From an uncultured archaeon (GTDB lineage: Archaea; Aenigmatarchaeota; Aenigmatarchaeia; GW2011-AR5), in contig CAYJVV010000001.1 in the NCBI GenBank assembly GCA_964373755.1, positions 1 through 26,729 of the forward strand: 26,729 nucleotides of DNA, written 5' to 3'. This document shows, piece after piece, positions 1 through 26,729 of this stretch. Made by a program: the position numbers and the translations under genes. How positions within the stretch are numbered: position 1 is the stretch's first letter; the number at the start of each line of letters is the position of its first letter. Below the pieces are notes generated by a model, which saw nothing but the letters and a program-made list of their open reading frames with translations, was not told where the DNA came from and searched no databases.

Positions 1-214
1 CTATCTCGCCGCTGCCAACAACCTTGCCTGGAACAACAACATTCTCGCCATAGTTTGCATGCCTTTCTATCTTTCCAACGTTAACAGCAGATTTACTTCT
101 TCTTGGCTTTTGAAGATGCTTTGCAACGACTAGATAAAACCTCTCTTTTTTCCTTTTCAGATCACGAATGAGTTTTTCTATATTCGGGTCTGTTGGTCCT
201 GTAGGATGCGGCAT
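1..214 (-). CDS. rpl18e: 50S ribosomal protein L18e (runs off the window edge; 3' part missing)
   Basis: Hand translation from ATG at 214: MPHPTGPTDPNIEKLIRDLKRKKERFYLVVAKHLQKPRRSKSAVNVGKIERHANYGENVVVPGKVVGSG. It has the eL18 motifs (PRR..VN..KI, VVVPGKV.GSG) and the usual position after rpoD-tRNA-Leu. Confidence 0.95.
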   Translation of the reverse strand, partial: MPHPTGPTDPNIEKLIRDLKRKKERFYLVVAKHLQKPRRSKSAVNVGKIERHANYGENVVVPGKVVGSGEI

Positions 215-261
215 AACAATCACTCCATTAATCAGAAACATTTAAGTGCCTTCGTTTTGAG

Positions 262-344
262 GGAGGTATTGGAACCTAAGGTTCTAATGCCGGGGAAGAG
301 ACGTTCTATCTGAATCTAGGAGGTATCGGAACCTAGGTTCTGAT
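262..344. repeat. Direct repeat pair GGAGGTATYGGAACCTA(A)GGTTCT at 262-285 and 319-341, each with a GAACC/GGTTC palindromic core
   Basis: One copy lies in the T-loop intron of tRNA-Leu and the other immediately 3' of the tRNA. They differ by 1 mismatch and 1 indel over 24 nt. Confidence 0.9.
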
Positions 345-383
345 TTTCGAACTCTTGAAGGCACTAAGCCACAGGATTTCTTA

Positions 384-416
384 AGAAGGAGAAAACCAAT
401 GGTTTTTCTCCCTTCT
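384..416. repeat. Palindromic element AGAAGGAGAAAACC-AAT-GGTTTTTCTCCCTTCT inside the anticodon-loop intron of tRNA-Leu
   Basis: Imperfect inverted repeat, nearly identical (1 indel, 1 mismatch) to the reverse complement of 14443-14474. Confidence 0.9.
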
Positions 417-578
417 AACCCTCATTCCTTTCAAGGGATTTTTTTCACTGTTGATTATCTCAACTCGAAACTTAAGTCACCTGCTTAAGTAAGGCCCGAT
501 TATTTCTTTCGCAATAACCGTCCTGCCCCTTTGGCCATTCCCTAGCTCTTTTGCTTAAACTTGTTTTTCGTAAGCACT

Positions 579-606
579 TTTTCCGCTAGTTTTCCGCTAG
601 CGCTTT
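579..606. repeat. Tandem 11-mer TTTTCCGCTAG x2 (579-589, 590-600) extending into TTTCCGCTAGCGCTTT, within the D-loop intron
   Basis: Read directly; 591-606 matches 12562-12577 at 15/16 positions. Confidence 0.85.
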
Positions 607-640
607 TTACGAAGCAAAAAGGGCTACTCGGGAACCCCGG

Positions 641-1040
641 CTCTACAATTAATCTTTGAGAAGAAGTAATTAAAACTATACATTAAGCATCAAGTACTTT
701 CTCGAACGCTAGAAAATTCTGTTCCATATGCTCTTTAAACTTAGAAGGAATATTTCTTCCAGTCAAATCTCTATCAAGTGTATCATGTACTATACGATTA
801 CTATACACAACGTGAACGCCATCATCTTCTCCTCTAACTTTCAGTCTATCTTGTGGAATTACAATATAAGACATGGTAGATTTTCCGCGGCATGTCCAGC
901 CTGCTAATGTGTACCAATCTCTATCAGGATCATATCGCACAACTCTCCTTGTGACTTCTCCCACAGAGTCCTGTTGCCTTATACGTACATCCATCCCGAT
1001 CTCCAACAAATCTACAGCCATATTCTCAGTCTCTACAATT
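641..1040. repeat. Exact 10-bp direct repeat CTCTACAATT (641-650 and 1031-1040) flanking an orphan ORF
   Basis: Read directly. One copy overlaps base 1 of tRNA-Leu and the other contains the rpoD stop codon. Confidence 0.85.
683..1021 (-). CDS. Hypothetical protein (orphan, 112 aa)
   Basis: Intact ORF co-oriented between rpoD and tRNA-Leu; no family recognised. Confidence 0.7.
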   Translation of the reverse strand: MAVDLLEIGMDVRIRQQDSVGEVTRRVVRYDPDRDWYTLAGWTCRGKSTMSYIVIPQDRLKVRGEDDGVHVVYSNRIVHDTLDRDLTGRNIPSKFKEHMEQNFLAFEKVLDA

Positions 1041-1806
1041 TCTTTTTTGCTTCAGAGAGGAAATTTTCTGCGCTATTCTCAAGAACGTCTAAGGCAGAAG
1101 AGACTATTTCTTCAGGCTTCAAACCTGATACTGATTCTACTGTGAATATAAAAGAATTCTCGTCAGCCTTAACGGTCACGCCGTCGCTTACTTCAACACA
1201 TTTCATGCAAAGTATGCAATTTGCTTCCTTCGCAACCCTTGGCTTTCCATCGCGTTTCTCAAAAACATGAGTTGGGCATACATCAACTATTACATTATCT
1301 GCTTTCTCCGGATTTACACGAACAATAGGAAAGTTCTGGTATCCTACAACAGCTGCCTGCCATTTCACATGCTCCTTGCCGAAACCCAGTTGCGCTGTGG
1401 CTGAGAACTTCAATTTTTGTTTTTCAAGAAGCTCTACGATTGGTATGTTTAGATCGAGTACGCTGGCACCATCGCTTTTCATGTCGCCAGCATTGACAAT
1501 GCATGGGCCTTCTTTTTCAATGATAAATGTGACTTCGCAGTTAGCACAGCCTTTGCCTCCACACTTGCAATCTTCCTTAAGCCTGAACATCTTTGAGTCG
1601 AATGTCAAGGGGATTAAACCGAGTCGGTGGGCAATAACCTCGTCAAAAAGTCCTGATGTATTTTCCTCAAAATACACCTCTTCAATGGCCATTATCGGTA
1701 TCTCGCCAAACATTGTCCTGCGCAGCGCGTTAGCGAATGCAAAATCTATCCCTTCTATGACGAATTTCAATTTTGCATCTTTTTGCTCAAGAATTTTTAC
1801 TTGCAT
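1033..1806 (-). CDS. rpoD: DNA-directed RNA polymerase subunit D (Rpo3) with ferredoxin-like Fe-S domain
   Basis: FANALRR, ENTSGLFDEVIAHRLGLIPL, ATAQLGFGKEHVKWQ, VCP...CILCMKC; follows rps11. Confidence 0.97.
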   Translation of the reverse strand: MQVKILEQKDAKLKFVIEGIDFAFANALRRTMFGEIPIMAIEEVYFEENTSGLFDEVIAHRLGLIPLTFDSKMFRLKEDCKCGGKGCANCEVTFIIEKEGPCIVNAGDMKSDGASVLDLNIPIVELLEKQKLKFSATAQLGFGKEHVKWQAAVVGYQNFPIVRVNPEKADNVIVDVCPTHVFEKRDGKPRVAKEANCILCMKCVEVSDGVTVKADENSFIFTVESVSGLKPEEIVSSALDVLENSAENFLSEAKKKL

Positions 1807-1847
1807 TATTTCATCTCCGAACTAAAAATTTGACAGAAACGTTTAAA

Positions 1848-2237
1848 TTACACACGCCTTCCACGTCTGCCGCCCTTCTTCTTGCAGCCATCGTGAGGTA
1901 TTGGTGTCACGTCTTCTATAGAACCTATCCTGAAGCCAGCACGTGCTAGAGCCCTTATGGCTGGTTGCGCTCCCTGGCCAGGCATCTTTGATTTTATTCC
2001 GCCAGGCGCCCTGATGCGTATATGCAGATTTGTTATGCCTTGTGCCAATGCCTTTTCTGCTGCCTTTCTCGAAGCGACCATGGCTGTGAAAGGCTTGCCC
2101 TTATTCATGTCCTTGTCAGATACCATGCCGCCTGAAACAGTGGTAATGGTCTCGCTGCCAGTTATGTCAGTGATATGCACTATAGTATTGTTAACTGAAG
2201 AAAATATGTGCGCAACTCCCCATCTTTCTTTATCCAT
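1848..2237 (-). CDS. rps11: 30S ribosomal protein S11 (uS11)
   Basis: [22 protein letters not shown]...[22 protein letters not shown]. Start moved to the ATG at 2237, which has an upstream GGTGA SD. Confidence 0.97.
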
Positions 2238-2742
2238 TTTGTTCACCACTTGCTTGCTTTGCCTGTTCAATAACAGCTGTTTTTATCTTTGAGCTCAAGG
2301 AAATATTTCCTTCTTCATCGTGTTTGACTATGTAGCTGGGCCATCTGATCCTTCTTTTATTGACTAAAATATGGCCATGAACAATAAGCTGCCTTGCCTG
2401 TTTAGGGCTGTTAGCAAGGCCTTTTTTATGCACAACTGTCTGCAATCTGCGTGAAAGTATATGATTAAGATTCGTTTCAAGCACTTCATCAAGGGTCTGG
2501 CATTTTATTCCAAGCTTGTTTAATTTTTCTAAAAGCTCTTTTTCTTTTTTCTCATCATGATGTGCCTGTAAATCCCTAGCACGTCTCCTGAAGTCACGAA
2601 GTACGGCTTCTGCTTTCCAAATTTCCTTTTTCCTACGTAAGCCATACTCTTGCTCTAGCTTCTTTTCTCTTTCTAGCCTGTTCTTGTCGTAAGGCTTCTG
2701 CGGCCGCGAATATTTTCTCTCCTGTCTTTTCGGGTGTCCCAT
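2230..2742 (-). CDS. rps4: 30S ribosomal protein S4 (uS4)
   Basis: [19 protein letters not shown]...[10 protein letters not shown]...[28 protein letters not shown]. Confidence 0.97.
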
Positions 2743-2744
2743 GA

Positions 2745-3020
2745 TTAAAGAATCTCCAGGGTTCTTAGAAAGGCAATTCTCATGACTTGTCTTGAATATT
2801 CTTTTGCAGTCGGTGATGTTTCTCTTACAGACAATTTATAATTGTCTAATGCATCTTTACCGTAGACATATGAAATTATAGATTCTTGAAATCTTTGACG
2901 ATATTGTATCAAAGCCTCTTTTCCACCAGTTCTATAAACATTGGAAGTTCTATGTCTAAGACCCGAAATAATAATCTTTGGCCTGTAACTTGGACTCTTT
3001 AAAGTAGCGGATTTTGTCAT
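2745..3020 (-). CDS. Hypothetical protein (orphan, 91 aa) between rps13 and rps4
   Basis: Intact ORF with a TAATG overlap with the rps13 stop; ends 2 nt before the rps4 ATG; AT-rich. Confidence 0.65.
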   Translation of the reverse strand: MTKSATLKSPSYRPKIIISGLRHRTSNVYRTGGKEALIQYRQRFQESIISYVYGKDALDNYKLSVRETSPTAKEYSRQVMRIAFLRTLEIL

Positions 3021-3520
3021 TATTTCTTCTCCTCTTTTGCAGCAGGTTTTGCGGCTTGCTGAATTTTCTTCTTCGCGACGCCTACTGTCTTCTGCGTCCT
3101 GAACGAGCTTCTTGTTCTCTGACCGCGGACAGGCAACCCAAACTCATGTCTTACGCCTTTGTAGGCATGCATCCTTTTTAGCATGTTTATGTCTTCCATT
3201 TTCTTGAACTGCAGCTCAGAACCGTGTACGTGCACATTGGTACCAGTCTCGATATCCTTTCTCCTGTTCATAATCCACATCGGCAGTTCGCTGTTCTCTT
3301 TTCCAAGGGATTTTACAAAGGCTTCAAGGGTCTTTATCTCTGTTTCTGTCATAGCACCAAGTTTCTTTTTCCCGTCTATGCCTGTTTTCTGAAGTATTGC
3401 ATTAGTAAGCATGAAGCTGATACCAGGGATTCTTCTCAGGCTTCTGCTAACAGAAAGCTCGCCGTTTATATCGGTTGCAAGGAATCTTACAATCTTTCTA
3501 ATTTCAGTTTTCTGTTCCAT
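3020..3520 (-). CDS. rps13: 30S ribosomal protein S13 (uS13)
   Basis: NRRKDIETG...DINMLKRMHAYKGVRHEFGLPVRGQRTRS. Likely start at 3520 (TGATG overlap with rpl24e). Confidence 0.96.
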   Translation of the reverse strand: MEQKTEIRKIVRFLATDINGELSVSRSLRRIPGISFMLTNAILQKTGIDGKKKLGAMTETEIKTLEAFVKSLGKENSELPMWIMNRRKDIETGTNVHVHGSELQFKKMEDINMLKRMHAYKGVRHEFGLPVRGQRTRSSFRTQKTVGVAKKKIQQAAKPAAKEEKK

Positions 3521-3684
3521 CAAACCGCTCTTGCCCATTTGAATTTCCTTGGATCTCTTCCAAGCTTAATCATATTTTTTTCGCATTTCAACGAATCGAA
3601 CCACATAATTTTGCCGGTCTTTGCAATTACCATCTTTCCTGTTCCTTGCTCAATTCTTTTTGAACAGAAACTGCAGTTTGCCAT
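3520..3684 (-). CDS. rpl24e: 50S ribosomal protein L24e
   Basis: Hand translation (not in the ORF track): [54 protein letters not shown]; follows rps28e. Confidence 0.95.
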
Positions 3685-3685
3685 T

Positions 3686-3892
3686 TTATCGCCTGCCATA
3701 GCTGCCTGAAGATTCCATTTCTGTTTCGCGGAGCATTAGGATGTCGCCTATCCTTACAGGGCCTATAACATTTCTCGTGAGAATCTTGCCCTTGTCACGG
3801 CCATCTGTTACACGGGCCTTTACTCGCAGGACTCCCTTTGCACCTACTCGTCCAATAATATTAATGACTTCTGCTGGTGAAGCTTCTTGCAT
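3686..3892 (-). CDS. rps28e: 30S ribosomal protein S28e
   Basis: [12 protein letters not shown]...[24 protein letters not shown]. Confidence 0.96.
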
Positions 3893-3904
3893 AGTATCAC
3901 ATTA

Positions 3905-4486
3905 TTAATGTCCCAGATATCGCTGTGGAGGAATTCTTTTTGGTCGTCTGAAGATGCCAACTTCTGTCTCATAGACTGTATTTTCACTTTCCCACTTTAA
4001 CACCCTTTCCATGTCGGCGCCTGGTATAACCAAAACAGGTCTTTTTGAAATATACACAGCTTCGTGATCTGTAAAATCCACCGTTTCTTGCTTTGCCAAT
4101 AATGAAAATGGATGATCATTGTCTATCATCATTCGAGCCAAATGCTCATCCATTCTTAAACGCCTAGCCATATCGTCTGAAGAATAGCCACCGAAGACTG
4201 AAATAACTGTTGCGTATGTTAATTTCAATAAGTTTGGATCATATACTCTTGCATTTTTGTTTCTTAATATTCTCCTTAATGAAAATCTATGATAACGATC
4301 ACTTTCTTCTAACGATTGCCAGTTTTCTGGAACTATTTCATGGAATCTTGAAGTATCAGGAACATAAGCCTGGTCTAGTGTAGCGACAATCCTAGCTCTG
4401 TCTAAAGGTATCAGCCCTGGATGCTTTTCAAGTCCATAAGCCAGTGTTTCTATTGCTGCTCTGTCCAAGGTATTTAATCTCTTCAT
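3905..4486 (-). CDS. Hypothetical protein (orphan, about 193 aa) between rpl7ae and rps28e; possible HTH segment
   Basis: Intact ORF (ATG 4486; upstream in-frame GTG 4495). GYSSDDMARRLRMDEHLARMMI resembles an HTH. Confidence 0.7.
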   Translation of the reverse strand: MKRLNTLDRAAIETLAYGLEKHPGLIPLDRARIVATLDQAYVPDTSRFHEIVPENWQSLEESDRYHRFSLRRILRNKNARVYDPNLLKLTYATVISVFGGYSSDDMARRLRMDEHLARMMIDNDHPFSLLAKQETVDFTDHEAVYISKRPVLVIPGADMERVLKWESENTVYETEVGIFRRPKRIPPQRYLGH

Positions 4487-4522
4487 ATTCAACACTCACA
4501 AAGTAAAGTGAAAAAGCCGAAC

Positions 4523-4837
4523 TTACTTCAAAACGTCGCCGAGTTTCTTCTTGCCTTCGCCGGCATCAAGTACTGCGACTGCGGCTGTAGATACTTCTAT
4601 GCCCGCCGCCCGGCCCAGCTCGGATTTGCTGGAAACGCGAGCCAATGGTATTTTTTTCTCGTCGCACAATGGCTGCAGATGCATAATAATTTCTGGCGGA
4701 TCCACGTCGTCTGCAACGACAATAAGCTTGGCTGTGCCGCGTTCTGCTGCTTTTGTTGCCTCGTTGAGGCCTCGCCTAATCTTACCTGTTTCGCGGGCTA
4801 TTTCGATGACTTCAAGAATTTCATTGACCTTGTTCAT
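4523..4837 (-). CDS. rpl7ae: 50S ribosomal protein L7Ae
   Basis: GKIRRGLNEATKAAERGTAKLIVVADDVDPPEIIMHL..LCDEKKIP....SKSELGRAAG. Confidence 0.97.
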   Translation of the reverse strand: MNKVNEILEVIEIARETGKIRRGLNEATKAAERGTAKLIVVADDVDPPEIIMHLQPLCDEKKIPLARVSSKSELGRAAGIEVSTAAVAVLDAGEGKKKLGDVLK

Positions 4838-4936
4838 TTAACACACCTTGTCTCAATTACAAAGCTGTATTAAGAAACAAAACTATTAAAATTAACCTTT
4901 TTAAGGATTTTATCTGAAAGATTGTTGTGATTAAAG

Positions 4937-5110
4937 ATGGAAGATAGAAGCAAGTTCCTGAAGGTGAAATGCGAGAAGTGCAAGAACGAGCAGATAATAT
5001 TCAACAGATGTGCTACCGTAGTCAAATGCCTTGTTTGCGATTCTATCTTGGCTGAACCTACAGGCGGCAAGGCCAACATTCAGGCAAGCATTCTGCAGGT
5101 TCTAGGTTGA
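4937..5110 (+). CDS. rps27e: 30S ribosomal protein S27e
   Basis: Hand translation: MEDRSKFLKVKCEKCKNEQIIFNRCATVVKCLVCDSILAEPTGGKANIQASILQVLG. Confidence 0.96.
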   Translation: MEDRSKFLKVKCEKCKNEQIIFNRCATVVKCLVCDSILAEPTGGKANIQASILQVLG

Positions 5111-5181
5111 TGAGAGGGAAGCAATGGTATGAAACACTATGTGTTCGTGTTGTTCTCCTTCTACTCTTTCAGGTGAATTTT

Positions 5182-5934
5182 ATGGTCAAAAAAAAGGGAT
5201 TTCCAGAGATTGGCGAACTTGTTATCTGCAGGATAAGCAAGATTAACCCCCATTCTGCTTTTGCCCTTATGGAAGAATATGACATAGAAGGCATGATCCA
5301 TATATCAGAGATTACTAGCGGCTGGGTTCGAGACATAAGACAATTTCTCAAAACAGGCGAAACAGAAGTTGCAAAAATCTTAAGCGTGGACGATCGCGGG
5401 CACGTGTCAATGTCTCTAAAACGCGTTAGTGATCTTGACAAGAAGAGAAAGATGAAATCTTACCGTATGGAACATAGAGCAGAAAAGATGTTAGAGCTGG
5501 CTGCACAGATGCTCAACAAGAAGCCAGAAGAGGCTTACAATGAAGCTGGCAGCAAGCTGATGGAGGGCTTTGGATCTCTTTACGAAGGCTTTCTCGCCGC
5601 AATGCAGAAACCGGATTCTCTTTTGAAAAAGGGCGTTCCAGAGAAATGGGTAGCTGTGCTTAAGGAGATTGCAGAAAAGAACATCGAGCAGAAGGAATTT
5701 GAATTCAAGGCAACAGTGTCAGTTAAAACTTTTAAACCCGCGGGGATATATGTTATAAAAGGCATACTGTCAGAAGCGGAAAAAATGCACCTGAAGGTGC
5801 ATTATATAGCAGCACCGTCATATCTTGTCAAATATTCATCAAAAACTGCAAAGAAAGGTGAGAAGGAATTTCAGGAAAAGCTCAACAAGCTTGCAGAAAA
5901 TAAAGAAGCTGACGTGTCTTTTGTGATGGCATGA
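5182..5934 (+). CDS. eif2a: Translation initiation factor 2 alpha subunit (aIF2-alpha)
   Basis: FPEIGELVIC...EGMIHISEITSGWVRDIR...SMSLKRV...YIAAPSY. ATG at 5182 has an AGGTGA SD; rps27e-aIF2a-nop10 context. Confidence 0.95.
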   Translation: MVKKKGFPEIGELVICRISKINPHSAFALMEEYDIEGMIHISEITSGWVRDIRQFLKTGETEVAKILSVDDRGHVSMSLKRVSDLDKKRKMKSYRMEHRAEKMLELAAQMLNKKPEEAYNEAGSKLMEGFGSLYEGFLAAMQKPDSLLKKGVPEKWVAVLKEIAEKNIEQKEFEFKATVSVKTFKPAGIYVIKGILSEAEKMHLKVHYIAAPSYLVKYSSKTAKKGEKEFQEKLNKLAENKEADVSFVMA

Positions 5935-6080
5935 AACTAAGAAAATGCTTGAAATGCAAAACTTATTCACTTAAGGCAATTTGTTCATGCGGTTCTGCAA
6001 CAGCCAGTCCGCACCCGGCGAAATATCATCCTGCCCGCGCAAAATACATTCGACTTGCACGACTCAAGAAAATAAATTGA
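5931..6080 (+). CDS. nop10: H/ACA RNP protein Nop10
   Basis: Hand translation: MKLRKCLKCKTYSLKAICSCGSATASPHPAKYHPARAKYIRLARLKKIN; ATGA overlap with aIF2a. Confidence 0.9.
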   Translation: MKLRKCLKCKTYSLKAICSCGSATASPHPAKYHPARAKYIRLARLKKIN

Positions 6081-6090
6081 TGTTGATTTT

Positions 6091-6858
6091 ATGCAGACAA
6101 AAATGCAGATACTAGAGAAAGTGAAGCTGAACAAACCTGTTCTCATTGAAGGATTGCCAGGAATAGGCAATGTTGGTCGGGTCGCAGCTGGATACCTGAT
6201 ATCTGAACTGAAGATGAAAAAATTTGCAGAGCTATACTCACATCATTTCCTGCCGCTTGTTATGCTGCAGGAAGGCGGGGTAGCAAGCTTATTGAAATGT
6301 GAATTTTACTATCAGAAGCAGAATAATCTAATCGTGCTGACCGGTGATACTCAGAGCATTTCACCGGAAGGTCACTACGAAGTTTGCGAAGTTATACTGG
6401 ATTTCGCTGAAAAGATGGGTGTCAAGGAAATTATAACCCTTGGCGGGTTCGCAGAAGGCAAGCAGGTGGACGAACCTCGTATTGTAGGGGCTGTGAACGA
6501 CAAGTCACTTCTGAAAAAATATGGAAAGTATGACATTGATTTTGGAAAAGAGCATCCTGTTGGCACTGTTGTAGGTGCTAGTGGTCTATTGCTTGGTCTT
6601 GGAAGAAGCCGCGGAATCGATGGTTTATGCCTGATGGGTGAAACATTCGGCCTTCCTTTAATGACAGACCCAAAGGCAGCTGATAGGGTCCTTCATGTGC
6701 TTTCAAAAATCCTTGGCTTAAAGATGGACTTGTCTAAGCTTGAAAAGACAATAAAAGGCATGGAAGACAGGATCAAGAAAACGGAAAAAATCCATAAAAA
6801 GATACTTGAGCAGATACCTAAGCAAAGCAAGGATGATCAGATAAGATACATTGGCTAA
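6091..6858 (+). CDS. PAC2-family proteasome assembly chaperone (TIGR00162-like)
   Basis: LIEGLPGIGNVGRVAAGYL, IITLGG, VVGASGLLLG...GLCLMGET; conserved position after nop10. Confidence 0.92.
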   Translation: MQTKMQILEKVKLNKPVLIEGLPGIGNVGRVAAGYLISELKMKKFAELYSHHFLPLVMLQEGGVASLLKCEFYYQKQNNLIVLTGDTQSISPEGHYEVCEVILDFAEKMGVKEIITLGGFAEGKQVDEPRIVGAVNDKSLLKKYGKYDIDFGKEHPVGTVVGASGLLLGLGRSRGIDGLCLMGETFGLPLMTDPKAADRVLHVLSKILGLKMDLSKLEKTIKGMEDRIKKTEKIHKKILEQIPKQSKDDQIRYIG

Positions 6859-6933
6859 GCTGGCATAACTAAAAGCTTAAGAATTTGCAGTATTATTATA
6901 GGCTGGTTAACACTTATTTTCTGAGGATGAAAA

Positions 6934-7128
6934 ATGTTTGAATATAGTGGACTCACGAGATTCGAAAAGACAAGGGTAATATCTGCGCGGGCGCTACAGA
7001 TATCGATGGGAGCCCCAGTGCTCATAAAAACACAGCTGCACGAGCCAAAAGAGATAGCTAAACTTGAGTTTGAAAAGAATGTGCTGCCAATAACTGTAAA
7101 AAGGCGGGCACCTATGAAAAACGACTGA
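6934..7128 (+). CDS. rpoK: DNA-directed RNA polymerase subunit K (Rpo6)
   Basis: LTRFEKTRVISARALQISMGAP...LPITVKR. Confidence 0.95.
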   Translation: MFEYSGLTRFEKTRVISARALQISMGAPVLIKTQLHEPKEIAKLEFEKNVLPITVKRRAPMKND

Positions 7129-7145
7129 ATTCTTCTGGTAATTAT

Positions 7146-7733
7146 ATGCCTGTTAAAAAAGAGAAATTGTTGGTGTCAAGAGAACAGTACCTTTCAGCAG
7201 GCGTTCACATAGGGCTGACTACGAAAACAGCTGATATGAAAAAGTTCATATACAAAGTCAGGCCTAACGGGCTTGCAGTACTCAACGTTGCTACGATTGA
7301 CAAACGGATAGGTTATGTAGCGAACCTGCTTGCGGAAAAGAAAAACGTACTTGTTGTTTCCCGGAAAGAAAACGGCCAAGTGCCAGCAAAGAAGTTTGCA
7401 GAATTAATAGGTGTAAAATCAATAATGGGCAGGTTCATGCCAGGATCTCTTACAAACCCCACTTACAAAGAGTTCTTCGAGCCCGATATAATTGTCATAA
7501 CAGACCCTCTTGCAGACAAGCAGGTCATAAAGGAAGCCGTCCAGATGCGCATCCCTATCATAGGGCTTGCTGATACATTCAACGAGACAAACTTCCTCGA
7601 TATAATAATTCCATGCAACAACAAGGGCAAGAAGTCTTTAGCTCTAGTTTACTGGATTCTTGCAAAACTGATAACTGAAAAACGCAAAGAGAAATTCGAA
7701 GCCACTCTTGAAGACTTTGGTTACGAGAAATAA
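7146..7733 (+). CDS. rps2: 30S ribosomal protein S2 (uS2)
   Basis: YLSAGVHIG, GRFMPGSLTNP, TDPLADKQVIKEA, IIPCNNKGKKSLALVYWILA. Confidence 0.97.
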   Translation: MPVKKEKLLVSREQYLSAGVHIGLTTKTADMKKFIYKVRPNGLAVLNVATIDKRIGYVANLLAEKKNVLVVSRKENGQVPAKKFAELIGVKSIMGRFMPGSLTNPTYKEFFEPDIIVITDPLADKQVIKEAVQMRIPIIGLADTFNETNFLDIIIPCNNKGKKSLALVYWILAKLITEKRKEKFEATLEDFGYEK

Positions 7734-7739
7734 TTATAA

Positions 7740-8621
7740 TTAAACTAATTTAACAACTGCTCTTCTCATTTCTTCTGCTATCTGTTCTGCTCTTGTTTTA
7801 ACTACTGCTTTTTCAACTTCTTCTTTTGCTTGTTCAATCTTAAGGAGTTCCAATGCATAAGGTTTTGCTATTCTTTCCAATTGGTCCGCATTAATATCAA
7901 ATCTACCCAATACGGATTGTTTAGTTTTAGCAGCGCCAACAAAATCATGTCGTACAGATCCATCCACAATTTCGGATACAACATTTTCATAATAAGGAGC
8001 ACGTGATTTAATTCTGTTTTTATTATATGCAAGTAAAGTTTTAACTTTTAATTGTTCAATCTCGCGGTTTCCGCCTAGAAGTTGTTCATATTCAAACATT
8101 TTTCTATTAGTTTCTTCCAATTGTTTTGCTCTTATGCGAGCTTCTTTTTCTTTTAATTTTACTTCTTGTTCACTCAACTTTCTATCTAATTCTGCTCTTT
8201 CTTCAGTGGAAAGACTATCATAATTTATAGGTCTTATAAGTGGCATGTCATGACGATCAGCATCATCAAGTTCTGCTGGTCTCTTTACTTCTCTGCGTGA
8301 TCTTGCAGCTTTATAGCCTACAAATCCAAAACCTGCTGCTAATATCGTTGCTATTCCTGTAGCAACTGCATTAGCCACTTTATATTTAGTATCATTTACT
8401 TTAGTATCATTTGCAATAGAACCTTGCGATAACTTTGATGCATAAGGTCTTTCTCCTAAAGTAAAAGCTAGCCGCAGTTCTTTTCGATAAGGTTCTTCTG
8501 TACCAATAGTTCTAGTTTCTTGAATAGGAGTACCAGAAATATTATTATAAGCAACAGCAGAGTTTAGTGTAGCTGCAGCAAATAAACCAGTGGCAACTCC
8601 TAACCTTTTAACCCATCCCAT
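7740..8621 (-). CDS. Hypothetical membrane protein (orphan, 293 aa)
   Basis: Long AT-rich ORF with a hydrophobic N-terminus, a second hydrophobic segment (VANAVATGIATILAAGFGFVGY) and an E/K-rich helical tail. Confidence 0.8.
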   Translation of the reverse strand: MGWVKRLGVATGLFAAATLNSAVAYNNISGTPIQETRTIGTEEPYRKELRLAFTLGERPYASKLSQGSIANDTKVNDTKYKVANAVATGIATILAAGFGFVGYKAARSRREVKRPAELDDADRHDMPLIRPINYDSLSTEERAELDRKLSEQEVKLKEKEARIRAKQLEETNRKMFEYEQLLGGNREIEQLKVKTLLAYNKNRIKSRAPYYENVVSEIVDGSVRHDFVGAAKTKQSVLGRFDINADQLERIAKPYALELLKIEQAKEEVEKAVVKTRAEQIAEEMRRAVVKLV

Positions 8622-8740
8622 ATGTTATCCCTCTTGAGTAACTAATAAGCGAAAGCTTAATAAGACTTGCTGAACCACTCTGAATACTATAGTCTACGCA
8701 CTAAAGATATTAAAAACTACCAGATTCTTAGGCGATGACA

Positions 8741-9523
8741 TTACGTAAGCCTTACAAGGCCCCCTGTTTTTCTTGCACGATGAAAAACAATCTTGTAAGC
8801 CAGAAGCGAGAAGACAGCATAAGCAACAGTTATCAAAAATCCTTCTATCAAAACGGCTGAATTCATAGTTCCTGCTGAGACTAAGCTCCTTGTCGCTTCG
8901 AAGATGTTTGTGAAAGGCATAAGTTTTGATACAACTTGAACTGGCTCCGGGAATATGGAAACAGGGTAGAAGGGTGCGGAAAGCAATATGAAGGCCTGCA
9001 ATGCGGACCAAGCAAGAAAGCTGTATTCTCTACCTGCTGCAATAATCATGGCGGCAAGTAGTATTGCCAATGTCAACGAAGCAAACAACGTCAAGGCTGA
9101 TAAAATTAGTATATCTGATGCGTTAGTCGCTATCAATGAGAGGCCAAACATATAGTAAGATATTCCAAGCATCAACAGCATTATTCCAATGGATATGATT
9201 ATTGCAAATATCATGCGTGCTGTGAGATACTCAAACTCGGTTATGCCTGTAACGAGTATTTGTTTTAAGCTGCCAGACCATGTATCGTCATTCATCTGCA
9301 TGTTTACACTGCTTTGCGCAAGATAAGCAAAGTTCCAGAATATGTTGGCAACTAGAACAACAAGTCCGGCTTCTACAGCCTTATCTCGAACAAAAACAGA
9401 AAACAAGCCCCATATAATTATTGTAGTTAGTGGAAAGTAAATGAATTCTGCAATCTTCCATCTAGAATTCTTGAATACAAACATGTCGTAATAGATCAAC
9501 GCAGCTATTTTGTACAATTTCAT
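8741..9523 (-). CDS. ABC-2 type transporter permease
   Basis: About 6 TM segments; WSGSLKQILVT and SAPFYPVSIFPEPVQ.VSKLMPFT motifs; ATGA overlap with the ATPase. Confidence 0.9.
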   Translation of the reverse strand: MKLYKIAALIYYDMFVFKNSRWKIAEFIYFPLTTIIIWGLFSVFVRDKAVEAGLVVLVANIFWNFAYLAQSSVNMQMNDDTWSGSLKQILVTGITEFEYLTARMIFAIIISIGIMLLMLGISYYMFGLSLIATNASDILILSALTLFASLTLAILLAAMIIAAGREYSFLAWSALQAFILLSAPFYPVSIFPEPVQVVSKLMPFTNIFEATRSLVSAGTMNSAVLIEGFLITVAYAVFSLLAYKIVFHRARKTGGLVRLT

Positions 9524-10440
9524 TTCTTGTCACCAAGTATTTTTACGAAATAGTCCTCGAGTGTTGGTTTCCTGCTCTCAATTTCGGTTATTTCTATGCC
9601 TTTTTCAGCAAGCATTGAGAGTGTTTCGCTTATGTTCTCATCAGCAGGCAGTTCTTTTTTCAAAATATTTCCTTTTATGACAAAACCTCTTTTCCTTAGA
9701 AACTCCTTGTTCTTCACGCTTCTGACTTTAATTATCAGGTCGTATGTGGCAAATTTTCTTAGCTTAACGGATTCAACACTTCCAATATCAATTATTCTGC
9801 CTTTGTTAATGAAAGCTATCCTGTCACATAGCTGTTCCAATTCATGCATGTAATGACTTGTCAGTATGATAGTGGTGCCAAGCTCCTTGTTTATTCTCTT
9901 TATCTCATTTCTAACCTTGATTGCAATGTCAGGATCTAAGCCCACCGTAGGCTCATCAAGAAGCAAAAGTTCAGGACTATTCAATAGTGCTTTAGCCATT
10001 ATGAGCCGCATTCTTTCGCCTGTAGAGATATTGCTAAACTTGCTTTCCATAATGCGCTCTATCTCAAAGAATTTTGCCAGCTTTTTTGTTTCTGTTATTC
10101 TCTTGTTCTTTGGAATGCCATATAATCGTCCGTGAAACTCAAGTATGTCTTTTACTTTCAATGCCCAATGAAATCTTGTTTCTCCTGAAACAAAATTCAT
10201 CTTTTCTGCCAATTCGCGGTTTTTTAGTGGATTCTTTCCAAAGATTTTTACATTTCCAGAGTCTGGAAATAAGATACCGATTAATATATTGAGCAATGTA
10301 GATTTTCCCGCGCCGTTGGGACCAAGAAGACCGAATATCTCACCTTCTTCTATGTCAAATGAAATATCTTTCAAGGCGAAGAAATCTTTACCCTGGTATT
10401 TGAACTTTTTAGATACATTCTCAACTTCGACAACAGACAT
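9520..10440 (-). CDS. ABC transporter ATP-binding protein (DrrA/CcmA-like)
   Basis: Walker A GPNGAGKST, signature ISTGE, Walker B LLLLDEPTVGLD, H-loop TSHYM. Confidence 0.95.
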   Translation of the reverse strand: MSVVEVENVSKKFKYQGKDFFALKDISFDIEEGEIFGLLGPNGAGKSTLLNILIGILFPDSGNVKIFGKNPLKNRELAEKMNFVSGETRFHWALKVKDILEFHGRLYGIPKNKRITETKKLAKFFEIERIMESKFSNISTGERMRLIMAKALLNSPELLLLDEPTVGLDPDIAIKVRNEIKRINKELGTTIILTSHYMHELEQLCDRIAFINKGRIIDIGSVESVKLRKFATYDLIIKVRSVKNKEFLRKRGFVIKGNILKKELPADENISETLSMLAEKGIEITEIESRKPTLEDYFVKILGDKK

Positions 10441-10472
10441 AAAAACAACACTGAAATAATTTATAGAAAAAA

Positions 10473-10997
10473 TTACTTCAAATTTTCTACAGCTATCTTT
10501 GTAGGCGTAGGTAATTTGTAGCTTGCTTTTTTCAGCGCGATCTGCGCGACGCCTATTGCAGCTTTATTGACACGTACTTCAATAATCTTCTGCCCTTTTC
10601 TGACCTGTGCCGCAGTGCTGATAGGCTTGCCAAAGGACATGCGCATCCCTTGCTGGAATCTGTCAGCGCCTGCGCCTGTTGCCAGTGCATTCTCACGTAA
10701 CACGTGGTGCGGATATACACGAACTTTGAGGAAGAATGTGGCACCTTTGCCTATGTTCTTTTCTAGCGCCTGGACAGCAGCTATTCTGCCTGCTTCAAGG
10801 GCGTTATGTCTTATTTGAACATCCCTTTGAGAAACAAGAAAAAGGGCGTTATCATAGTCTGATTTGGTGCCAAGCTCAAATTCTGTGATCTTAGGCTTCG
10901 GAACACCCTTTACATACCCTTTCTTAGGCACCCTTGTGGATTGCCTTGTGTAAGGCCTTTCAAGTCTTCTGTAACACCGTCCAGGACGTATGGCCAT
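10473..10997 (-). CDS. rpl10e: 50S ribosomal protein L10e (uL16)
   Basis: MAIRPGRCYR, QIRHNALEAGR, RVYPHHVLREN..ATGAGADRFQQGMRMSFGKP. Confidence 0.97.
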   Translation of the reverse strand: MAIRPGRCYRRLERPYTRQSTRVPKKGYVKGVPKPKITEFELGTKSDYDNALFLVSQRDVQIRHNALEAGRIAAVQALEKNIGKGATFFLKVRVYPHHVLRENALATGAGADRFQQGMRMSFGKPISTAAQVRKGQKIIEVRVNKAAIGVAQIALKKASYKLPTPTKIAVENLK

Positions 10998-11002
10998 AAT
11001 AA

Positions 11003-11323
11003 TCATCTCGTTTCTACAGGCTCTCCTAAGAAAGTTCTAATAGTTACAAATTGATCTCTTAAACGTCTTTGACTTTCAGCAGCTTGCTGATACCAGTCTA
11101 AATGTATTGCTTTTTCTTCTGGCAAAGCTTCTATGGCTTCATAACCAAAACCTAATTGTAAAGGTTGGTTGCTCCGTAAAATCACATGATTTCCTACTAA
11201 ACTACTCTCAGTCCAAGGTAGTGGAGGGTTGTAGCCAATCAGTTTTGCATCTGTTTTAATAAGATCTGCTAAAGGCATTGCAGCTTCGCTTGTAAATCTA
11301 AGTTTGTAAACAGTATCACCCAT
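11003..11323 (-). CDS. Hypothetical protein (orphan, 106 aa) upstream of rpl10e
   Basis: Intact ORF ending 5 nt before the rpl10e ATG; no family recognised. Confidence 0.65.
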   Translation of the reverse strand: MGDTVYKLRFTSEAAMPLADLIKTDAKLIGYNPPLPWTESSLVGNHVILRSNQPLQLGFGYEAIEALPEEKAIHLDWYQQAAESQRRLRDQFVTIRTFLGEPVETR

Positions 11324-11353
11324 TTTAATCCAACCATAATCTTCTGCAGATAA

Positions 11354-11362
11354 TATTTATAA
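11354..11362 (-). promoter_or_regulatory. Candidate archaeal TATA box TTATAAATA for the orphan/rpl10e unit
   Basis: Matches the archaeal TATA consensus, lying just after the antiporter stop. Confidence 0.5.
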
Positions 11363-11364
11363 GC

Positions 11365-12492
11365 CTATTTGCCGAAAAAGCGCAGAAGAAGTGGAGACAG
11401 GATTACGCTCAGAAGTGTAAAAATAAGTATGGAAGTGTAAGCGCTGGGGTTAATAATTGCAGCAGTTAATGCAATTTGCGCTATGATTATCGTGTATTCT
11501 CCTTTTGGAAGCATTGCTAGAGAGATTAATTTCTTCTCCCTATTTTTGAGATTGAAAAACCCGCCGAATATGCCGTAAGCTGCCAGTTTACCAATGAGGG
11601 CTGCAACAAGCAGGAGAACTACAAGCCACAGATTAATAGAAAAAAGATCTATAGACAGTGCTGCGTAGGAAAAGAAAAGCGGAATAAAAAACCCATGGCC
11701 TATAGTTTTTATTTTCGGCACAATAGTCGATTCTGTAATCTGGAAGTTTCTCATAACTATTCCAACCAAGAAGGCTCCTGCAAGGCCTACAAGTCCGGTT
11801 TTTTCACTGATGAACGCCGCTAAAAACAGTATTACCAGCGGGATTGAAATGAATATTTGCTCGTCTTTTGCAAAACGGAACAAAGCCAATAATCTTTTTG
11901 TTATGATTGGTCCTATTGTAATTGCCGCTCCTAGAAAAATAATGAATGCTGAGAGTAAAAGTAAGATTGTTCCTTGATCGGCGGTCCCGCTGAAAACCAG
12001 AGAAAGTAAAGAAATGGCAATTATGGCGAGAAAACTCTCAACCAATTCAGAAGAAATTACGATCTTGTAAACCCTTGTTTTATATTCGCCTAAAGCTGCT
12101 ATAGCGCTCATAGTAGCTGTTGGACTGCTAGCAAGTAATGCGGCGCCAACGACGCTTGCAAGCAAAGTATCGCCAAAGGTGTAGAAAGTCAGGACAAAAC
12201 ATACAGCGAACGACGCGAGAGAAGAAAAGATAGCGAGAAAACTGCTTGAATATATTTCACTTTTCTCTGTTTTCATATTCAGCCCGATAAGAAAGAATAC
12301 AAACAAAATGCCGATACTTGCTATCTCCTGCAATGTCGCATCCGGAATTACAAGATGCAGAATTGGTCCTGCAGTAATGCCGCCAAAAATTTCACCGGCC
12401 AAAGATGCTATTTTCAATCTTTCAGCAATTTCACCGAATATCTTGGCACTTATAATGAGAATTGCCAAGCTGAGAAGAATCTCAACAGCCAT
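11365..12492 (-). CDS. Cation:proton antiporter (CPA2, Na+/H+ or Kef-type)
   Basis: About 12 TM; LAGEIFGGITAGP, IGILFVFFLIGL, LAGAFLVG, FFIPLFF, MLPKGEY. Confidence 0.92.
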   Translation of the reverse strand: MAVEILLSLAILIISAKIFGEIAERLKIASLAGEIFGGITAGPILHLVIPDATLQEIASIGILFVFFLIGLNMKTEKSEIYSSSFLAIFSSLASFAVCFVLTFYTFGDTLLASVVGAALLASSPTATMSAIAALGEYKTRVYKIVISSELVESFLAIIAISLLSLVFSGTADQGTILLLLSAFIIFLGAAITIGPIITKRLLALFRFAKDEQIFISIPLVILFLAAFISEKTGLVGLAGAFLVGIVMRNFQITESTIVPKIKTIGHGFFIPLFFSYAALSIDLFSINLWLVVLLLVAALIGKLAAYGIFGGFFNLKNREKKLISLAMLPKGEYTIIIAQIALTAAIINPSAYTSILIFTLLSVILSPLLLRFFGK

Positions 12493-12524
12493 ATTCCTAG
12501 ATTGTTTTCGGCAAAATAAATAAG

Positions 12525-12738
12525 CGCCGAGAGAGGGACTTTCAGGCCTTTCTTTCGTTTCTTTCCGCTGGCGCTTTCTTTCAAAGAAAGGGCCATTTGA
12601 ACCCTCAAGCCCTTGCGGACACCAGCTTAATAGGTCGAGAACCTAGGTTCTCATCCCTATAACCCTCCACTCCTAATCAAAGTATTATGGAGTTTGGTCT
12701 TTCCAGGCTGGCGCGATACCAGGTTACGCGATCTCGGC
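12525..12738 (-). tRNA. tRNA-Ser(GGA) with two introns (37/38: 12628-12700; 59/60: 12539-12595); mature length 84 nt
   Basis: Acceptor GCCGAGA/TCTCGGC with G73, anticodon stem CCAGC/GCTGG with loop CT-GGA-A-A, variable arm GTCC-GCAA-GGGC, T stem GAGGG/CCCTC. The 59/60 intron has a strict BHB (H TTCA/TGAA, bulges AAT and AGT, h' GGCC/GGCC). Confidence 0.93.
12637..12652. repeat. Perfect 16-bp palindrome GAGAACCTAGGTTCTC within the tRNA-Ser 37/38 intron
   Basis: The core GAACCTAGGTTC is identical to 329-340 in the tRNA-Leu intron. Confidence 0.9.
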
Positions 12739-12805
12739 ACTGACTCGGCAATAGATTAGTTAAGGTATAACCTAATAAGAACTTAACTGCTTCTGAGAAA
12801 AAGAG

Positions 12806-12973
12806 TTAGAATTTCTCTGCATCCTCGATGAGCATATTGGGTATGTCACCATCAAGAACGGCGTATTTGAGCCTGCATTTGTTGCATATGATCACATTTT
12901 TTTTAGCTTCGTACTTTATTTTGCCCTTGCACTTCGGGCAAACAAGTATATCAAGAAAATCTTTTTTCAGCAT
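12806..12973 (-). CDS. Trm112-family methyltransferase activator
   Basis: MLKKDFLDILVCPKCKG.......IICNKC...YAVLDGDIPNMLIEDA; start placed at ATG 12973. Confidence 0.9.
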   Translation of the reverse strand: MLKKDFLDILVCPKCKGKIKYEAKKNVIICNKCRLKYAVLDGDIPNMLIEDAEKF

Positions 12974-13272
12974 TTTTTCACTCTCGCTTTCCATTCTAAT
13001 TTAGCAGATTCAAGGAAATCTTTTGCAATGGGACTGTAAGCTGTGAATGTAGGTCCTCTGTCAAAACCTATTATAGCCACATCAACTTCTCCTTGGAAAA
13101 GTGCATAGCCACCTTGATTAGATCTTTCTAACGAATAACCATGAAGTAGAGCTTCTTCACCAATCATTTTAAACCACTCGTATCCTTTTCTGAAAGTTTT
13201 CGCTCCAGTGAGAAGTCCACGAAACATTCGTCTTATTTTTCCATCTCCCATGAGAATCGTTCTATCTTCCAT
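12967..13272 (-). CDS. Hypothetical protein (orphan, 101 aa) between cbf5 and Trm112
   Basis: Intact ORF whose stop overlaps the Trm112 start (ATGCTGA). Confidence 0.65.
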   Translation of the reverse strand: MEDRTILMGDGKIRRMFRGLLTGAKTFRKGYEWFKMIGEEALLHGYSLERSNQGGYALFQGEVDVAIIGFDRGPTFTAYSPIAKDFLESAKLEWKARVKKC

Positions 13273-13311
13273 TTTGTTTCAGCTTCTCGGAATATTTGTT
13301 GAAATATCTAT

Positions 13312-14274
13312 TTATTCCTTTTTTAGCTTCGGGTAAGTCCCTTTTTCGATAATTACCCTGTCTGTTTTTGCTGCAAGCCCTTTTCTTTTTATCATTTCTT
13401 CTGCACTGAATGCTGATTTTGCCAGTGCTACCAGCTCGCCTTTCAATGAAATTATTGCTATCAGTTCATCAGGTTTTATTTCCTTTTGAACAAAGCATAT
13501 GCCTCCTGAATAAAGTGGCGATCCATTGGCTATTGAATGCACGGCAGAATCTTTGATTATAATCTTTGGCAAATGTTCGACGGCTGATTCTACAGGCAAT
13601 ATATATTCTCGTAACTTCTCGTTTCCATTTTCTTTCCAGTCCATGTAAGCTATAGCAAGATCCTGCATTTTTACAAGATGACTTTCATCGAACCTGCCGG
13701 CGCGTGTTCTGCGCAGTTCTGTCATATGAGCTCCTCCTATTTGCTGACCGATTTGATGACATAGTGTTCTAACATACGTACCCGCCTGAGCAACAATTCT
13801 GAATGCAATATCTTTATCGTCTCTGTCCAACAATTCGAAAGAATAAACATGCCTTATACGTTCTTTCCTCGCCACTGCACTTCTTACAGGGGGTGTCTGC
13901 TTTATTTCGCCGATAAATTTTTTAATAGTTTTTTGAAAGGTGTGATCATCTACATTTCTATGAAGATGCATCACACCTACATATTCCTTGTCCAATCCCT
14001 GCAGTGCCGGTATGACTTTACATGCATTATCCAAAGTTATTGGAAGGACTCCGCTCACAGAAGGATCTAAGGTCCCAGAGTGCCCTGTGCGAGGAATTAT
14101 CAAAAGTTTTTTCACTGTTGCAACAACATCATGGCTGGTAGGTCCAGGCCACTTGTCAAGAATTACAAGACCGTTTCTTATGAGTTCTTCAACACTTCTA
14201 GCTCCCGGATATCTTCCGAATTCTAGATGCGAAACTTCCTCTGATTTTACAAAGAAACCGTCTTTTTCACGCAT
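13312..14274 (-). CDS. cbf5: H/ACA RNA-guided pseudouridine synthase Cbf5 (TruB family)
   Basis: LDKWPGPTSHDVV, GHSGTLDP (catalytic Asp), QTPPVRSAV, GTYVRTLC, C-terminal PUA domain. Confidence 0.97.
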   Translation of the reverse strand: MREKDGFFVKSEEVSHLEFGRYPGARSVEELIRNGLVILDKWPGPTSHDVVATVKKLLIIPRTGHSGTLDPSVSGVLPITLDNACKVIPALQGLDKEYVGVMHLHRNVDDHTFQKTIKKFIGEIKQTPPVRSAVARKERIRHVYSFELLDRDDKDIAFRIVAQAGTYVRTLCHQIGQQIGGAHMTELRRTRAGRFDESHLVKMQDLAIAYMDWKENGNEKLREYILPVESAVEHLPKIIIKDSAVHSIANGSPLYSGGICFVQKEIKPDELIAIISLKGELVALAKSAFSAEEMIKRKGLAAKTDRVIIEKGTYPKLKKE

Positions 14275-14394
14275 AATAAGAACTTGTCACAAAAGTACAA
14301 AAACAGAATATTAAATCATTTATTTGGAAGGATGGAAGGAAGAAAGTGTAGATAGAGGAAAAATAATATCTTAATCAGGAAAGAGGATTATCTG

Positions 14395-14474
14395 CAAAGA
14401 GCACAGCTCTTTGAGATGCCAGAAACCTACGGTTTTCTGAGCAGAAAGGAGAAAAACCTTGGTTTTCTCCTTCT
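14395..14474. repeat. Three adjacent inverted repeats (14395-14413, 14420-14439, 14443-14474)
   Basis: CAAAGAGC-ACA-GCTCTTTG; CAGAAACC-TAC-GGTTTTCTG; AGAAAGGAGAAAAACC-TT-GGTTTTCTCCTTCT. Confidence 0.9.
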
Positions 14475-15083
14475 TTATACATAAATCTTCATCAATCTTC
14501 TCGAAGTCATCATGACGAAAAAGAACGAAAGCAAGTACCATCCAAGCCAGCCGAGTTCACTTCCTACAAATGGTGCGTTAAAGGGCAGCACGGCTGCAAC
14601 GGGCGAAATCTTTACACTATTTTCAACTACTGCTGCATCAAAAACGTATTTTCCATCTTGAAGCCTGCATGGCATTTCGCATGTTTGGTCATCGAATGAT
14701 ACTGAGTTATCTTCAACTATAAGTGAGCCACTGTTGAATAAAATTTCTCCTTTTCCGTCTTTTATTTCTACTGTCTTCTCTCCATAAACAGCTCCTATCC
14801 AAGGCACTGAAACAAGCGTTATTATCAAAGATATAATCATTGGTTTGAAGGACATCCTCATGAGTTTCCCTTGCTCTTTCATAGTCTCTTTGAAAAGCAT
14901 GTCAATTTCGCTTTTGTTCTGCGATTTTTGCTGTTCTTTCATCTTTGCATTGAGTTCCTTTATCCTTTCCCTTGATGATTTTGCATCCTGCTGGTTAATC
15001 AAAAATTTGTAGAATATATTCACTGCAATTGCTATTAAAAATGAAAATAAAATTATGTCTGCTGTAATAGAAAAGAATACCAT
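14475..15083 (-). CDS. DUF106 / EMC3-TMCO1 family membrane protein (Oxa1 superfamily)
   Basis: TM1, a cytosolic coiled coil, MSFKPMIISL, and C-terminal ELGWLGWYLL. Confidence 0.88.
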   Translation of the reverse strand: MVFFSITADIILFSFLIAIAVNIFYKFLINQQDAKSSRERIKELNAKMKEQQKSQNKSEIDMLFKETMKEQGKLMRMSFKPMIISLIITLVSVPWIGAVYGEKTVEIKDGKGEILFNSGSLIVEDNSVSFDDQTCEMPCRLQDGKYVFDAAVVENSVKISPVAAVLPFNAPFVGSELGWLGWYLLSFFFVMMTSRRLMKIYV

Positions 15084-15087
15084 ATAG

Positions 15088-15372
15088 TCACTCTTTAATG
15101 AACTCCAGCTTTTTAACCCTAAAACCCTCTCCGATAGAGTGTTTTTTCTTGCATGCGCTGCATGTATACCGCAGATCTAGCTTTCTCGTAGGTTTTTCTC
15201 TTCCTTTTGGATTCTCTTTCGGGAAAGAGCCGTAGCCTGCAAGCTTGCGCAGGAAGCGCCTCTGACTTTTTGTATTCTGCATTCTGGGCCTTCTTTTTGA
15301 TTCCTCAACAATATGCTCAGTGTGCTTCTTGCAGAACGGGCAATATCTTTTCTGCTTTTTCGGCATCTTCAT
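15088..15372 (-). CDS. rpl44e: 50S ribosomal protein L44e
   Basis: MKMPKKQKRYCPFCKKHTEH...GYGSFPK....KPTRKLDLRYTCSACKKKH. Confidence 0.96.
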   Translation of the reverse strand: MKMPKKQKRYCPFCKKHTEHIVEESKRRPRMQNTKSQRRFLRKLAGYGSFPKENPKGREKPTRKLDLRYTCSACKKKHSIGEGFRVKKLEFIKE

Positions 15373-15381
15373 AGTGAACAC

Positions 15382-15654
15382 TCAGAACAAATGCATTGCG
15401 TTTCTATAGCGCAGATAATCAAGGCCTGGTAATGCAGAACTATCCTCCATTGCTATTTTAACATATTCGTCTGGATTAACTGTTTTATCAATAAATGTCC
15501 CTAATGTTATTCTATATGCAAATATTCTGAAAGGCCAAATACCGCGTGTTTGCATTACTAACTCATAAGACGCCTCAAATGTCGCATCTCCAAAAGAAAT
15601 TATCTGTTCTCTTTCAGGCAATCGTTTTCTTGATAATACTAATCTTTCTCTCAT
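15382..15654 (-). CDS. Hypothetical protein (orphan, 90 aa) between gins and rpl44e
   Basis: Intact ORF starting 3 nt after the gins stop and ending 9 nt before the rpl44e ATG. Confidence 0.65.
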   Translation of the reverse strand: MRERLVLSRKRLPEREQIISFGDATFEASYELVMQTRGIWPFRIFAYRITLGTFIDKTVNPDEYVKIAMEDSSALPGLDYLRYRNAMHLF

Positions 15655-15657
15655 ATC

Positions 15658-16164
15658 TTATTCCTCAATTTTTTCTATAACGCCTTCCTTGAGTAACAAA
15701 TCATTTAAAGACTTGGGTAAAAAGTCTGTGGAAATTATTTCATTCTCCTTGAGCTCGTAAGTCTTCATGTCAGGTCCTACAAAAGCCGGCAGGGCTTTCT
15801 TCACTTTGTAAGCCGGCATCTTCTCTTTGTGTATTTCTGAAAAGAAACTTTCGCGGAAAGCCTTTACCTGTTCGGTAAGTAAATAAAAAAGCCTTTGTTC
15901 TTCTTTCGTCAAACTTTCAGGCTGCAGTCCAGTTCTCACTGTGTAAAGAGCAAGTTCAAGTATCTTTTTTTCCCGTACCTCAAAGAATCTTCTTATGATA
16001 TTTCTCACATTCTCTAGTTCATGTATATCAGCAGATGACTTTAGCTGTTCTTTTTTCTTCAAGTAGTCTCTGATGTCGGAGAGAAAGTTTTCAGGAAGCC
16101 TTTGCAATTTTTTTGACTCTTTTTCTGTTCTTTCGATGTCACGTATCTTGTCAAATGTGAGCAT
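15658..16164 (-). CDS. GINS subunit (Gins51/Gins15 type)
   Basis: ERTEKESKKLQRLPENF, FFEVREKKILELA, LTKEEQRLFY, B-domain LPAFVGPDMKTY; follows the primase. Confidence 0.88.
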   Translation of the reverse strand: MLTFDKIRDIERTEKESKKLQRLPENFLSDIRDYLKKKEQLKSSADIHELENVRNIIRRFFEVREKKILELALYTVRTGLQPESLTKEEQRLFYLLTEQVKAFRESFFSEIHKEKMPAYKVKKALPAFVGPDMKTYELKENEIISTDFLPKSLNDLLLKEGVIEKIEE

Positions 16165-16196
16165 AAGGATTGTATAAATGGAAAGTATTAAAATTG

Positions 16197-17543
16197 CTAA
16201 TGCATTCTGCCTTTGTGCAGTTCAAGACCATGTGCTGTCGAGAATTGCTTCTTGCAGACAAGGCAGGAGAATCCTTGGAGTTTCACGCGCTCTTTTTTCC
16301 TTAAGCCCATTGTCCTGAAAGGATAATTTACAGGATTTTTTATTGTTATCCTTTCCGTTCTGCCCTTGCATACAATATCTGGTTGGCATATCCCAATGTC
16401 TTTGTAGTACATCGCAACATCACAGTTTGCCGGTGGTTTTGCTGCGTACTGCTGTTGATAGCGCAGCTGAGCAATAACATAATTTCTGGGAAGTGGTGGT
16501 TTGTTCTTTTCATTCGACTGAAATACCTTGTCCTCTATTTCTTCCCATTTCCAGTTCATCGTTTTCAGGAAATTTATCAGTACGAAAAGGCTTCTTTTCC
16601 TGCCGTCTTGCATCCCTGAAAGAACGAGTTTAATACATGGCGGGAAGAGTTCTTCTCCTATCTTTTTCTCCCATTGTATCCTTGGCTTTTCAGTTTCCTT
16701 TTTTTTCTCTTTTTTTCGCATAGCATGCCAGTCCATAGCAGCAAGAAATAGCGACTCGGCAGAGTTTTCCTCGGATACAAAGAATTCCGTTTCGGTCTCA
16801 ATTTTTTCAGGCCTTGCGGCTGATTCTGAAAATGTCATTATGTCTTTAGAGCTTATTGGCAACGATACCAGCCAAGTCTTTTCATTAAAGCTGTAAGGAG
16901 CACGAAACATGTGTCGTACTCCCCAGTTTTTCTCTACTTCAACAAAATAAAATGGATTAAGTTTGCTTGGCGGCTCGGCCAGCGAGTTTATGAGTTCAAT
17001 TGCCCCTTTTGATTTAACAAGTTCGCTCATGAGTTTTTTTGCTATTTTTTTCCTTATGTAAGCAGTCAAGATTCTGGGGGCATCTGGGTAAAGTTTTTGC
17101 AGAGGCTTGTAATCTACCTCCTTGGGGAAGCTTTCCCAAGGTAAACACAAATGGAAACCCCTTCTCCCAGAGAACTTTATACCATAATTCTTGATTCCAT
17201 GCTTTCTAAACAGTTTGCAGATAAGCATTGCGGTTATTTTTGACTCTTCCAAGCTGATTTTTGAGTCTATGTCTATTATCAGGTCCCATCCAGTGCGCAG
17301 TTTTTCATAATTATCCTGACGCAATGCCATTGGGTTGCTCCAGCGTTCAACAGAGAGATGGAATGAAGTCACTCCATTTTTAGCCATCTGGAATACATCT
17401 GTAGGAAACTGAAGGATGTTAGGTCTCTTGTCGTATGAACCGTCCCAGAAAGCACCAGCAATTTCACGGTTCTTTGAGCTTTTGACTAAAAAATCAGCTA
17501 CATCTTTCCTGGAGTAGTATTCAAGGATCTTTTGGCGGTTCAT
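16197..17543 (-). CDS. priSL: Fused DNA primase PriS-PriL with a C-terminal C2H2 zinc finger
   Basis: PriS motifs DLIIDID and KFSGRRGFHL; PriL-CTD Fe-S region FPPCIK...DGRKR.LF.LINFL...PANC...ICQPD.VC; terminal CLVC-x12-H-x4-H. Confidence 0.92.
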   Translation of the reverse strand: MNRQKILEYYSRKDVADFLVKSSKNREIAGAFWDGSYDKRPNILQFPTDVFQMAKNGVTSFHLSVERWSNPMALRQDNYEKLRTGWDLIIDIDSKISLEESKITAMLICKLFRKHGIKNYGIKFSGRRGFHLCLPWESFPKEVDYKPLQKLYPDAPRILTAYIRKKIAKKLMSELVKSKGAIELINSLAEPPSKLNPFYFVEVEKNWGVRHMFRAPYSFNEKTWLVSLPISSKDIMTFSESAARPEKIETETEFFVSEENSAESLFLAAMDWHAMRKKEKKKETEKPRIQWEKKIGEELFPPCIKLVLSGMQDGRKRSLFVLINFLKTMNWKWEEIEDKVFQSNEKNKPPLPRNYVIAQLRYQQQYAAKPPANCDVAMYYKDIGICQPDIVCKGRTERITIKNPVNYPFRTMGLRKKERVKLQGFSCLVCKKQFSTAHGLELHKGRMH

Positions 17544-17616
17544 GCAAGAACTAAATCTCTAATGGATAAAAAATGATCAATATAGCTATTTAATCTTTCC
17601 AGAAGTGAATTGAACA

Positions 17617-17982
17617 ATGTATGTTGATATTCGACACTCTATGGCACATCCAATAAGACCACTCTTAAGAGATGATCCGGAGTACTCTCTGGTCGGCACA
17701 CAAAGACGGGGTCTCTTCGGAAGGGAAGAAGTTTACGTACATATACGAAATGGAGAGTTTTTAGGAGCTAGCGAAATAAGTTATGGATTGCTTGGTGAGA
17801 AGGGCGCCGACATCCGCCCACCTGGTTCATGTGGGTCTTCAGAAGACGGCATCAAAGAATATTTCTTAGGATTAGGTGTGCCTGAAGATAAATATAGAGC
17901 AGTGATAGAGCCTGCTGTCAAAGTTCATTTTGGAAAAAGGCGGAAAATGCATCTTCTGTTCTTATTTAGATTACTTTACTAA
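17617..17982 (+). CDS. Hypothetical protein (orphan, 121 aa), antisense to its neighbours
   Basis: Intact ORF fills the rps15-priSL gap; its last 12 nt overlap the rps15 3' end. Confidence 0.65.
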   Translation: MYVDIRHSMAHPIRPLLRDDPEYSLVGTQRRGLFGREEVYVHIRNGEFLGASEISYGLLGEKGADIRPPGSCGSSEDGIKEYFLGLGVPEDKYRAVIEPAVKVHFGKRRKMHLLFLFRLLY

Positions 17983-18420
17983 CAATCTTGTCTGGTCTAT
18001 AGAATATTTCCAGTCTCGTGGCAATTTACCTGTTCTTGCATAATACTTACCTAGTCTTCGTATCTTGGATTCGACAAGCTCAACCCCATGTATTGCTTTT
18101 GCATCAGCCTTGTTTTCTTCAAGATGCCTGTGCAGGTTTACTGCCTGTTTCATCAAGTTATACAAATCTTCAGGAACTACTTTTTTCGTTGTCTTTTCCA
18201 TAATCTTCACTATGCGTAGATTGAAAACTCGAACGTCCGGAATGCCATATTGATCTCTCAATACAATTCCTATCTGGCTTGATGACTTGCCTTCTTTCGC
18301 AAGCTTAACAATCAGTTTTTCTGTTTCTTCCTTGTCGTATCCGAGCCATTCCTGGCGTATGCGCTTGATCGGTTTTTTGCTACCAGATCTGCCATGTTTT
18401 CTTGAATGCATTCTAGCCAT
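17971..18420 (-). CDS. rps15: 30S ribosomal protein S15 (uS15)
   Basis: MARMHSRKHGRSGSKKP, IGIVLRDQYGIPDV, PEDLYNLMKQAVNLHRHL, ESKIRRLGKYY. Confidence 0.97.
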   Translation of the reverse strand: MARMHSRKHGRSGSKKPIKRIRQEWLGYDKEETEKLIVKLAKEGKSSSQIGIVLRDQYGIPDVRVFNLRIVKIMEKTTKKVVPEDLYNLMKQAVNLHRHLEENKADAKAIHGVELVESKIRRLGKYYARTGKLPRDWKYSIDQTRLLVK

Positions 18421-18662
18421 TAAGATGACCTCTTTTCAAACTGATGAAGTTTCATTACTTTGCTTCCAGTATCCGAAATGCCTCTAATTCCATAAGTCTC
18501 ATTATTCGCTCTAATTCCTCCTGGAACTGAAACATAGGTAAAATCCCGATCACAAGGAGGGCAGAAGGCAACTCCTTTATCATTGATACCTTTTCTTGGA
18601 TCGCCTTTCACGTATATCAAAGGATGCTGACAACTTCTTGTATCAATAAGTGTTTTTGACAT
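18420..18662 (-). CDS. Hypothetical protein (orphan, 80 aa), possible zinc-binding
   Basis: Starts directly after the bud32 stop (TAAATG) and overlaps the rps15 start (TAATG); CQH...CPPC. Confidence 0.65.
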   Translation of the reverse strand: MSKTLIDTRSCQHPLIYVKGDPRKGINDKGVAFCPPCDRDFTYVSVPGGIRANNETYGIRGISDTGSKVMKLHQFEKRSS

Positions 18663-19265
18663 TTATCCAACTCTTTGTCTGTATCTGCCGCGTTTTTCTA
18701 TTTCCTGCAAGGTTGTAATAACTGTTTTTGCCTCGTCAAAATGCTTGGTGTAGGTTTCGAGTACGATTGTCCATAGAATCTCTTTGATCAAATTATGGGT
18801 TGACTCGAGCACCTCATTTAAGACGTAAAGGTCAACAGCCTTGTCTTCAATTCTTTTGCTTTGGAAACCCAAACCAAAATCGATGAAATATACATCATTT
18901 CCTTTGGCTATCATATTGCTGGTTGTAAGATCGCCATGAATTATGTCGTACGTATGCAATTTTCCGATTGCCGTGCCAATTTGCTGTCCTATGGATTGTG
19001 CGTTATCTTGATTAATAATATCCTTGACTTTATTTCCGTCAATAAATTCAATTATCAATGAAAAATCAGATTCTTCAATAACACCTGGTACAGCGACACC
19101 TGCTCGCCTTGCAGCCCTCAGCAAATTAATTTCGGTTTTTGTACGTCTTTTCCTGATTTTTTCATCTATCTCTGGCAAGCGATATCCTTTCTTTATCCTC
19201 TCTTTTACGATGTTTCCATTATCCTTTAGCAAAACAGCTTCTGCACCTTGGGCAATCTTTTCCAT
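18663..19265 (-). CDS. bud32: KEOPS kinase/ATPase Bud32
   Basis: IAQGAEA, KERIKKGYRLPEIDEKIRKRRTKTE, HGDLTTSN, IDFGLG, EDKAVDL, IEKRGRY. Confidence 0.96.
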   Translation of the reverse strand: MEKIAQGAEAVLLKDNGNIVKERIKKGYRLPEIDEKIRKRRTKTEINLLRAARRAGVAVPGVIEESDFSLIIEFIDGNKVKDIINQDNAQSIGQQIGTAIGKLHTYDIIHGDLTTSNMIAKGNDVYFIDFGLGFQSKRIEDKAVDLYVLNEVLESTHNLIKEILWTIVLETYTKHFDEAKTVITTLQEIEKRGRYRQRVG

Positions 19266-19332
19266 GAGAAAAGTTATAGAAGAAACTTTAAATGATAAGT
19301 TTATTCAGACAGTAAGAATGTTTCATTTATTA

Positions 19333-20550
19333 TTACCTTATCTCTACAAGAAATTCCTCTTCGCCCATCTCTTGGCGGCCGCCGGTGTAAGGCAGCATTT
19401 TTTCAAGTTTCTGCCTAAAACTTTCATCGTTTGCAGCTTTCATGATGAGGCTGTCTATGAGTTGCGGAAACATCTTGCCAAGCTTCTGCAGACGATAATT
19501 CGCCTTGATTTCAGGCCCTATAACATCCCAGAGTTCTTTGTCATATTTCATGAGAAACTTTTCGCTAATATCGTTTTTTTCTATTGCTTCAATAGCTATG
19601 TCTGCAGCAACTTTACTTGATATCATTGCATTACCAATTCCTTCGCCGCTAAGCGGGTCAATAAGACTGGCAGCATCGCCAAGAAGTAGGAAGCCGTTGC
19701 CATAGCATTTCCTGTGATAGCTCGCTATCGGAAGGCTCCATCCGCGCACCCTTTCAACGAGCTCTGCGTTCTTGAAGCGCTCTACAAAAAGCGGGTTGTT
19801 TTTTATCTCATGTATGAGTGCATCCTGAAGGTTCACGTTTTTTTCGTTTTTGTCCTTGACTATCATTCCAAGACCTACATTGGCTTCACCGTTAGGAAGT
19901 GGAAATATCCAAAAATATCCTGGGATAAGAGATTTTACAAGATGTATTTCTATTCTATCTGTCATGTCGGTTACGCCGCGATAATATGCCCTGATGGCAA
20001 CTATGAAATGCTCCAGGGGGTTTTTGTTAATACCTAATTGTGTCGCAAGAACGCTGTTTGCGCCGTCTGCTGCAAGAATAATTTTTGCTCTGTGTTCCTC
20101 TTTCTCGCCTTGTTTATTTTTTCCAACAATACCTTTTACAACGCCATCTTCGACAATATAATCTGTCACATTCAGAACCCTGAATTCAACCATACTTTTT
20201 GCACACTGGAAGAGATAGTTATCAAATACCATCCTCTTGTGCACGTATCCTGGCGCAGGTTTGTCGCGGTTCTCAACATCTACATGAACCTGGGTGCCGT
20301 TAGGGCTGCTAAGCGTTATGCCATATATCTTTTGTCCAGGCAGTTGCTCATAGCCCTCATAAATGCCAAGTTCCTTCATAATTCCTGCTGCTTTCCTGCC
20401 CTGCGCATCGCCGCATATTTTATCCCTTGGAAACTCTGTCATGTCAACAAGAAGCACTGATTTGCCTGCTTTAGAAAGGTACATAGCGGCCGTGGCACCT
20501 GCCGGTCCGCCGCCTACAACTATAGCATCAAAACCTGTCATAATAGCCAA
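19333..20550 (-). CDS. Geranylgeranyl reductase family FAD-dependent oxidoreductase
   Basis: VVGGGPAGATAA, FPRDKICGD, AADGANS, GYFWIFP....ANVGLG, LGDAASLIDPLSGEGI. Confidence 0.92.
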   Translation of the reverse strand: MAIMTGFDAIVVGGGPAGATAAMYLSKAGKSVLLVDMTEFPRDKICGDAQGRKAAGIMKELGIYEGYEQLPGQKIYGITLSSPNGTQVHVDVENRDKPAPGYVHKRMVFDNYLFQCAKSMVEFRVLNVTDYIVEDGVVKGIVGKNKQGEKEEHRAKIILAADGANSVLATQLGINKNPLEHFIVAIRAYYRGVTDMTDRIEIHLVKSLIPGYFWIFPLPNGEANVGLGMIVKDKNEKNVNLQDALIHEIKNNPLFVERFKNAELVERVRGWSLPIASYHRKCYGNGFLLLGDAASLIDPLSGEGIGNAMISSKVAADIAIEAIEKNDISEKFLMKYDKELWDVIGPEIKANYRLQKLGKMFPQLIDSLIMKAANDESFRQKLEKMLPYTGGRQEMGEEEFLVEIR

Positions 20551-20673
20551 ACTTTCTTAGGCAAAAATACATTTAAAAGTTAACTTAAGTGAATTTTTAT
20601 ACTTTTGAACTAACACGCTTAGTTCTTTACAGATATTATTATATATACTATTTACAGGAAGTATATTTTGTAT

Positions 20674-20847
20674 ATGTCAGAAAATAATAACCACATGTCT
20701 ACAATACGTATCTCCAAGAAAGCAAAAAAGATGCTTGAAGCTTTCGGACGGTTTTCTGATACTTATGAGATTATAATTGTGAAATTAGCTGAACACTACA
20801 AAAACTGCAAAAAGCACAGAAAGGTGAAAAATAATGGTACGTCTTGA
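20674..20847 (+). CDS. Small ribbon-helix-helix (RHH/antitoxin-like) DNA-binding protein
   Basis: Hand translation: MSENNNHMSTIRISKKAKKMLEAFGRFSDTYEIIIVKLAEHYKNCKKHRKVKNNGTS. STIRIS (beta strand)...DTYEIII fits the archaeal T(I)xISxExKxxL...eTYdxII pattern. Overlaps smc by 14 nt; start could be 20695. Confidence 0.7.
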   Translation: MSENNNHMSTIRISKKAKKMLEAFGRFSDTYEIIIVKLAEHYKNCKKHRKVKNNGTS

Positions 20848-23257
20848 GAGGATAACTATGCAGGGCTTCAAGAGCTTTGCTGGCAAGGTTACAATTCCAT
20901 TTCCTGCAGGCTTCAATATCGTGTGTGGACCAAACGGCACAGGTAAGTCTAACATAGTCGACGCGCTGACGTTTGTCTTGGGCACCTCGTCTGCAAGAAG
21001 CATTCGAGCACAAAAACTTCAGAATCTTATCTTCAACGGTGGCACTGACAAGAAACCAGCTGAATTTTGTGAAGTTACTCTTTATTTGGACAATTCTGAC
21101 AACAAAATACCGATAAACGAAAATGAAGTCAAGGTCACGAGAAGAATAACGCGCTCCGGGATAAGCATCTACAAGCTCAACGGCCGGACAGTTACAAGGA
21201 GCAAGATACAAGATTTGCTGGCAAACGCAAACATGTCTTCTGACGGCTATAACATCATAATGCAGGGTGATGTTACCAAGATAATCGAGATGGGCCTGCA
21301 GGAAAGAAGGGAGATAATAGATGAAGTTGCTGGTATAAAGGAATTTGATGAGAAGCGTGAGAAAGCAACAAGAGAACTGGAGCGCGTCGAACTTCGTGTC
21401 AGAGAAAATATGATCGTTGTTGCTGAGAAACAGAAATATGTTCAGCGACTGAAGTCAGAAAAGGAAAATGCTGAAAAGTACGCGAATTTCAGCGAAAAAC
21501 TGCAAATTTATCGCGCATCACTGCTGCACAAAAAACTAGCAGAAGCAGAAGAAAAGGCAGGAATAATAGACAAGGAAATCGATGAAAAAACTTCGCTTTT
21601 TGAAGAAAAATCTAAGATATTTACAGAATCGGAGAAAGATTTGGAAACAAAGGAAAAGTTGATGAGGAAAATAGACGAGGAAATAATGCAGAAGACAAAA
21701 AATATTGATATCCTAAGAAAAGCTGATGCTATTCGAACAGAGATACTCAGGAAGAAAGATAGGATAGACTTTAACGAGAGAGAAATATCTAGATTAAAGG
21801 AATTCGAAACGCCTGAAAGGAACATTGCGATAAAGGAGATACTTAACATGAAGTCTCCTGGAATTCATGGAACCCTTGATTCTTTAATTGGTGCTCCAAG
21901 CGAATATTCTACAGCAATCGAAGTAGCAGTAGGCAGGCATTCAAAAGACATCGTCGTTTCAGATCATGAAATAGCCACAAGCTGCATAAAGCACTTGAAA
22001 GCGAGGAAAATTGGGCGTGCTCGCTTCCTGCCGCTGGACAGGATAAGAGGAAGAGAAAAGAAGGAGTACAAAGGAAAGGAAAATATTATTGGCTATGCCA
22101 TAGATTTGGTGAAATACAATAGAAAATTCTCACCTGCTGTAGAATTCGTTCTTGGCTCTACTATTGTTGTGAAAAATATAGACATTGCAAAGAAAATAAA
22201 AGGCTATCGTGTCGTGACTTTAGACGGCGATCTAGTCGAACCGTCAGGAGCTATGATAGGCGGATTCTATAGGAAAACGCACCGTGAATCTTTTGCACCC
22301 AAAATAAGGCAGCTTGAAGAAGATAGCGAGAAACTCGAAGACGAAATAAGTGCCTTGGACAAGGAATTAGGGAAATATAATTTACAGGATGAAGGAGAGA
22401 CTGCAAATGTACGCGAAGACAAGGTCAAAATAGAAAAAGAAATCGAGATTGCTAGAAAGAAATGGAAAGAAATGTTCGAGGAAAAGATGATCCAGCAGAA
22501 TGGCATAAGCAGGTTAAAGATCGAAAAAGCGAGAATAGAAGCTAACCTCGAAAACCTGAATATTGAAATGGAAGAGTTCAAAGATGTCAAGGATTTTGAA
22601 GAAGGATCAATTGATGTTCTGCAAGAAAAAGTGAGGTATTTTGTAACAGAGATTAACAGACTTGGCCCCGTGAATATGAAAGCAATAGAAGAGTACAAGA
22701 CAATAAATGTGGAATTCGAAGAATTGAAAAAAAACCTCAATAAATTGCTTGAAGAGAAAAATGCGATAGTGAGTATAGCAGAAGACGTTGAGAAGAAAAG
22801 ATATGACAAATTTATGGAAACTTTCAACGAGATAGCAGCCAAGTTCTCAACAACTTATTATGATATGGCAGGCGGTACTGGAAGATTAAGGCTTGAAGAA
22901 GAAAACAAAATTGATTCCGGGCTAATTATCGAAGCTAGTCCATCAGGGAAGAAAGTTCTGAATTTGGATAGCATGTCTGGCGGGGAAAAAACACTGACGT
23001 CTCTTGCGTTTCTTTTTGCCATCCTCCAACATTATCTGACACCATTTTACGTGCTAGATGAAGTTGATGCGGCTTTGGACAAGGCAAACACAAAGAAGAT
23101 AGCAGATCTCATAAAGAAATACTCGAAAAGCGTTCAGTTCATCGTAATAAGTCACAACGACCTTACAATAGCCGAAGCAGACAAAGTTTTCGGTGTGTCA
23201 ATGGAAAACGGCGTGTCAAAGGTTTTTGGAATAGAATTGCCCGTGGCGAGTGAATAG
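20834..23257 (+). CDS. smc: Chromosome segregation protein SMC, short form (807 aa)
   Basis: GPNGTGKSN, hinge (GIHGTL...IGRARFLPLD...VTLDGDLVEPSGAMIGG), GPVN, MSGGEKT, YVLDEVDAALD, ISHN. Confidence 0.96.
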   Translation: MVRLERITMQGFKSFAGKVTIPFPAGFNIVCGPNGTGKSNIVDALTFVLGTSSARSIRAQKLQNLIFNGGTDKKPAEFCEVTLYLDNSDNKIPINENEVKVTRRITRSGISIYKLNGRTVTRSKIQDLLANANMSSDGYNIIMQGDVTKIIEMGLQERREIIDEVAGIKEFDEKREKATRELERVELRVRENMIVVAEKQKYVQRLKSEKENAEKYANFSEKLQIYRASLLHKKLAEAEEKAGIIDKEIDEKTSLFEEKSKIFTESEKDLETKEKLMRKIDEEIMQKTKNIDILRKADAIRTEILRKKDRIDFNEREISRLKEFETPERNIAIKEILNMKSPGIHGTLDSLIGAPSEYSTAIEVAVGRHSKDIVVSDHEIATSCIKHLKARKIGRARFLPLDRIRGREKKEYKGKENIIGYAIDLVKYNRKFSPAVEFVLGSTIVVKNIDIAKKIKGYRVVTLDGDLVEPSGAMIGGFYRKTHRESFAPKIRQLEEDSEKLEDEISALDKELGKYNLQDEGETANVREDKVKIEKEIEIARKKWKEMFEEKMIQQNGISRLKIEKARIEANLENLNIEMEEFKDVKDFEEGSIDVLQEKVRYFVTEINRLGPVNMKAIEEYKTINVEFEELKKNLNKLLEEKNAIVSIAEDVEKKRYDKFMETFNEIAAKFSTTYYDMAGGTGRLRLEEENKIDSGLIIEASPSGKKVLNLDSMSGGEKTLTSLAFLFAILQHYLTPFYVLDEVDAALDKANTKKIADLIKKYSKSVQFIVISHNDLTIAEADKVFGVSMENGVSKVFGIELPVASE

Positions 23258-23259
23258 AA

Positions 23260-23919
23260 ATGGTAGATGAAGCTAGATTGATAAGGACAATAGTATTGGG
23301 TGCGGACTGGCAGGAAGTACTAGAAAATATAATTGTCGAAGAGGACCTGAATCCTCTTGTAATAGATCTTGTAAAACTTTCGGACGCCTTCATGAATTAT
23401 ATGCAGGAAATAAAGAAATTTGATTTTCGCATACCAGCCAGGTTCATACTTGTAGCCGCAATACTACTGAGAATGAAGTGTGAGCTGCTTTTGGAGGAAG
23501 AGGAAGAAAAAGCAAGAAAAGAAATAGAAAAACTTCCAGAGATAAGCCTAGAGAACATACCACAACTGTCTGCACCACTTATAAGAAAACCTATAAGGAA
23601 GGTAACGCTTTCAGAGCTGATAACTGCGCTGAACAAAGCCTTGGAATTCAAGGAGAAGAAAGAAACTAAGCAGATAAGGCTTAGAAGAGCAGTTGAAACA
23701 CTTATCGAGCCTGAAGAGGATGTAGAGATAAAGATCTCCACTCTGCTTGGAAAGATTTCAAAAGCTGGCGAAATAAAGTTCTCCGATCTTGTTCCAGATT
23801 GGAAAAGGAATGAAATAGTCGACACGTTCATGCCGCTTTTGTACCTCTGCATGCGCAGCAGGATTTACTGTGATCAGCCTGAAATGTTCAAGGAGATATT
23901 CATCAAAATTCGTGAGTAA
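23260..23919 (+). CDS. scpA: Segregation and condensation protein A (kleisin)
   Basis: W...L..II.EEDLNP..IDLVKLSDAF, ARFILVAAILLRMKCE, VTLSELITAL, VDTFMPLLYL. Confidence 0.92.
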   Translation: MVDEARLIRTIVLGADWQEVLENIIVEEDLNPLVIDLVKLSDAFMNYMQEIKKFDFRIPARFILVAAILLRMKCELLLEEEEEKARKEIEKLPEISLENIPQLSAPLIRKPIRKVTLSELITALNKALEFKEKKETKQIRLRRAVETLIEPEEDVEIKISTLLGKISKAGEIKFSDLVPDWKRNEIVDTFMPLLYLCMRSRIYCDQPEMFKEIFIKIRE

Positions 23920-23927
23920 GATTTTCC

Positions 23928-24449
23928 ATGAATGAGAAAACGCAGCAAAGGCTTGCATTGCTTGAAGCGGCTCTTTTCACAACTACGGAACCCTTGAATA
24001 TGGAAGATCTCCAGAAGACAACTAAGATAAGGCGAGAAGAACTAGAAAAACTGGTGAAGATATTAGAAGAAAAATATTCGTCAGCTGAGAGCGGCATAAA
24101 ACTTTCAACTGTTGGCGGTTACAGGCTAATGGTTAAGGAAGCCTTTGAGGAAAAAGTTTCTCATCTCACTCCACATGCCGATCTTTCCCGTGGCTTGCTG
24201 AGAGTACTTTCAATTATAGCTTATCACGAGCCTATAAAGCAGGCAGATATTGTGAAGATAGTTGGCAACCGCGTTTATGATTATGTGAAAGAACTTGAGG
24301 GAAAAGGTCTAGTTAAGACTGAGAAAAAGTCAAGAACAAAGATCCTTTCATTAACACCACAATTCGAGGAATATTTTGGCGTGAAGAAGAAATTCCTGAA
24401 GGAAAAAATAGACGAATTTGACAATGACAAGCAGGATAAACAAGAATAA
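23928..24449 (+). CDS. scpB: Segregation and condensation protein B
   Basis: LLEAALFTTTEPL, LSRGLLRVLSIIAYHEPIKQADIVKIVG, YFG. Confidence 0.95.
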   Translation: MNEKTQQRLALLEAALFTTTEPLNMEDLQKTTKIRREELEKLVKILEEKYSSAESGIKLSTVGGYRLMVKEAFEEKVSHLTPHADLSRGLLRVLSIIAYHEPIKQADIVKIVGNRVYDYVKELEGKGLVKTEKKSRTKILSLTPQFEEYFGVKKKFLKEKIDEFDNDKQDKQE

Positions 24450-25040
24450 TCAGTTTATTTTGCCTGAAATTTTTATTATCTCGCCAAGGACTTCCTCAGG
24501 TGCCCTGTTACCGTCAACAATATAAGTTTCTGGGAACAGGTTTTTCATCGACAAATAATTCCTTCTTATCTGCTCAAGTTTATGCTCTTCTTCAAAGAGT
24601 TCTACATGCGGTCTTGCTTTTTTCATTCTTTCCATGCAAATCTTAGGCTGCGTGTCTATAAGAATTGTAATGTGTGGTTTTCTAAAGTAGCTGTTTAACT
24701 GTTTCAATACAGGAAGTGAAACTTCAAGACTTCCAAAGGCATAGGAAGAAAGAATATACCTATCACAAATAACTAATTTGCCTTTTTTAAGAGTTGGTTC
24801 AATTTCGCTTTGCAAATGATGTGCTCTGTCTGCAGCGAAAAGCATCTGTAGCGCGAGAGGAGATGTGTTCCACTCTTTTTTTAAGCAAGATTTTATCAAA
24901 CCGCCCATCAAACCTTCTGTTGGCTCTTTTGTAAGAACAGCATCTTTATTTTTGCTGATAAAATAATTCCTTAGAAGAGTAGCTTGTGTTGTTATTCCAG
25001 ATCCGTCTAGACCTTCAAAAACAATGAATTTTCCTGGCAT
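24450..25040 (-). CDS. tmk: Thymidylate kinase (dTMP kinase) with an atypical P-loop
   Basis: FIVFEGLDGSGITTQ, TKEPT, LFAADRAHH, ICDRYILSS.AFG; the Walker A Lys position reads Ile. Confidence 0.9.
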   Translation of the reverse strand: MPGKFIVFEGLDGSGITTQATLLRNYFISKNKDAVLTKEPTEGLMGGLIKSCLKKEWNTSPLALQMLFAADRAHHLQSEIEPTLKKGKLVICDRYILSSYAFGSLEVSLPVLKQLNSYFRKPHITILIDTQPKICMERMKKARPHVELFEEEHKLEQIRRNYLSMKNLFPETYIVDGNRAPEEVLGEIIKISGKIN

Positions 25041-25116
25041 TAGCTTTACTTACGCACTTACGTATAAATAAATGAGAAAAGGTAAAAGGTTTAAAAAGAA
25101 AAATTACCTTTCAAGT

Positions 25117-25329
25117 CTATTCTGGAAGGTATTTGTCAAGAGTACGTGCAAGGCGTTCTTGAGCAATAGATCCTACATAATCTGTTGTTGGTTCTGCAGG
25201 TAGACACATTCCCTCGGCTGTTCTATCCACTACAGTTCTTGTATAATCTCCCAATCTTTTTGATATATGGTCAGGTACTGAAAATCTAACTCCATTTACT
25301 TCTACAAAAACTTCCATTTCGTATGTCAT
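25117..25329 (-). CDS. Hypothetical protein (orphan, 70 aa) between cutA and tmk
   Basis: Intact ORF with an upstream GAGGTG SD. Confidence 0.6.
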   Translation of the reverse strand: MTYEMEVFVEVNGVRFSVPDHISKRLGDYTRTVVDRTAEGMCLPAEPTTDYVGSIAQERLARTLDKYLPE

Positions 25330-25348
25330 TTTATTACACCTCTATTTT

Positions 25349-25666
25349 TTATTTTTTTCTTGTTTCTTTGTCGATCCATTTTAGATAATCTGGATTTCCT
25401 TTCGCGATTGGCAATGCATTCACGCATGGCACACTGTAACTGTGGTTTTCTTTTACGATTTTTAGTATTTTTTCAACGAGATCTTTTCGTGTTTTCGCAA
25501 TTACAAGACTTTCGCCATGTTGCTCAAGCTTATTATTCCACCAGTACATGGACTCTATCTCGGGAATGATGTTGATACATGCTACAAGCCTTTCGTGCAG
25601 CAGGATAGAGCCAATTTTGCGAGCTTCTTTCACATTTTTTGTTGTTATGTAAACTGCCACGTGCAT
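25349..25666 (-). CDS. cutA: Divalent-cation tolerance protein CutA
   Basis: EARKIGSILLHERLVACINI, SMYWW, IAKT, HSYSVPCV, GNPDYLKWI. Confidence 0.96.
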   Translation of the reverse strand: MHVAVYITTKNVKEARKIGSILLHERLVACINIIPEIESMYWWNNKLEQHGESLVIAKTRKDLVEKILKIVKENHSYSVPCVNALPIAKGNPDYLKWIDKETRKK

Positions 25667-25718
25667 GGTTTTACATATTGGTAGTTCTGTTTTAAATGTT
25701 TATTGAGAAAACTATCGT

Positions 25719-25734
25719 ATACACTACAGTGTAT
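25719..25734. promoter_or_regulatory. Perfect inverted repeat ATACACT-AC-AGTGTAT; candidate operator in the divergent cutA/RHH promoter
   Basis: Read directly; the operator role is inferred from the adjacent RHH gene. Confidence 0.45.
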
Positions 25735-25799
25735 TCATGAGAATTAAGTAATTTAATGAAACTTAAAAAGTCTTCATTGCAAAATTATATTTGGTATTT

Positions 25800-25979
25800 A
25801 TGGCTTATGTCAGATACAAACTTCCTGAAGAAACACACAAGATGCTAAGAAAAGTCTGCAAAAAACTTGGTATGAAAGAATCAGAGATATCAAGGATAGC
25901 GTTAATAGAGTATCTAAAGTCTTTAGGTCTGCTTTCTGAAAAAGTCAAAAGAATGAAGTTTATACGCTGGGGAAAATAA
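25800..25979 (+). CDS. CopG/RHH-family small DNA-binding protein
   Basis: MAYVRYKLPEETHKMLRKVCKKLGMKESEISRIALIEYL: a beta strand, then LP, helix, G.x.SE, R.AL..YL. Confidence 0.8.
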   Translation: MAYVRYKLPEETHKMLRKVCKKLGMKESEISRIALIEYLKSLGLLSEKVKRMKFIRWGK

Positions 25980-26471
25980 TCAAACCAGGCTCTTTTTCAT
26001 GAGATACCTGTGGTATCCGATCCCATGATAATCCTGCTCTAGCTTCTGTATTTTGAATCCGTGCTTTGAATACAGATTTACAGTTGCGTGATTCAGCGGG
26101 TCAACGGTAGCAAAGACCGTTTGAACAGATTTGTTTTTTAACAAGTCTAAGAATTTACTTATCAACACAGAACCTATACCCTTTTTCCTCAGCGATTCTT
26201 CAACGCACATGCTGAGAAGCCAGCCTTCTTTTTTCTGCTGTTTTATTGCTCCAAGAAGATAGCCGATTATGTCTTTATTAGCGTCTCTGCAAACAAGGAA
26301 CGTGTCGCCAAATAGCTCAGCAGATTGCCTGAAGAAATAGCGAGGATAGCCGTCGATGCCGAATATCTCTCTTTCAAGCTTGCAGAGTTTTTCTATATCA
26401 TGCTTGAGCCTTTTCATGTCCAGTGATTCGATAACAATTTCTTCTTTTTGCATTTTTACACTTATACGCAT
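25980..26471 (-). CDS. GNAT family N-acetyltransferase (RimI-like)
   Basis: IIGYLLG, LSMCVEESLRKKGIGSVLI (motif A), NHATVNLYSKHGF; start uncertain. Confidence 0.9.
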   Translation of the reverse strand: MRISVKMQKEEIVIESLDMKRLKHDIEKLCKLEREIFGIDGYPRYFFRQSAELFGDTFLVCRDANKDIIGYLLGAIKQQKKEGWLLSMCVEESLRKKGIGSVLISKFLDLLKNKSVQTVFATVDPLNHATVNLYSKHGFKIQKLEQDYHGIGYHRYLMKKSLV

Positions 26472-26515
26472 ACAAATAAAAGAGTTAATGATACCAAGTT
26501 ATTCGAGTGCTAAAA

Positions 26516-26729
26516 ATGAAAGTAATAATTGTTATCCCTGCTTACAATGAAGAGAAAACTGTCGGTAGTGTCGTTTCAACGGCGAAGATATTTGGAAAAG
26601 TAATTGTAATCAATGATGTAAGTCGTGATAATACTGCCAAAATTGTGGCTAAAATTTGCCAAAAAGATAAGAGAGTGAAATTAATAAGTCGCAAGTCTTC
26701 TCCTGGTGTGGGCCGGGCTTTGCGTGAAG
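26516..26729 (+). CDS. Family 2 glycosyltransferase (runs off the window edge)
   Basis: Hand translation: MKVIIVIPAYNEEKTVGSVV...VIVINDVSRDNT...KLI....PGVGRALRE. Confidence 0.9.
   Translation, partial: MKVIIVIPAYNEEKTVGSVVSTAKIFGKVIVINDVSRDNTAKIVAKICQKDKRVKLISRKSSPGVGRALRE

Follow-up and report, generated by a model that had tools for sequence, protein, structure and literature searches.

A four-intron tRNA-Leu(UAA) gene in an uncultured Aenigmatarchaeota archaeon and a candidate guide element in its 37/38 intron

Multi-intron tRNA genes in other lineages

Older reviews gave three introns as the maximum for a single tRNA gene (PMC4033280, PMC8450103). Four-intron tRNAs were tabulated in 2024 for Atabeyarchaeia and Freyarchaeia (PMC11291895, Supplementary Data 4), and up to five introns in a single Asgard tRNA gene were described in a 2026 preprint (bioRxiv 10.64898/2026.10.13.758758). 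An earlier annotation of the locus described here, made from the sequence alone (hereafter, the first-pass annotation), regarded about three introns as usual and five as extreme, which agrees with the textbook maximum but not with these Asgard genes. TRNA genes split to this degree have been described before, and the present locus adds another case; no publication on tRNA introns in Aenigmatarchaeota was found in the literature.

Several of these systems resemble the present one. In the Thermoproteales (Pyrobaculum, Thermofilum, Caldivirga), as here, BHB introns occupy canonical and non-canonical positions of one gene; related intron sequences are common to different tRNAs in that order, and introns lying close together are removed in sequence (PMC8450103, PMC4033280). 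The differences concern the number of introns (a maximum of three per gene in Thermoproteales, four here), the lineage (here a DPANN phylum) and the splicing enzyme (a single endonuclease gene here, the crenarchaeal (alpha-beta)2 pair there). In the Asgard Atabeyarchaeia and Freyarchaeia most tRNA genes are interrupted, more than half of those by several introns (PMC11291895), and the genome analysed here shares with them both the prevalence of interrupted tRNA genes and the presence of four-intron genes. Aenigmatarchaeota are unrelated to the Asgard lineage, and the build-up of introns was therefore probably independent.

Small genomes, relaxed BHB motifs and non-canonical intron sites are also features of ARMAN-2 (Ca. 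Micrarchaeum) and other DPANN archaea, whose incomplete tRNA sets point to undetected disrupted genes according to Kaneta et al. (PMC5829648, PMC3239211). The ARMAN-2 enzyme is, however, of the three-unit epsilon2 type, whereas one catalytic unit was found here, at the C-terminus of a 336-aa ORF. A further parallel is found in the red alga Cyanidioschyzon merolae, some of whose nuclear tRNA genes have three introns (D-arm, 37/38 and T-loop), relaxed BHB motifs and an ordered intron removal that was shown by RT-PCR (PMC3728597). With the present locus, Aenigmatarchaeota join the lineages in which tRNA introns have piled up: four per gene, against three in Thermoproteales and four to five in some Asgard archaea.

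Gene structure, splicing motifs and relatives

The stretch of DNA analysed (hereafter, the window; 26,729 nt) is contig C1; the whole assembly comprises 98 contigs and 816 kb (91% complete), and its RpoD was 85% identical to the RpoD of two Candidatus Aenigmatarchaeota MAGs. Positions 641-288 of the minus strand are a real, single-copy tRNA-Leu(UAA) gene of this uncultured Aenigmatarchaeota (DPANN) archaeon. Five exon pieces, with AT-rich inserts between them, make up a precursor region of 354 nt (84 nt of exon and 270 nt of intron, that is 76% intron; Table 1). The joined 84-mer was called as tRNA-Leu(taa) by ARAGORN, and showed a 7-bp acceptor stem and the class II features of tRNA-Leu: anticodon TAA, a long variable arm (3-bp stem and 4-nt loop) and A73. 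CCA was not encoded after exon 5. The leucine anticodon, the long variable arm and A73 were all kept in the tRNA-Leu(UAA) of relatives, and comparison of the mature sequences of 19 loci revealed compensatory changes in every stem (acceptor, D, anticodon, variable and T); by both the ARAGORN call and this covariation, intron removal leads to a canonical cloverleaf.

The gene lies between rpoD and rpl18e, with rps13, rps4, rps11, rpoD and a 112-aa ORF upstream. This ORF had no family match; the L18e ORF of the same-genus locus L003 matched Pfam Ribosomal_L18. No tRNA was found in the window by ARAGORN with default settings or by the Rfam tRNA model, or anywhere on C1 by ARAGORN with an anticodon-loop intron allowed. 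The first-pass annotation was right on these points: a textbook archaeal tRNA-Leu once the introns are removed, 270 intron bases in 354, a conserved slot between rpoD and rpl18e, and a gene that standard finders could miss. An essential DPANN tRNA is thus three-quarters intron and invisible to both ARAGORN and the Rfam tRNA model, which implies that tRNAs “missing” from such genomes are annotation failures and not biology.

Table 1. Features of the tRNA-Leu(UAA) locus and its neighbours (positions in the window).
Feature	Positions	Strand	Evidence or remarks
rpoD (RNA polymerase subunit D)	1033-1806	-	Upstream neighbour; Pfam RNA_pol_L and RNA_pol_A_bac
Exon 1, tRNA positions 1-15 (5' acceptor strand, D-stem 5' strand)	627-641	-	Spliced alignment; same exon in relatives
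Intron 1, 89 nt, D-loop position 15/16	626-538	-	BHB geometry, homologous introns
Exon 2, positions 16-30 (D-loop, D-stem 3' strand, 26, 27-30)	522-537	-	Spliced alignment, relatives
Intron 2, 31 nt, anticodon-stem position 30/31	521-491	-	BHB geometry, homologous introns
Exon 3, positions 31-37 (A31 and anticodon loop CTTAAG; anticodon TAA)	484-490	-	Seven contiguous bases
Intron 3, 106 nt, canonical position 37/38	483-378	-	BHB geometry; 37/38 intron in all relatives
Conserved module in intron 3	445-476	-	K-turn test, class-wide pattern
Module: antisense CTTAAGT	476-470	-	
Module: D'-like box TCGA	468-465	-	
Module: hairpin	464-450	-	
Module: 3-nt bulge AGT	449-447	-	
Module: GA	446-445	-	
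Dispersed hairpin repeat in intron 3	384-416	-	Gene positions 213-262 match several other places in G000, G001, G002, G005
Exon 4, positions 38-59 (anticodon stem 3' strand, long variable arm, T-stem 5' strand, T-loop to A59)	346-377	-	Spliced alignment, relatives
Intron 4, 44 nt, T-loop position 59/60	345-302	-	BHB geometry, same-site introns
Exon 5, positions 60-73 (T-loop end, T-stem 3' strand, acceptor 3' strand, A73)	288-301	-	ARAGORN, spliced alignment
rpl18e, N-terminal part, cut by contig end	2-241	-	Downstream neighbour; 84% identity to L003 L18e ORF

Four gaps sufficed to align the spliced 84-mer to the DNA: the gene has four introns, not five. Junctions were compared with a strict BHB geometry, in which the 5' strand consists of h, H (4 nt), a bulge (2 exon nt and 1 intron nt) and h', and the 3' strand of h', H', a bulge (2 intron nt and 1 exon nt) and h, the fit being judged at one particular slide among equivalent junction slides. 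This geometry was found at all four junctions in the window, in L001, in L003 and in L009. In the window, the central helix H was a perfect 4 bp at 37/38 and relaxed at 15/16, 30/31 and 59/60, where 3 bp were combined with a purine-purine mismatch beside the 5' bulge, a pattern that recurs in relatives. Flanking helices (at least 2 bp were asked for) were of 3-5 bp for h and 3-9 bp for h'.

The motif of intron 1 combined H CCCG/AGGG (3 bp and a G.A mismatch) with bulges AG^t and aa^T, an h of 4 bp and a long h'; that of intron 2, H GGCA/GGCC (3 bp and an A.G mismatch) with bulges GG^a and tt^A and an h' of 8 bp; that of intron 3, H CTTA/TAAG (4 bp) with bulges AG^c and aa^A and an h' of 3 bp; and that of intron 4, H TTCG/AGAA (3 bp and a G.A mismatch) with bulges AA^a and cg^T, the T-stem (5 bp) as h and an h' of 6/7 bp. 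The outer helix h of intron 3 is the anticodon stem, which is complete only once intron 2 has been removed. Three of the four junctions passed a BHB filter (introns 1 and 4 among them, the latter with a score of 13) that is passed by 0.13% of random start/end pairs in this genome (285,321 of about 212 million); the 106-nt intron 3 failed this genome-wide filter. Used alone for a de novo scan of the genome, the motif had no discriminating power (285,321 candidates against 284,967 in the reversed-sequence control).

The same four intron positions were found in two genomes of the same genus (L001/L008 and L003/L007) and in one of another genus (L009), with exons identical or nearly so and diverged introns. 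In L001, L003 and L009, introns measured 52-118 nt at 15/16, 30-31 nt at 30/31, 44-47 nt at 37/38 and 49-52 nt at 59/60. The 15/16 introns of these three loci were homologous to intron 1 and at the same site, and a 30-31-nt homologue of intron 2 was present in L001 and L009, with h' bases changed yet paired; the 59/60 introns were at the same site and unrelated in sequence to intron 4. Across four genomes the h' helices changed in sequence and kept their pairing (for example, cacagc/gctgtg vs. catggc/gctatg). Much of the extra length of intron 3 in the window is due to the dispersed hairpin repeat, which was absent from the 44-47-nt 37/38 introns of the relatives.

Other relatives carried subsets of these introns: 15/16, 37/38 and 59/60 in L002/L015, 30/31 and 37/38 in L012 and L016, D-loop and 37/38 in L011 and L024, and 37/38 and T-loop in L010. 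The 30/31 intron was absent from L002 and many others, many distant relatives had the 37/38 intron only, and the 37/38 intron was present in all relatives compared. Within one genus, four introns were found in G005 and two in G022, which indicates a fast turnover of D-loop and T-loop introns; such gains and losses within a single genus recommend the group for work on the spread of BHB introns.

Number of introns, authenticity of the locus and processing

The first-pass annotation had placed introns at five positions, with a 13-nt intron (489-477) and a 93-nt intron (470-378) in place of intron 3. Its 84 nt of exon in 354 nt and its 270 nt of intron stand, but not its fifth intron, as the spliced alignment needs four. 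The 13-nt “intron” and the 1-nt exon (490) that it requires arise because CTTAAG occurs twice: A490 and the CTTAAG at 489-484 are contiguous and form one 7-nt exon, and a second copy lies at 476-471. Both schemes give the same mature tRNA and remove the same 270 bases, so that splicing motifs and relatives have to decide. That the endonuclease takes the second CTTAAG as the 5' exon of a 93-nt intron, with the 13-nt piece removed separately between A490 and C476, is improbable. In its favour, the central helix of this copy (CTTA/TAAG) is fully paired in the primary transcript, where CAGG-TG-A and TCCTG can also make up a pseudo anticodon stem; a 4-pair helix (GCCT/AGGT) is available between the 13-nt piece and the 3' end of intron 2; and the minimum-free-energy fold of the whole precursor favours the intronic copy (CAGGT...CTTAAG), pairing it with exon 4 and the intron's 3' CTTAAG. 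This fold recovered some of the motifs, was ambiguous between the CTTAAG copies and was not used to decide; with an h' of 3 bp in intron 3 and this alternative pairing, thermodynamics alone cannot choose between them. Against the separate micro-intron, its excision leaves an exon of one nucleotide, it has no h' and only two G.U pairs as outer helix, and its helix shares bases needed by intron 2's own motif; with seven equivalent slides, a 4-pair match by chance is not unlikely. Moreover, the helix was not found in any of the four relatives compared (H scores |xx|, |xx:, :xx: and :xxx); in L001, L003, L009 and L002 the corresponding pieces measure 10-12 nt. The 93-nt version likewise lacks an h' (xxx), whereas the single long 37/38 intron has an h' of 6-7 bp in L001, L003 and L009, and in L002, where position 30/31 is uninterrupted, the first CTTAAG forms the exon part of a canonical hBHBh' motif. 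The earlier statement that all junctions follow the second base of a 3-nt bulge held for 15/16, 30/31, 59/60 and the 3' junction of 37/38. Judged from the sequences compared, the second CTTAAG belongs to the 37/38 intron as a conserved, class-wide element and is not exon, which accounts for its presence separately. Another division, with one 44-45-nt intron (521/520 to 477) followed by the 93-nt intron, was rejected by hand, as the BHB motif forms at neither slide.

Given four introns, the locus could still be an insertion-riddled relic, with UUA and UUG codons read by another tRNA. Standard finders are blind to it, and the roughly 9% of the genome that is unassembled could hold another copy. 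Such decay is nevertheless very improbable: a relative with an RpoD identity of only 85% has exactly the same exon sequences (100% identity) beside introns of different length and sequence; all stems carry compensatory substitutions in the 19 loci; every insertion sits in a BHB motif; and nearly all tRNA genes found in the genome are interrupted likewise. Essential genes make use of these codons, TTA and TTG being present in rpoD and in the coding sequences of ribosomal proteins S11, S4 and S13, and a search of the 816-kb assembly with BLAST seeds and spliced alignment, a check that had been suggested earlier, gave no second tRNA-Leu(UAA) (0 of the eight seed hits was a gene), leaving this locus as the sole copy found. 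It is scarcely conceivable that the long introns are chimeric joins between reads of different strains, in spite of a low depth (3-6x) and exons common to many related strains, as the same architecture was present in three other genomes and contigs assembled separately from four DNA runs tiled positions 150-800 with 0-1 differences. In run X1 these contigs covered 150-393, 369-590 and 568-800, and in run X2 one contig covered 290-586 in one piece, spanning three introns; this tiling speaks against misassembly, the concern raised in the first-pass annotation. In four metagenome runs, depth increased by a factor of 10-40 between about 346 and 391, a stretch that takes in exon 4 and the conserved 3' end of intron 3 (peak at 348-369), and loose ends (contigs continuing with other sequence) clustered at 346-349 and 380-384, so that relatives share exon 4 and not its flanks. 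Some relatives in the same metagenomes had exon 1 joined directly to exon 2 (loose end at 537), and in one the anticodon arm ran without a break and matched exactly the sequence predicted after splicing. These intron-free joins are natural alleles that confirm the exon joins; they may share the source sample of the MAG and are therefore not independent proof of the assembly.

The locus is thus very probably a functional tRNA-Leu(UAA) gene, giving a precursor of about 354 nt with four protein-spliced BHB introns at 15/16, 30/31, 37/38 and 59/60. Its transcription, cleavage and ligation, and their order, are predicted here as follows. At each junction the precursor would fold into two 3-nt bulges around a 4-position helix, EndA (contig C10) would cleave behind the second base of each bulge, and ligation of the exons by RtcB (contig C36) would yield the 84-nt tRNA. 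The genome encodes an RtcB ligase and one splicing endonuclease gene, with EndA catalytic and N-terminal domains and one catalytic unit in the C-terminal half of its ORF; the N-terminal 165 residues resemble a membrane helix and a coiled coil and had no Pfam match. A point against this reading is the central-helix mismatch in three of the four introns, for which cleavage would need an endonuclease of relaxed specificity. The 30/31 motif is built from G23-G24 and C32-U33, and the 37/38 motif from C32-A35 and TAAG; since both draw on C32-U34, they cannot coexist and sequential processing is required. The 30/31 and 37/38 introns would accordingly be processed one after the other, as closely spaced introns are in other archaea (PMC8450103).

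A candidate guide in the 37/38 intron and other interrupted tRNA genes

In euryarchaeal pre-tRNA-Trp, the intron guides Cm34 and Um39 (PMC2584109, PMC4033218), and Um34 derivatives are known in bacterial and eukaryotic tRNA-Leu(UAA) (PMC4033218). The 37/38 intron described here resembles the box C/D intron of pre-tRNA-Trp in its site, in an antisense element and K-turn boxes that would be aimed at its own position 34, and in that a guide would have to act before splicing (PMC2584109, PMC4033218). It differs in the tRNA concerned, in having a D'/C'-like pair only and a duplex of about 7 bp, and in that the methylation is predicted.

Fourteen of the 19 tRNA-Leu(UAA) loci compared (window included) carried the module inside the 37/38 intron, with a constant layout: CTTAAGT is separated by a single base from a 4-nt box whose last two bases are GA, and then come a hairpin, unrelated in sequence, 3 nt and GA. 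CTTAAGT can pair along its whole length with A31-G37, and this places U34 opposite the fifth base upstream of the D'-like box. In C'/D' guides the D' box (NUGA) adjoins the 3' side of the antisense element and a C'-like box (RUGA) follows after a short loop or hairpin, an arrangement that the module shares. A K-turn test was passed by 11 of the 14 introns (0.19 expected). Of 371 genomes of the class, 109 contained the pattern GGACTTAAG, 3-45 nt, CTTAAGTNNNGA exactly once, a count that excludes the genus of the window, where the 30/31 intron splits the pattern; the reversed control pattern gave one hit. At 30 class-wide loci the box was mostly TTGA and was followed by RTGA in all 30 (9.2 expected), usually 6-11 nt after D'. 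A D'-like box followed by RTGA after a short loop is the layout of the archaeal box D'/C' K-loop. The strict K-turn test (closed hairpin, 3 nt and GA) was passed by six of these 30 loci, because most have a short loop (K-loop) and not a hairpin, and it was replaced for them by the RTGA distance test.

The CTTAAGT element may be a cis guide for Um34 in its own precursor. Fibrillarin and Nop5 are encoded on contig C6 and L7Ae at positions 4550-4822 of the window. Typical archaeal guide duplexes are longer than the approximately 7 bp available here, and visual inspection of introns and flanking exons at a set of loci showed neither a terminal box C (RUGAUGA) nor a box D (CUGA). The element is therefore not classed as a canonical C/D sRNA, and with so short a duplex its guide role in Um34 formation is hypothetical. 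For the class as a whole, we tentatively suggest, as a reading somewhat short of probable, that the 37/38 intron is a self-targeting half box C/D guide: CTTAAGT would pair with A31-G37, the D'/C' K-turn or K-loop would recruit L7Ae, Nop5 and fibrillarin, and U34 would be 2'-O-methylated before splicing, the RNA then refolding into the BHB motif to be spliced. If true, this would be the second tRNA, after tRNA-Trp, with an intron-encoded guide, and the guide role would account for the constant presence of the 37/38 intron, in contrast to the gains and losses of the other three. The conserved guide-like element is the more original point of this work; it gives the retention of this intron a reason that can be tested.

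Interrupted tRNA genes are not restricted to this locus. Seven tRNAs were detected in the genome by Rfam and one intron-free tRNA by ARAGORN, and Rfam counts across 40 relatives ranged from 3 to 37. In a partial census, for which 156 tRNAs of five related genomes served as queries in spliced alignment, 16 loci were recovered with one to four introns each. Among the tRNA genes of this genome, the initiator tRNA-Met (contig C54) also had four introns, three of them with clear BHB motifs; the central helix of its first intron paired at 3 of 4 positions and was followed by an h' of 9 bp.

Disruption of tRNA genes in the lineage and in this genome

Disruption of tRNA genes is lineage-wide, and its extent differs greatly from family to family: the Rfam tRNA model recovered 3 to 37 tRNAs per genome among 40 relatives of the same order, and only 7 in the genome to which the window belongs (G000, 91% complete). 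Five further interrupted genes of this genome are listed in the table below. That of initiator tRNA-Met gave on splicing a 75-mer identified as Met(cat) by ARAGORN; a clear bulge-helix-bulge (BHB) motif was present in three of its four introns, whereas in the first the central helix was weaker, though h', the intron-side flanking helix, spanned 9 bp. Among the genes with apparently three introns, insertion sites recurred in the D-loop (15/16) and the T-loop (59/60). After splicing in silico, ARAGORN recognised Arg(CCT) and Glu; it did not confirm Lys(CTT) and Arg(GCG), and the BHB motif was weak or absent in Lys(CTT) introns 2 and 3.

Coordinates of the features (contigs C6 to C55 belong to G000)
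Feature	Location	Strand	Remarks
ORF, 112 aa	window 683-1021	minus	between rpoD and the tRNA-Leu(UAA) gene
ORF, 120 aa	L003:3774-4136		same-genus relative; likewise between rpoD and the tRNA gene
Hairpin repeat	window 384-416		within the 37/38 intron
Hairpin repeat copies	window 14443-14475; C14:1325-1370; C16:1869-1914; C55:122-172; C7:14392-14426
CTTAAGT antisense element, then D'/C'-like K-turn or K-loop signals	window 445-476	minus	within the 37/38 intron
Initiator tRNA-Met gene	C54:3198-3372	minus	outside window; four introns (29, 14, 26 and 31 nt)
tRNA-Arg(CCT) gene	C6:20874-21150		apparently three introns
tRNA-Lys(CTT) gene	C12:5716-5932		apparently three introns
tRNA-Glu gene	C51:2679-2925		apparently three introns
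tRNA-Arg(GCG) gene	C35:5972-6240		apparently three introns
RtcB	C36:1-2601	minus	match split inside a single 925-aa open frame
Splicing-endonuclease ORF	L026:1474-2484 (contig C10)	minus	the only one found

Variation and conservation of the tRNA-Leu(UAA) introns

Four metagenome DNA runs (X1-X4) contained, at window positions 346-383 and 537, several related strains with common exons and with introns that were different or missing, including a D-loop join and an anticodon arm without intron. The 59/60 intron (window 302-345) showed no sequence kinship with its positional counterparts in two same-genus genomes (L003:4540-4588 and L001:4511-4561), and the latter were similar to introns that interrupt the D-loop and T-loop of other tRNAs (agccctttctt...aaagaaag motif), which suggests, from sequence comparison, intron replacement or transposition. 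The GAACCTAGGTTCC element of this intron (window 318-345) recurred immediately past the tRNA 3' end (window 262-287), and a relative of it was present in the tRNA-Arg(TCT) intron on contig C51.

The 37/38 intron was around 60 nt longer than in relatives, much of the excess corresponding to a hairpin repeat scattered through the genome and also found in the related genomes G001, G002 and G005. In this intron CTTAAGT and the D'/C'-like signals were kept class-wide (window; loci L002, L009-L014, L020, L022, L024 and L175-L204). Counted upstream from the box, the fifth base lies opposite U34, which makes this element a cis-guide candidate for Um34.

Neighbouring ORF and splicing enzymes

The ORFs between rpoD and the tRNA gene in the window and in L003 had no family match. 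The two parts of the RtcB match (profile positions 1-50 and 45-355), both in one open frame, were separated by around 1.5 kb, an arrangement that resembles a gene interrupted by a putative intein; the gene is incomplete and continues beyond the end of its contig. The splicing-endonuclease ORF carried an apparent N-terminal extension of 165 residues without family match, in which a hydrophobic helix is accompanied by a coiled-coil-like stretch rich in glutamine and glutamate.

Follow-up and report, generated by a model that had tools for sequence, protein, structure and literature searches.

The two similar sequences located inside and immediately behind a tRNA-Leu(UAA) gene of an uncultured archaeon are both copies of the short form of a dispersed small hairpin repeat, and do not represent a private duplication of this locus. 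The repeat forms a family distributed widely over one archaeal order, and in the genome under study another of its short copies has entered cleanly the pre-existing intron of a tRNA-Arg gene. The tRNA-Leu locus shows no intron being created. We infer that the repeat has spread at the DNA level and that it does so without harm to its host. No general route for the origin of archaeal tRNA intron sequence emerged from a survey of Asgard archaea dated 2026 (bioRxiv 10.64898/2026.10.13.758758). The locus described here provides a dated, small-scale example, in which the position of the intron appears to be fixed while its filling would have been exchanged for a dispersed cassette that also lives outside tRNA genes.

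The window, i.e., the whole stretch of 26,729 nt that was analysed, is the entire contig C1 of an assembly of 98 contigs and 816 kb with 40% G+C, hereafter G000. It was compared with two relatives of the same genus, G001 and G002, whose flanks are 91-97% identical to each other, versus 73-83% between G000 and either of them. A consequence for annotation is that in G000, which is 91% complete, the standard model passes only 7 tRNAs above the Rfam threshold genome-wide, a paucity that fits the description of DPANN tRNA sets as hard to predict, the genes being disrupted (PMC5829648).

The tRNA-Leu(UAA) gene, whose neighbours are rpoD, an orphan ORF and rpl18e (the latter downstream on the minus strand), is called neither by ARAGORN nor by Rfam at the gathering threshold. 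Its exon blocks match orthologues that are uninterrupted or less interrupted, and the 5' strand of its acceptor, GCCGGGG (641-635), pairs with the 3' strand CCCCGGC (295-289). The T-arm is arranged in the order AAGAG-TTCGAA, 44 nt, T-CTCTT-CCCCGGC-A. In eight other genomes of the family, whose tRNA-Leu(TAA) orthologues have no interruption here, the exon TTCGAA (351-346) runs directly into the exon TCTCTTCCCCGGCA (301-288), and the flanks can be written as TTCGAA / TCTCTT or as TTCGAA / TCTCTTCCCC.GCA; positions 345-302 are thus a 44-nt intron that separates tRNA positions 59 and 60, with A288 as the discriminator. The features of the locus are as follows:

288 to 641, minus strand: tRNA-Leu(UAA) gene, 354 nt for about 84 nt of exon, heavily interrupted
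302 to 345, minus strand: T-loop intron of 44 nt between positions 59 and 60, from orthologue comparison
288 to 301, minus strand: 3' exon, comprising T-loop nucleotide 60, the 3' strands of the T-stem and acceptor, and discriminator A288
319 to 344, minus strand: intron copy of the short hairpin element, consensus type with a 2-nt loop, ATCAGAACC-TA-GGTTCCGATACCTCC
308 to 319, minus strand: CTAGATTCAGAT, 3' partner of the element's 5' arm in the minimum-free-energy fold
262 to 288, minus strand: trailer copy of the hairpin element, whose first base is the discriminator A288, ATTAGAACC-TTA-GGTTCCAATACCTCC
212 to 246, minus strand: TATA-like CTTAAATG (246-239), TTTCTGATTA box (238-229) and rpl18e ATG (214-212), from sequence reading

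The exon block at 288-301 is identical in G001 and G002 and near-identical in other genera, and the 59/60 site also holds an intron in G001, G002, G005 and G017. A relaxed bulge-helix-bulge can be drawn at this intron, with the T-stem AAGAG/CTCTT, a 3' bulge CGT and a 5' bulge AAA; its central helix, TTC(G)/(A)GAA, contains one G.A, as it does in G001 and G002, and the introns of G005 and G017 have a strict 4-bp central helix, TTCG/CGAA. In the minimum-free-energy fold, ATCAGAACCTAG pairs with CTAGATTCAGAT (10 of 12 pairs) to form an inner helix adjoining the splice bulges. An EndA domain is encoded in a 340-aa open frame of G000 contig C10, and the 59/60 intron is probably spliced by the endonuclease. 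Downstream of the gene, the block at 212-246 is conserved in G001 and G002 and, judged from its composition, may act as the rpl18e promoter. The TTCTGATTA box (window 229-238, minus strand) resembles the right arm of the element, the arm that in the long form adjoins start codons; in the three species of the genus it stands between the TATA-like box and the rpl18e start region, and it is also found directly 5' of a gene's ATG at G000 C67:237.

The match between intron and trailer had been noticed in a sequence-only reading, and it is real: a 17-mer search allowing up to 2 mismatches returned exactly 2 sites in the window versus 0.00 expected (100 shuffles), and a repeat search of the window gave the same pair with a spacing of 57 nt. 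As had been stated in that reading, the two copies differ by 2 substitutions and one extra loop base. It missed that both substitutions are the two sides of a single pair in a 9-bp stem (C-G to T-A), and are therefore compensatory. The intron copy is nearer to three other copies than to its neighbour in the trailer, being identical over 26 nt to the tRNA-Leu trailer copy of G002 and one loop base apart from both the tRNA-Arg intron copy and the copy in the RNase P RNA of G001 and G002. The trailer copy occupies the same place in G001 and G002, which were assembled independently.

The element has the layout ATCAGAACC-loop-GGTTCCGAT-ACCTCC, and its short form consists of a 9-bp stem, a 2-3-nt loop and the tail ACCTCC. 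A search for the arm GGAGGTATYG, proposed together with the original observation, found six sites in G000 and many in its relatives. Further G000 copies are located on contigs C51 (the tRNA-Arg intron), C84 (behind a conserved RNA-like region), C56 and C3, and contig C74 terminates within a copy. Across the 42 copies that were collected the arms hardly vary, double-sided changes are seen at two stem pairs, and a fixed stem position reads A.C on the strand with ACCTCC and G.U on its complement. Loop length varies from 2 to about 28 nt; a long form, with an AT-rich loop of 23-25 nt, is present in G000 on C56 and as two tandem copies on C3. Tandem or adjacent copies are also seen in G006, G022 and G002, and the copies lie in both orientations relative to transcription, in transcribed and untranscribed DNA alike.

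The distribution of the family was followed with several probes. The exact form GGTTCCGATACCTCC is present in six genera, and the 15-mer GGTTCCRATACCTCC (right arm plus tail, with R at one position and at most 1 mismatch) was found in 12 of 41 related genomes, versus 0-1 hits for the reversed control. A strict short-form pattern gave 13 sites in 7 of the 70 genomes of the order, and a covariance model built from 12 short copies recovered members in 13 of the 70, belonging to three families. It was also observed that GGTTCCGATACCTCC, i.e., the right arm and tail GGTTCCGAT-ACCTCC, resembles the 3' end of the 16S rRNA, GGTTGGATCACCTCC, at 10 of 15 positions (G000 C30:4206), a resemblance that takes in the anti-Shine-Dalgarno CCTCC.

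Regarding the means of spread, the flanks of the collected copies contain no target-site duplication, and some of them have a loose TTC 3-4 bases upstream. Mobilisation of the IS200/IS605 type was considered and discarded, as the Y1 transposases of G001 and G002 are flanked by unrelated hairpins; these IS200-type Y1 genes, with CCACCG...CGGTGG hairpins, are intact at three sites in G001 (L065-L067) and fragmentary at three contig ends of G002. Y1_Tnp genes were found neither in G000 nor in G006, a TnpB zinc-ribbon domain was found in none of five genomes, and no transposase or other spreading machinery could be linked to the hairpin repeat.

The clearest insertion is provided by the tRNA-Arg(TCG) gene. 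In G001 and G002 its canonical intron begins with ACCAAG directly after the 5' splice site, and in G000 the corresponding sequence reads AT, element, ACCAAAG, which amounts to 29 nt of element inserted immediately behind the 5' splice site. The intron is likewise present without the element in G022. The element-free introns of G001, G002 and G022 show that, in the lineage of G000, the short form was inserted into an intron that already existed. As an independent observation, the anticodon stem of this tRNA carries an extra 16-nt interruption (after TCTG) in G001 (L083) and G002 (L088) that G000 (L023) does not have, and its 3' anticodon-stem strand is GTCTATGG in G002 versus AACCAGA in G001, so that the G002 gene may be damaged or processed otherwise.

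At the tRNA-Leu locus, the trailer copies of G000 and G001 have in common an ATT/AAT stem pair and a TTA loop, both of them derived states, and by parsimony this variant was present in the ancestor of the genus. The G002 trailer contains a consensus copy together with 87 extra nt that include a second, partial copy. This 87-nt addition, absent from the 97%-identical G001, carries a 28-nt direct repeat, GTTCCGATACCTCCTATAGATATTGTAG, twice (L027, C5). The 59/60 intron of G001 and G002 is occupied by an unrelated two-hairpin filler (GCCCTTTCTT...AAGAAAGCGC...GCGGAAAGAAA), that of G005, a member of another genus, is filled similarly, and that of G017 is long and different, so that within the genus the hairpin is carried by this intron only in G000. 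G000 and its relatives are alike only in the first two intron bases and in the last TAGAA plus two, the positions from which the splice bulges and central helix are built.

Since the 59/60 intron exists with other filler in G001, G002, G005 and G017, it is most likely older than the hairpin copy. Most likely, a consensus-type copy, and not the trailer copy, took the place of its interior in the lineage leading to G000, and the intron and trailer copies would then most likely be two separate acquisitions. This outcome comes close to one of the alternatives offered by the sequence-only reading, namely that one element inserted twice within about 60 bp. The other, that the intron was copied from the 3' trailer, finds no support, the intron copy having the family consensus and none of the trailer's variant states, and the idea of a snapshot of intron birth is likewise unsupported, given the presence of the intron, with other filler, in the four other genomes. 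In the comparison with close relatives that had been suggested, both the trailer copy and the intron were present in both same-genus relatives. Several considerations temper this reconstruction. The rival filler of G001, G002 and G005 is itself a dispersed module, with further sites within RNase P RNA, after SRP RNA and in many other places, so that finding it in G005 is weak evidence of ancestry. The sequence of a copy is an imperfect clock, given that the G002 copy was overwritten quickly, and gene conversion among copies may take place and blur the choice of donor. Some small residual chance also attaches to an independent gain of the 59/60 intron at the same site.

Outside tRNA genes, one of the homes of the element is RNase P RNA, at the following loci:

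G000 C74:1-350 (L021): RNase P RNA
G001 L005:1450-1860: RNase P RNA
G002 L054: RNase P RNA
G006 L009: RNase P RNA

In G001, G002 and G006 this RNA contains the element as a 27-nt module that is reversed in orientation and immediately precedes the conserved GAGGAAGCTC (GAGGAAG) block, and contig C74 of G000 begins inside the RNase P RNA element. A first cmscan alignment had placed the element as P1 of the molecule. This assignment was rejected, the true P1 being GGTGACCTGTC, which lies about 60 nt upstream, pairs with the 3' sequence GGCAGGTCACC and sits behind a TATA-like CTTTATTAA box; with the true 5' end thus located, the element belongs to an expanded P3 region. In G005, G007 and G009 the element has partly decayed, and four other genera lack it. 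With 30-49 bits versus an Rfam threshold of 84, the RNase P RNA of this clade is a sub-threshold match, and it has two inserted hairpin modules, the element in P3 and a second one near the 3' end; in G006 the P3 insert opens with a second copy of the GAGGAAGCTC block. The second module (CCTTTTCTTT...AAAGAAAAGG, GGGAAAAGAAA) also fills T-loop introns, lies directly behind the SRP RNA genes of G001 (L119) and G002 (L120), and occurs at G000 C42:2011-2060 and many other sites in the family, the latter being matches to positions 324-375 of the RNase P query.

The element is also found directly after the discriminator of tRNA-Ser(GCT) in G031 and of tRNA-Ser(GGA) in G037, so that, counting tRNA-Leu, three different class II tRNAs have it flush behind the discriminator. 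In G031 and G037 the RNase P RNA has a plain P3 that lacks the element. In the GGAGGT orientation the long form lies directly against an ATG in 10-11 of 20 cases versus about 0.6 expected by chance, the latter being the analyst's estimate from the flanks of the collected copies. The genes concerned, with the long form 0-1 nt from the ATG, encode S3Ae, S10, L31e, likely L39e, aIF2-alpha, and ATP-synthase F and A. The following loci were considered:

L014:900-1517, L018, L019, L056, L058 and L062: long-form loci of G002, G022 and G006

In G006 the long form has a GC-rich loop and is organised in tandem arrays with a 55-nt period; otherwise its loop is TATA-like and located at the right distance for leaderless transcripts, and these sequence features make it resemble a portable promoter that would serve leaderless genes. 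A box C/D RNA or K-turn was also considered for it, and no C box was visible by eye. Taking introns, trailers and promoters together, the ATCAGAACC end lies 0-2 nt from a functional boundary.

Bacterial REP/BIME and MITE-like repeats are short imperfect palindromes, dispersed, clustered and variable between close relatives. By description, the present element is like them in being an imperfect palindrome with an asymmetric conserved tail, dispersed, and extragenic or located in dispensable RNA. Unlike them, it is archaeal, no RAYT-like transposase and no target duplication were found for it, some of its copies lie inside stable-RNA genes, and it has a promoter-like long form at start codons. 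A repeat at the 3' end of a tRNA gene also recalls the partial tRNA-gene duplications (att sites) that integrative elements leave there (context in PMC3293823). An integrase att duplication was nevertheless discarded, as the repeat comprises intron and trailer, not exon, with 14 nt of exon between the copies; at the locus, no integrase ORF or foreign DNA was found between or beside them.

A closer parallel comes from the transposed tRNA introns of Thermoproteales, where whole introns are shared between tRNA genes (Fujishima et al. 2010, summarised in PMC4090602), a sharing that is read there as a sign of intron movement at the DNA level. As in the cases summarised there, near-identical sequence occurs here in different tRNAs and at different positions of one genome (Leu 59/60 and Arg 37/38). 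Unlike them, as far as the summary describes them, only an interior cassette of 26-29 nt is shared, without the ends that carry the splice motif; the cassette is also present in trailers, RNase P RNA, promoters and intergenic DNA; and both cases that can be polarised are entries into existing introns, not intron gains.

The explanation that we favour, and consider probable while well short of certain, is that a REP/MITE-like repeat spreads at the DNA level as a harmless passenger, and that a consensus copy of it replaced the interior of a pre-existing intron. The repeat would spread and be renewed at the DNA level within this archaeal lineage, and would persist where it does no harm, i.e., between genes, in introns and 3' trailers that are removed, and in RNase P RNA at a loop that tolerates it. 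The ancestor of the genus already possessed the trailer copy, and most likely also the 59/60 intron, filled differently. A copy of the consensus type would then have entered this intron in the lineage of G000 and replaced its interior, the splicing-motif bases at both intron ends being kept and the stretch complementary to the element's 5' arm supplying the inner helix. It is proposed that neither copy reaches the mature tRNA, because the endonuclease would excise the one and 3'-end processing would remove the other, and that the 57-nt spacing arises because copies tend to settle beside existing ones. Against the passenger character of the repeat stand its near-invariant arms across genera, the two compensatory changes and the flush placement after three class II tRNAs, all of which resemble the marks of a selected function more closely than those of selfish DNA.

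These same properties are the basis of the strongest alternative, in which the element is a selected binding site or processing signal, acting at the 3' ends of stable RNAs, as an operator or as a promoter. We regard it as unlikely, and it is compatible with mobility. To the invariance and compensation it can add that copies stand directly after the discriminator of tRNA-Leu in three species, after the two tRNA-Ser genes and after a conserved RNA gene, that the usual T-run after tRNA-Leu is missing in the genus, and that the long form with its TATA-like loop abuts the ATG of S3Ae, S10, L31e, aIF2-alpha and ATP-synthase F/A. Such a signal fits less well with copies in both orientations, in transcribed and untranscribed DNA and with loops of 2 to about 28 nt, with a presence that varies between 97%-identical genomes, with the lack of the element in most orthologous tRNA-Leu genes, and with the much weaker folding of the pre-tRNA strand, which carries the A.C mismatches (-8.9 versus -22.2 kcal/mol for the G.U strand). 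A further alternative, in which pre-tRNA copies, antisense to the P3 module, pair with RNase P RNA and recruit the enzyme, was suggested by the module of opposite orientation inside the RNase P RNA of G001, G002 and G006, and by the start of C74 within that of G000. It appears highly improbable, since the tRNA-Ser trailer copies of G031 and G037 do not co-occur with an element in RNase P RNA, the module is paired internally within this RNA, and it is decaying in G005, G007 and G009.

Under local duplication, one of the two copies, in the intron or in the trailer, would have served as template for the other, and the copies would later have drifted or been converted towards the consensus. This would account for two copies that lie only 57 nt from each other and point the same way, when the genome as a whole has about eight. 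Local copying does happen in this family, as adjacent and tandem copies are common, and the G002 trailer, having turned consensus within a 97%-identical pair, makes copy sequence a poor clock. Yet the ATT/AAT and TTA variant spans the deepest split of the genus (G000, G001) and hence predates the G000-specific intron copy, none of its derived states appears in that intron copy, and the latter has closer kin elsewhere than next door, so that we hold a local origin to be improbable, somewhat more so than a selected signal. Mis-assembly of the duplicated sequence might be suspected in a 98-contig draft with a contig, C74, that terminates inside a copy, but it is hardly credible: a compensatory pair and an indel distinguish the two copies, the intervening exon is whole and is required, and two further assemblies bear out the trailer copy. 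A leader-trailer helix at the tRNA-Leu gene was also looked for, and none was seen.

One further reading may be mentioned. It is possible, though we hold it only tentatively and rather doubt it, that the element is an active, polar mobile cassette of 27-55 nt in DPANN archaea, whose ATCAGAACC end lands flush on functional boundaries. If so, a single family would provide introns with their filling, RNase P RNA with expansion segments, and leaderless, highly expressed genes with ready promoters, and archaeal tRNA intron sequence would have a traceable donor. The occurrence of the same cassette in RNase P RNA and at start codons suggests that tiny genomes reuse a few hairpin modules widely.

The RNA-like region in front of the C84 copy deserves separate mention. 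It is a conserved non-coding region of about 200 nt, located at about positions 95-290 (plus strand) of G000 C84 (L022) and at about 233530-233730 of G002 C4 (L070). It has no Rfam match, and an identification as SRP RNA was dismissed, the SRP RNA being located elsewhere in G001 and G002. The region lies behind a TATA-like CTCTTTATAG and is directly followed by the hairpin element. It is about 95% identical between G000 and G002, versus about 77% for the flanking genes, and its closing helix displays a compensatory change, GGCGGATG/CATCCGCC versus GGCGGACG/CGTCCGCC.

Follow-up and report, generated by a model that had tools for sequence, protein, structure and literature searches.

The window analysed here, 26,729 nucleotides, is one entire contig of a 0.8-Mb Aenigmarchaeota (DPANN) metagenome-assembled genome, hereafter G000. 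This genome contains no intron-free tRNA gene, each one being interrupted, and a single EndA gene. Related hairpins lie in the window's tRNA-Leu and tRNA-Ser genes and in a spacer behind a DUF106 gene, as part of the following features.

262-290, minus strand: family B cassette in the tRNA-Leu 3' trailer, kept at the same place in all three congeners
288-641, minus strand: tRNA-Leu(UAA) gene with five introns (15/16, 30/31, 31/32, 37/38, 59/60), from in-silico splicing and ARAGORN, with the G001 and G002 orthologs aligned
318-347, minus strand: family B cassette (AGAACC-TA-GGTTCCGATACCTCC) that occupies the Leu 59/60 intron, from sequence matches
371-437, minus strand: family A cassette in the Leu 37/38 intron, purine tract GGAATGAGGGTT followed by the hairpin at 384-416 (nhmmer E=1e-18)
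12525-12738, minus strand: tRNA-Ser(GGA) gene with 37/38 and 59/60 introns, its spliced form called Ser(gga) by ARAGORN; aligned with G002 and read in G001
12629-12691, minus strand: family C cassette, composed of an AT-rich end, a purine tract and a GAGAACC-TA-GGTTCTC hairpin and forming the bulk of the Ser 37/38 intron, from a sequence match
14364-14390, plus strand: AT-rich end (14364-14376) and purine tract (14377-14390) of a family A cassette, severed from its hairpin by element X; direct reading
14391-14445, plus strand: element X, a hairpin pair with TCTGC/GCAGA as its terminal inverted repeats, inserted within the A cassette; G000 and G002 together have 84 copies
14443-14474, plus strand: free hairpin of family A, directly adjoining the stop codon TAA of the DUF106 gene (14475-14477, minus strand), from a sequence match

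We compared G000 with two congeners, G001 and G002, and with G005 from another genus. Gene and tRNA maps were home-made, based on long ORFs and on T-arm plus acceptor matching, and family copies were counted by iterative nhmmer (E<1e-3) in G000 and G002 pooled. The public runs in which the sequence was traced are all DNA metagenomes.

The hairpins are parts of non-coding cassettes of 46-60 nt that we assign to families A, B and C. Cassettes often run from an AT-rich end (TAATATTTTTA-like) through a purine tract and a TAGA/TTAG turn to a 12-15-bp purine/pyrimidine hairpin, and the apical stem AGAACC-N2-4-GGTTCT is common to all three families and to hairpin 2 of element X. An initial sequence-only reading of the window, correct in all its coordinates, had joined the hairpins with a shared apex into one family; the hairpin placed at 14421-14438 (AGAAACC-TAC-GGTTTTCT), however, is part of the distinct element X. 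The core motif GAACCTAGGTTC is present at 329-340 and 12639-12650, as described, with 0 expected from 100 dinucleotide shuffles and seven exact copies genome-wide; a related form, GAACCTAAGGTTC, lies at 272-284. More broadly, hairpins that combine an ACC-N1-4-GGT apex with a stem of at least 10 number 25 in G000 and 23 in G002, versus four each in shuffled genomes. Hairpin folding energies are modest (z -1 to -2.9). Because the purine tract is the mirror image of the hairpin's purine arm, a triplex fold is possible. Mirror covariation scored 6.28 of 10 for a copy's own flank versus 5.67 with flanks permuted among copies (maximum of 200 permutations, 6.00), and compensatory and mirror changes together preserve the cassette fold. 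Terminal inverted repeats are short or weak across the families, amounting to 5 bp in C (TAATA...TATTA) and in X (TCTGC...GCAGA), with family A ends only GAGGRRAA/TTYYCCTC-like.

Excising 626-538, 521-491, 489-477, 470-378 and 345-302 from the tRNA-Leu gene leaves an 84-nt tRNA that ARAGORN calls Leu(taa). Since in-silico removal of these five introns, and of the two in tRNA-Ser, gives ARAGORN-called tRNAs, the Leu and Ser hairpins do lie in introns. A BHB scan of the window returned about 900 hits per strand, which gives the scanner no discriminating power and leaves the hairpin's suggested part as the h' helix of a BHB a conjecture; the splicing endonuclease presumably removes the tRNA-borne cassettes from transcripts.

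The A cassette of the Leu 37/38 intron is 90-92% identical to intergenic copies of G000, G001 and G002 (by blastn, 91% over 46 nt to C14:1325-1370 and 90% over 48 nt to C16:1869-1914). Its hairpin folds at -13.1 kcal/mol, and a CTTAAG/CTTAAG pairing can be seen by eye beside the Leu hairpin. Ortholog alignment finds no A cassette in the corresponding intron of G001 or G002, and their 59/60 introns hold an F-type hairpin where G000 has B. Both introns nevertheless occupy identical positions in all three congeners, with interiors that differ, so the Leu hairpins replaced the content of old introns. The A and B cassettes here are lineage-specific refills, not founders, and a shared repeat therefore does not prove intron birth. 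Downstream, the trailer B cassette folds at -7.7 kcal/mol (z -2.4), the G002 trailer carries a tandem duplication, and the G000 Leu T-loop intron is a repeat of the trailer.

tRNA-Ser offers the best candidate for a true intron gain, and one that may be real. Its 37/38 intron is missing from this tRNA in G001 and G002, leaving G000 the only one of the three congeners to have it, and at least one outgroup genus has an uninterrupted Ser arm. The C cassette within it is 86% identical over 64 nt to a copy in a tRNA-His intron (C6:17217-17280). The idea that the element seeds tRNA introns is supported in part: it does not hold for the Leu introns, which are older than their cassettes, but the G000-only Ser intron suggests that a cassette may form a new one.

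Behind DUF106, the near-identity originally noticed between two hairpins 14 kb apart is confirmed: the reverse complement of 384-416 matches 14443-14474(75) with one mismatch and one gap (blastn, 34 nt, 94%). The free copy is real, with the correction that it is the hairpin half of an A cassette split by X, and this interrupted A/X composite recurs at C21:1892-1985 (97% over 94 nt). Folding of element X yields -22.1 kcal/mol (z -2.8 to -3.6). Within A and C cassettes X sits at a single fixed point; it is nearly purely intergenic and has copies 85-88% identical in G001, G002 and G005. The orthologous spacer measures 43 nt in G001, without the free hairpin, and 617 nt in G002, where it contains both a C cassette and an ORF with a SET domain. 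The free copy is no tRNA fragment: a search of the window gave no tRNA signal at E<=1, and the short G001 spacer lacks the hairpin. It is probably an ordinary stop-codon insertion of an A cassette that was later hit by X. Chance likeness among low-complexity purine/pyrimidine hairpins, or an assembly chimera in place of a genuine intergenic copy, is effectively refuted. The arms are indeed of low complexity, shuffled sequences fold nearly as well, and public-run coverage is low, with contigs breaking at repeats. However, shuffling predicts 0 matches, the matches of 46-94 nt run beyond the palindromes, the same composites occur in the independently assembled G001, G002 and G005, and no joint is reported at 14443-14474.

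Genome-wide searches bear out a dispersed REP/MITE-like family common to tRNA introns and intergenic DNA, with further copies in this genome and its relatives. G000 and G002 together hold 33 copies of A, 36 of C, 60 of F and 84 of X. Among the A and C copies, 47 of 69 (~70%) are intergenic, 13 of 69 (~19%) lie in tRNA genes and 4 of 69 in tRNA flanks; entire subfamilies are exclusively intergenic. In about 10-13 of 29 intergenic A and C copies the hairpin ends directly on the TAA stop of the incoming gene, and 3' of such stop-borne copies come a pyrimidine-rich tail and then the AT-rich promoter region of the next gene. Several copies occupy the entire spacer between convergent genes, and G001 has arrays of intergenic palindromes (C25 and C3), with palindromes often at gene 3' ends.

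Intergenic copies are strongly biased in orientation towards the upstream stop codon, a sign of function or selection more than of neutral mobile DNA. The cassettes might be selected 3'-end or regulatory elements (bidirectional terminator-like, mRNA-stabilising, or protein- or triplex-binding), with the intron copies derived from duplication of a tRNA trailer or leader, a possibility we take seriously without favouring it. The hairpins ending on stops, the copies spanning convergent spacers and the covariation that maintains the fold all fit, as do the Leu-trailer B cassette conserved among three species and the G000 T-loop intron that repeats this trailer. So does an orthologous intergenic pair, C8:16771 and g2C4:166259, sharing 76 nt at 100% between flanks 72-85% identical. 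What this account leaves unexplained are near-identical copies at non-orthologous sites, an identical intron/intergenic pair across species, clean presence/absence alleles and nested insertions, and the modest hairpin energies also count against it. It is partly complementary to mobility, being compatible with exaptation of a mobile repeat.

The copies in tRNA genes have a pattern of their own. tRNA genes make up just 5-7% of DNA outside long ORFs, and relative to that share A and C copies are 3-4-fold enriched in them. Family A occurs in Leu 37/38, Ala 37/38, D-loop (C6:3359, C35) and other introns, and C in Ser and His; the subfamilies g2C3 56655, g2C3 94651, C55:122 and g2C4 200821 are mostly tRNA-associated, and similar introns share their loop position across different tRNAs. 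Enrichment, subfamilies and shared positions would suit a flow in the opposite direction, with cassettes beginning as tRNA introns and the excised, perhaps circularised, intron RNA or DNA being copied to other tRNAs, as in Thermoproteales, and occasionally to intergenic sites. We regard this as improbable, given that some 70% of copies and some entire subfamilies are intergenic, that the X elements nested in cassettes are almost wholly so, and that insertions show a TA(A) duplication typical of DNA insertion. Orientation also speaks against it, since tRNA-borne cassettes occur in either orientation relative to tRNA transcription. C and F copies in tRNA genes, however, are sense only (6/6 and 13/13), which counts against the mobile-repeat reading.

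Comparison of congeners reveals empty and filled alleles among G000, G001 and G002 and supports the proposal of a mobile element. An A copy in the G000 tRNA-Ala(CGC) intron is identical at 48 of 48 positions to an intergenic copy in G002 (G002:C2:21502-21549), and G000 has no cassette at the site of the latter; identity between orthologous coding flanks is only ~70-90%. Five copies are found only in G002 (g2C2 16440, 19735, 21498 and 7582; g2C4 70121), and others only in G000 (C14:1317, C18:1032 and, relative to G001, the window spacer). Some sites carry a cassette in one species and in the other are just an overlapping or 4-nt gene junction, with no earlier hairpin. At g2C2 21498 the filled junction reads TAA/GAGGAG...CCCTC/TAA versus ..TAA.. 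when empty, and in G001 a 57-nt C cassette 15 nt upstream of tRNA-Ser sits between TA...TA where G000 has a single TA. The TAA/GAGGAG junction also occurs within tRNA genes, in the anticodon loop at C42 and in the D-loop at C6:3359. The TA(A) duplication is seen at about three clean sites and could belong to the element itself. Modules are exchanged as well: in the His intron the F part is conserved at 48 of 48 positions and is accompanied by C in G000 versus A in G002, and modules have been exchanged in the orthologous Leu 37/38 and 59/60 introns.

These alignments show cassettes that were gained, lost and exchanged as DNA on the time scale of species divergence. Their landing sites adjoin TA or TAA, and between genes they typically lie right at a TAA stop with the hairpin towards the gene end. 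In tRNA genes, cassettes occupy loops and, most of all, the interiors of pre-existing introns. Recombination, gene conversion or slippage at hot spots of hairpin/triplex instability could instead shuffle modules among existing hairpin sites, dispensing with transposition. Such shuffling would account for swaps in a fixed slot between perfectly conserved neighbours (His and Leu introns), for insertions in one tRNA that lie between 20-25-nt direct repeats of its 3' end, and for the tandem duplication in the G002 Leu trailer. Intrastrand triplex repeats have been linked to bacterial genome instability (PMC4666352), and no cognate transposase was found. We nonetheless judge it unlikely, because some cassette sites are, in another species, bare 4-nt or overlapping gene junctions and because the TA(A) junctions are uniform.

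An IS200-like TnpA or RAYT had been suggested as a possible partner, and an IS200-type Y1 transposase does exist in the genus, in G001 and G002, but not in the G000 assembly. We could tie no transposase to the cassettes: the Y1 genes are flanked by hairpins of a different, unrelated family (CCACCG..CGGTGG, not AACC..GGTT). G000, G001, G002 and G005 contain no IS630, Harbinger or IS4/5 DDE enzymes or TnpB (no hits to PF13358, PF13359, PF01609 or PF07282), and we found no parent IS with ends matching the cassettes.

Combining these observations, we propose, with a probability of about 0.7, that the palindromes are short non-autonomous repeat cassettes, specific to this Aenigmarchaeota lineage, that refill tRNA introns from an intergenic pool. 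Mobilisation could be by a Y1/HUH enzyme acting in trans or by recombination or instability at the triplex-hairpin repeats. Cassettes in tRNA genes would be tolerated because the splicing endonuclease removes the whole insert, in a genome with one EndA and every tRNA gene interrupted; tRNA introns would therefore be safe havens whose interiors are refilled again and again. Now and then a cassette may found a new intron. A bolder and more tentative version, on which we lean to doubt, is Introner-like: a TA(A)-targeting, triplex-capable cassette, inserting mainly at stops, would found BHB introns in tRNA loops by way of a permissive endonuclease. If true, it explains why every tRNA gene of the lineage is interrupted and names a concrete arrival route for archaeal tRNA introns. 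The cassettes also explain why standard tRNA finders make zero or few calls in these genomes and why assemblies are broken.

Several known systems resemble the cassettes in part. Like bacterial REP/BIME sequences and REPINs with their RAYT (Y1/HUH), they are short palindromes that occur between genes in tens of copies, both at gene 3' ends and in mosaic clusters, and a Y1 transposase occurs in their hosts' genus. Unlike these, they have no GTAG-type tag, the Y1 is flanked by another hairpin family, and the cassettes also sit in tRNA genes of an archaeal (DPANN) host. Prokaryotic MITEs include the Correia elements of Neisseria and SM1-4 of Sulfolobus. The cassettes share with MITEs their small size, non-coding nature, multiple copies, apparent TA duplication (TA/TAA repeated at about three clean junctions), empty sites in relatives and insertion in the gap from a stop codon to the promoter that follows. 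Parts of them may resemble promoters or terminators, and the short repeats of C (TAATA) and X (TCTGC) may correspond to terminal inverted repeats. They differ in being very short (46-60 nt), in having no parent IS of matching ends, and in consisting of a single hairpin plus mirror purine tract instead of long terminal inverted repeats. The bacterial intrastrand triplex repeats TMECO/BoxC (Holder et al. 2015, PMC4666352) likewise place a mirror-repeat purine tract beside a hairpin, are abundant and mark rearranged loci; sequence, host and tRNA-intron context differ, and the putative triplex here is read from mirror covariation.

In Thermoproteales, tRNA introns that have transposed (Fujishima et al. 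2010, relayed by PMC4090602) are near-identical across tRNAs and positions and turn over after speciation. That 2014 review called the mechanism of intron transposition unknown and presumed it to act at the DNA level. Here, too, related sequence occurs in introns of different tRNAs and positions, but some 70% of copies lie outside tRNA genes, at stops and in spacers, the unit is a module within a composite intron rather than a whole intron, and filled and empty intergenic alleles are observed. Introners (bioRxiv 10.1101/2022.06.06.494994) are eukaryotic transposons that create spliceosomal introns. The parallels are in-gene repeat copies removed as introns, presumably so here, and a single origin for intronic and intergenic repeats. 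The differences are that endonuclease/BHB splicing replaces the spliceosome, that the two Leu cases are refills, and that intron creation by a cassette is here a conjecture. A 2026 preprint on Asgard archaea tested inter-tRNA copying, reverse transcription and mobile elements without arriving at a general route. In this lineage, apparently mobile hairpin repeats that occur between genes and in tRNA introns reveal directly the source of some archaeal tRNA intron sequence. The same 48-60-nt cassettes are traceable at stops, in tRNA leaders and trailers and inside introns, and species-level presence/absence together with one cross-species identity of 48/48 tie an intron copy to an intergenic copy, which makes the origin of introns testable in one small genome clade.

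The palindromes form a real DNA-level repeat family, common to tRNA introns and intergenic spacers and variable between species, which confirms the sequence-only reading as an observation. The hairpin in the 37/38 intron of tRNA-Leu(UAA) (384-416), once reverse-complemented, differs from the free copy abutting the DUF106 stop (14443-14474) by a single mismatch and a single gap. The window contains GAACCTAGGTTC twice, versus never in 100 shuffles, and the genome contains it seven times. That genome (G000; 816 kb, 98 contigs, 40% G+C, 91% completeness) has the window as its entire contig C1, and SecY relatives name its lineage Candidatus Aenigmatarchaeota, groundwater. Similarity continues past the palindrome: over 46-48 nt, the Leu copy matches intergenic sequence at C14:1325-1370 (91%) and C16:1869-1914 (90%), C-numbers denoting contigs of G000. 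In G000 and in G002, a nearly closed congener (919 kb in 5 contigs) that we examined whole, we counted 25 and 23 hairpins, respectively, that have an ACC-N-GGT apex and a stem of 10 bp or more; shuffled genomes gave 4.

ARAGORN and Rfam called no tRNA in the window because its tRNA genes carry multiple introns. We used instead a T-arm and acceptor search followed by in-silico splicing; the maps of genes and tRNAs are our own constructions. With its five introns removed the Leu gene was called Leu(taa) by ARAGORN, and with two removed the Ser gene was called Ser(gga); the hairpins are therefore intronic, as had been proposed. ARAGORN found no intron-free tRNA gene in the assemblies of either G000 or G002, and the Rfam tRNA model exceeded its cut-off at only 7 sites in G000. 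Our search recovered about 25 tRNA genes in G000 (86-354 nt) and about 39 in G002. Orthologous tRNAs of the congeners vary in intron number and position, and some introns (D-loop and T-loop of Ala(CGC), D-loop of His) occur in G000 only. G000 encodes one EndA catalytic domain, within a frame of 340 aa, and its EndA gene is placed at C10:12937-13215. The hairpins have a putative role as h' helix of a BHB; a strict hBHBh' scanner returned some 900 matches per window strand and was dropped as unspecific.

Alignment of about 40 copies revealed a common build for the cassettes, which fall into families A, B and C and are accompanied by two further modules, X and F.

Cassette build, families and associated modules (window positions unless a contig is named; g2C, contigs of G002)
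Cassette part 1: AT-rich end, optional, TAATATTTTTA-like
Cassette part 2: purine tract, GGAAAGAGG-like
Cassette part 3: turn, TTAG or TAGA
Cassette part 4: 12-15-bp hairpin with purine 5' arm, AGAACC-N2-4-GGTTCT apex and pyrimidine 3' arm
Family A: 37/38 intron of tRNA-Leu(UAA) (gene 288-641, minus strand) and the free copy
Family B: Leu 59/60 intron and Leu trailer
Long form of family B: G000 C3:2297 and C56:3346, G002 g2C2:9841, g2C2:29825 and g2C4:10132; ATCAGAACCC, about 24 AT-rich nt, GGTTCCGATACCTCC
Family C: 37/38 intron of tRNA-Ser(GGA) (gene 12525-12738, minus strand)
Element X: 14391-14445, 55 nt; two hairpins, terminal inverted repeats TCTGC/GCAGA
Module F: Ser 59/60 intron (12541-12601) and 60 copies elsewhere; CCCTTTCTT-N-AAGAAAGG hairpin, CTGGAAAAGAAA-type tail

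Stems differ between subfamilies by compensatory changes, and hairpin energies range from -11 to -13.6 kcal/mol. The purine tract is a mirror of the purine arm (AGGAG/GAGGA, GGGAG/GAGGG, AGGAAG/GATGGA): arms match their own flank at 6.28 of 10 positions, versus 5.67 when flanks are permuted among copies (highest of 200 permutations, 6.00). This mirror covariation fits a fold that would be capable of forming a triplex. The AT-rich end is native in the empty site of g2C2 21498, yet it lies within tRNA introns for C copies; native promoter and part of the element are thus both represented. The tail of the long B form resembles the 3' end of the organism's own 16S rRNA (GATCACCTCC), the likeness in family B being GAT(C)ACCTCC. 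At C30:4140-4215, the 3' region of the G000 16S rRNA gene does not have the contiguous GTCGTAACAAGGTA motif of G002; a palindrome of 12 bp lies just upstream, and the region may hold an rRNA insertion or intron.

Element X sits within an A cassette next to DUF106, where it separates the purine tract (14377-14390) from the hairpin (14443-14474). The segment at 14421-14438, which the sequence-only reading had counted as a member of the hairpin family, is instead hairpin 2 of X. The X-in-A composite recurs at C21:1892-1985 (97% over 94 nt), and elsewhere X is nested at one fixed point in A and C cassettes. X is also the most abundant repeat and is frequently situated a short way before start codons.

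Two nhmmer rounds over G000 and G002 (E<1e-3) detected 33 copies of A, 36 of C, 60 of F and 84 of X. A and C together total 69 copies: 47 intergenic, 13 within tRNA genes, 4 flanking tRNAs and 5 overlapping doubtful ORFs. Outside long ORFs, tRNA genes account for just 5-7% of the DNA, so cassettes are enriched in them 3-4-fold, but most of the family lies between genes. F fills many T-loop and D-loop introns and also occurs after tRNA 3' ends and in spacers; all 13 of its copies inside tRNA genes are sense. Relatives have copies as well: beyond the genus, strong A matches are confined to a few related genera, and another genus has X copies that are 85-88% identical. In all, about 25 genomes of the family were sampled.

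Several lines of evidence support well the claim that the cassettes are mobile. First, orthologous sites differ between G000, G002 and a second congener, G001. At the DUF106 spacer, G001 has 43 nt and no cassette, G000 has 168-200 nt with X and A, and the 617 nt of G002 include a SET-domain ORF plus a C cassette that is interrupted. (The ORF, on the minus strand at g2C5:29700-30316, orthologous to window 14275-14474, is absent from G000 and G001.) Five G002 copies face empty G000 sites, where the gap measures -5 to 22 nt, and for several G000 copies it is the G002 site that is empty. Among the latter is C14:1317, where the upstream stop overlaps the GTG start of aIF2-gamma in G002 and about 85 nt lie between them in G000. 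Second, junctions involve TA or TAA. The filled allele at g2C2 21498 reads TAA/GAGGAG...CCCTC/TAA and the empty one has just one TAA, that of the stop codon; a 57-nt C cassette 15 nt upstream of tRNA-Ser in G001 is flanked by two TA where G000 has one. The TAA/GAGGAG junction recurs in tRNA loops. Third, the tRNA-Ala(CGC) intron of G000 contains an A copy that is identical at 48 of 48 positions to the intergenic insertion at g2C2 21498; in coding flanks the two genomes share about 70-90% identity. Finally, tRNA genes carry cassettes in both orientations, and nested insertions are present. Metagenome contigs are short and end at repeats, and they speak neither for nor against the assembly at 14443-14474.

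Of 29 copies between genes, 10-13 have their hairpin end placed directly on the TAA that stops the incoming gene, followed by a pyrimidine-rich tail and then the AT-rich promoter region of the next gene; some copies fill the spacers of convergent genes. One orthologous A cassette (C8:16771-16811 in G000, g2C4:166259-166299 in G002) is 100% identical with its surroundings over 76 nt, and its flanking genes are 72-85% identical. That identity could reflect selection, gene conversion or transfer. Together, the stop-codon placement and this pair point to target preference, selection for a terminator-like or 3'-end function, or both.

We considered whether cassettes landing in tRNAs seed new introns, as the sequence-only reading had held. 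The five tRNA-Leu introns (15/16, 30/31, 31/32, 37/38 and 59/60) occur in all three species, as their alignment shows, and the interiors of two of them differ. The 37/38 interior is 93 nt with an A cassette in G000 and an unrelated hairpin of about 35 nt in G001 and G002; in the 59/60 interior, G000 has a B cassette where the congeners have an F-type hairpin. The Leu hairpins therefore refill old introns rather than found them, and for tRNA-Leu seeding is contradicted. A B cassette in the Leu 3' trailer is kept in all three species, and the G000 T-loop intron is almost its copy. The tRNA-His intron follows this pattern: its F part is identical at 48 of 48 positions between G000 and G002, and the adjoining module belongs to C in the former and to A in the latter. 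In metagenome contigs of three runs, 377 is joined to 520 through CTTAA, which gives the Leu anticodon arm minus its three introns; with sides of only 23-28 nt, we rejected this joint as an allele of the species itself, and it probably belongs to a co-occurring relative.

The tRNA-Ser 37/38 intron, by comparison of sequences, suggests a gain in G000. It consists mostly of a C cassette, and G001 and G002 do not have it, carrying an intron near 29/30 instead. A family pattern search found the Ser(GGA) arm uninterrupted in at least one other genus (one clear outgroup, G013, and several ambiguous matches), and because G001 and G002 are mutual sisters, polarity rests on thin outgroup evidence. Seeding of new introns by cassettes is plausible but unproven. 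Another tRNA carries inserts from the T-loop on: in G002 a 117-nt F and A composite (g2C3:94579-94800), and in G001 a block that spans about 750 nt and contains a double-LAGLIDADG ORF (L087:1736-2510; L, contigs of G001). Both inserts lie between direct repeats (20-25 nt) of the tRNA 3' end, and the G000 gene (C6:4591-4676) has neither.

The sequence-only reading had proposed a search for a RAYT- or IS200-like TnpA. IS200-type Y1 transposases do occur, in three copies in G001 and truncated at three contig ends in G002, but none was found in the G000 assembly. The Y1 genes (such as L092:1400-1960 and those at G002 contig ends) are flanked by CCACCG-N-CGGTGG hairpins, a separate REP/MITE-like family that counts about 35 members in G002 and about 10 in G000 (C9:3274, C48:6531 and others). 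Y1 as mobiliser of the cassettes is a hypothesis only. DDE transposases making TA or TTA duplications were a further candidate, rejected when none was found; searches of four genomes (G000, G001, G002 and G005) gave no TnpB and no IS630-, Harbinger- or IS4/5-type transposase. Recombination or instability at hairpin-triplex repeats (PMC4666352) is a live alternative.

We found no description in the literature of intergenic repeat families as suppliers of tRNA intron sequence. In Asgard archaea, a 2026 preprint reports no general arrival route for tRNA introns. In Caldiarchaeum, introns and fragments have been proposed to arise when a mobile element integrates at a tRNA gene (PMC3293823). The nearest described phenomenon is in Thermoproteales, where introns transpose among tRNAs by an unknown mechanism (PMC4090602).

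Follow-up and report, generated by a model that had tools for sequence, protein, structure and literature searches.

Orphan genes lodged singly between core genes of a DPANN archaeon probably reflect ordinary ORFan turnover in a compact genome

We identified ten orphan genes standing one by one between conserved genes in a 26,729-nt stretch of DNA (the window, meaning this whole stretch) from the small genome of a DPANN archaeon, and their pattern is probably best explained by ordinary ORFan turnover in a compact genome, without a dedicated insertion machine. Under this explanation, all ten are genuine orphan (taxonomically restricted) genes that encode proteins, and they form a local sample of a genome-wide class making up roughly a tenth of all ORFs, whose members are short, prefer codons ending in A/T, contain much Arg, Tyr and Asp but little Lys and Ile, and evolve at several times the rate of core genes. 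The initial annotation had instead proposed a process that inserts single promoterless genes precisely at gene boundaries, where they would hitch-hike on highly expressed housekeeping operons.

Table 1. Positions and contexts of the ten orphan genes and the ABC operon in the window
Feature	Positions	Strand	Length (aa)	GC3	Context
ORPH1	683..1021	-	112	0.30	11 nt past rpoD stop
ORPH2	2745..3020	-	91	0.23	TAATG overlap with S13 stop; 2 nt before S4 start
ORPH3	3905..4486	-	193		between L7Ae and S28e; alternative GTG start at 4495
ORPH4	7740..8621	-	293	0.136	convergent with S2, 6 nt apart
ABC operon	8741..10440	-			ABC-2 permease and ABC ATPase; recently exchanged between lineages
ORPH5	11003..11323	-	106	0.21	ATGA overlap with L10e start
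ORPH6	12967..13272	-	101	0.25	between Cbf5 and Trm112
ORPH7	15382..15654	-	90	0.24	3 nt past GINS stop; abuts L44e start (0 nt)
ORPH8	17617..17982	+	121		antisense between primase and S15; last 12 nt overlap S15 3' end
ORPH9	18420..18662	-	80	0.26	Cys/His zinc-ribbon-like; TAAATG after Bud32, TAATG into S15
ORPH10	25117..25329	-	70	0.18	between CutA and Tmk

All ten ORFs were confirmed, and mononucleotide shuffling produced a frame of equal length in only 0-73 of 5000 trials per ORF; the case for a gene is weakest for ORPH10, matched in 73 of 5000 shuffles. The ten are far longer than chance and without a family in Pfam or NCBIfam (no match at E<=0.1) or in PADLOC (none at E<=0.05); none has a paralogue within its own genome, and the only PHROGs match is a weak one of ORPH9 to a zinc-ribbon, Lar-like family (E 0.005). 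The core neighbours carry the names first given to them, namely, rpoD, S11, S4, S13, L24e, S28e, L7Ae, eIF2a, S2, L10e, Cbf5, L44e, GINS, primase, S15, a Bud32-like kinase, SMC/ScpAB, Tmk and CutA. Four runs from two studies supplied independent contigs that span the junctions without mismatch, and dN/dS or pN/pS values of the orphans or their slot counterparts are 0.06-0.7, i.e. below 1. Together with the frame lengths and with the conserved families and confident models of ORPH3 and ORPH8 (see below), this indicates that the orphans are real genes.

The AT-richness suspected from spot counts is real and stronger than those counts suggested. The GC3 values of the orphans (0.14-0.33) fall below those of the neighbouring core genes (0.31-0.52; Mann-Whitney p = 3e-7), with ORPH4 the lowest in the window, and GC3 is under 0.30 in eight of the ten compared with 15% of all ORFs in the genome (p = 8e-6). 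Codons of every amino acid are shifted to A/T endings, Arg is enriched 1.74-fold and Lys stands at 0.58-fold, so that codon usage is not core-like; three-base periodicity is strong (GC1 > GC2 > GC3) and is not that of the core pattern read in a shifted or antisense frame. Genome-wide, 109 of 306 variable ORFs have a low GC3, as against 43 of 710 conserved ORFs, and GC3 climbs with conservation both in this genome and in a congener, the orphans forming the tail of the gradient. Since their mean GC3 (~0.24) lies below the GC content of non-ORF DNA (0.365), mutational equilibrium in weakly selected genes is not a full explanation of their composition, a point against the turnover explanation. Short AT-rich ORFans of atypical composition have been described in bacteria (PMC12315717).

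The AT-rich codons and patchy distribution would also be explained if the orphans stemmed from DPANN viruses or plasmids, as domesticated genes or remnants, like phage morons. We regard this as possible but unlikely; it would refine the origin of the genes and is compatible with the turnover explanation. In addition to the AT-rich third positions and the atypical amino-acid composition, which bacterial ORFans share with phage genes (PMC12315717), and the weak Lar-like match of ORPH9, the argument draws on ORPH3. ORPH3 belongs to a DPANN-wide family whose proteins are about 190 aa long and of which we found 20 homologues with 38-49% identity and invariant motifs, none with a Pfam domain. The neighbourhood of the family differs in every genome examined (G004 and three public contigs), and in several unrelated genomes the homologues have a low GC3 relative to their neighbours, a hint at a shared foreign or mobile pool that counts against the turnover explanation. 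However, no relative of the ORPH3 family was found on 2.9 million viral contigs, nine of the ten orphans lack a PHROG match, no viral hallmark gene or integrase was found near the orphans, and the low-GC3 islands examined contain no recognisable virus genes.

We compared gene order with two congeneric genomes (G001 and G002) and with more distant relatives. Seven of the ten orphans have same-slot counterparts in the congeners, at 30-65% identity or with a bare motif in common, versus 80-97% for core genes. ORPH1 has homologues in both (30-34% identity, against 85% for rpoD; dN/dS between the congeners 0.68), as has ORPH4 (39-48%; dN/dS 0.51 for G001-G002), a protein with a hydrophobic N-terminus and a charged, helix-like C-terminal half; at the S2/L10e junction of G005, ORPH4 and the ABC operon are both missing and the gap is 39 nt. 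ORPH6 has a 61% identical homologue in place in G002, followed by a second tandem copy at 27%, and a pN/pS of 0.35. ORPH7 and ORPH9 are in place in G001 (65% and 58% identical, respectively), while in G002 the ORPH7 slot consists of unalignable DNA made of multi-copy short repeats and ORPH9 was not found, its 144-nt slot being filled by repeat elements; multi-copy palindromic repeats occupy several slots of G002. Same-slot homologues of ORPH7 and ORPH8 also occur in another genus, that of ORPH7 in G010 (47% over 50 aa) and that of ORPH8 in G050, where it lies co-directional in the S15/primase slot. For ORPH5, nothing was found among 5.8 billion proteins, and the same-slot ORFs of G001 and G002 match it only marginally (E 0.007 and 0.02 over 27 aa), yet these two are under strong purifying selection relative to each other (dN/dS 0.06). 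ORPH2 has no match at E<=0.05 among 70 genomes of the order; the ORFs in its slot (77 aa in G001, 100 aa in G002) have nothing in common beyond a GGK-type motif (tblastx E 4e-5 to 5e-3; no nucleotide similarity). ORPH10 has no credible match in the 70 genomes (best E 0.0015, within a 420-aa frame), and an unrelated 108-aa ORF fills its slot in G002.

Besides such divergence in place, the comparison revealed the single-gene presence and absence that the initial annotation had anticipated. ORPH3 was not found in either congener, where the L7Ae/S28e gap is ~100 nt. In G001 and G002, the homologue of ORPH8 is flanked by two genes that this genome carries on contig C61 with only 33 nt between them, and the slot of ORPH8 itself is empty in G002 (63 nt); the family is small (14 representatives among 1.8 billion proteins), and the C-terminal 17 aa of ORPH8 are an extension absent from its homologues. 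A further insertion, of 189 nt, separates the stop codon of S28e from the start codon of L24e in G002; it consists of little more than a single ORF (with 2 nt to either side) and has TAA..AATG microhomology and AATG repeats at its boundaries. The S4/S13 slot has been replaced between G001 and G002, whose sequences are near-identical up to the S13 stop and again from ~6 nt before the S4 ATG, with a flank dS of only ~0.1-0.18. We read these patterns as a gain of ORPH3, a shift of ORPH8 and losses of ORPH7 and ORPH9 in G002, and real single-gene presence/absence and replacement at gene boundaries are supported. When this genome is set against G002, 106 of the 530 syntenic junctions are completely different; these include 71 cases of presence/absence (unpolarised), 36 of them single-ORF slots and 13 repeat-rich, and many of the single-ORF indels have empty-allele gaps of -5 to +12 nt. 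In nine relatives, junction gaps measure between 2 and 1688 nt, and in different genera unrelated small ORFs fill different slots. Differing junctions are not enriched in the window (8 of 29 versus 98 of 501 elsewhere; Fisher p = 0.34). The expected preference for highly expressed operons is therefore absent, and the orphans do stand one by one between core genes, but in a pattern that is genome-wide and not specific to housekeeping operons.

Vertical inheritance only, in which old lineage-specific genes have always occupied these slots and absences reflect differential loss and divergence without any insertion, is quite unlikely in our estimate. Of the two features that had been expected of such genes, conservation in place was found for seven of the ten and host-like codon usage was not. 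Values of dN/dS of 0.5-0.7 combined with a dS >1.5 between this genome and G002 predict identities down to 20-40% or lower, the same-slot homologues of ORPH7 and ORPH8 in other genera and the documented losses in G002 fit as well, and the empty S28e/L24e allele of this genome is the exact product expected of a deletion between two AATG repeats. Against this, the ORPH3 family changes neighbourhood from genome to genome and was not found in either congener, and the L7Ae/S28e junction measures just 8-23 nt in three other genera; the homologues of ORPH8 occupy two slots, each empty in the other genome; the S4/S13 fillers of G001 and G002 are unalignable in spite of the low flank dS; and the ORPH5 counterparts are tightly constrained relative to each other, yet nearly unrecognisable in comparison with this genome.

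The tight or overlapping junctions described at the outset (TAATG, TAAATG and short gaps) are read directly from the sequence. Three of the pairs said to be split do adjoin in relatives (S4/S13 at 8-38 nt, S28e/L7Ae at 8-23 nt and L44e/GINS at 2 nt), but the tRNA-Leu of a fourth, next to rpoD, was detected neither by ARAGORN nor by Rfam. The notion of promoterless genes hitch-hiking on operons does not fit all ten: ORPH8 is opposite in strand to its neighbours and so cannot hitch-hike, and six orphans have upstream spacers of 19-119 nt, some with TATA-like words such as TTATAAATA ~30 nt upstream of ORPH5, so that not all orphans are promoterless.

It is improbable, we believe, that a dedicated targeting mechanism, through TAA-N-ATG microhomology or a recombinase of a new kind, moves promoterless single-ORF cassettes into gene boundaries, even though the AATG repeats at the ends of the 189-nt insertion, the 36 one-ORF slots among the 71 presence/absence junctions, the replacement of the S4/S13 filler precisely at gene ends and the change of slot and orientation of ORPH8 are what it would produce. 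The 189-nt ORF-only indel and the empty alleles of -5 to +12 nt look cleaner than expected if random illegitimate recombination had been followed by slow trimming over a dS of ~0.1; this counts against the turnover explanation. However, no flanking motif is common to the ten junctions and no flanking repeat exceeds chance length; a 10-bp direct repeat around ORPH1 (641-650 and 1031-1040) is real, with a chance of ~1.25% per locus, and was not found in the congeners. The searches bear out the early remark that no integrase or shared motif is visible: none of six recombinase, transposase, TnpB-domain and reverse-transcriptase families was found in this genome, and the three congeners yielded no recombinase of the tyrosine or serine type and no DDE transposase, TnpB-type domain (PF07282) or reverse transcriptase. 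A Y1 transposase occurs only in G001 and G002, with none detectable in this genome; in G001 its gene lies just beyond the Na/H antiporter. Moreover, expressed operons are not enriched, the orientation bias is the same as that of ordinary genes, each orphan is single-copy, and selection against disrupted essential neighbours predicts equally clean boundaries. The first proposal is supported in part: the single-gene presence/absence, the shift of ORPH8, the 189-nt ORF and the codon usage speak for it, and no shared motif, recombinase or operon preference was found.

It is very improbable that the orphans are small housekeeping proteins of known kinds (for instance, ribosomal, KEOPS or RNA-polymerase subunits) that have diverged too far for profile searches to recognise: their location in translation and replication operons, their typical size of 70-120 aa and the position of the zinc-ribbon-like ORPH9 beside a Bud32-like kinase would fit, but L24e, Nop10, Rpb6/RpoK, S28e, L44e and Trm112 are all present and recognised, and neither absence from congeners nor dN/dS of 0.3-0.7 is expected of such subunits. 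Structure comparison points the same way, as the two modelled orphans have confident predicted folds that matched no known relatives, namely, ORPH3 (AlphaFold2 pLDDT 90, pTM 0.86; against PDB folds, best Foldseek E 0.11 and best VIA Z 4.5) and ORPH8 (pLDDT 89.6; no specific fold match). It is scarcely credible that the slots are fast-evolving non-coding spacers with chance frames, as ORPH10 and ORPH2, for which no homologue was detected, and the non-coding repeats in some G002 slots might suggest, given frame lengths seen in only 0-1.5% of shuffles, the three-base periodicity, and several orphans that are conserved, under purifying selection and confidently modelled.

Among known systems, the orphans resemble the ORFans of prokaryotes (Daubin and Ochman 2004, as reviewed in PMC12315717) in being short, AT-rich, atypical in composition, narrowly distributed and fast evolving, with a debated native or foreign origin; they differ in that the host is a DPANN archaeon of ~0.8 Mb, that they are mostly scattered singly and not in atypical clusters, often translationally coupled in ribosomal and replication operons, and that codon positions 1 and 2 are GC-rich despite the AT-rich third. 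Integron gene cassettes are likewise single, mostly promoterless ORFs from an orphan-rich pool that depend on an outside promoter, but here junctions of 0-12 nt leave no room for attC, there is no cassette array, insertion sites are many, and no IntI or tyrosine recombinase was found in this genome. Oliveira, Touchon and Rocha reportedly described integration hotspots between the core genes of bacterial pangenomes in 2017, and replacement and additive islands (flexible genomic islets) are said to have been described by Rodriguez-Valera. With these the slots have in common variable content between syntenic core genes, alleles replaced via homologous flanks and ancient divergent alleles within near-identical flanks; in contrast, the unit here is a single gene of 200-900 nt, about one-fifth of all junctions and not ~1% of intervals is variable, and no integrase, tRNA target or mobile-element hallmark is seen. 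Phage morons and the free-standing homing endonuclease genes of T4-like phages are also single, non-disruptive, polymorphic and compositionally distinct genes between syntenic ones, but the setting here is a cellular chromosome, nine of the ten orphans are without PHROG relatives, no GIY-YIG, HNH or LAGLIDADG domain was found, and there is no sign of terminators of their own. IS200/IS605 elements and REP/MITE-type palindromic repeats occupy the same intergenic slots, whereas the orphans each occur in one copy, have no hairpin ends and do not code for a transposase.

In the turnover explanation, orphans would turn over singly in the spaces between conserved genes, by divergence in place under weak constraint, by loss, sometimes to invading short repeats, by replacement with very distant alleles, and by occasional gain or shift to another junction. 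As the genome is ~85% coding and its core essential, the indels that survive would be those leaving the stop and start codons of the neighbours intact, and this selection, together with a deletion bias, may generate the tight TAATG-type junctions. Clean orphan boundaries would then arise because selection keeps only junction-clean events, and tight junctions would be expected from such survivorship without any targeting process. Orphans that run co-directional with the host operon probably share its transcript. New slot contents likely spread by homologous recombination between lineages through the conserved flanking genes. The ABC operon is a case in point: its dS between this genome and G002 is 0.12-0.15, compared with 0.6 to >2 for every other gene in the window, and the same genes differ by a dS of 0.9-1.2 between the otherwise near-identical G001 and G002. 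This tract shows recombination between lineages, a route by which the contents of the slots could spread.

The initial annotation described ten orphan ORFs set singly among housekeeping genes, and all ten are listed in the ORF call of the window (see the table). They encode proteins of 70-293 aa, and an equally long open frame was obtained in 0-73 of 5000 shuffles of each orphan's own sequence. None of them has a Pfam or NCBIfam match with E<=0.1, and a search of the PADLOC defence families (E<=0.05) returned 0 matches for all ten, and thus does not place them among anti-phage defence genes. Their junctions have the forms described, namely TAATG, TAAATG, one ATGA overlap and spacings of 0-12 nt, as read from the sequence, and several are spanned without mismatch by independent contigs from four public runs. 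Gene pairs that the orphans split are adjacent in the family's other genera, being separated by 8-38 nt (S4|S13), 8-23 nt (S28e|L7Ae) and 2 nt (L44e|GINS), where A|B denotes the slot between two conserved genes. Two points of the description are corrected. ORPH8 lies antisense between S15 and the primase gene. The orphans had been called promoterless, but upstream of six of them there is a spacer of 19-119 nt, in some cases containing TATA-like words, so the term applies strictly to ORPH1, ORPH2, ORPH7 and ORPH9 only. In a search of 70 genomes of the order, eight of the ten orphans were restricted to the genus or to the genome under study (G000), while ORPH3 and ORPH8 belong to small, unannotated DPANN-wide families; as is typical of ORFans, no homologues are detectable beyond a narrow lineage. 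There was no RNA run with the window sequence among the listed public runs.

Coordinates of the orphans and of other features. Positions are in the window unless a contig or locus is named; G001 and G002 are the two congeners of G000.
Feature	Position (strand)	Observation
ORPH1	683-1021 (-)	In place in congeners, 30-34% identity
ORPH2	2745-3020 (-)	Counterparts in slot, only a short motif in common
ORPH3	3905-4486 (-)	Homologue not found in G001 or G002
ORPH4	7740-8621 (-)	In place, 39-48% identity
ORPH5	11003-11323 (-)	Counterparts in slot, only a short motif in common
ORPH6	12967-13272 (-)	In place, 61% identity; duplicated in tandem in G002
ORPH6 counterpart, G002	L032:8124-8669	Single 181-aa frame, two tandem domain copies, 61% and 27% identical to ORPH6
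ORPH7	15382-15654 (-)	In place in G001, 65%; multi-copy short repeats instead in the G002 slot
ORPH8	17617-17982 (+)	Slot differs between genomes
ORPH8 C-terminal extension	17932-17982	17 residues absent from homologues; enters the convergent S15 3' end by 12 nt
ORPH9	18420-18662 (-)	In place in G001, 58%; repeats instead in the G002 slot
ORPH10	25117-25329 (-)	No relatives anywhere searched
69-aa ORF upstream of L7Ae	4870-5079 (-)	No Pfam match; kept in place family-wide (seven relatives, 49-100% identity)
ABC-2 permease and ATPase operon	8741-10440	Exchange breakpoints adjoin ORPH4 and L10e
Fused primase	16197-17543	Small and large subunits in one 448-aa protein
SMC	20834-23257	Just 807 aa, yet hinge and both head halves intact
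Gaps without tRNA call	242-682; 12493-12805	
tRNA-like stretch	620-638 (-)	Resembles tRNA acceptor and D arm
Spacer with repeats	14275-14474	Related to the G002 palindromic repeats
Y1 transposase gene, G001	C60:18063-18407	Just past the Na/H antiporter gene in the syntenic region
Low-GC3 gene run, G000	C27:599-6504	Five consecutive Pfam-less genes, up to 772 aa; GC1 ~0.53, GC2 0.39-0.51, GC3 0.19-0.23

We compared the window with its syntenic counterparts in nine relatives and with the whole G002 genome. Within the genus, core genes, i.e., the conserved housekeeping genes, show 80-97% identity, and their order is kept across the family. The gene-order comparison suggested in the initial annotation revealed presence/absence polymorphism, as ORPH3, ORPH7, ORPH8 and ORPH9 vary among the congeners. 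The conserved ORPH3 family (~190 aa) occurs in various DPANN genomes, and the neighbours of its members change from one to the next: an M23 peptidase and an XPD-like helicase, type IV pilus genes, SepF and prefoldin, or the thermosome. In G001 and G002, the ORPH8 homologue is flanked by two genes whose G000 equivalents are 33 nt apart, the primase|S15 slot of G002 being 63 nt long, and a homologue in another genus occupies the S15|primase slot on the opposite strand. Hence, some of the orphans do follow the alternative of old genes that have stayed in place, but the remainder shows insertion, relocation or replacement. The 69-aa ORF upstream of L7Ae, in contrast to the orphans, behaves like an unrecognised core gene.

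Structural models of ORPH3 and ORPH8 are confident (pLDDT 90 and 89.6, respectively), and neither has a specific PDB match. Assignment of a function by fold was rejected for both, as the best matches were at background level (Foldseek E >= 0.11; VIA Z 4.5 and 6.2 on generic beta-meanders). A protein atlas gave no more than a 0.78 feature match for ORPH3, and word-index protein searches with ORPH8 and ORPH5 returned the query alone. Judging from the sequences, ORPH4 resembles a membrane-anchored protein whose tail is helical and charged, and ORPH9 resembles a zinc ribbon.

The orphans are AT-rich, as had been noted from spot counts; the signal is real, and these counts had underestimated it. 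GC3 is 0.14-0.33 in the orphans versus 0.31-0.52 in the core (28 neighbouring genes), GC2 of the orphans exceeds that of the same neighbours, and the lowest-15% GC3 class of the genome takes in 8 of the 10 orphans. The proposed check of codon usage gave the same picture, with A/T-ending codons being preferred in the orphans for every amino acid (orphan versus core fractions: TTA, 0.38 vs 0.10; CAA, 0.75 vs 0.40; AGA, 0.62 vs 0.36), and the orphan proteins are high in Arg, Tyr and Asp and low in Lys and Ile. A frame artefact is rejected, as the orphan GC1/GC2/GC3 values of ~0.49/0.40/0.24 fit the core values (0.48/0.31/0.42) in none of their shifted or antisense readings. The low-GC3 signal is not peculiar to the window: among 1016 crude ORFs of G000, it was found in 109 of the 306 variable ORFs (missing from G002 or <50% identical) versus 43 of the 710 conserved ones, and GC3 climbs steadily with conservation in G000 and G002 alike. 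The orphans share with ORFans their short length and an AT-rich composition atypical of the host genome, and short, AT-rich, compositionally atypical orphans have already been described in bacterial genomes (PMC12315717). The orphan signature is also seen in the five-gene run on contig C27, so the low-GC3 class extends beyond small singletons. No integrase was found in the low-GC3 islands of contigs C27 and C37, where most proteins are Pfam-less. The whole-genome GC of G000 and G002 differs by 4.4 points (40.3% vs 44.7%) and their GC3 by ~0.10 in every conservation class, which points to a recent change of composition in one lineage.

Orphan proteins also evolve faster than conserved ones, another property of ORFans. 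G001 and G002 are a very close pair (core dS ~0.1-0.18, dN/dS 0.04-0.16), and between them dN/dS is 0.68 for the ORPH1 counterpart, 0.51 for the ORPH4 counterpart and 0.26 for the ORPH8 homologue. Overall, dN/dS or pN/pS was 0.26-0.71 in six of seven measured orphan lineages versus 0.03-0.26 in core genes, the exception being the ORPH5 counterpart (dN/dS 0.06). The orphan counterparts are constrained genes, though mostly weakly so.

Slot contents can be replaced altogether. In the S13|S4 slot, the contents of G001 and G002 are wholly exchanged, near-identity of the flanks reaching as far as the S13 stop and resuming ~6 nt before the S4 start, and between these points there is no nucleotide similarity, but only a faint common protein motif. 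G002 carries a 189-nt insertion in S28e|L24e that consists of one 62-codon ORF plus two bases on either side; it is flanked by AATG repeats, and the empty allele of G000 is the exact product of a deletion between them. A further insertion of G002, in rpoD|S11, is 800 nt long and has two ORFs. Furthermore, G000 and G002 share 97% identity in the ABC-2 permease and ATPase operon (dS 0.12-0.15), whereas all other window genes have a dS of 0.6 to >2 between these genomes, and the operon's genes have a dS of 0.9-1.2 between the near-identical G001 and G002. This contrast demonstrates recombination between lineages, with a recent exchange between species.

Single-gene turnover does occur at gene boundaries, and its frequency is unusually high. 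The comparison of G000 with G002 covers 530 junctions between conserved syntenic neighbours. At 271 of these both genomes are tight, 153 contain DNA with at least partial homology, and 106 are completely different: 23 are filled in G000 alone, 48 in G002 alone, and 35 in both genomes but with no homology detected. At the presence/absence junctions, 36 of the 71 slots hold a single ORF, the empty allele often being -5 to +12 nt, and 13 of the 71 are repeat-rich, nearly all of these in G002. The idea that insertions prefer highly expressed operons did not hold, because the window has the same rate as the rest of the genome (8/29 vs 98/501, p = 0.34). When a single variable ORF is flanked by co-directional conserved genes, it has their strand in 34 of 53 cases, and in 24 of 31 if it has low GC3, much as conserved genes do at 75%. 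In Logan contigs from four DNA runs, no empty allele was seen, as the contigs were too short and the listed joints, with sides of <30 nt, did not bracket any orphan.

ORFan dynamics under genome compaction and recombination fit this evidence better than a dedicated insertion process does. In the simplest account, single genes would be gained rarely by illegitimate events and lost often, with strong selection keeping just those events that spare the essential neighbours; homologous exchange via the conserved flanks would spread or swap slot contents, and stop/start microhomology may help deletion and insertion alike. A targeted mechanism, improbable as it is, would have its place in this last step. 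A mobile or foreign gene pool stays a plausible source of the genes, since ORPH3 relatives in several hosts are reported as AT3-poor versus their neighbours (a signal also worded as low GC3) and the orphans have a GC3 lower than the GC of non-ORF DNA. As regards a phage moron or prophage remnant, the window neighbours of the orphans are all cellular housekeeping genes, no ORPH3-family relative was found on viral contigs in our scan (the ORPH8 alignment is too variable for such a scan), and PHROGs gave one weak match among the ten (the ORPH9 zinc ribbon, E 0.005); sampling of DPANN viruses is poor.

The initial annotation had instead proposed a process that inserts genes precisely at boundaries. 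This interpretation is partly supported: single-gene turnover stands, but no machine for such insertion was found with recombinase, transposase and reverse transcriptase profiles, flank motifs or repeats. Its remark that no integrase or common att motif is visible agrees with our profile searches and flank comparison: PF00589 (tyrosine recombinase) has no match in G000, G001 or G002 and matches all 14 control genomes, and no Xer/integrase-family tyrosine recombinase was detected in the three congeners. Serine recombinases, DDE transposases and the TnpB-type domain PF07282 were not found in these three genomes either, again with matches in control genomes, and PF01797, PF07282, PF01609 and PF00239 were not found in G000. 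A common junction motif is rejected, as the flanks of the ten orphans share nothing beyond AT-rich words. It is improbable, in our judgement, that the TAA-N-ATG stop/start junctions of compact operons act as recombination sites at which promoterless single-ORF cassettes are cut out, inverted, moved or exchanged across lineages codon-precisely without any known integrase or transposase.

A transposable element, of the IS200/IS605, MITE or another type, is rejected, as no transposase gene, second copy or excess flanking repeat was found for the orphans. Searches of the whole G000 genome with orphans and slots (tblastn and blastn) yielded no second copy of any orphan; a paralogue or multi-copy mobile family is rejected in that the orphans matched only themselves, short repeats being confined to putative tRNA introns and one spacer. 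Target-site duplications are rejected too, as the sole flanking repeat of >=10 bp, at ORPH1, has a chance of ~12% per ten-locus set and was not found in the congeners, and other flanking direct repeats were within chance. A Y1 (IS200-type) transposase was detected in G001 and G002 only, not in G000, with three gene copies in G001 and copies at three contig ends in G002, and it probably accounts for the palindromic repeats of these two genomes. In G002 (loci L031-L032), units of 30-100 nt, in tens of copies, occupy the slots L44e|GINS, S28e|L7Ae, S15|Bud32 and part of S4|S13, one unit encoding the first ~27 residues of the S4|S13 slot ORF; related repeats in G000 are in the one spacer and in gaps read as tRNA introns. 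Integron cassettes each carry at the 3' end an attC site, an imperfect inverted repeat of 55-140 bp. Six orphans, in contrast, have downstream gaps of 0-12 nt and the ten flanks have no common motif; unlike in an integron with IntI, attI and a cassette array, PF00589 has no match and the orphans are singletons. A free-standing homing endonuclease gene is rejected, given no Pfam or NCBIfam match (E<=0.1) and no nuclease fold above background in the ORPH3 and ORPH8 models. As PF00078 (reverse transcriptase) was not found in the three genomes, despite matches in control genomes, and the orphans have no repeat copy, they do not resemble targets of a diversity-generating retroelement.

The G000 genome (816 kb in 98 contigs, 91% complete, the window being contig C1) belongs to a reduced archaeon of the DPANN type, as is marked by the window's fused small/large primase, its 807-aa SMC with ScpA/ScpB, and its archaeal ribosomal, RNA-polymerase and KEOPS-type genes. 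No tRNA was called in the window by ARAGORN or by Rfam at the gathering threshold, nor at E<=1 in the gap 242-682, so the tRNA-Leu previously placed beside ORPH1 was not recovered.

In DPANN archaea, which are reduced symbionts, a large fraction of the genes has no known function. In this genus, about a fifth of the syntenic junctions differ between two congeners, alleles are replaced despite near-identical flanks, and most gene-content change between close relatives involves one small gene each time, at the seams of essential genes. If this is ORFan turnover only, a known bacterial pattern is extended to DPANN archaea, with its scale there documented; if junctions did serve as recombination sites, a hypervariable small-protein repertoire would be expressed from essential operons. 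The two confident folds without known relatives (ORPH3 and ORPH8) and the hypervariable S13|S4 slot offer handles on these genes, and the clean ORF-only indel offers one on selection alone versus a junction-directed mechanism. The finding thereby bears on how streamlined DPANN genomes still gain and try out new genes.

What the first reader, a model, noticed from the sequence alone, without database searches (positions are those of the whole stretch)
20834..23257. Natural mini-SMC: 807 aa with both coiled-coil arms roughly halved
Head, hinge (about aa 330-480) and all ATPase motifs are intact in one ORF, with cognate scpA and scpB. The N-arm spans only about aa 170-325 and the C-arm is similarly short. 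Canonical prokaryotic SMC is about 1170-1190 aa, so roughly 185 aa are missing per arm. From recall (not verified here), functional SMC arm length is quantised with a period near 90 aa, which would make this a two-period deletion. Symmetric shortening argues against an assembly error.
Basis: partly seen in the sequence, partly recalled or inferred. Interest (0 to 1): 0.65.

Follow-up and report, generated by a model that had tools for sequence, protein, structure and literature searches.

The report
Natural half-armed SMC condensin operon
This is a genuine, intact chromosome-organising SMC protein whose two coiled-coil arms are half the usual length; that build is the normal state of its whole archaeal phylum and of a few other lineages, so it is a useful natural variant, not an error or a one-off.

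Summary
ORF 20834-23257 encodes an 807-aa SMC with all ATPase motifs, a full hinge, and scpA and scpB directly downstream. It is the only SMC in an 816-kb, 91%-complete archaeal genome.

Against a profile of long archaeal SMCs it skips 183 positions on the N strand and 184 on the C strand. That is about two of the 91-aa periods reported by Burmann et al. 2017. The head-proximal joint and the hinge-proximal coiled coil are kept.

It is not an assembly artefact. 193 of 201 sampled genomes of the same phylum (Aenigmatarchaeota by database names) carry an SMC, and the frames listed are about 800-880 aa. Arm length is held to 154.5 +/- 3 aa.

Novelty is limited. Burmann 2017 already listed a possible minor mode of natural Smc arms at 163 aa. 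This scan has also met the same protein on other DNA.

Two things are added here. Nanohaloarchaeota share the build. So does the bacterial phylum Bipolaricaulota, whose SMC nests inside the archaeal half-armed clade (AU tests), which points to inter-domain transfer. Micrarchaeota, with equally small genomes, keep long arms.

Verdict: real, functional, a member of a known but uncharacterised length class. Interest is moderate.

The parts
20834..23257 (+). smc: 807-aa SMC (condensin ATPase) with half-length arms
   Evidence: TIGR02169 scores 734.5 bits. The best solved relative is the Pyrococcus yayanosii Smc head plus joint, 5xei, E 1.5e-111.
20834..21337 (+). N-terminal half of the ATPase head (aa 1-168): Walker A at 32-39, Q-loop Q144
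   Evidence: alignment to 5xei over aa 3-239.
21338..21805 (+). N-terminal arm helix (aa 169-324, about 156 aa, roughly 23 nm if straight), with a break at aa 288-291
   Evidence: AlphaFold model on 121 sequences. The profile of long SMCs is skipped for 183 positions next to this strand.
21806..22294 (+). Hinge dimerisation domain (aa about 325-487; Pfam hinge 342-455; conserved G465, G476, G477)
   Evidence: alignment to the Pyrococcus hinge 4rsj over aa 287-542.
22295..22768 (+). C-terminal arm strand (aa 488 to about 645; boundary approximate). Break at 516-523 pairs with the N-strand break. Joint-like interruptions at 581-592 and 611-616 (LGPVN motif at 610).
   Evidence: 184 profile positions are skipped between aa 513 and 521. 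5xei aligns from aa 559.
22769..23254 (+). C-terminal half of the ATPase head (aa about 646-807): signature S715-G-G, Walker B D742-E743, H774
23260..23919 (+). scpA (kleisin), 219 aa; starts 3 nt after the smc stop
   Evidence: PF02616, E 9.6e-13.
23928..24449 (+). scpB (kite), 173 aa
   Evidence: PF04079, E 5e-35; TIGR00281 93.6 bits against a cut-off of 89.2.
20668..20847 (+). Small ORF (57-59 aa) that overlaps the smc start by 14 nt. It may be a first gene of the operon. Function not tested here.
   Evidence: ORF list; an earlier scan note calls it RHH-like.

Best explanation
The gene encodes the cell's single, functional SMC subunit of an Smc-ScpAB condensin whose arms carry about 155 residues per strand instead of about 335.

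Shown here:
- The two head halves, the hinge, the head-proximal joint region and about 35 residues of hinge-proximal coiled coil are kept.
- The middle of the arm, about 183 residues on each strand, is absent. That equals two of the 91-aa periods that govern which arm lengths work in B. subtilis.

Inferred:
- Because a whole number of coiled-coil superhelical turns is removed from both strands, head and hinge keep their relative orientation.
- The two arms of the hinge-joined homodimer can therefore still zip into a rod of about 23-25 nm, against 47-49 nm for the canonical protein.
- ScpA then bridges the neck of one head and the cap of the other, and ScpB binds ScpA.
- ATP binding and hydrolysis open and close the smaller ring to hold and move DNA. 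The lumen, and probably the step, would be about half the canonical size.

Evolution: the build is an inherited, length-constrained trait of Aenigmatarchaeota. It is shared with Nanohaloarchaeota and, most likely through gene transfer, with the bacterial phylum Bipolaricaulota.
For: - Identity as SMC with its partners.
- Sole SMC in the genome.
- Catalytic and hinge residues invariant in 121 homologues.
- Symmetric skip of 183 and 184 profile positions.
- Motif spacings of 176/133 aa against 362/312 in the closest full-length relative.
- Model at pLDDT 84.5 with paired breaks at 288-291 and 516-523 and joint-like breaks at 581-592 and 611-616. The best fold match is the Pyrococcus head plus joint.
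- Clade norm: more than 100 homologues at 52-88% identity are nearly all 790-826 aa, and the roughly 1330-1370-aa ones carry intein domains. 193 of 201 phylum genomes carry an SMC, and the frames listed are about 800-880 aa.
- Arm length is tightly held: 154.5 +/- 3.2 aa (n=119). It is 170.0 +/- 2.3 (n=120) in the Bipolaricaulota type and 335 +/- 4.5 (n=37) in long forms.
[quoted passage not shown] My anchors read Bacillales Smc as 336-338 where that paper gives 344. On its scale, 154.5 therefore becomes about 162.
Against: - No experiment shows activity; rod formation, ring size and step size are all inferred.
- In the B. subtilis screen no construct shorter than about 253 aa was functional, so this length class has no experimental precedent.
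- Alignment inside coiled coils is fuzzy, so the exact deleted segment cannot be fixed to the residue. The profile places the N-strand gap at the hinge, while the model's break lies 35 aa earlier.
- The TIGR02169 score clears its cut-off by only 5 bits, as expected when a third of the profile is unmatched.
- The Bipolaricaulota type is 15 aa per strand longer than the Aenigmatarchaeota type, so its loss is 1.8 periods, not 2.0.
Confidence: 0.9

Rival explanations
1. Assembly artefact: a collapsed or chimeric assembly removed part of a normal 1170-aa smc gene.
For: The genome is a draft of 98 contigs, and reads cannot be inspected here.
Against: The same collinear protein of about 800 aa occurs on hundreds of independent contigs from different sources, some up to 918 kb long. 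193 of 201 sampled genomes of the phylum carry an SMC of this build. The loss is in frame and equal on both strands.
Confidence: 0.01
2. It is an SMC-like paralogue (Rad50, archaea-specific SMC-related protein, Smc5/6-like) or a decaying relic, not the working condensin.
For: The short length resembles that of SMC-like proteins. The TIGR02169 score is only just above its cut-off.
Against: A full SMC hinge is present. There are no hits above cut-off to ASRP (94.7 bits against 300) or Rad50 (80 against 700). scpA and scpB are adjacent. It is the only SMC in the genome, and a separate Rad50-Mre11 pair lies elsewhere. All catalytic residues are invariant across the clade.
Confidence: 0.04
They were not invented once and then inherited or transferred.
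For: Two other short forms branch apart from the main clade: P0144, labelled Undinarchaeota, and P0165. The Bipolaricaulota and Nanohaloarchaeota arms are 15 aa longer per strand than the Aenigmatarchaeota arms. In a mixture-model tree, the bacterial outgroup attached among the short lineages.
Against: With the arm columns left out, the three lineages form one group (94% SH-aLRT; inner nodes 98 and 100) nested among long archaeal SMCs. Trees that take Bipolaricaulota out of that group are rejected, with p-AU of 0.004, 0.0098 and 3e-92. The operon order smc-scpA-scpB is shared.
Confidence: 0.2

Closest known systems
Canonical prokaryotic Smc of Smc-ScpAB (B. subtilis Smc, Pyrococcus Smc; NCBIfam TIGR02169/TIGR02168)
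   Same: Head, hinge, joint region, all ATPase motifs, and the ScpA kleisin and ScpB kite partners. The Pyrococcus head fragment aligns at E 1.5e-111.
   Different: Arms have about 155 residues per strand instead of about 335-344. 183 and 184 profile positions in the middle of the arm are absent. The expected rod is about 23-25 nm instead of 47-49 nm.
Engineered Mini-Smc of B. subtilis and the natural arm-length modes of Burmann et al. 2017 (PMC5344682)
   Same: Same design: the hinge with a short hinge-proximal coil sits on a shortened head-proximal arm. The length falls on the periodic ladder (341 minus two times 91) and on their 'possible minor mode' at 163 aa.
   Different: The shortest functional B. 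subtilis constructs had arms of 253-267 aa, and nothing near 160 aa worked. Here that length is the fixed natural state of whole phyla. The paper does not name the taxa behind the 163-aa mode, and its Table S4 is not held as text.
Hinge-less short-armed SMCs (CPR bacteria, SAR86, archaeal Smc5/6-like) noted earlier in this scan
   Same: Short arms and an intact ATPase head.
   Different: Those lack the hinge. This protein keeps a complete, conserved hinge.
Eukaryotic Smc5/6
   Same: A natural SMC with arms one step shorter than cohesin or condensin (mode at 272 aa).
   Different: Different subfamily and partners. Its arms are one period shorter, not two.

Membership tests
Smc of Smc-ScpAB (TIGR02169 SMC_prok_A) | Split ABC-type ATPase head with Walker A, Q-loop, signature, Walker B and H-loop | tested here: met
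   Motifs at aa 32, 143, 714, 741 and 772, invariant in 121 homologues; SMC_N E 4.5e-72.
Smc of Smc-ScpAB (TIGR02169 SMC_prok_A) | SMC hinge domain with conserved glycines | tested here: met
   PF06470 over aa 342-455, E 1.3e-31; G465, G476 and G477 invariant; aligns to hinge structures 4rsj, 3nwc and 1gxl.
Smc of Smc-ScpAB (TIGR02169 SMC_prok_A) | Score above the curated equivalog cut-off | tested here: met
   734.5 bits against 729.4, so narrowly met.
Smc of Smc-ScpAB (TIGR02169 SMC_prok_A) | Kleisin ScpA and kite ScpB partners encoded | tested here: met
   Adjacent downstream genes with PF02616 and PF04079.
Smc of Smc-ScpAB (TIGR02169 SMC_prok_A) | Long antiparallel coiled-coil arm of about 340 residues per strand | tested here: not met
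   A coiled-coil arm is present but has about 155 residues per strand. This is the point of the finding. Arm length is typical of the family, not what decides membership.
Smc of Smc-ScpAB (TIGR02169 SMC_prok_A) | Head-proximal joint interrupting the C-terminal strand | tested here: met
   Aligns to the Pyrococcus head-plus-joint crystal construct over aa 3-239 and 559-804. The model shows loops at 581-592 and 611-616. The joint is defined in PMC5526789.
Smc of Smc-ScpAB (TIGR02169 SMC_prok_A) | ATP-dependent DNA entrapment or loop extrusion | not testable with these tools
   Needs biochemistry.
Natural short-arm class (163-aa mode of Burmann 2017) | Mean of the N and C linker lengths near 163 aa, with the two strands within 75% of each other | tested here: met
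   Mean of 154.5 aa by my anchors. The same anchors give 336-338 for Bacillales, where the paper gives 344 for B. subtilis. On its scale this is about 162. The strands measure 176 and 133 aa, a ratio of 0.76.
Rad50 / archaea-specific SMC-related protein | Zinc hook, or family score above cut-off | tested here: not met
   There is no CxxC hook. Rad50 models score at most 80 bits against 700 or more, and ASRP scores 94.7 against 300. The genome has its own Rad50 elsewhere.

The most novel reading that the evidence does not exclude
The half-armed Smc-ScpAB is one ancient invention: a clean loss of two coiled-coil periods on both strands. It has been inherited through a large part of the DPANN archaea (Aenigmatarchaeota, Nanohaloarchaeota). 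It was also transferred as an smc-scpA-scpB operon into the bacterial phylum Bipolaricaulota, where it is the only SMC. If so, a motor with arms of about 23 nm and no mid-arm region serves bacterial genomes of 1-2.8 Mb as well as archaeal genomes of 0.5-1.3 Mb. It would be the natural proof of the periodic arm-length rule at a length that failed in the B. subtilis screen.
Probability: 0.5. Interest if true: 0.6.

Novelty: new member of a known kind. Interest (0 to 1): 0.42.

Why it matters
SMC arm length is thought to be tuned in steps of one coiled-coil superhelical turn. The only experimental support is a B. subtilis resizing screen, in which nothing shorter than about 253 residues worked.

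Whole phyla that live with 155-170-residue arms, held to within 2-3 residues, give a natural test of that rule. They also ask how much arm a loop-extruding or DNA-entrapping SMC really needs, since the mid-arm region is gone.

A complex this compact (2 x 807 + 219 + 2 x 173 residues) would be a convenient object for cryo-EM and single-molecule work. Some carriers, such as Candidatus Nanohalobium constans, are named organisms whose SMC lies on contigs of about 1 Mb.

The apparent transfer into Bipolaricaulota would show that the short motor works across domains.

Tried and rejected
- AlphaFold on the single sequence gave an unusable model (pLDDT 44.6). It was replaced by the 121-sequence run.
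- Table S4 of Burmann 2017, which would name the taxa behind the 163-aa mode, is held only as a 550-character stub. A search of the supplements for archaeal names found nothing.
- Literature searches for Aenigmarchaeota plus SMC, DPANN plus ScpA, 'mini-SMC' and 'shorter coiled' found no description of natural half-armed SMCs.
Context in Bipolaricaulota was taken from genome-search loci instead.
It still gave handles for other phyla.
- NCBI organism labels on some MAG proteins were misleading: 'Heimdallarchaeota' and 'Thermotogae' for what the other names and sigma-70 genes show to be Bipolaricaulota.
- A second treekit clade test returned numbers identical to the first, so I treated it as a cached repeat and ignored it. 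My own IQ-TREE runs replaced it.
- A mixture-model tree on the final taxon set was killed for memory. The final tree and AU tests therefore use site-homogeneous models.
- Rejected idea: short arms as a simple by-product of genome or cell reduction. Micrarchaeota (0.5-1.3 Mb) keep 1100-1206-aa SMCs, and Bipolaricaulota (1-2.8 Mb) have the short form.
Full report
**The observation**

The ORF at 20834-23257 on the + strand is open and gives 807 residues.
- Pfam finds SMC_N across aa 4-795 and a complete SMC hinge at aa 342-455.
- NCBIfam's archaeal-type equivalog TIGR02169 scores 734.5 bits, just over its 729.4 cut-off.
- The best solved relatives are Pyrococcus Smc fragments. The head-plus-joint construct 5xei aligns at E 1.5e-111 over aa 3-239 and 559-804. 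The hinge construct 4rsj aligns over aa 287-542.
- Walker A, Q-loop, signature, Walker B, H-loop and the hinge glycines are all present. They are invariant in an alignment of 121 homologues.
- scpA (219 aa) starts 3 nt after the smc stop, and scpB (173 aa) follows.
- A search of the whole 816-kb, 91%-complete genome finds no second SMC.
- Neighbouring genes are archaeal in type: ribosomal protein S15 with the S13/S15 N-domain, a geranylgeranyl reductase-like enzyme, and a fused primase.

**How much is missing, and where**

I measured two spacings between conserved motifs. The N strand runs from EVAGI to the hinge GIHG. The C strand runs from the hinge GG to LGPVN.

| Class | N strand (aa) | C strand (aa) |
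|---|---|---|
| This protein | 176 | 133 |
| Closest full-length relative | 362 | 312 |
| Long forms in general | 346-366 | 300-323 |

A profile built from 37 long archaeal SMCs (1182 positions) aligns to the protein in three blocks: 1-325, 509-706 and 891-1175. It therefore skips 183 positions on the N strand and 184 on the C strand.

The AlphaFold model built on 121 sequences (mean pLDDT 84.5) has these elements:
- An N helix at 169-287 and 292-324.
- The hinge at 331-485.
- C helices at 488-515, 524-580, 593-610 and 617-679.

The low-confidence breaks at 288-291 and 516-523 lie at matching distances from the hinge. They probably mark where the hinge-proximal stub meets the head-proximal part. 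The loops at 581-592 and 611-616 fit the 'joint' described for B. subtilis and Pyrococcus Smc (PMC5526789). Foldseek's top match is the Pyrococcus head plus joint.

So the protein keeps the head, neck, joint, about 35 residues of hinge-proximal coil and the hinge. It lacks the middle of the arm. The exact residues removed cannot be fixed, because alignments inside coiled coils are ambiguous.

**The periodicity claim**

Burmann et al. 2017 (PMC5344682) resized the B. subtilis arm and reported the following:
- Function only at arm lengths of 253-267, 330-373 and 407-435 aa, with a Fourier period of 91 aa.

My anchors read Bacillales Smc as 336-338 aa where that paper gives 344 for B. subtilis. 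The 154.5-aa mean arm of this protein therefore corresponds to about 162 on their scale, which is the 163-aa minor mode. The loss relative to long archaeal forms (335 aa) is 180.5 aa, or 2.0 periods.

Among the 136 nearest cluster representatives measured, the arm classes are discrete:

| Mean arm (aa) | Number of representatives |
|---|---|
| 161 | 29 |
| 228 | 3 |
| 257 | 1 |
| 308 | 25 |
| 333 | 76 |

Nothing lies between 180 and 220 aa. The 945-963-aa proteins skip about one period per strand.

**Artefact or norm?**

It is the norm.
- More than 100 homologues at 52-88% identity are nearly all 790-826 aa. They are named Aenigmarchaeota or Aenigmatarchaeota where a name exists. The relatives of about 1330-1370 aa carry intein domains on top of the same short frame.
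- In 201 genomes drawn evenly from the phylum, 193 have an SMC, and the frames listed are about 800-880 aa.
- Arm length is held to 154.5 +/- 3.2 aa over 119 sequences.
- This excludes assembly collapse and argues for purifying selection on length.

**Who else has it**

- Nanohaloarchaeota: relatives of P0143 are all 827-876 aa, or about 1380-1396 aa with an intein. They include Candidatus Nanohalobium constans, Nanosalina and Nanohalococcus. This agrees with an earlier follow-up in this scan.
- One Undinarchaeota-labelled protein is 833 aa.
- Unexpectedly, the bacterial phylum Bipolaricaulota (Acetothermia) has it too.
  - Relatives of P0206 at 68-92% identity are nearly all 837-848 aa (one is 887 aa) and carry those names.
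  - 81 of 101 genomes of that phylum match P0206, most of them collinearly over its full length.
  - These genomes carry five or six sigma-70 genes. In two of the three genomes checked, these all lie on the same contig as the SMC.
  - The short SMC is their only SMC hit.
  - It scores higher on the archaeal-type profile and is closest to Pyrococcus Smc.
  - It heads the same smc-scpA-scpB operon, with ScpA 30% and ScpB 38% identical to the window's.
- By contrast, 40 of 41 sampled genomes of the Micrarchaeota phylum (0.5-1.3 Mb) have an SMC, and those not cut by a contig end are 1100-1206 aa (one frame is 1331 aa). This count includes one unpublished genome, G333.
- So short arms are not a general by-product of small genomes.

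**Phylogeny**

Trees were built on the globular domains only, with the arm columns removed.

The tree with named rows places the groups as follows:
- Aenigmatarchaeota form a group at 98% SH-aLRT.
- Their sister group (98%) contains Nanohaloarchaeota and the Bipolaricaulota genomes as sisters (100%).
- The whole short clade (94%) is nested among long archaeal SMCs.
- The Undinarchaeota-labelled protein and one other short form branch elsewhere.

AU tests reject three alternative trees:

| Constrained tree | p-AU |
|---|---|
| Bipolaricaulota with ordinary bacterial SMCs | 0.004 |
| All archaeal rows as one clade without Bipolaricaulota | 0.0098 |
| The archaeal short forms as one clade without Bipolaricaulota | 3e-92 |

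Caveats:
- The models are site-homogeneous and the searches short.
- The groups were named after a first tree had been seen.
- Few bacterial sequences were included.
- An earlier mixture-model tree with fewer named rows attached the bacterial outgroup among the short lineages. The constraint holding them together nevertheless had the higher likelihood.
- With that smaller set, grouping the Bipolaricaulota-type sequences with bacteria was only marginally rejected (p 0.036).

I read this as good, though not final, evidence for one origin of the short build within DPANN archaea and a transfer into Bipolaricaulota.

**How it most likely works**

Shown: a complete SMC with kleisin and kite partners, and arms shortened equally on both strands by two periods.

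Inferred from the B. subtilis and Pyrococcus work:
- Removing whole superhelical turns keeps head and hinge in phase.
- The homodimer can therefore still form a rod, about 23-25 nm long with about three instead of seven arm-arm contacts.
- It can still open on ATP-driven head engagement and entrap or translocate on DNA, with a smaller lumen.
- No activity was or could be tested here.

**Novelty and score**

The protein is an ordinary member of a length class that was already visible in a published histogram. That class has not, in the papers I could search, been tied to a clade or studied. This scan has also met the same build on other DNA several times.

The added value is fourfold:
- A clean 183/184 mapping of the missing length.
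- The tight length constraint within each clade.
- The contrast with Micrarchaeota, which keep long arms.
- The nesting of a bacterial phylum inside the archaeal short clade.

Interest is moderate.

Noticed in passing
L094:1501-5305 (a Bipolaricaulota genome); also L093, L099-L106: The bacterial phylum Bipolaricaulota (Acetothermia) carries a hinge-bearing SMC of about 840 aa, of archaeal type, in an smc-scpA-scpB operon. It was the only SMC hit in the three genomes checked. In trees it is sister to Nanohaloarchaeota inside the archaeal half-armed clade, and AU tests reject placing it with bacteria. This looks like an inter-domain operon transfer.
   Followed up: yes
G000 contig 4, L002:304-3522: The same genome's Rad50 is only 673 aa and has a CVVC zinc hook near aa 344. 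It lies next to an Mre11-like phosphoesterase. The archaeal Rad50 profile has 878 positions, so its arms are also about 100 aa per strand shorter.
   Followed up: partly
window 20668-20847: A small ORF (57-59 aa) overlaps the smc start codon by 14 nt. Earlier scan notes call it RHH-like and report it upstream of smc in related genomes. I did not test its fold or its conservation.
   Followed up: no
relatives P0015, P0036, P0038, P0042, P0123, P0127 and nanohaloarchaeal P0466, P0477: Many half-armed SMCs of about 1330-1396 aa carry an intein with a LAGLIDADG endonuclease (PF14528, PF14890). It is inserted near the Walker A region, since alignment to the query resumes at about aa 24-37.
   Followed up: no
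window 16197-17543 (- strand): A 447-aa ORF has weak Pfam hits to both the small and the large primase subunits (E 5e-05 and 3e-04). It may be a fused PriS-PriL primase.
   Followed up: no
P0147, P0149, P0154; L008: A class of SMCs of 943-963 aa, plus a Clostridium MAG protein with spacings of 256/215 aa, lacks about one period per strand (95-108 profile positions). This matches the 238-aa mode. These proteins sit next to full-length relatives in the tree, which suggests repeated one-period losses.
   Followed up: partly
L029, L044, L078, L025: Several bacterial SMC loci pulled in by the pattern scan (Anaerolineae, Spirochaetales, Azambacteria, Omnitrophota MAGs) gave no credible match to the hinge anchors. 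They are probably hinge-less SMCs of the kind other agents in this scan described.
   Followed up: no
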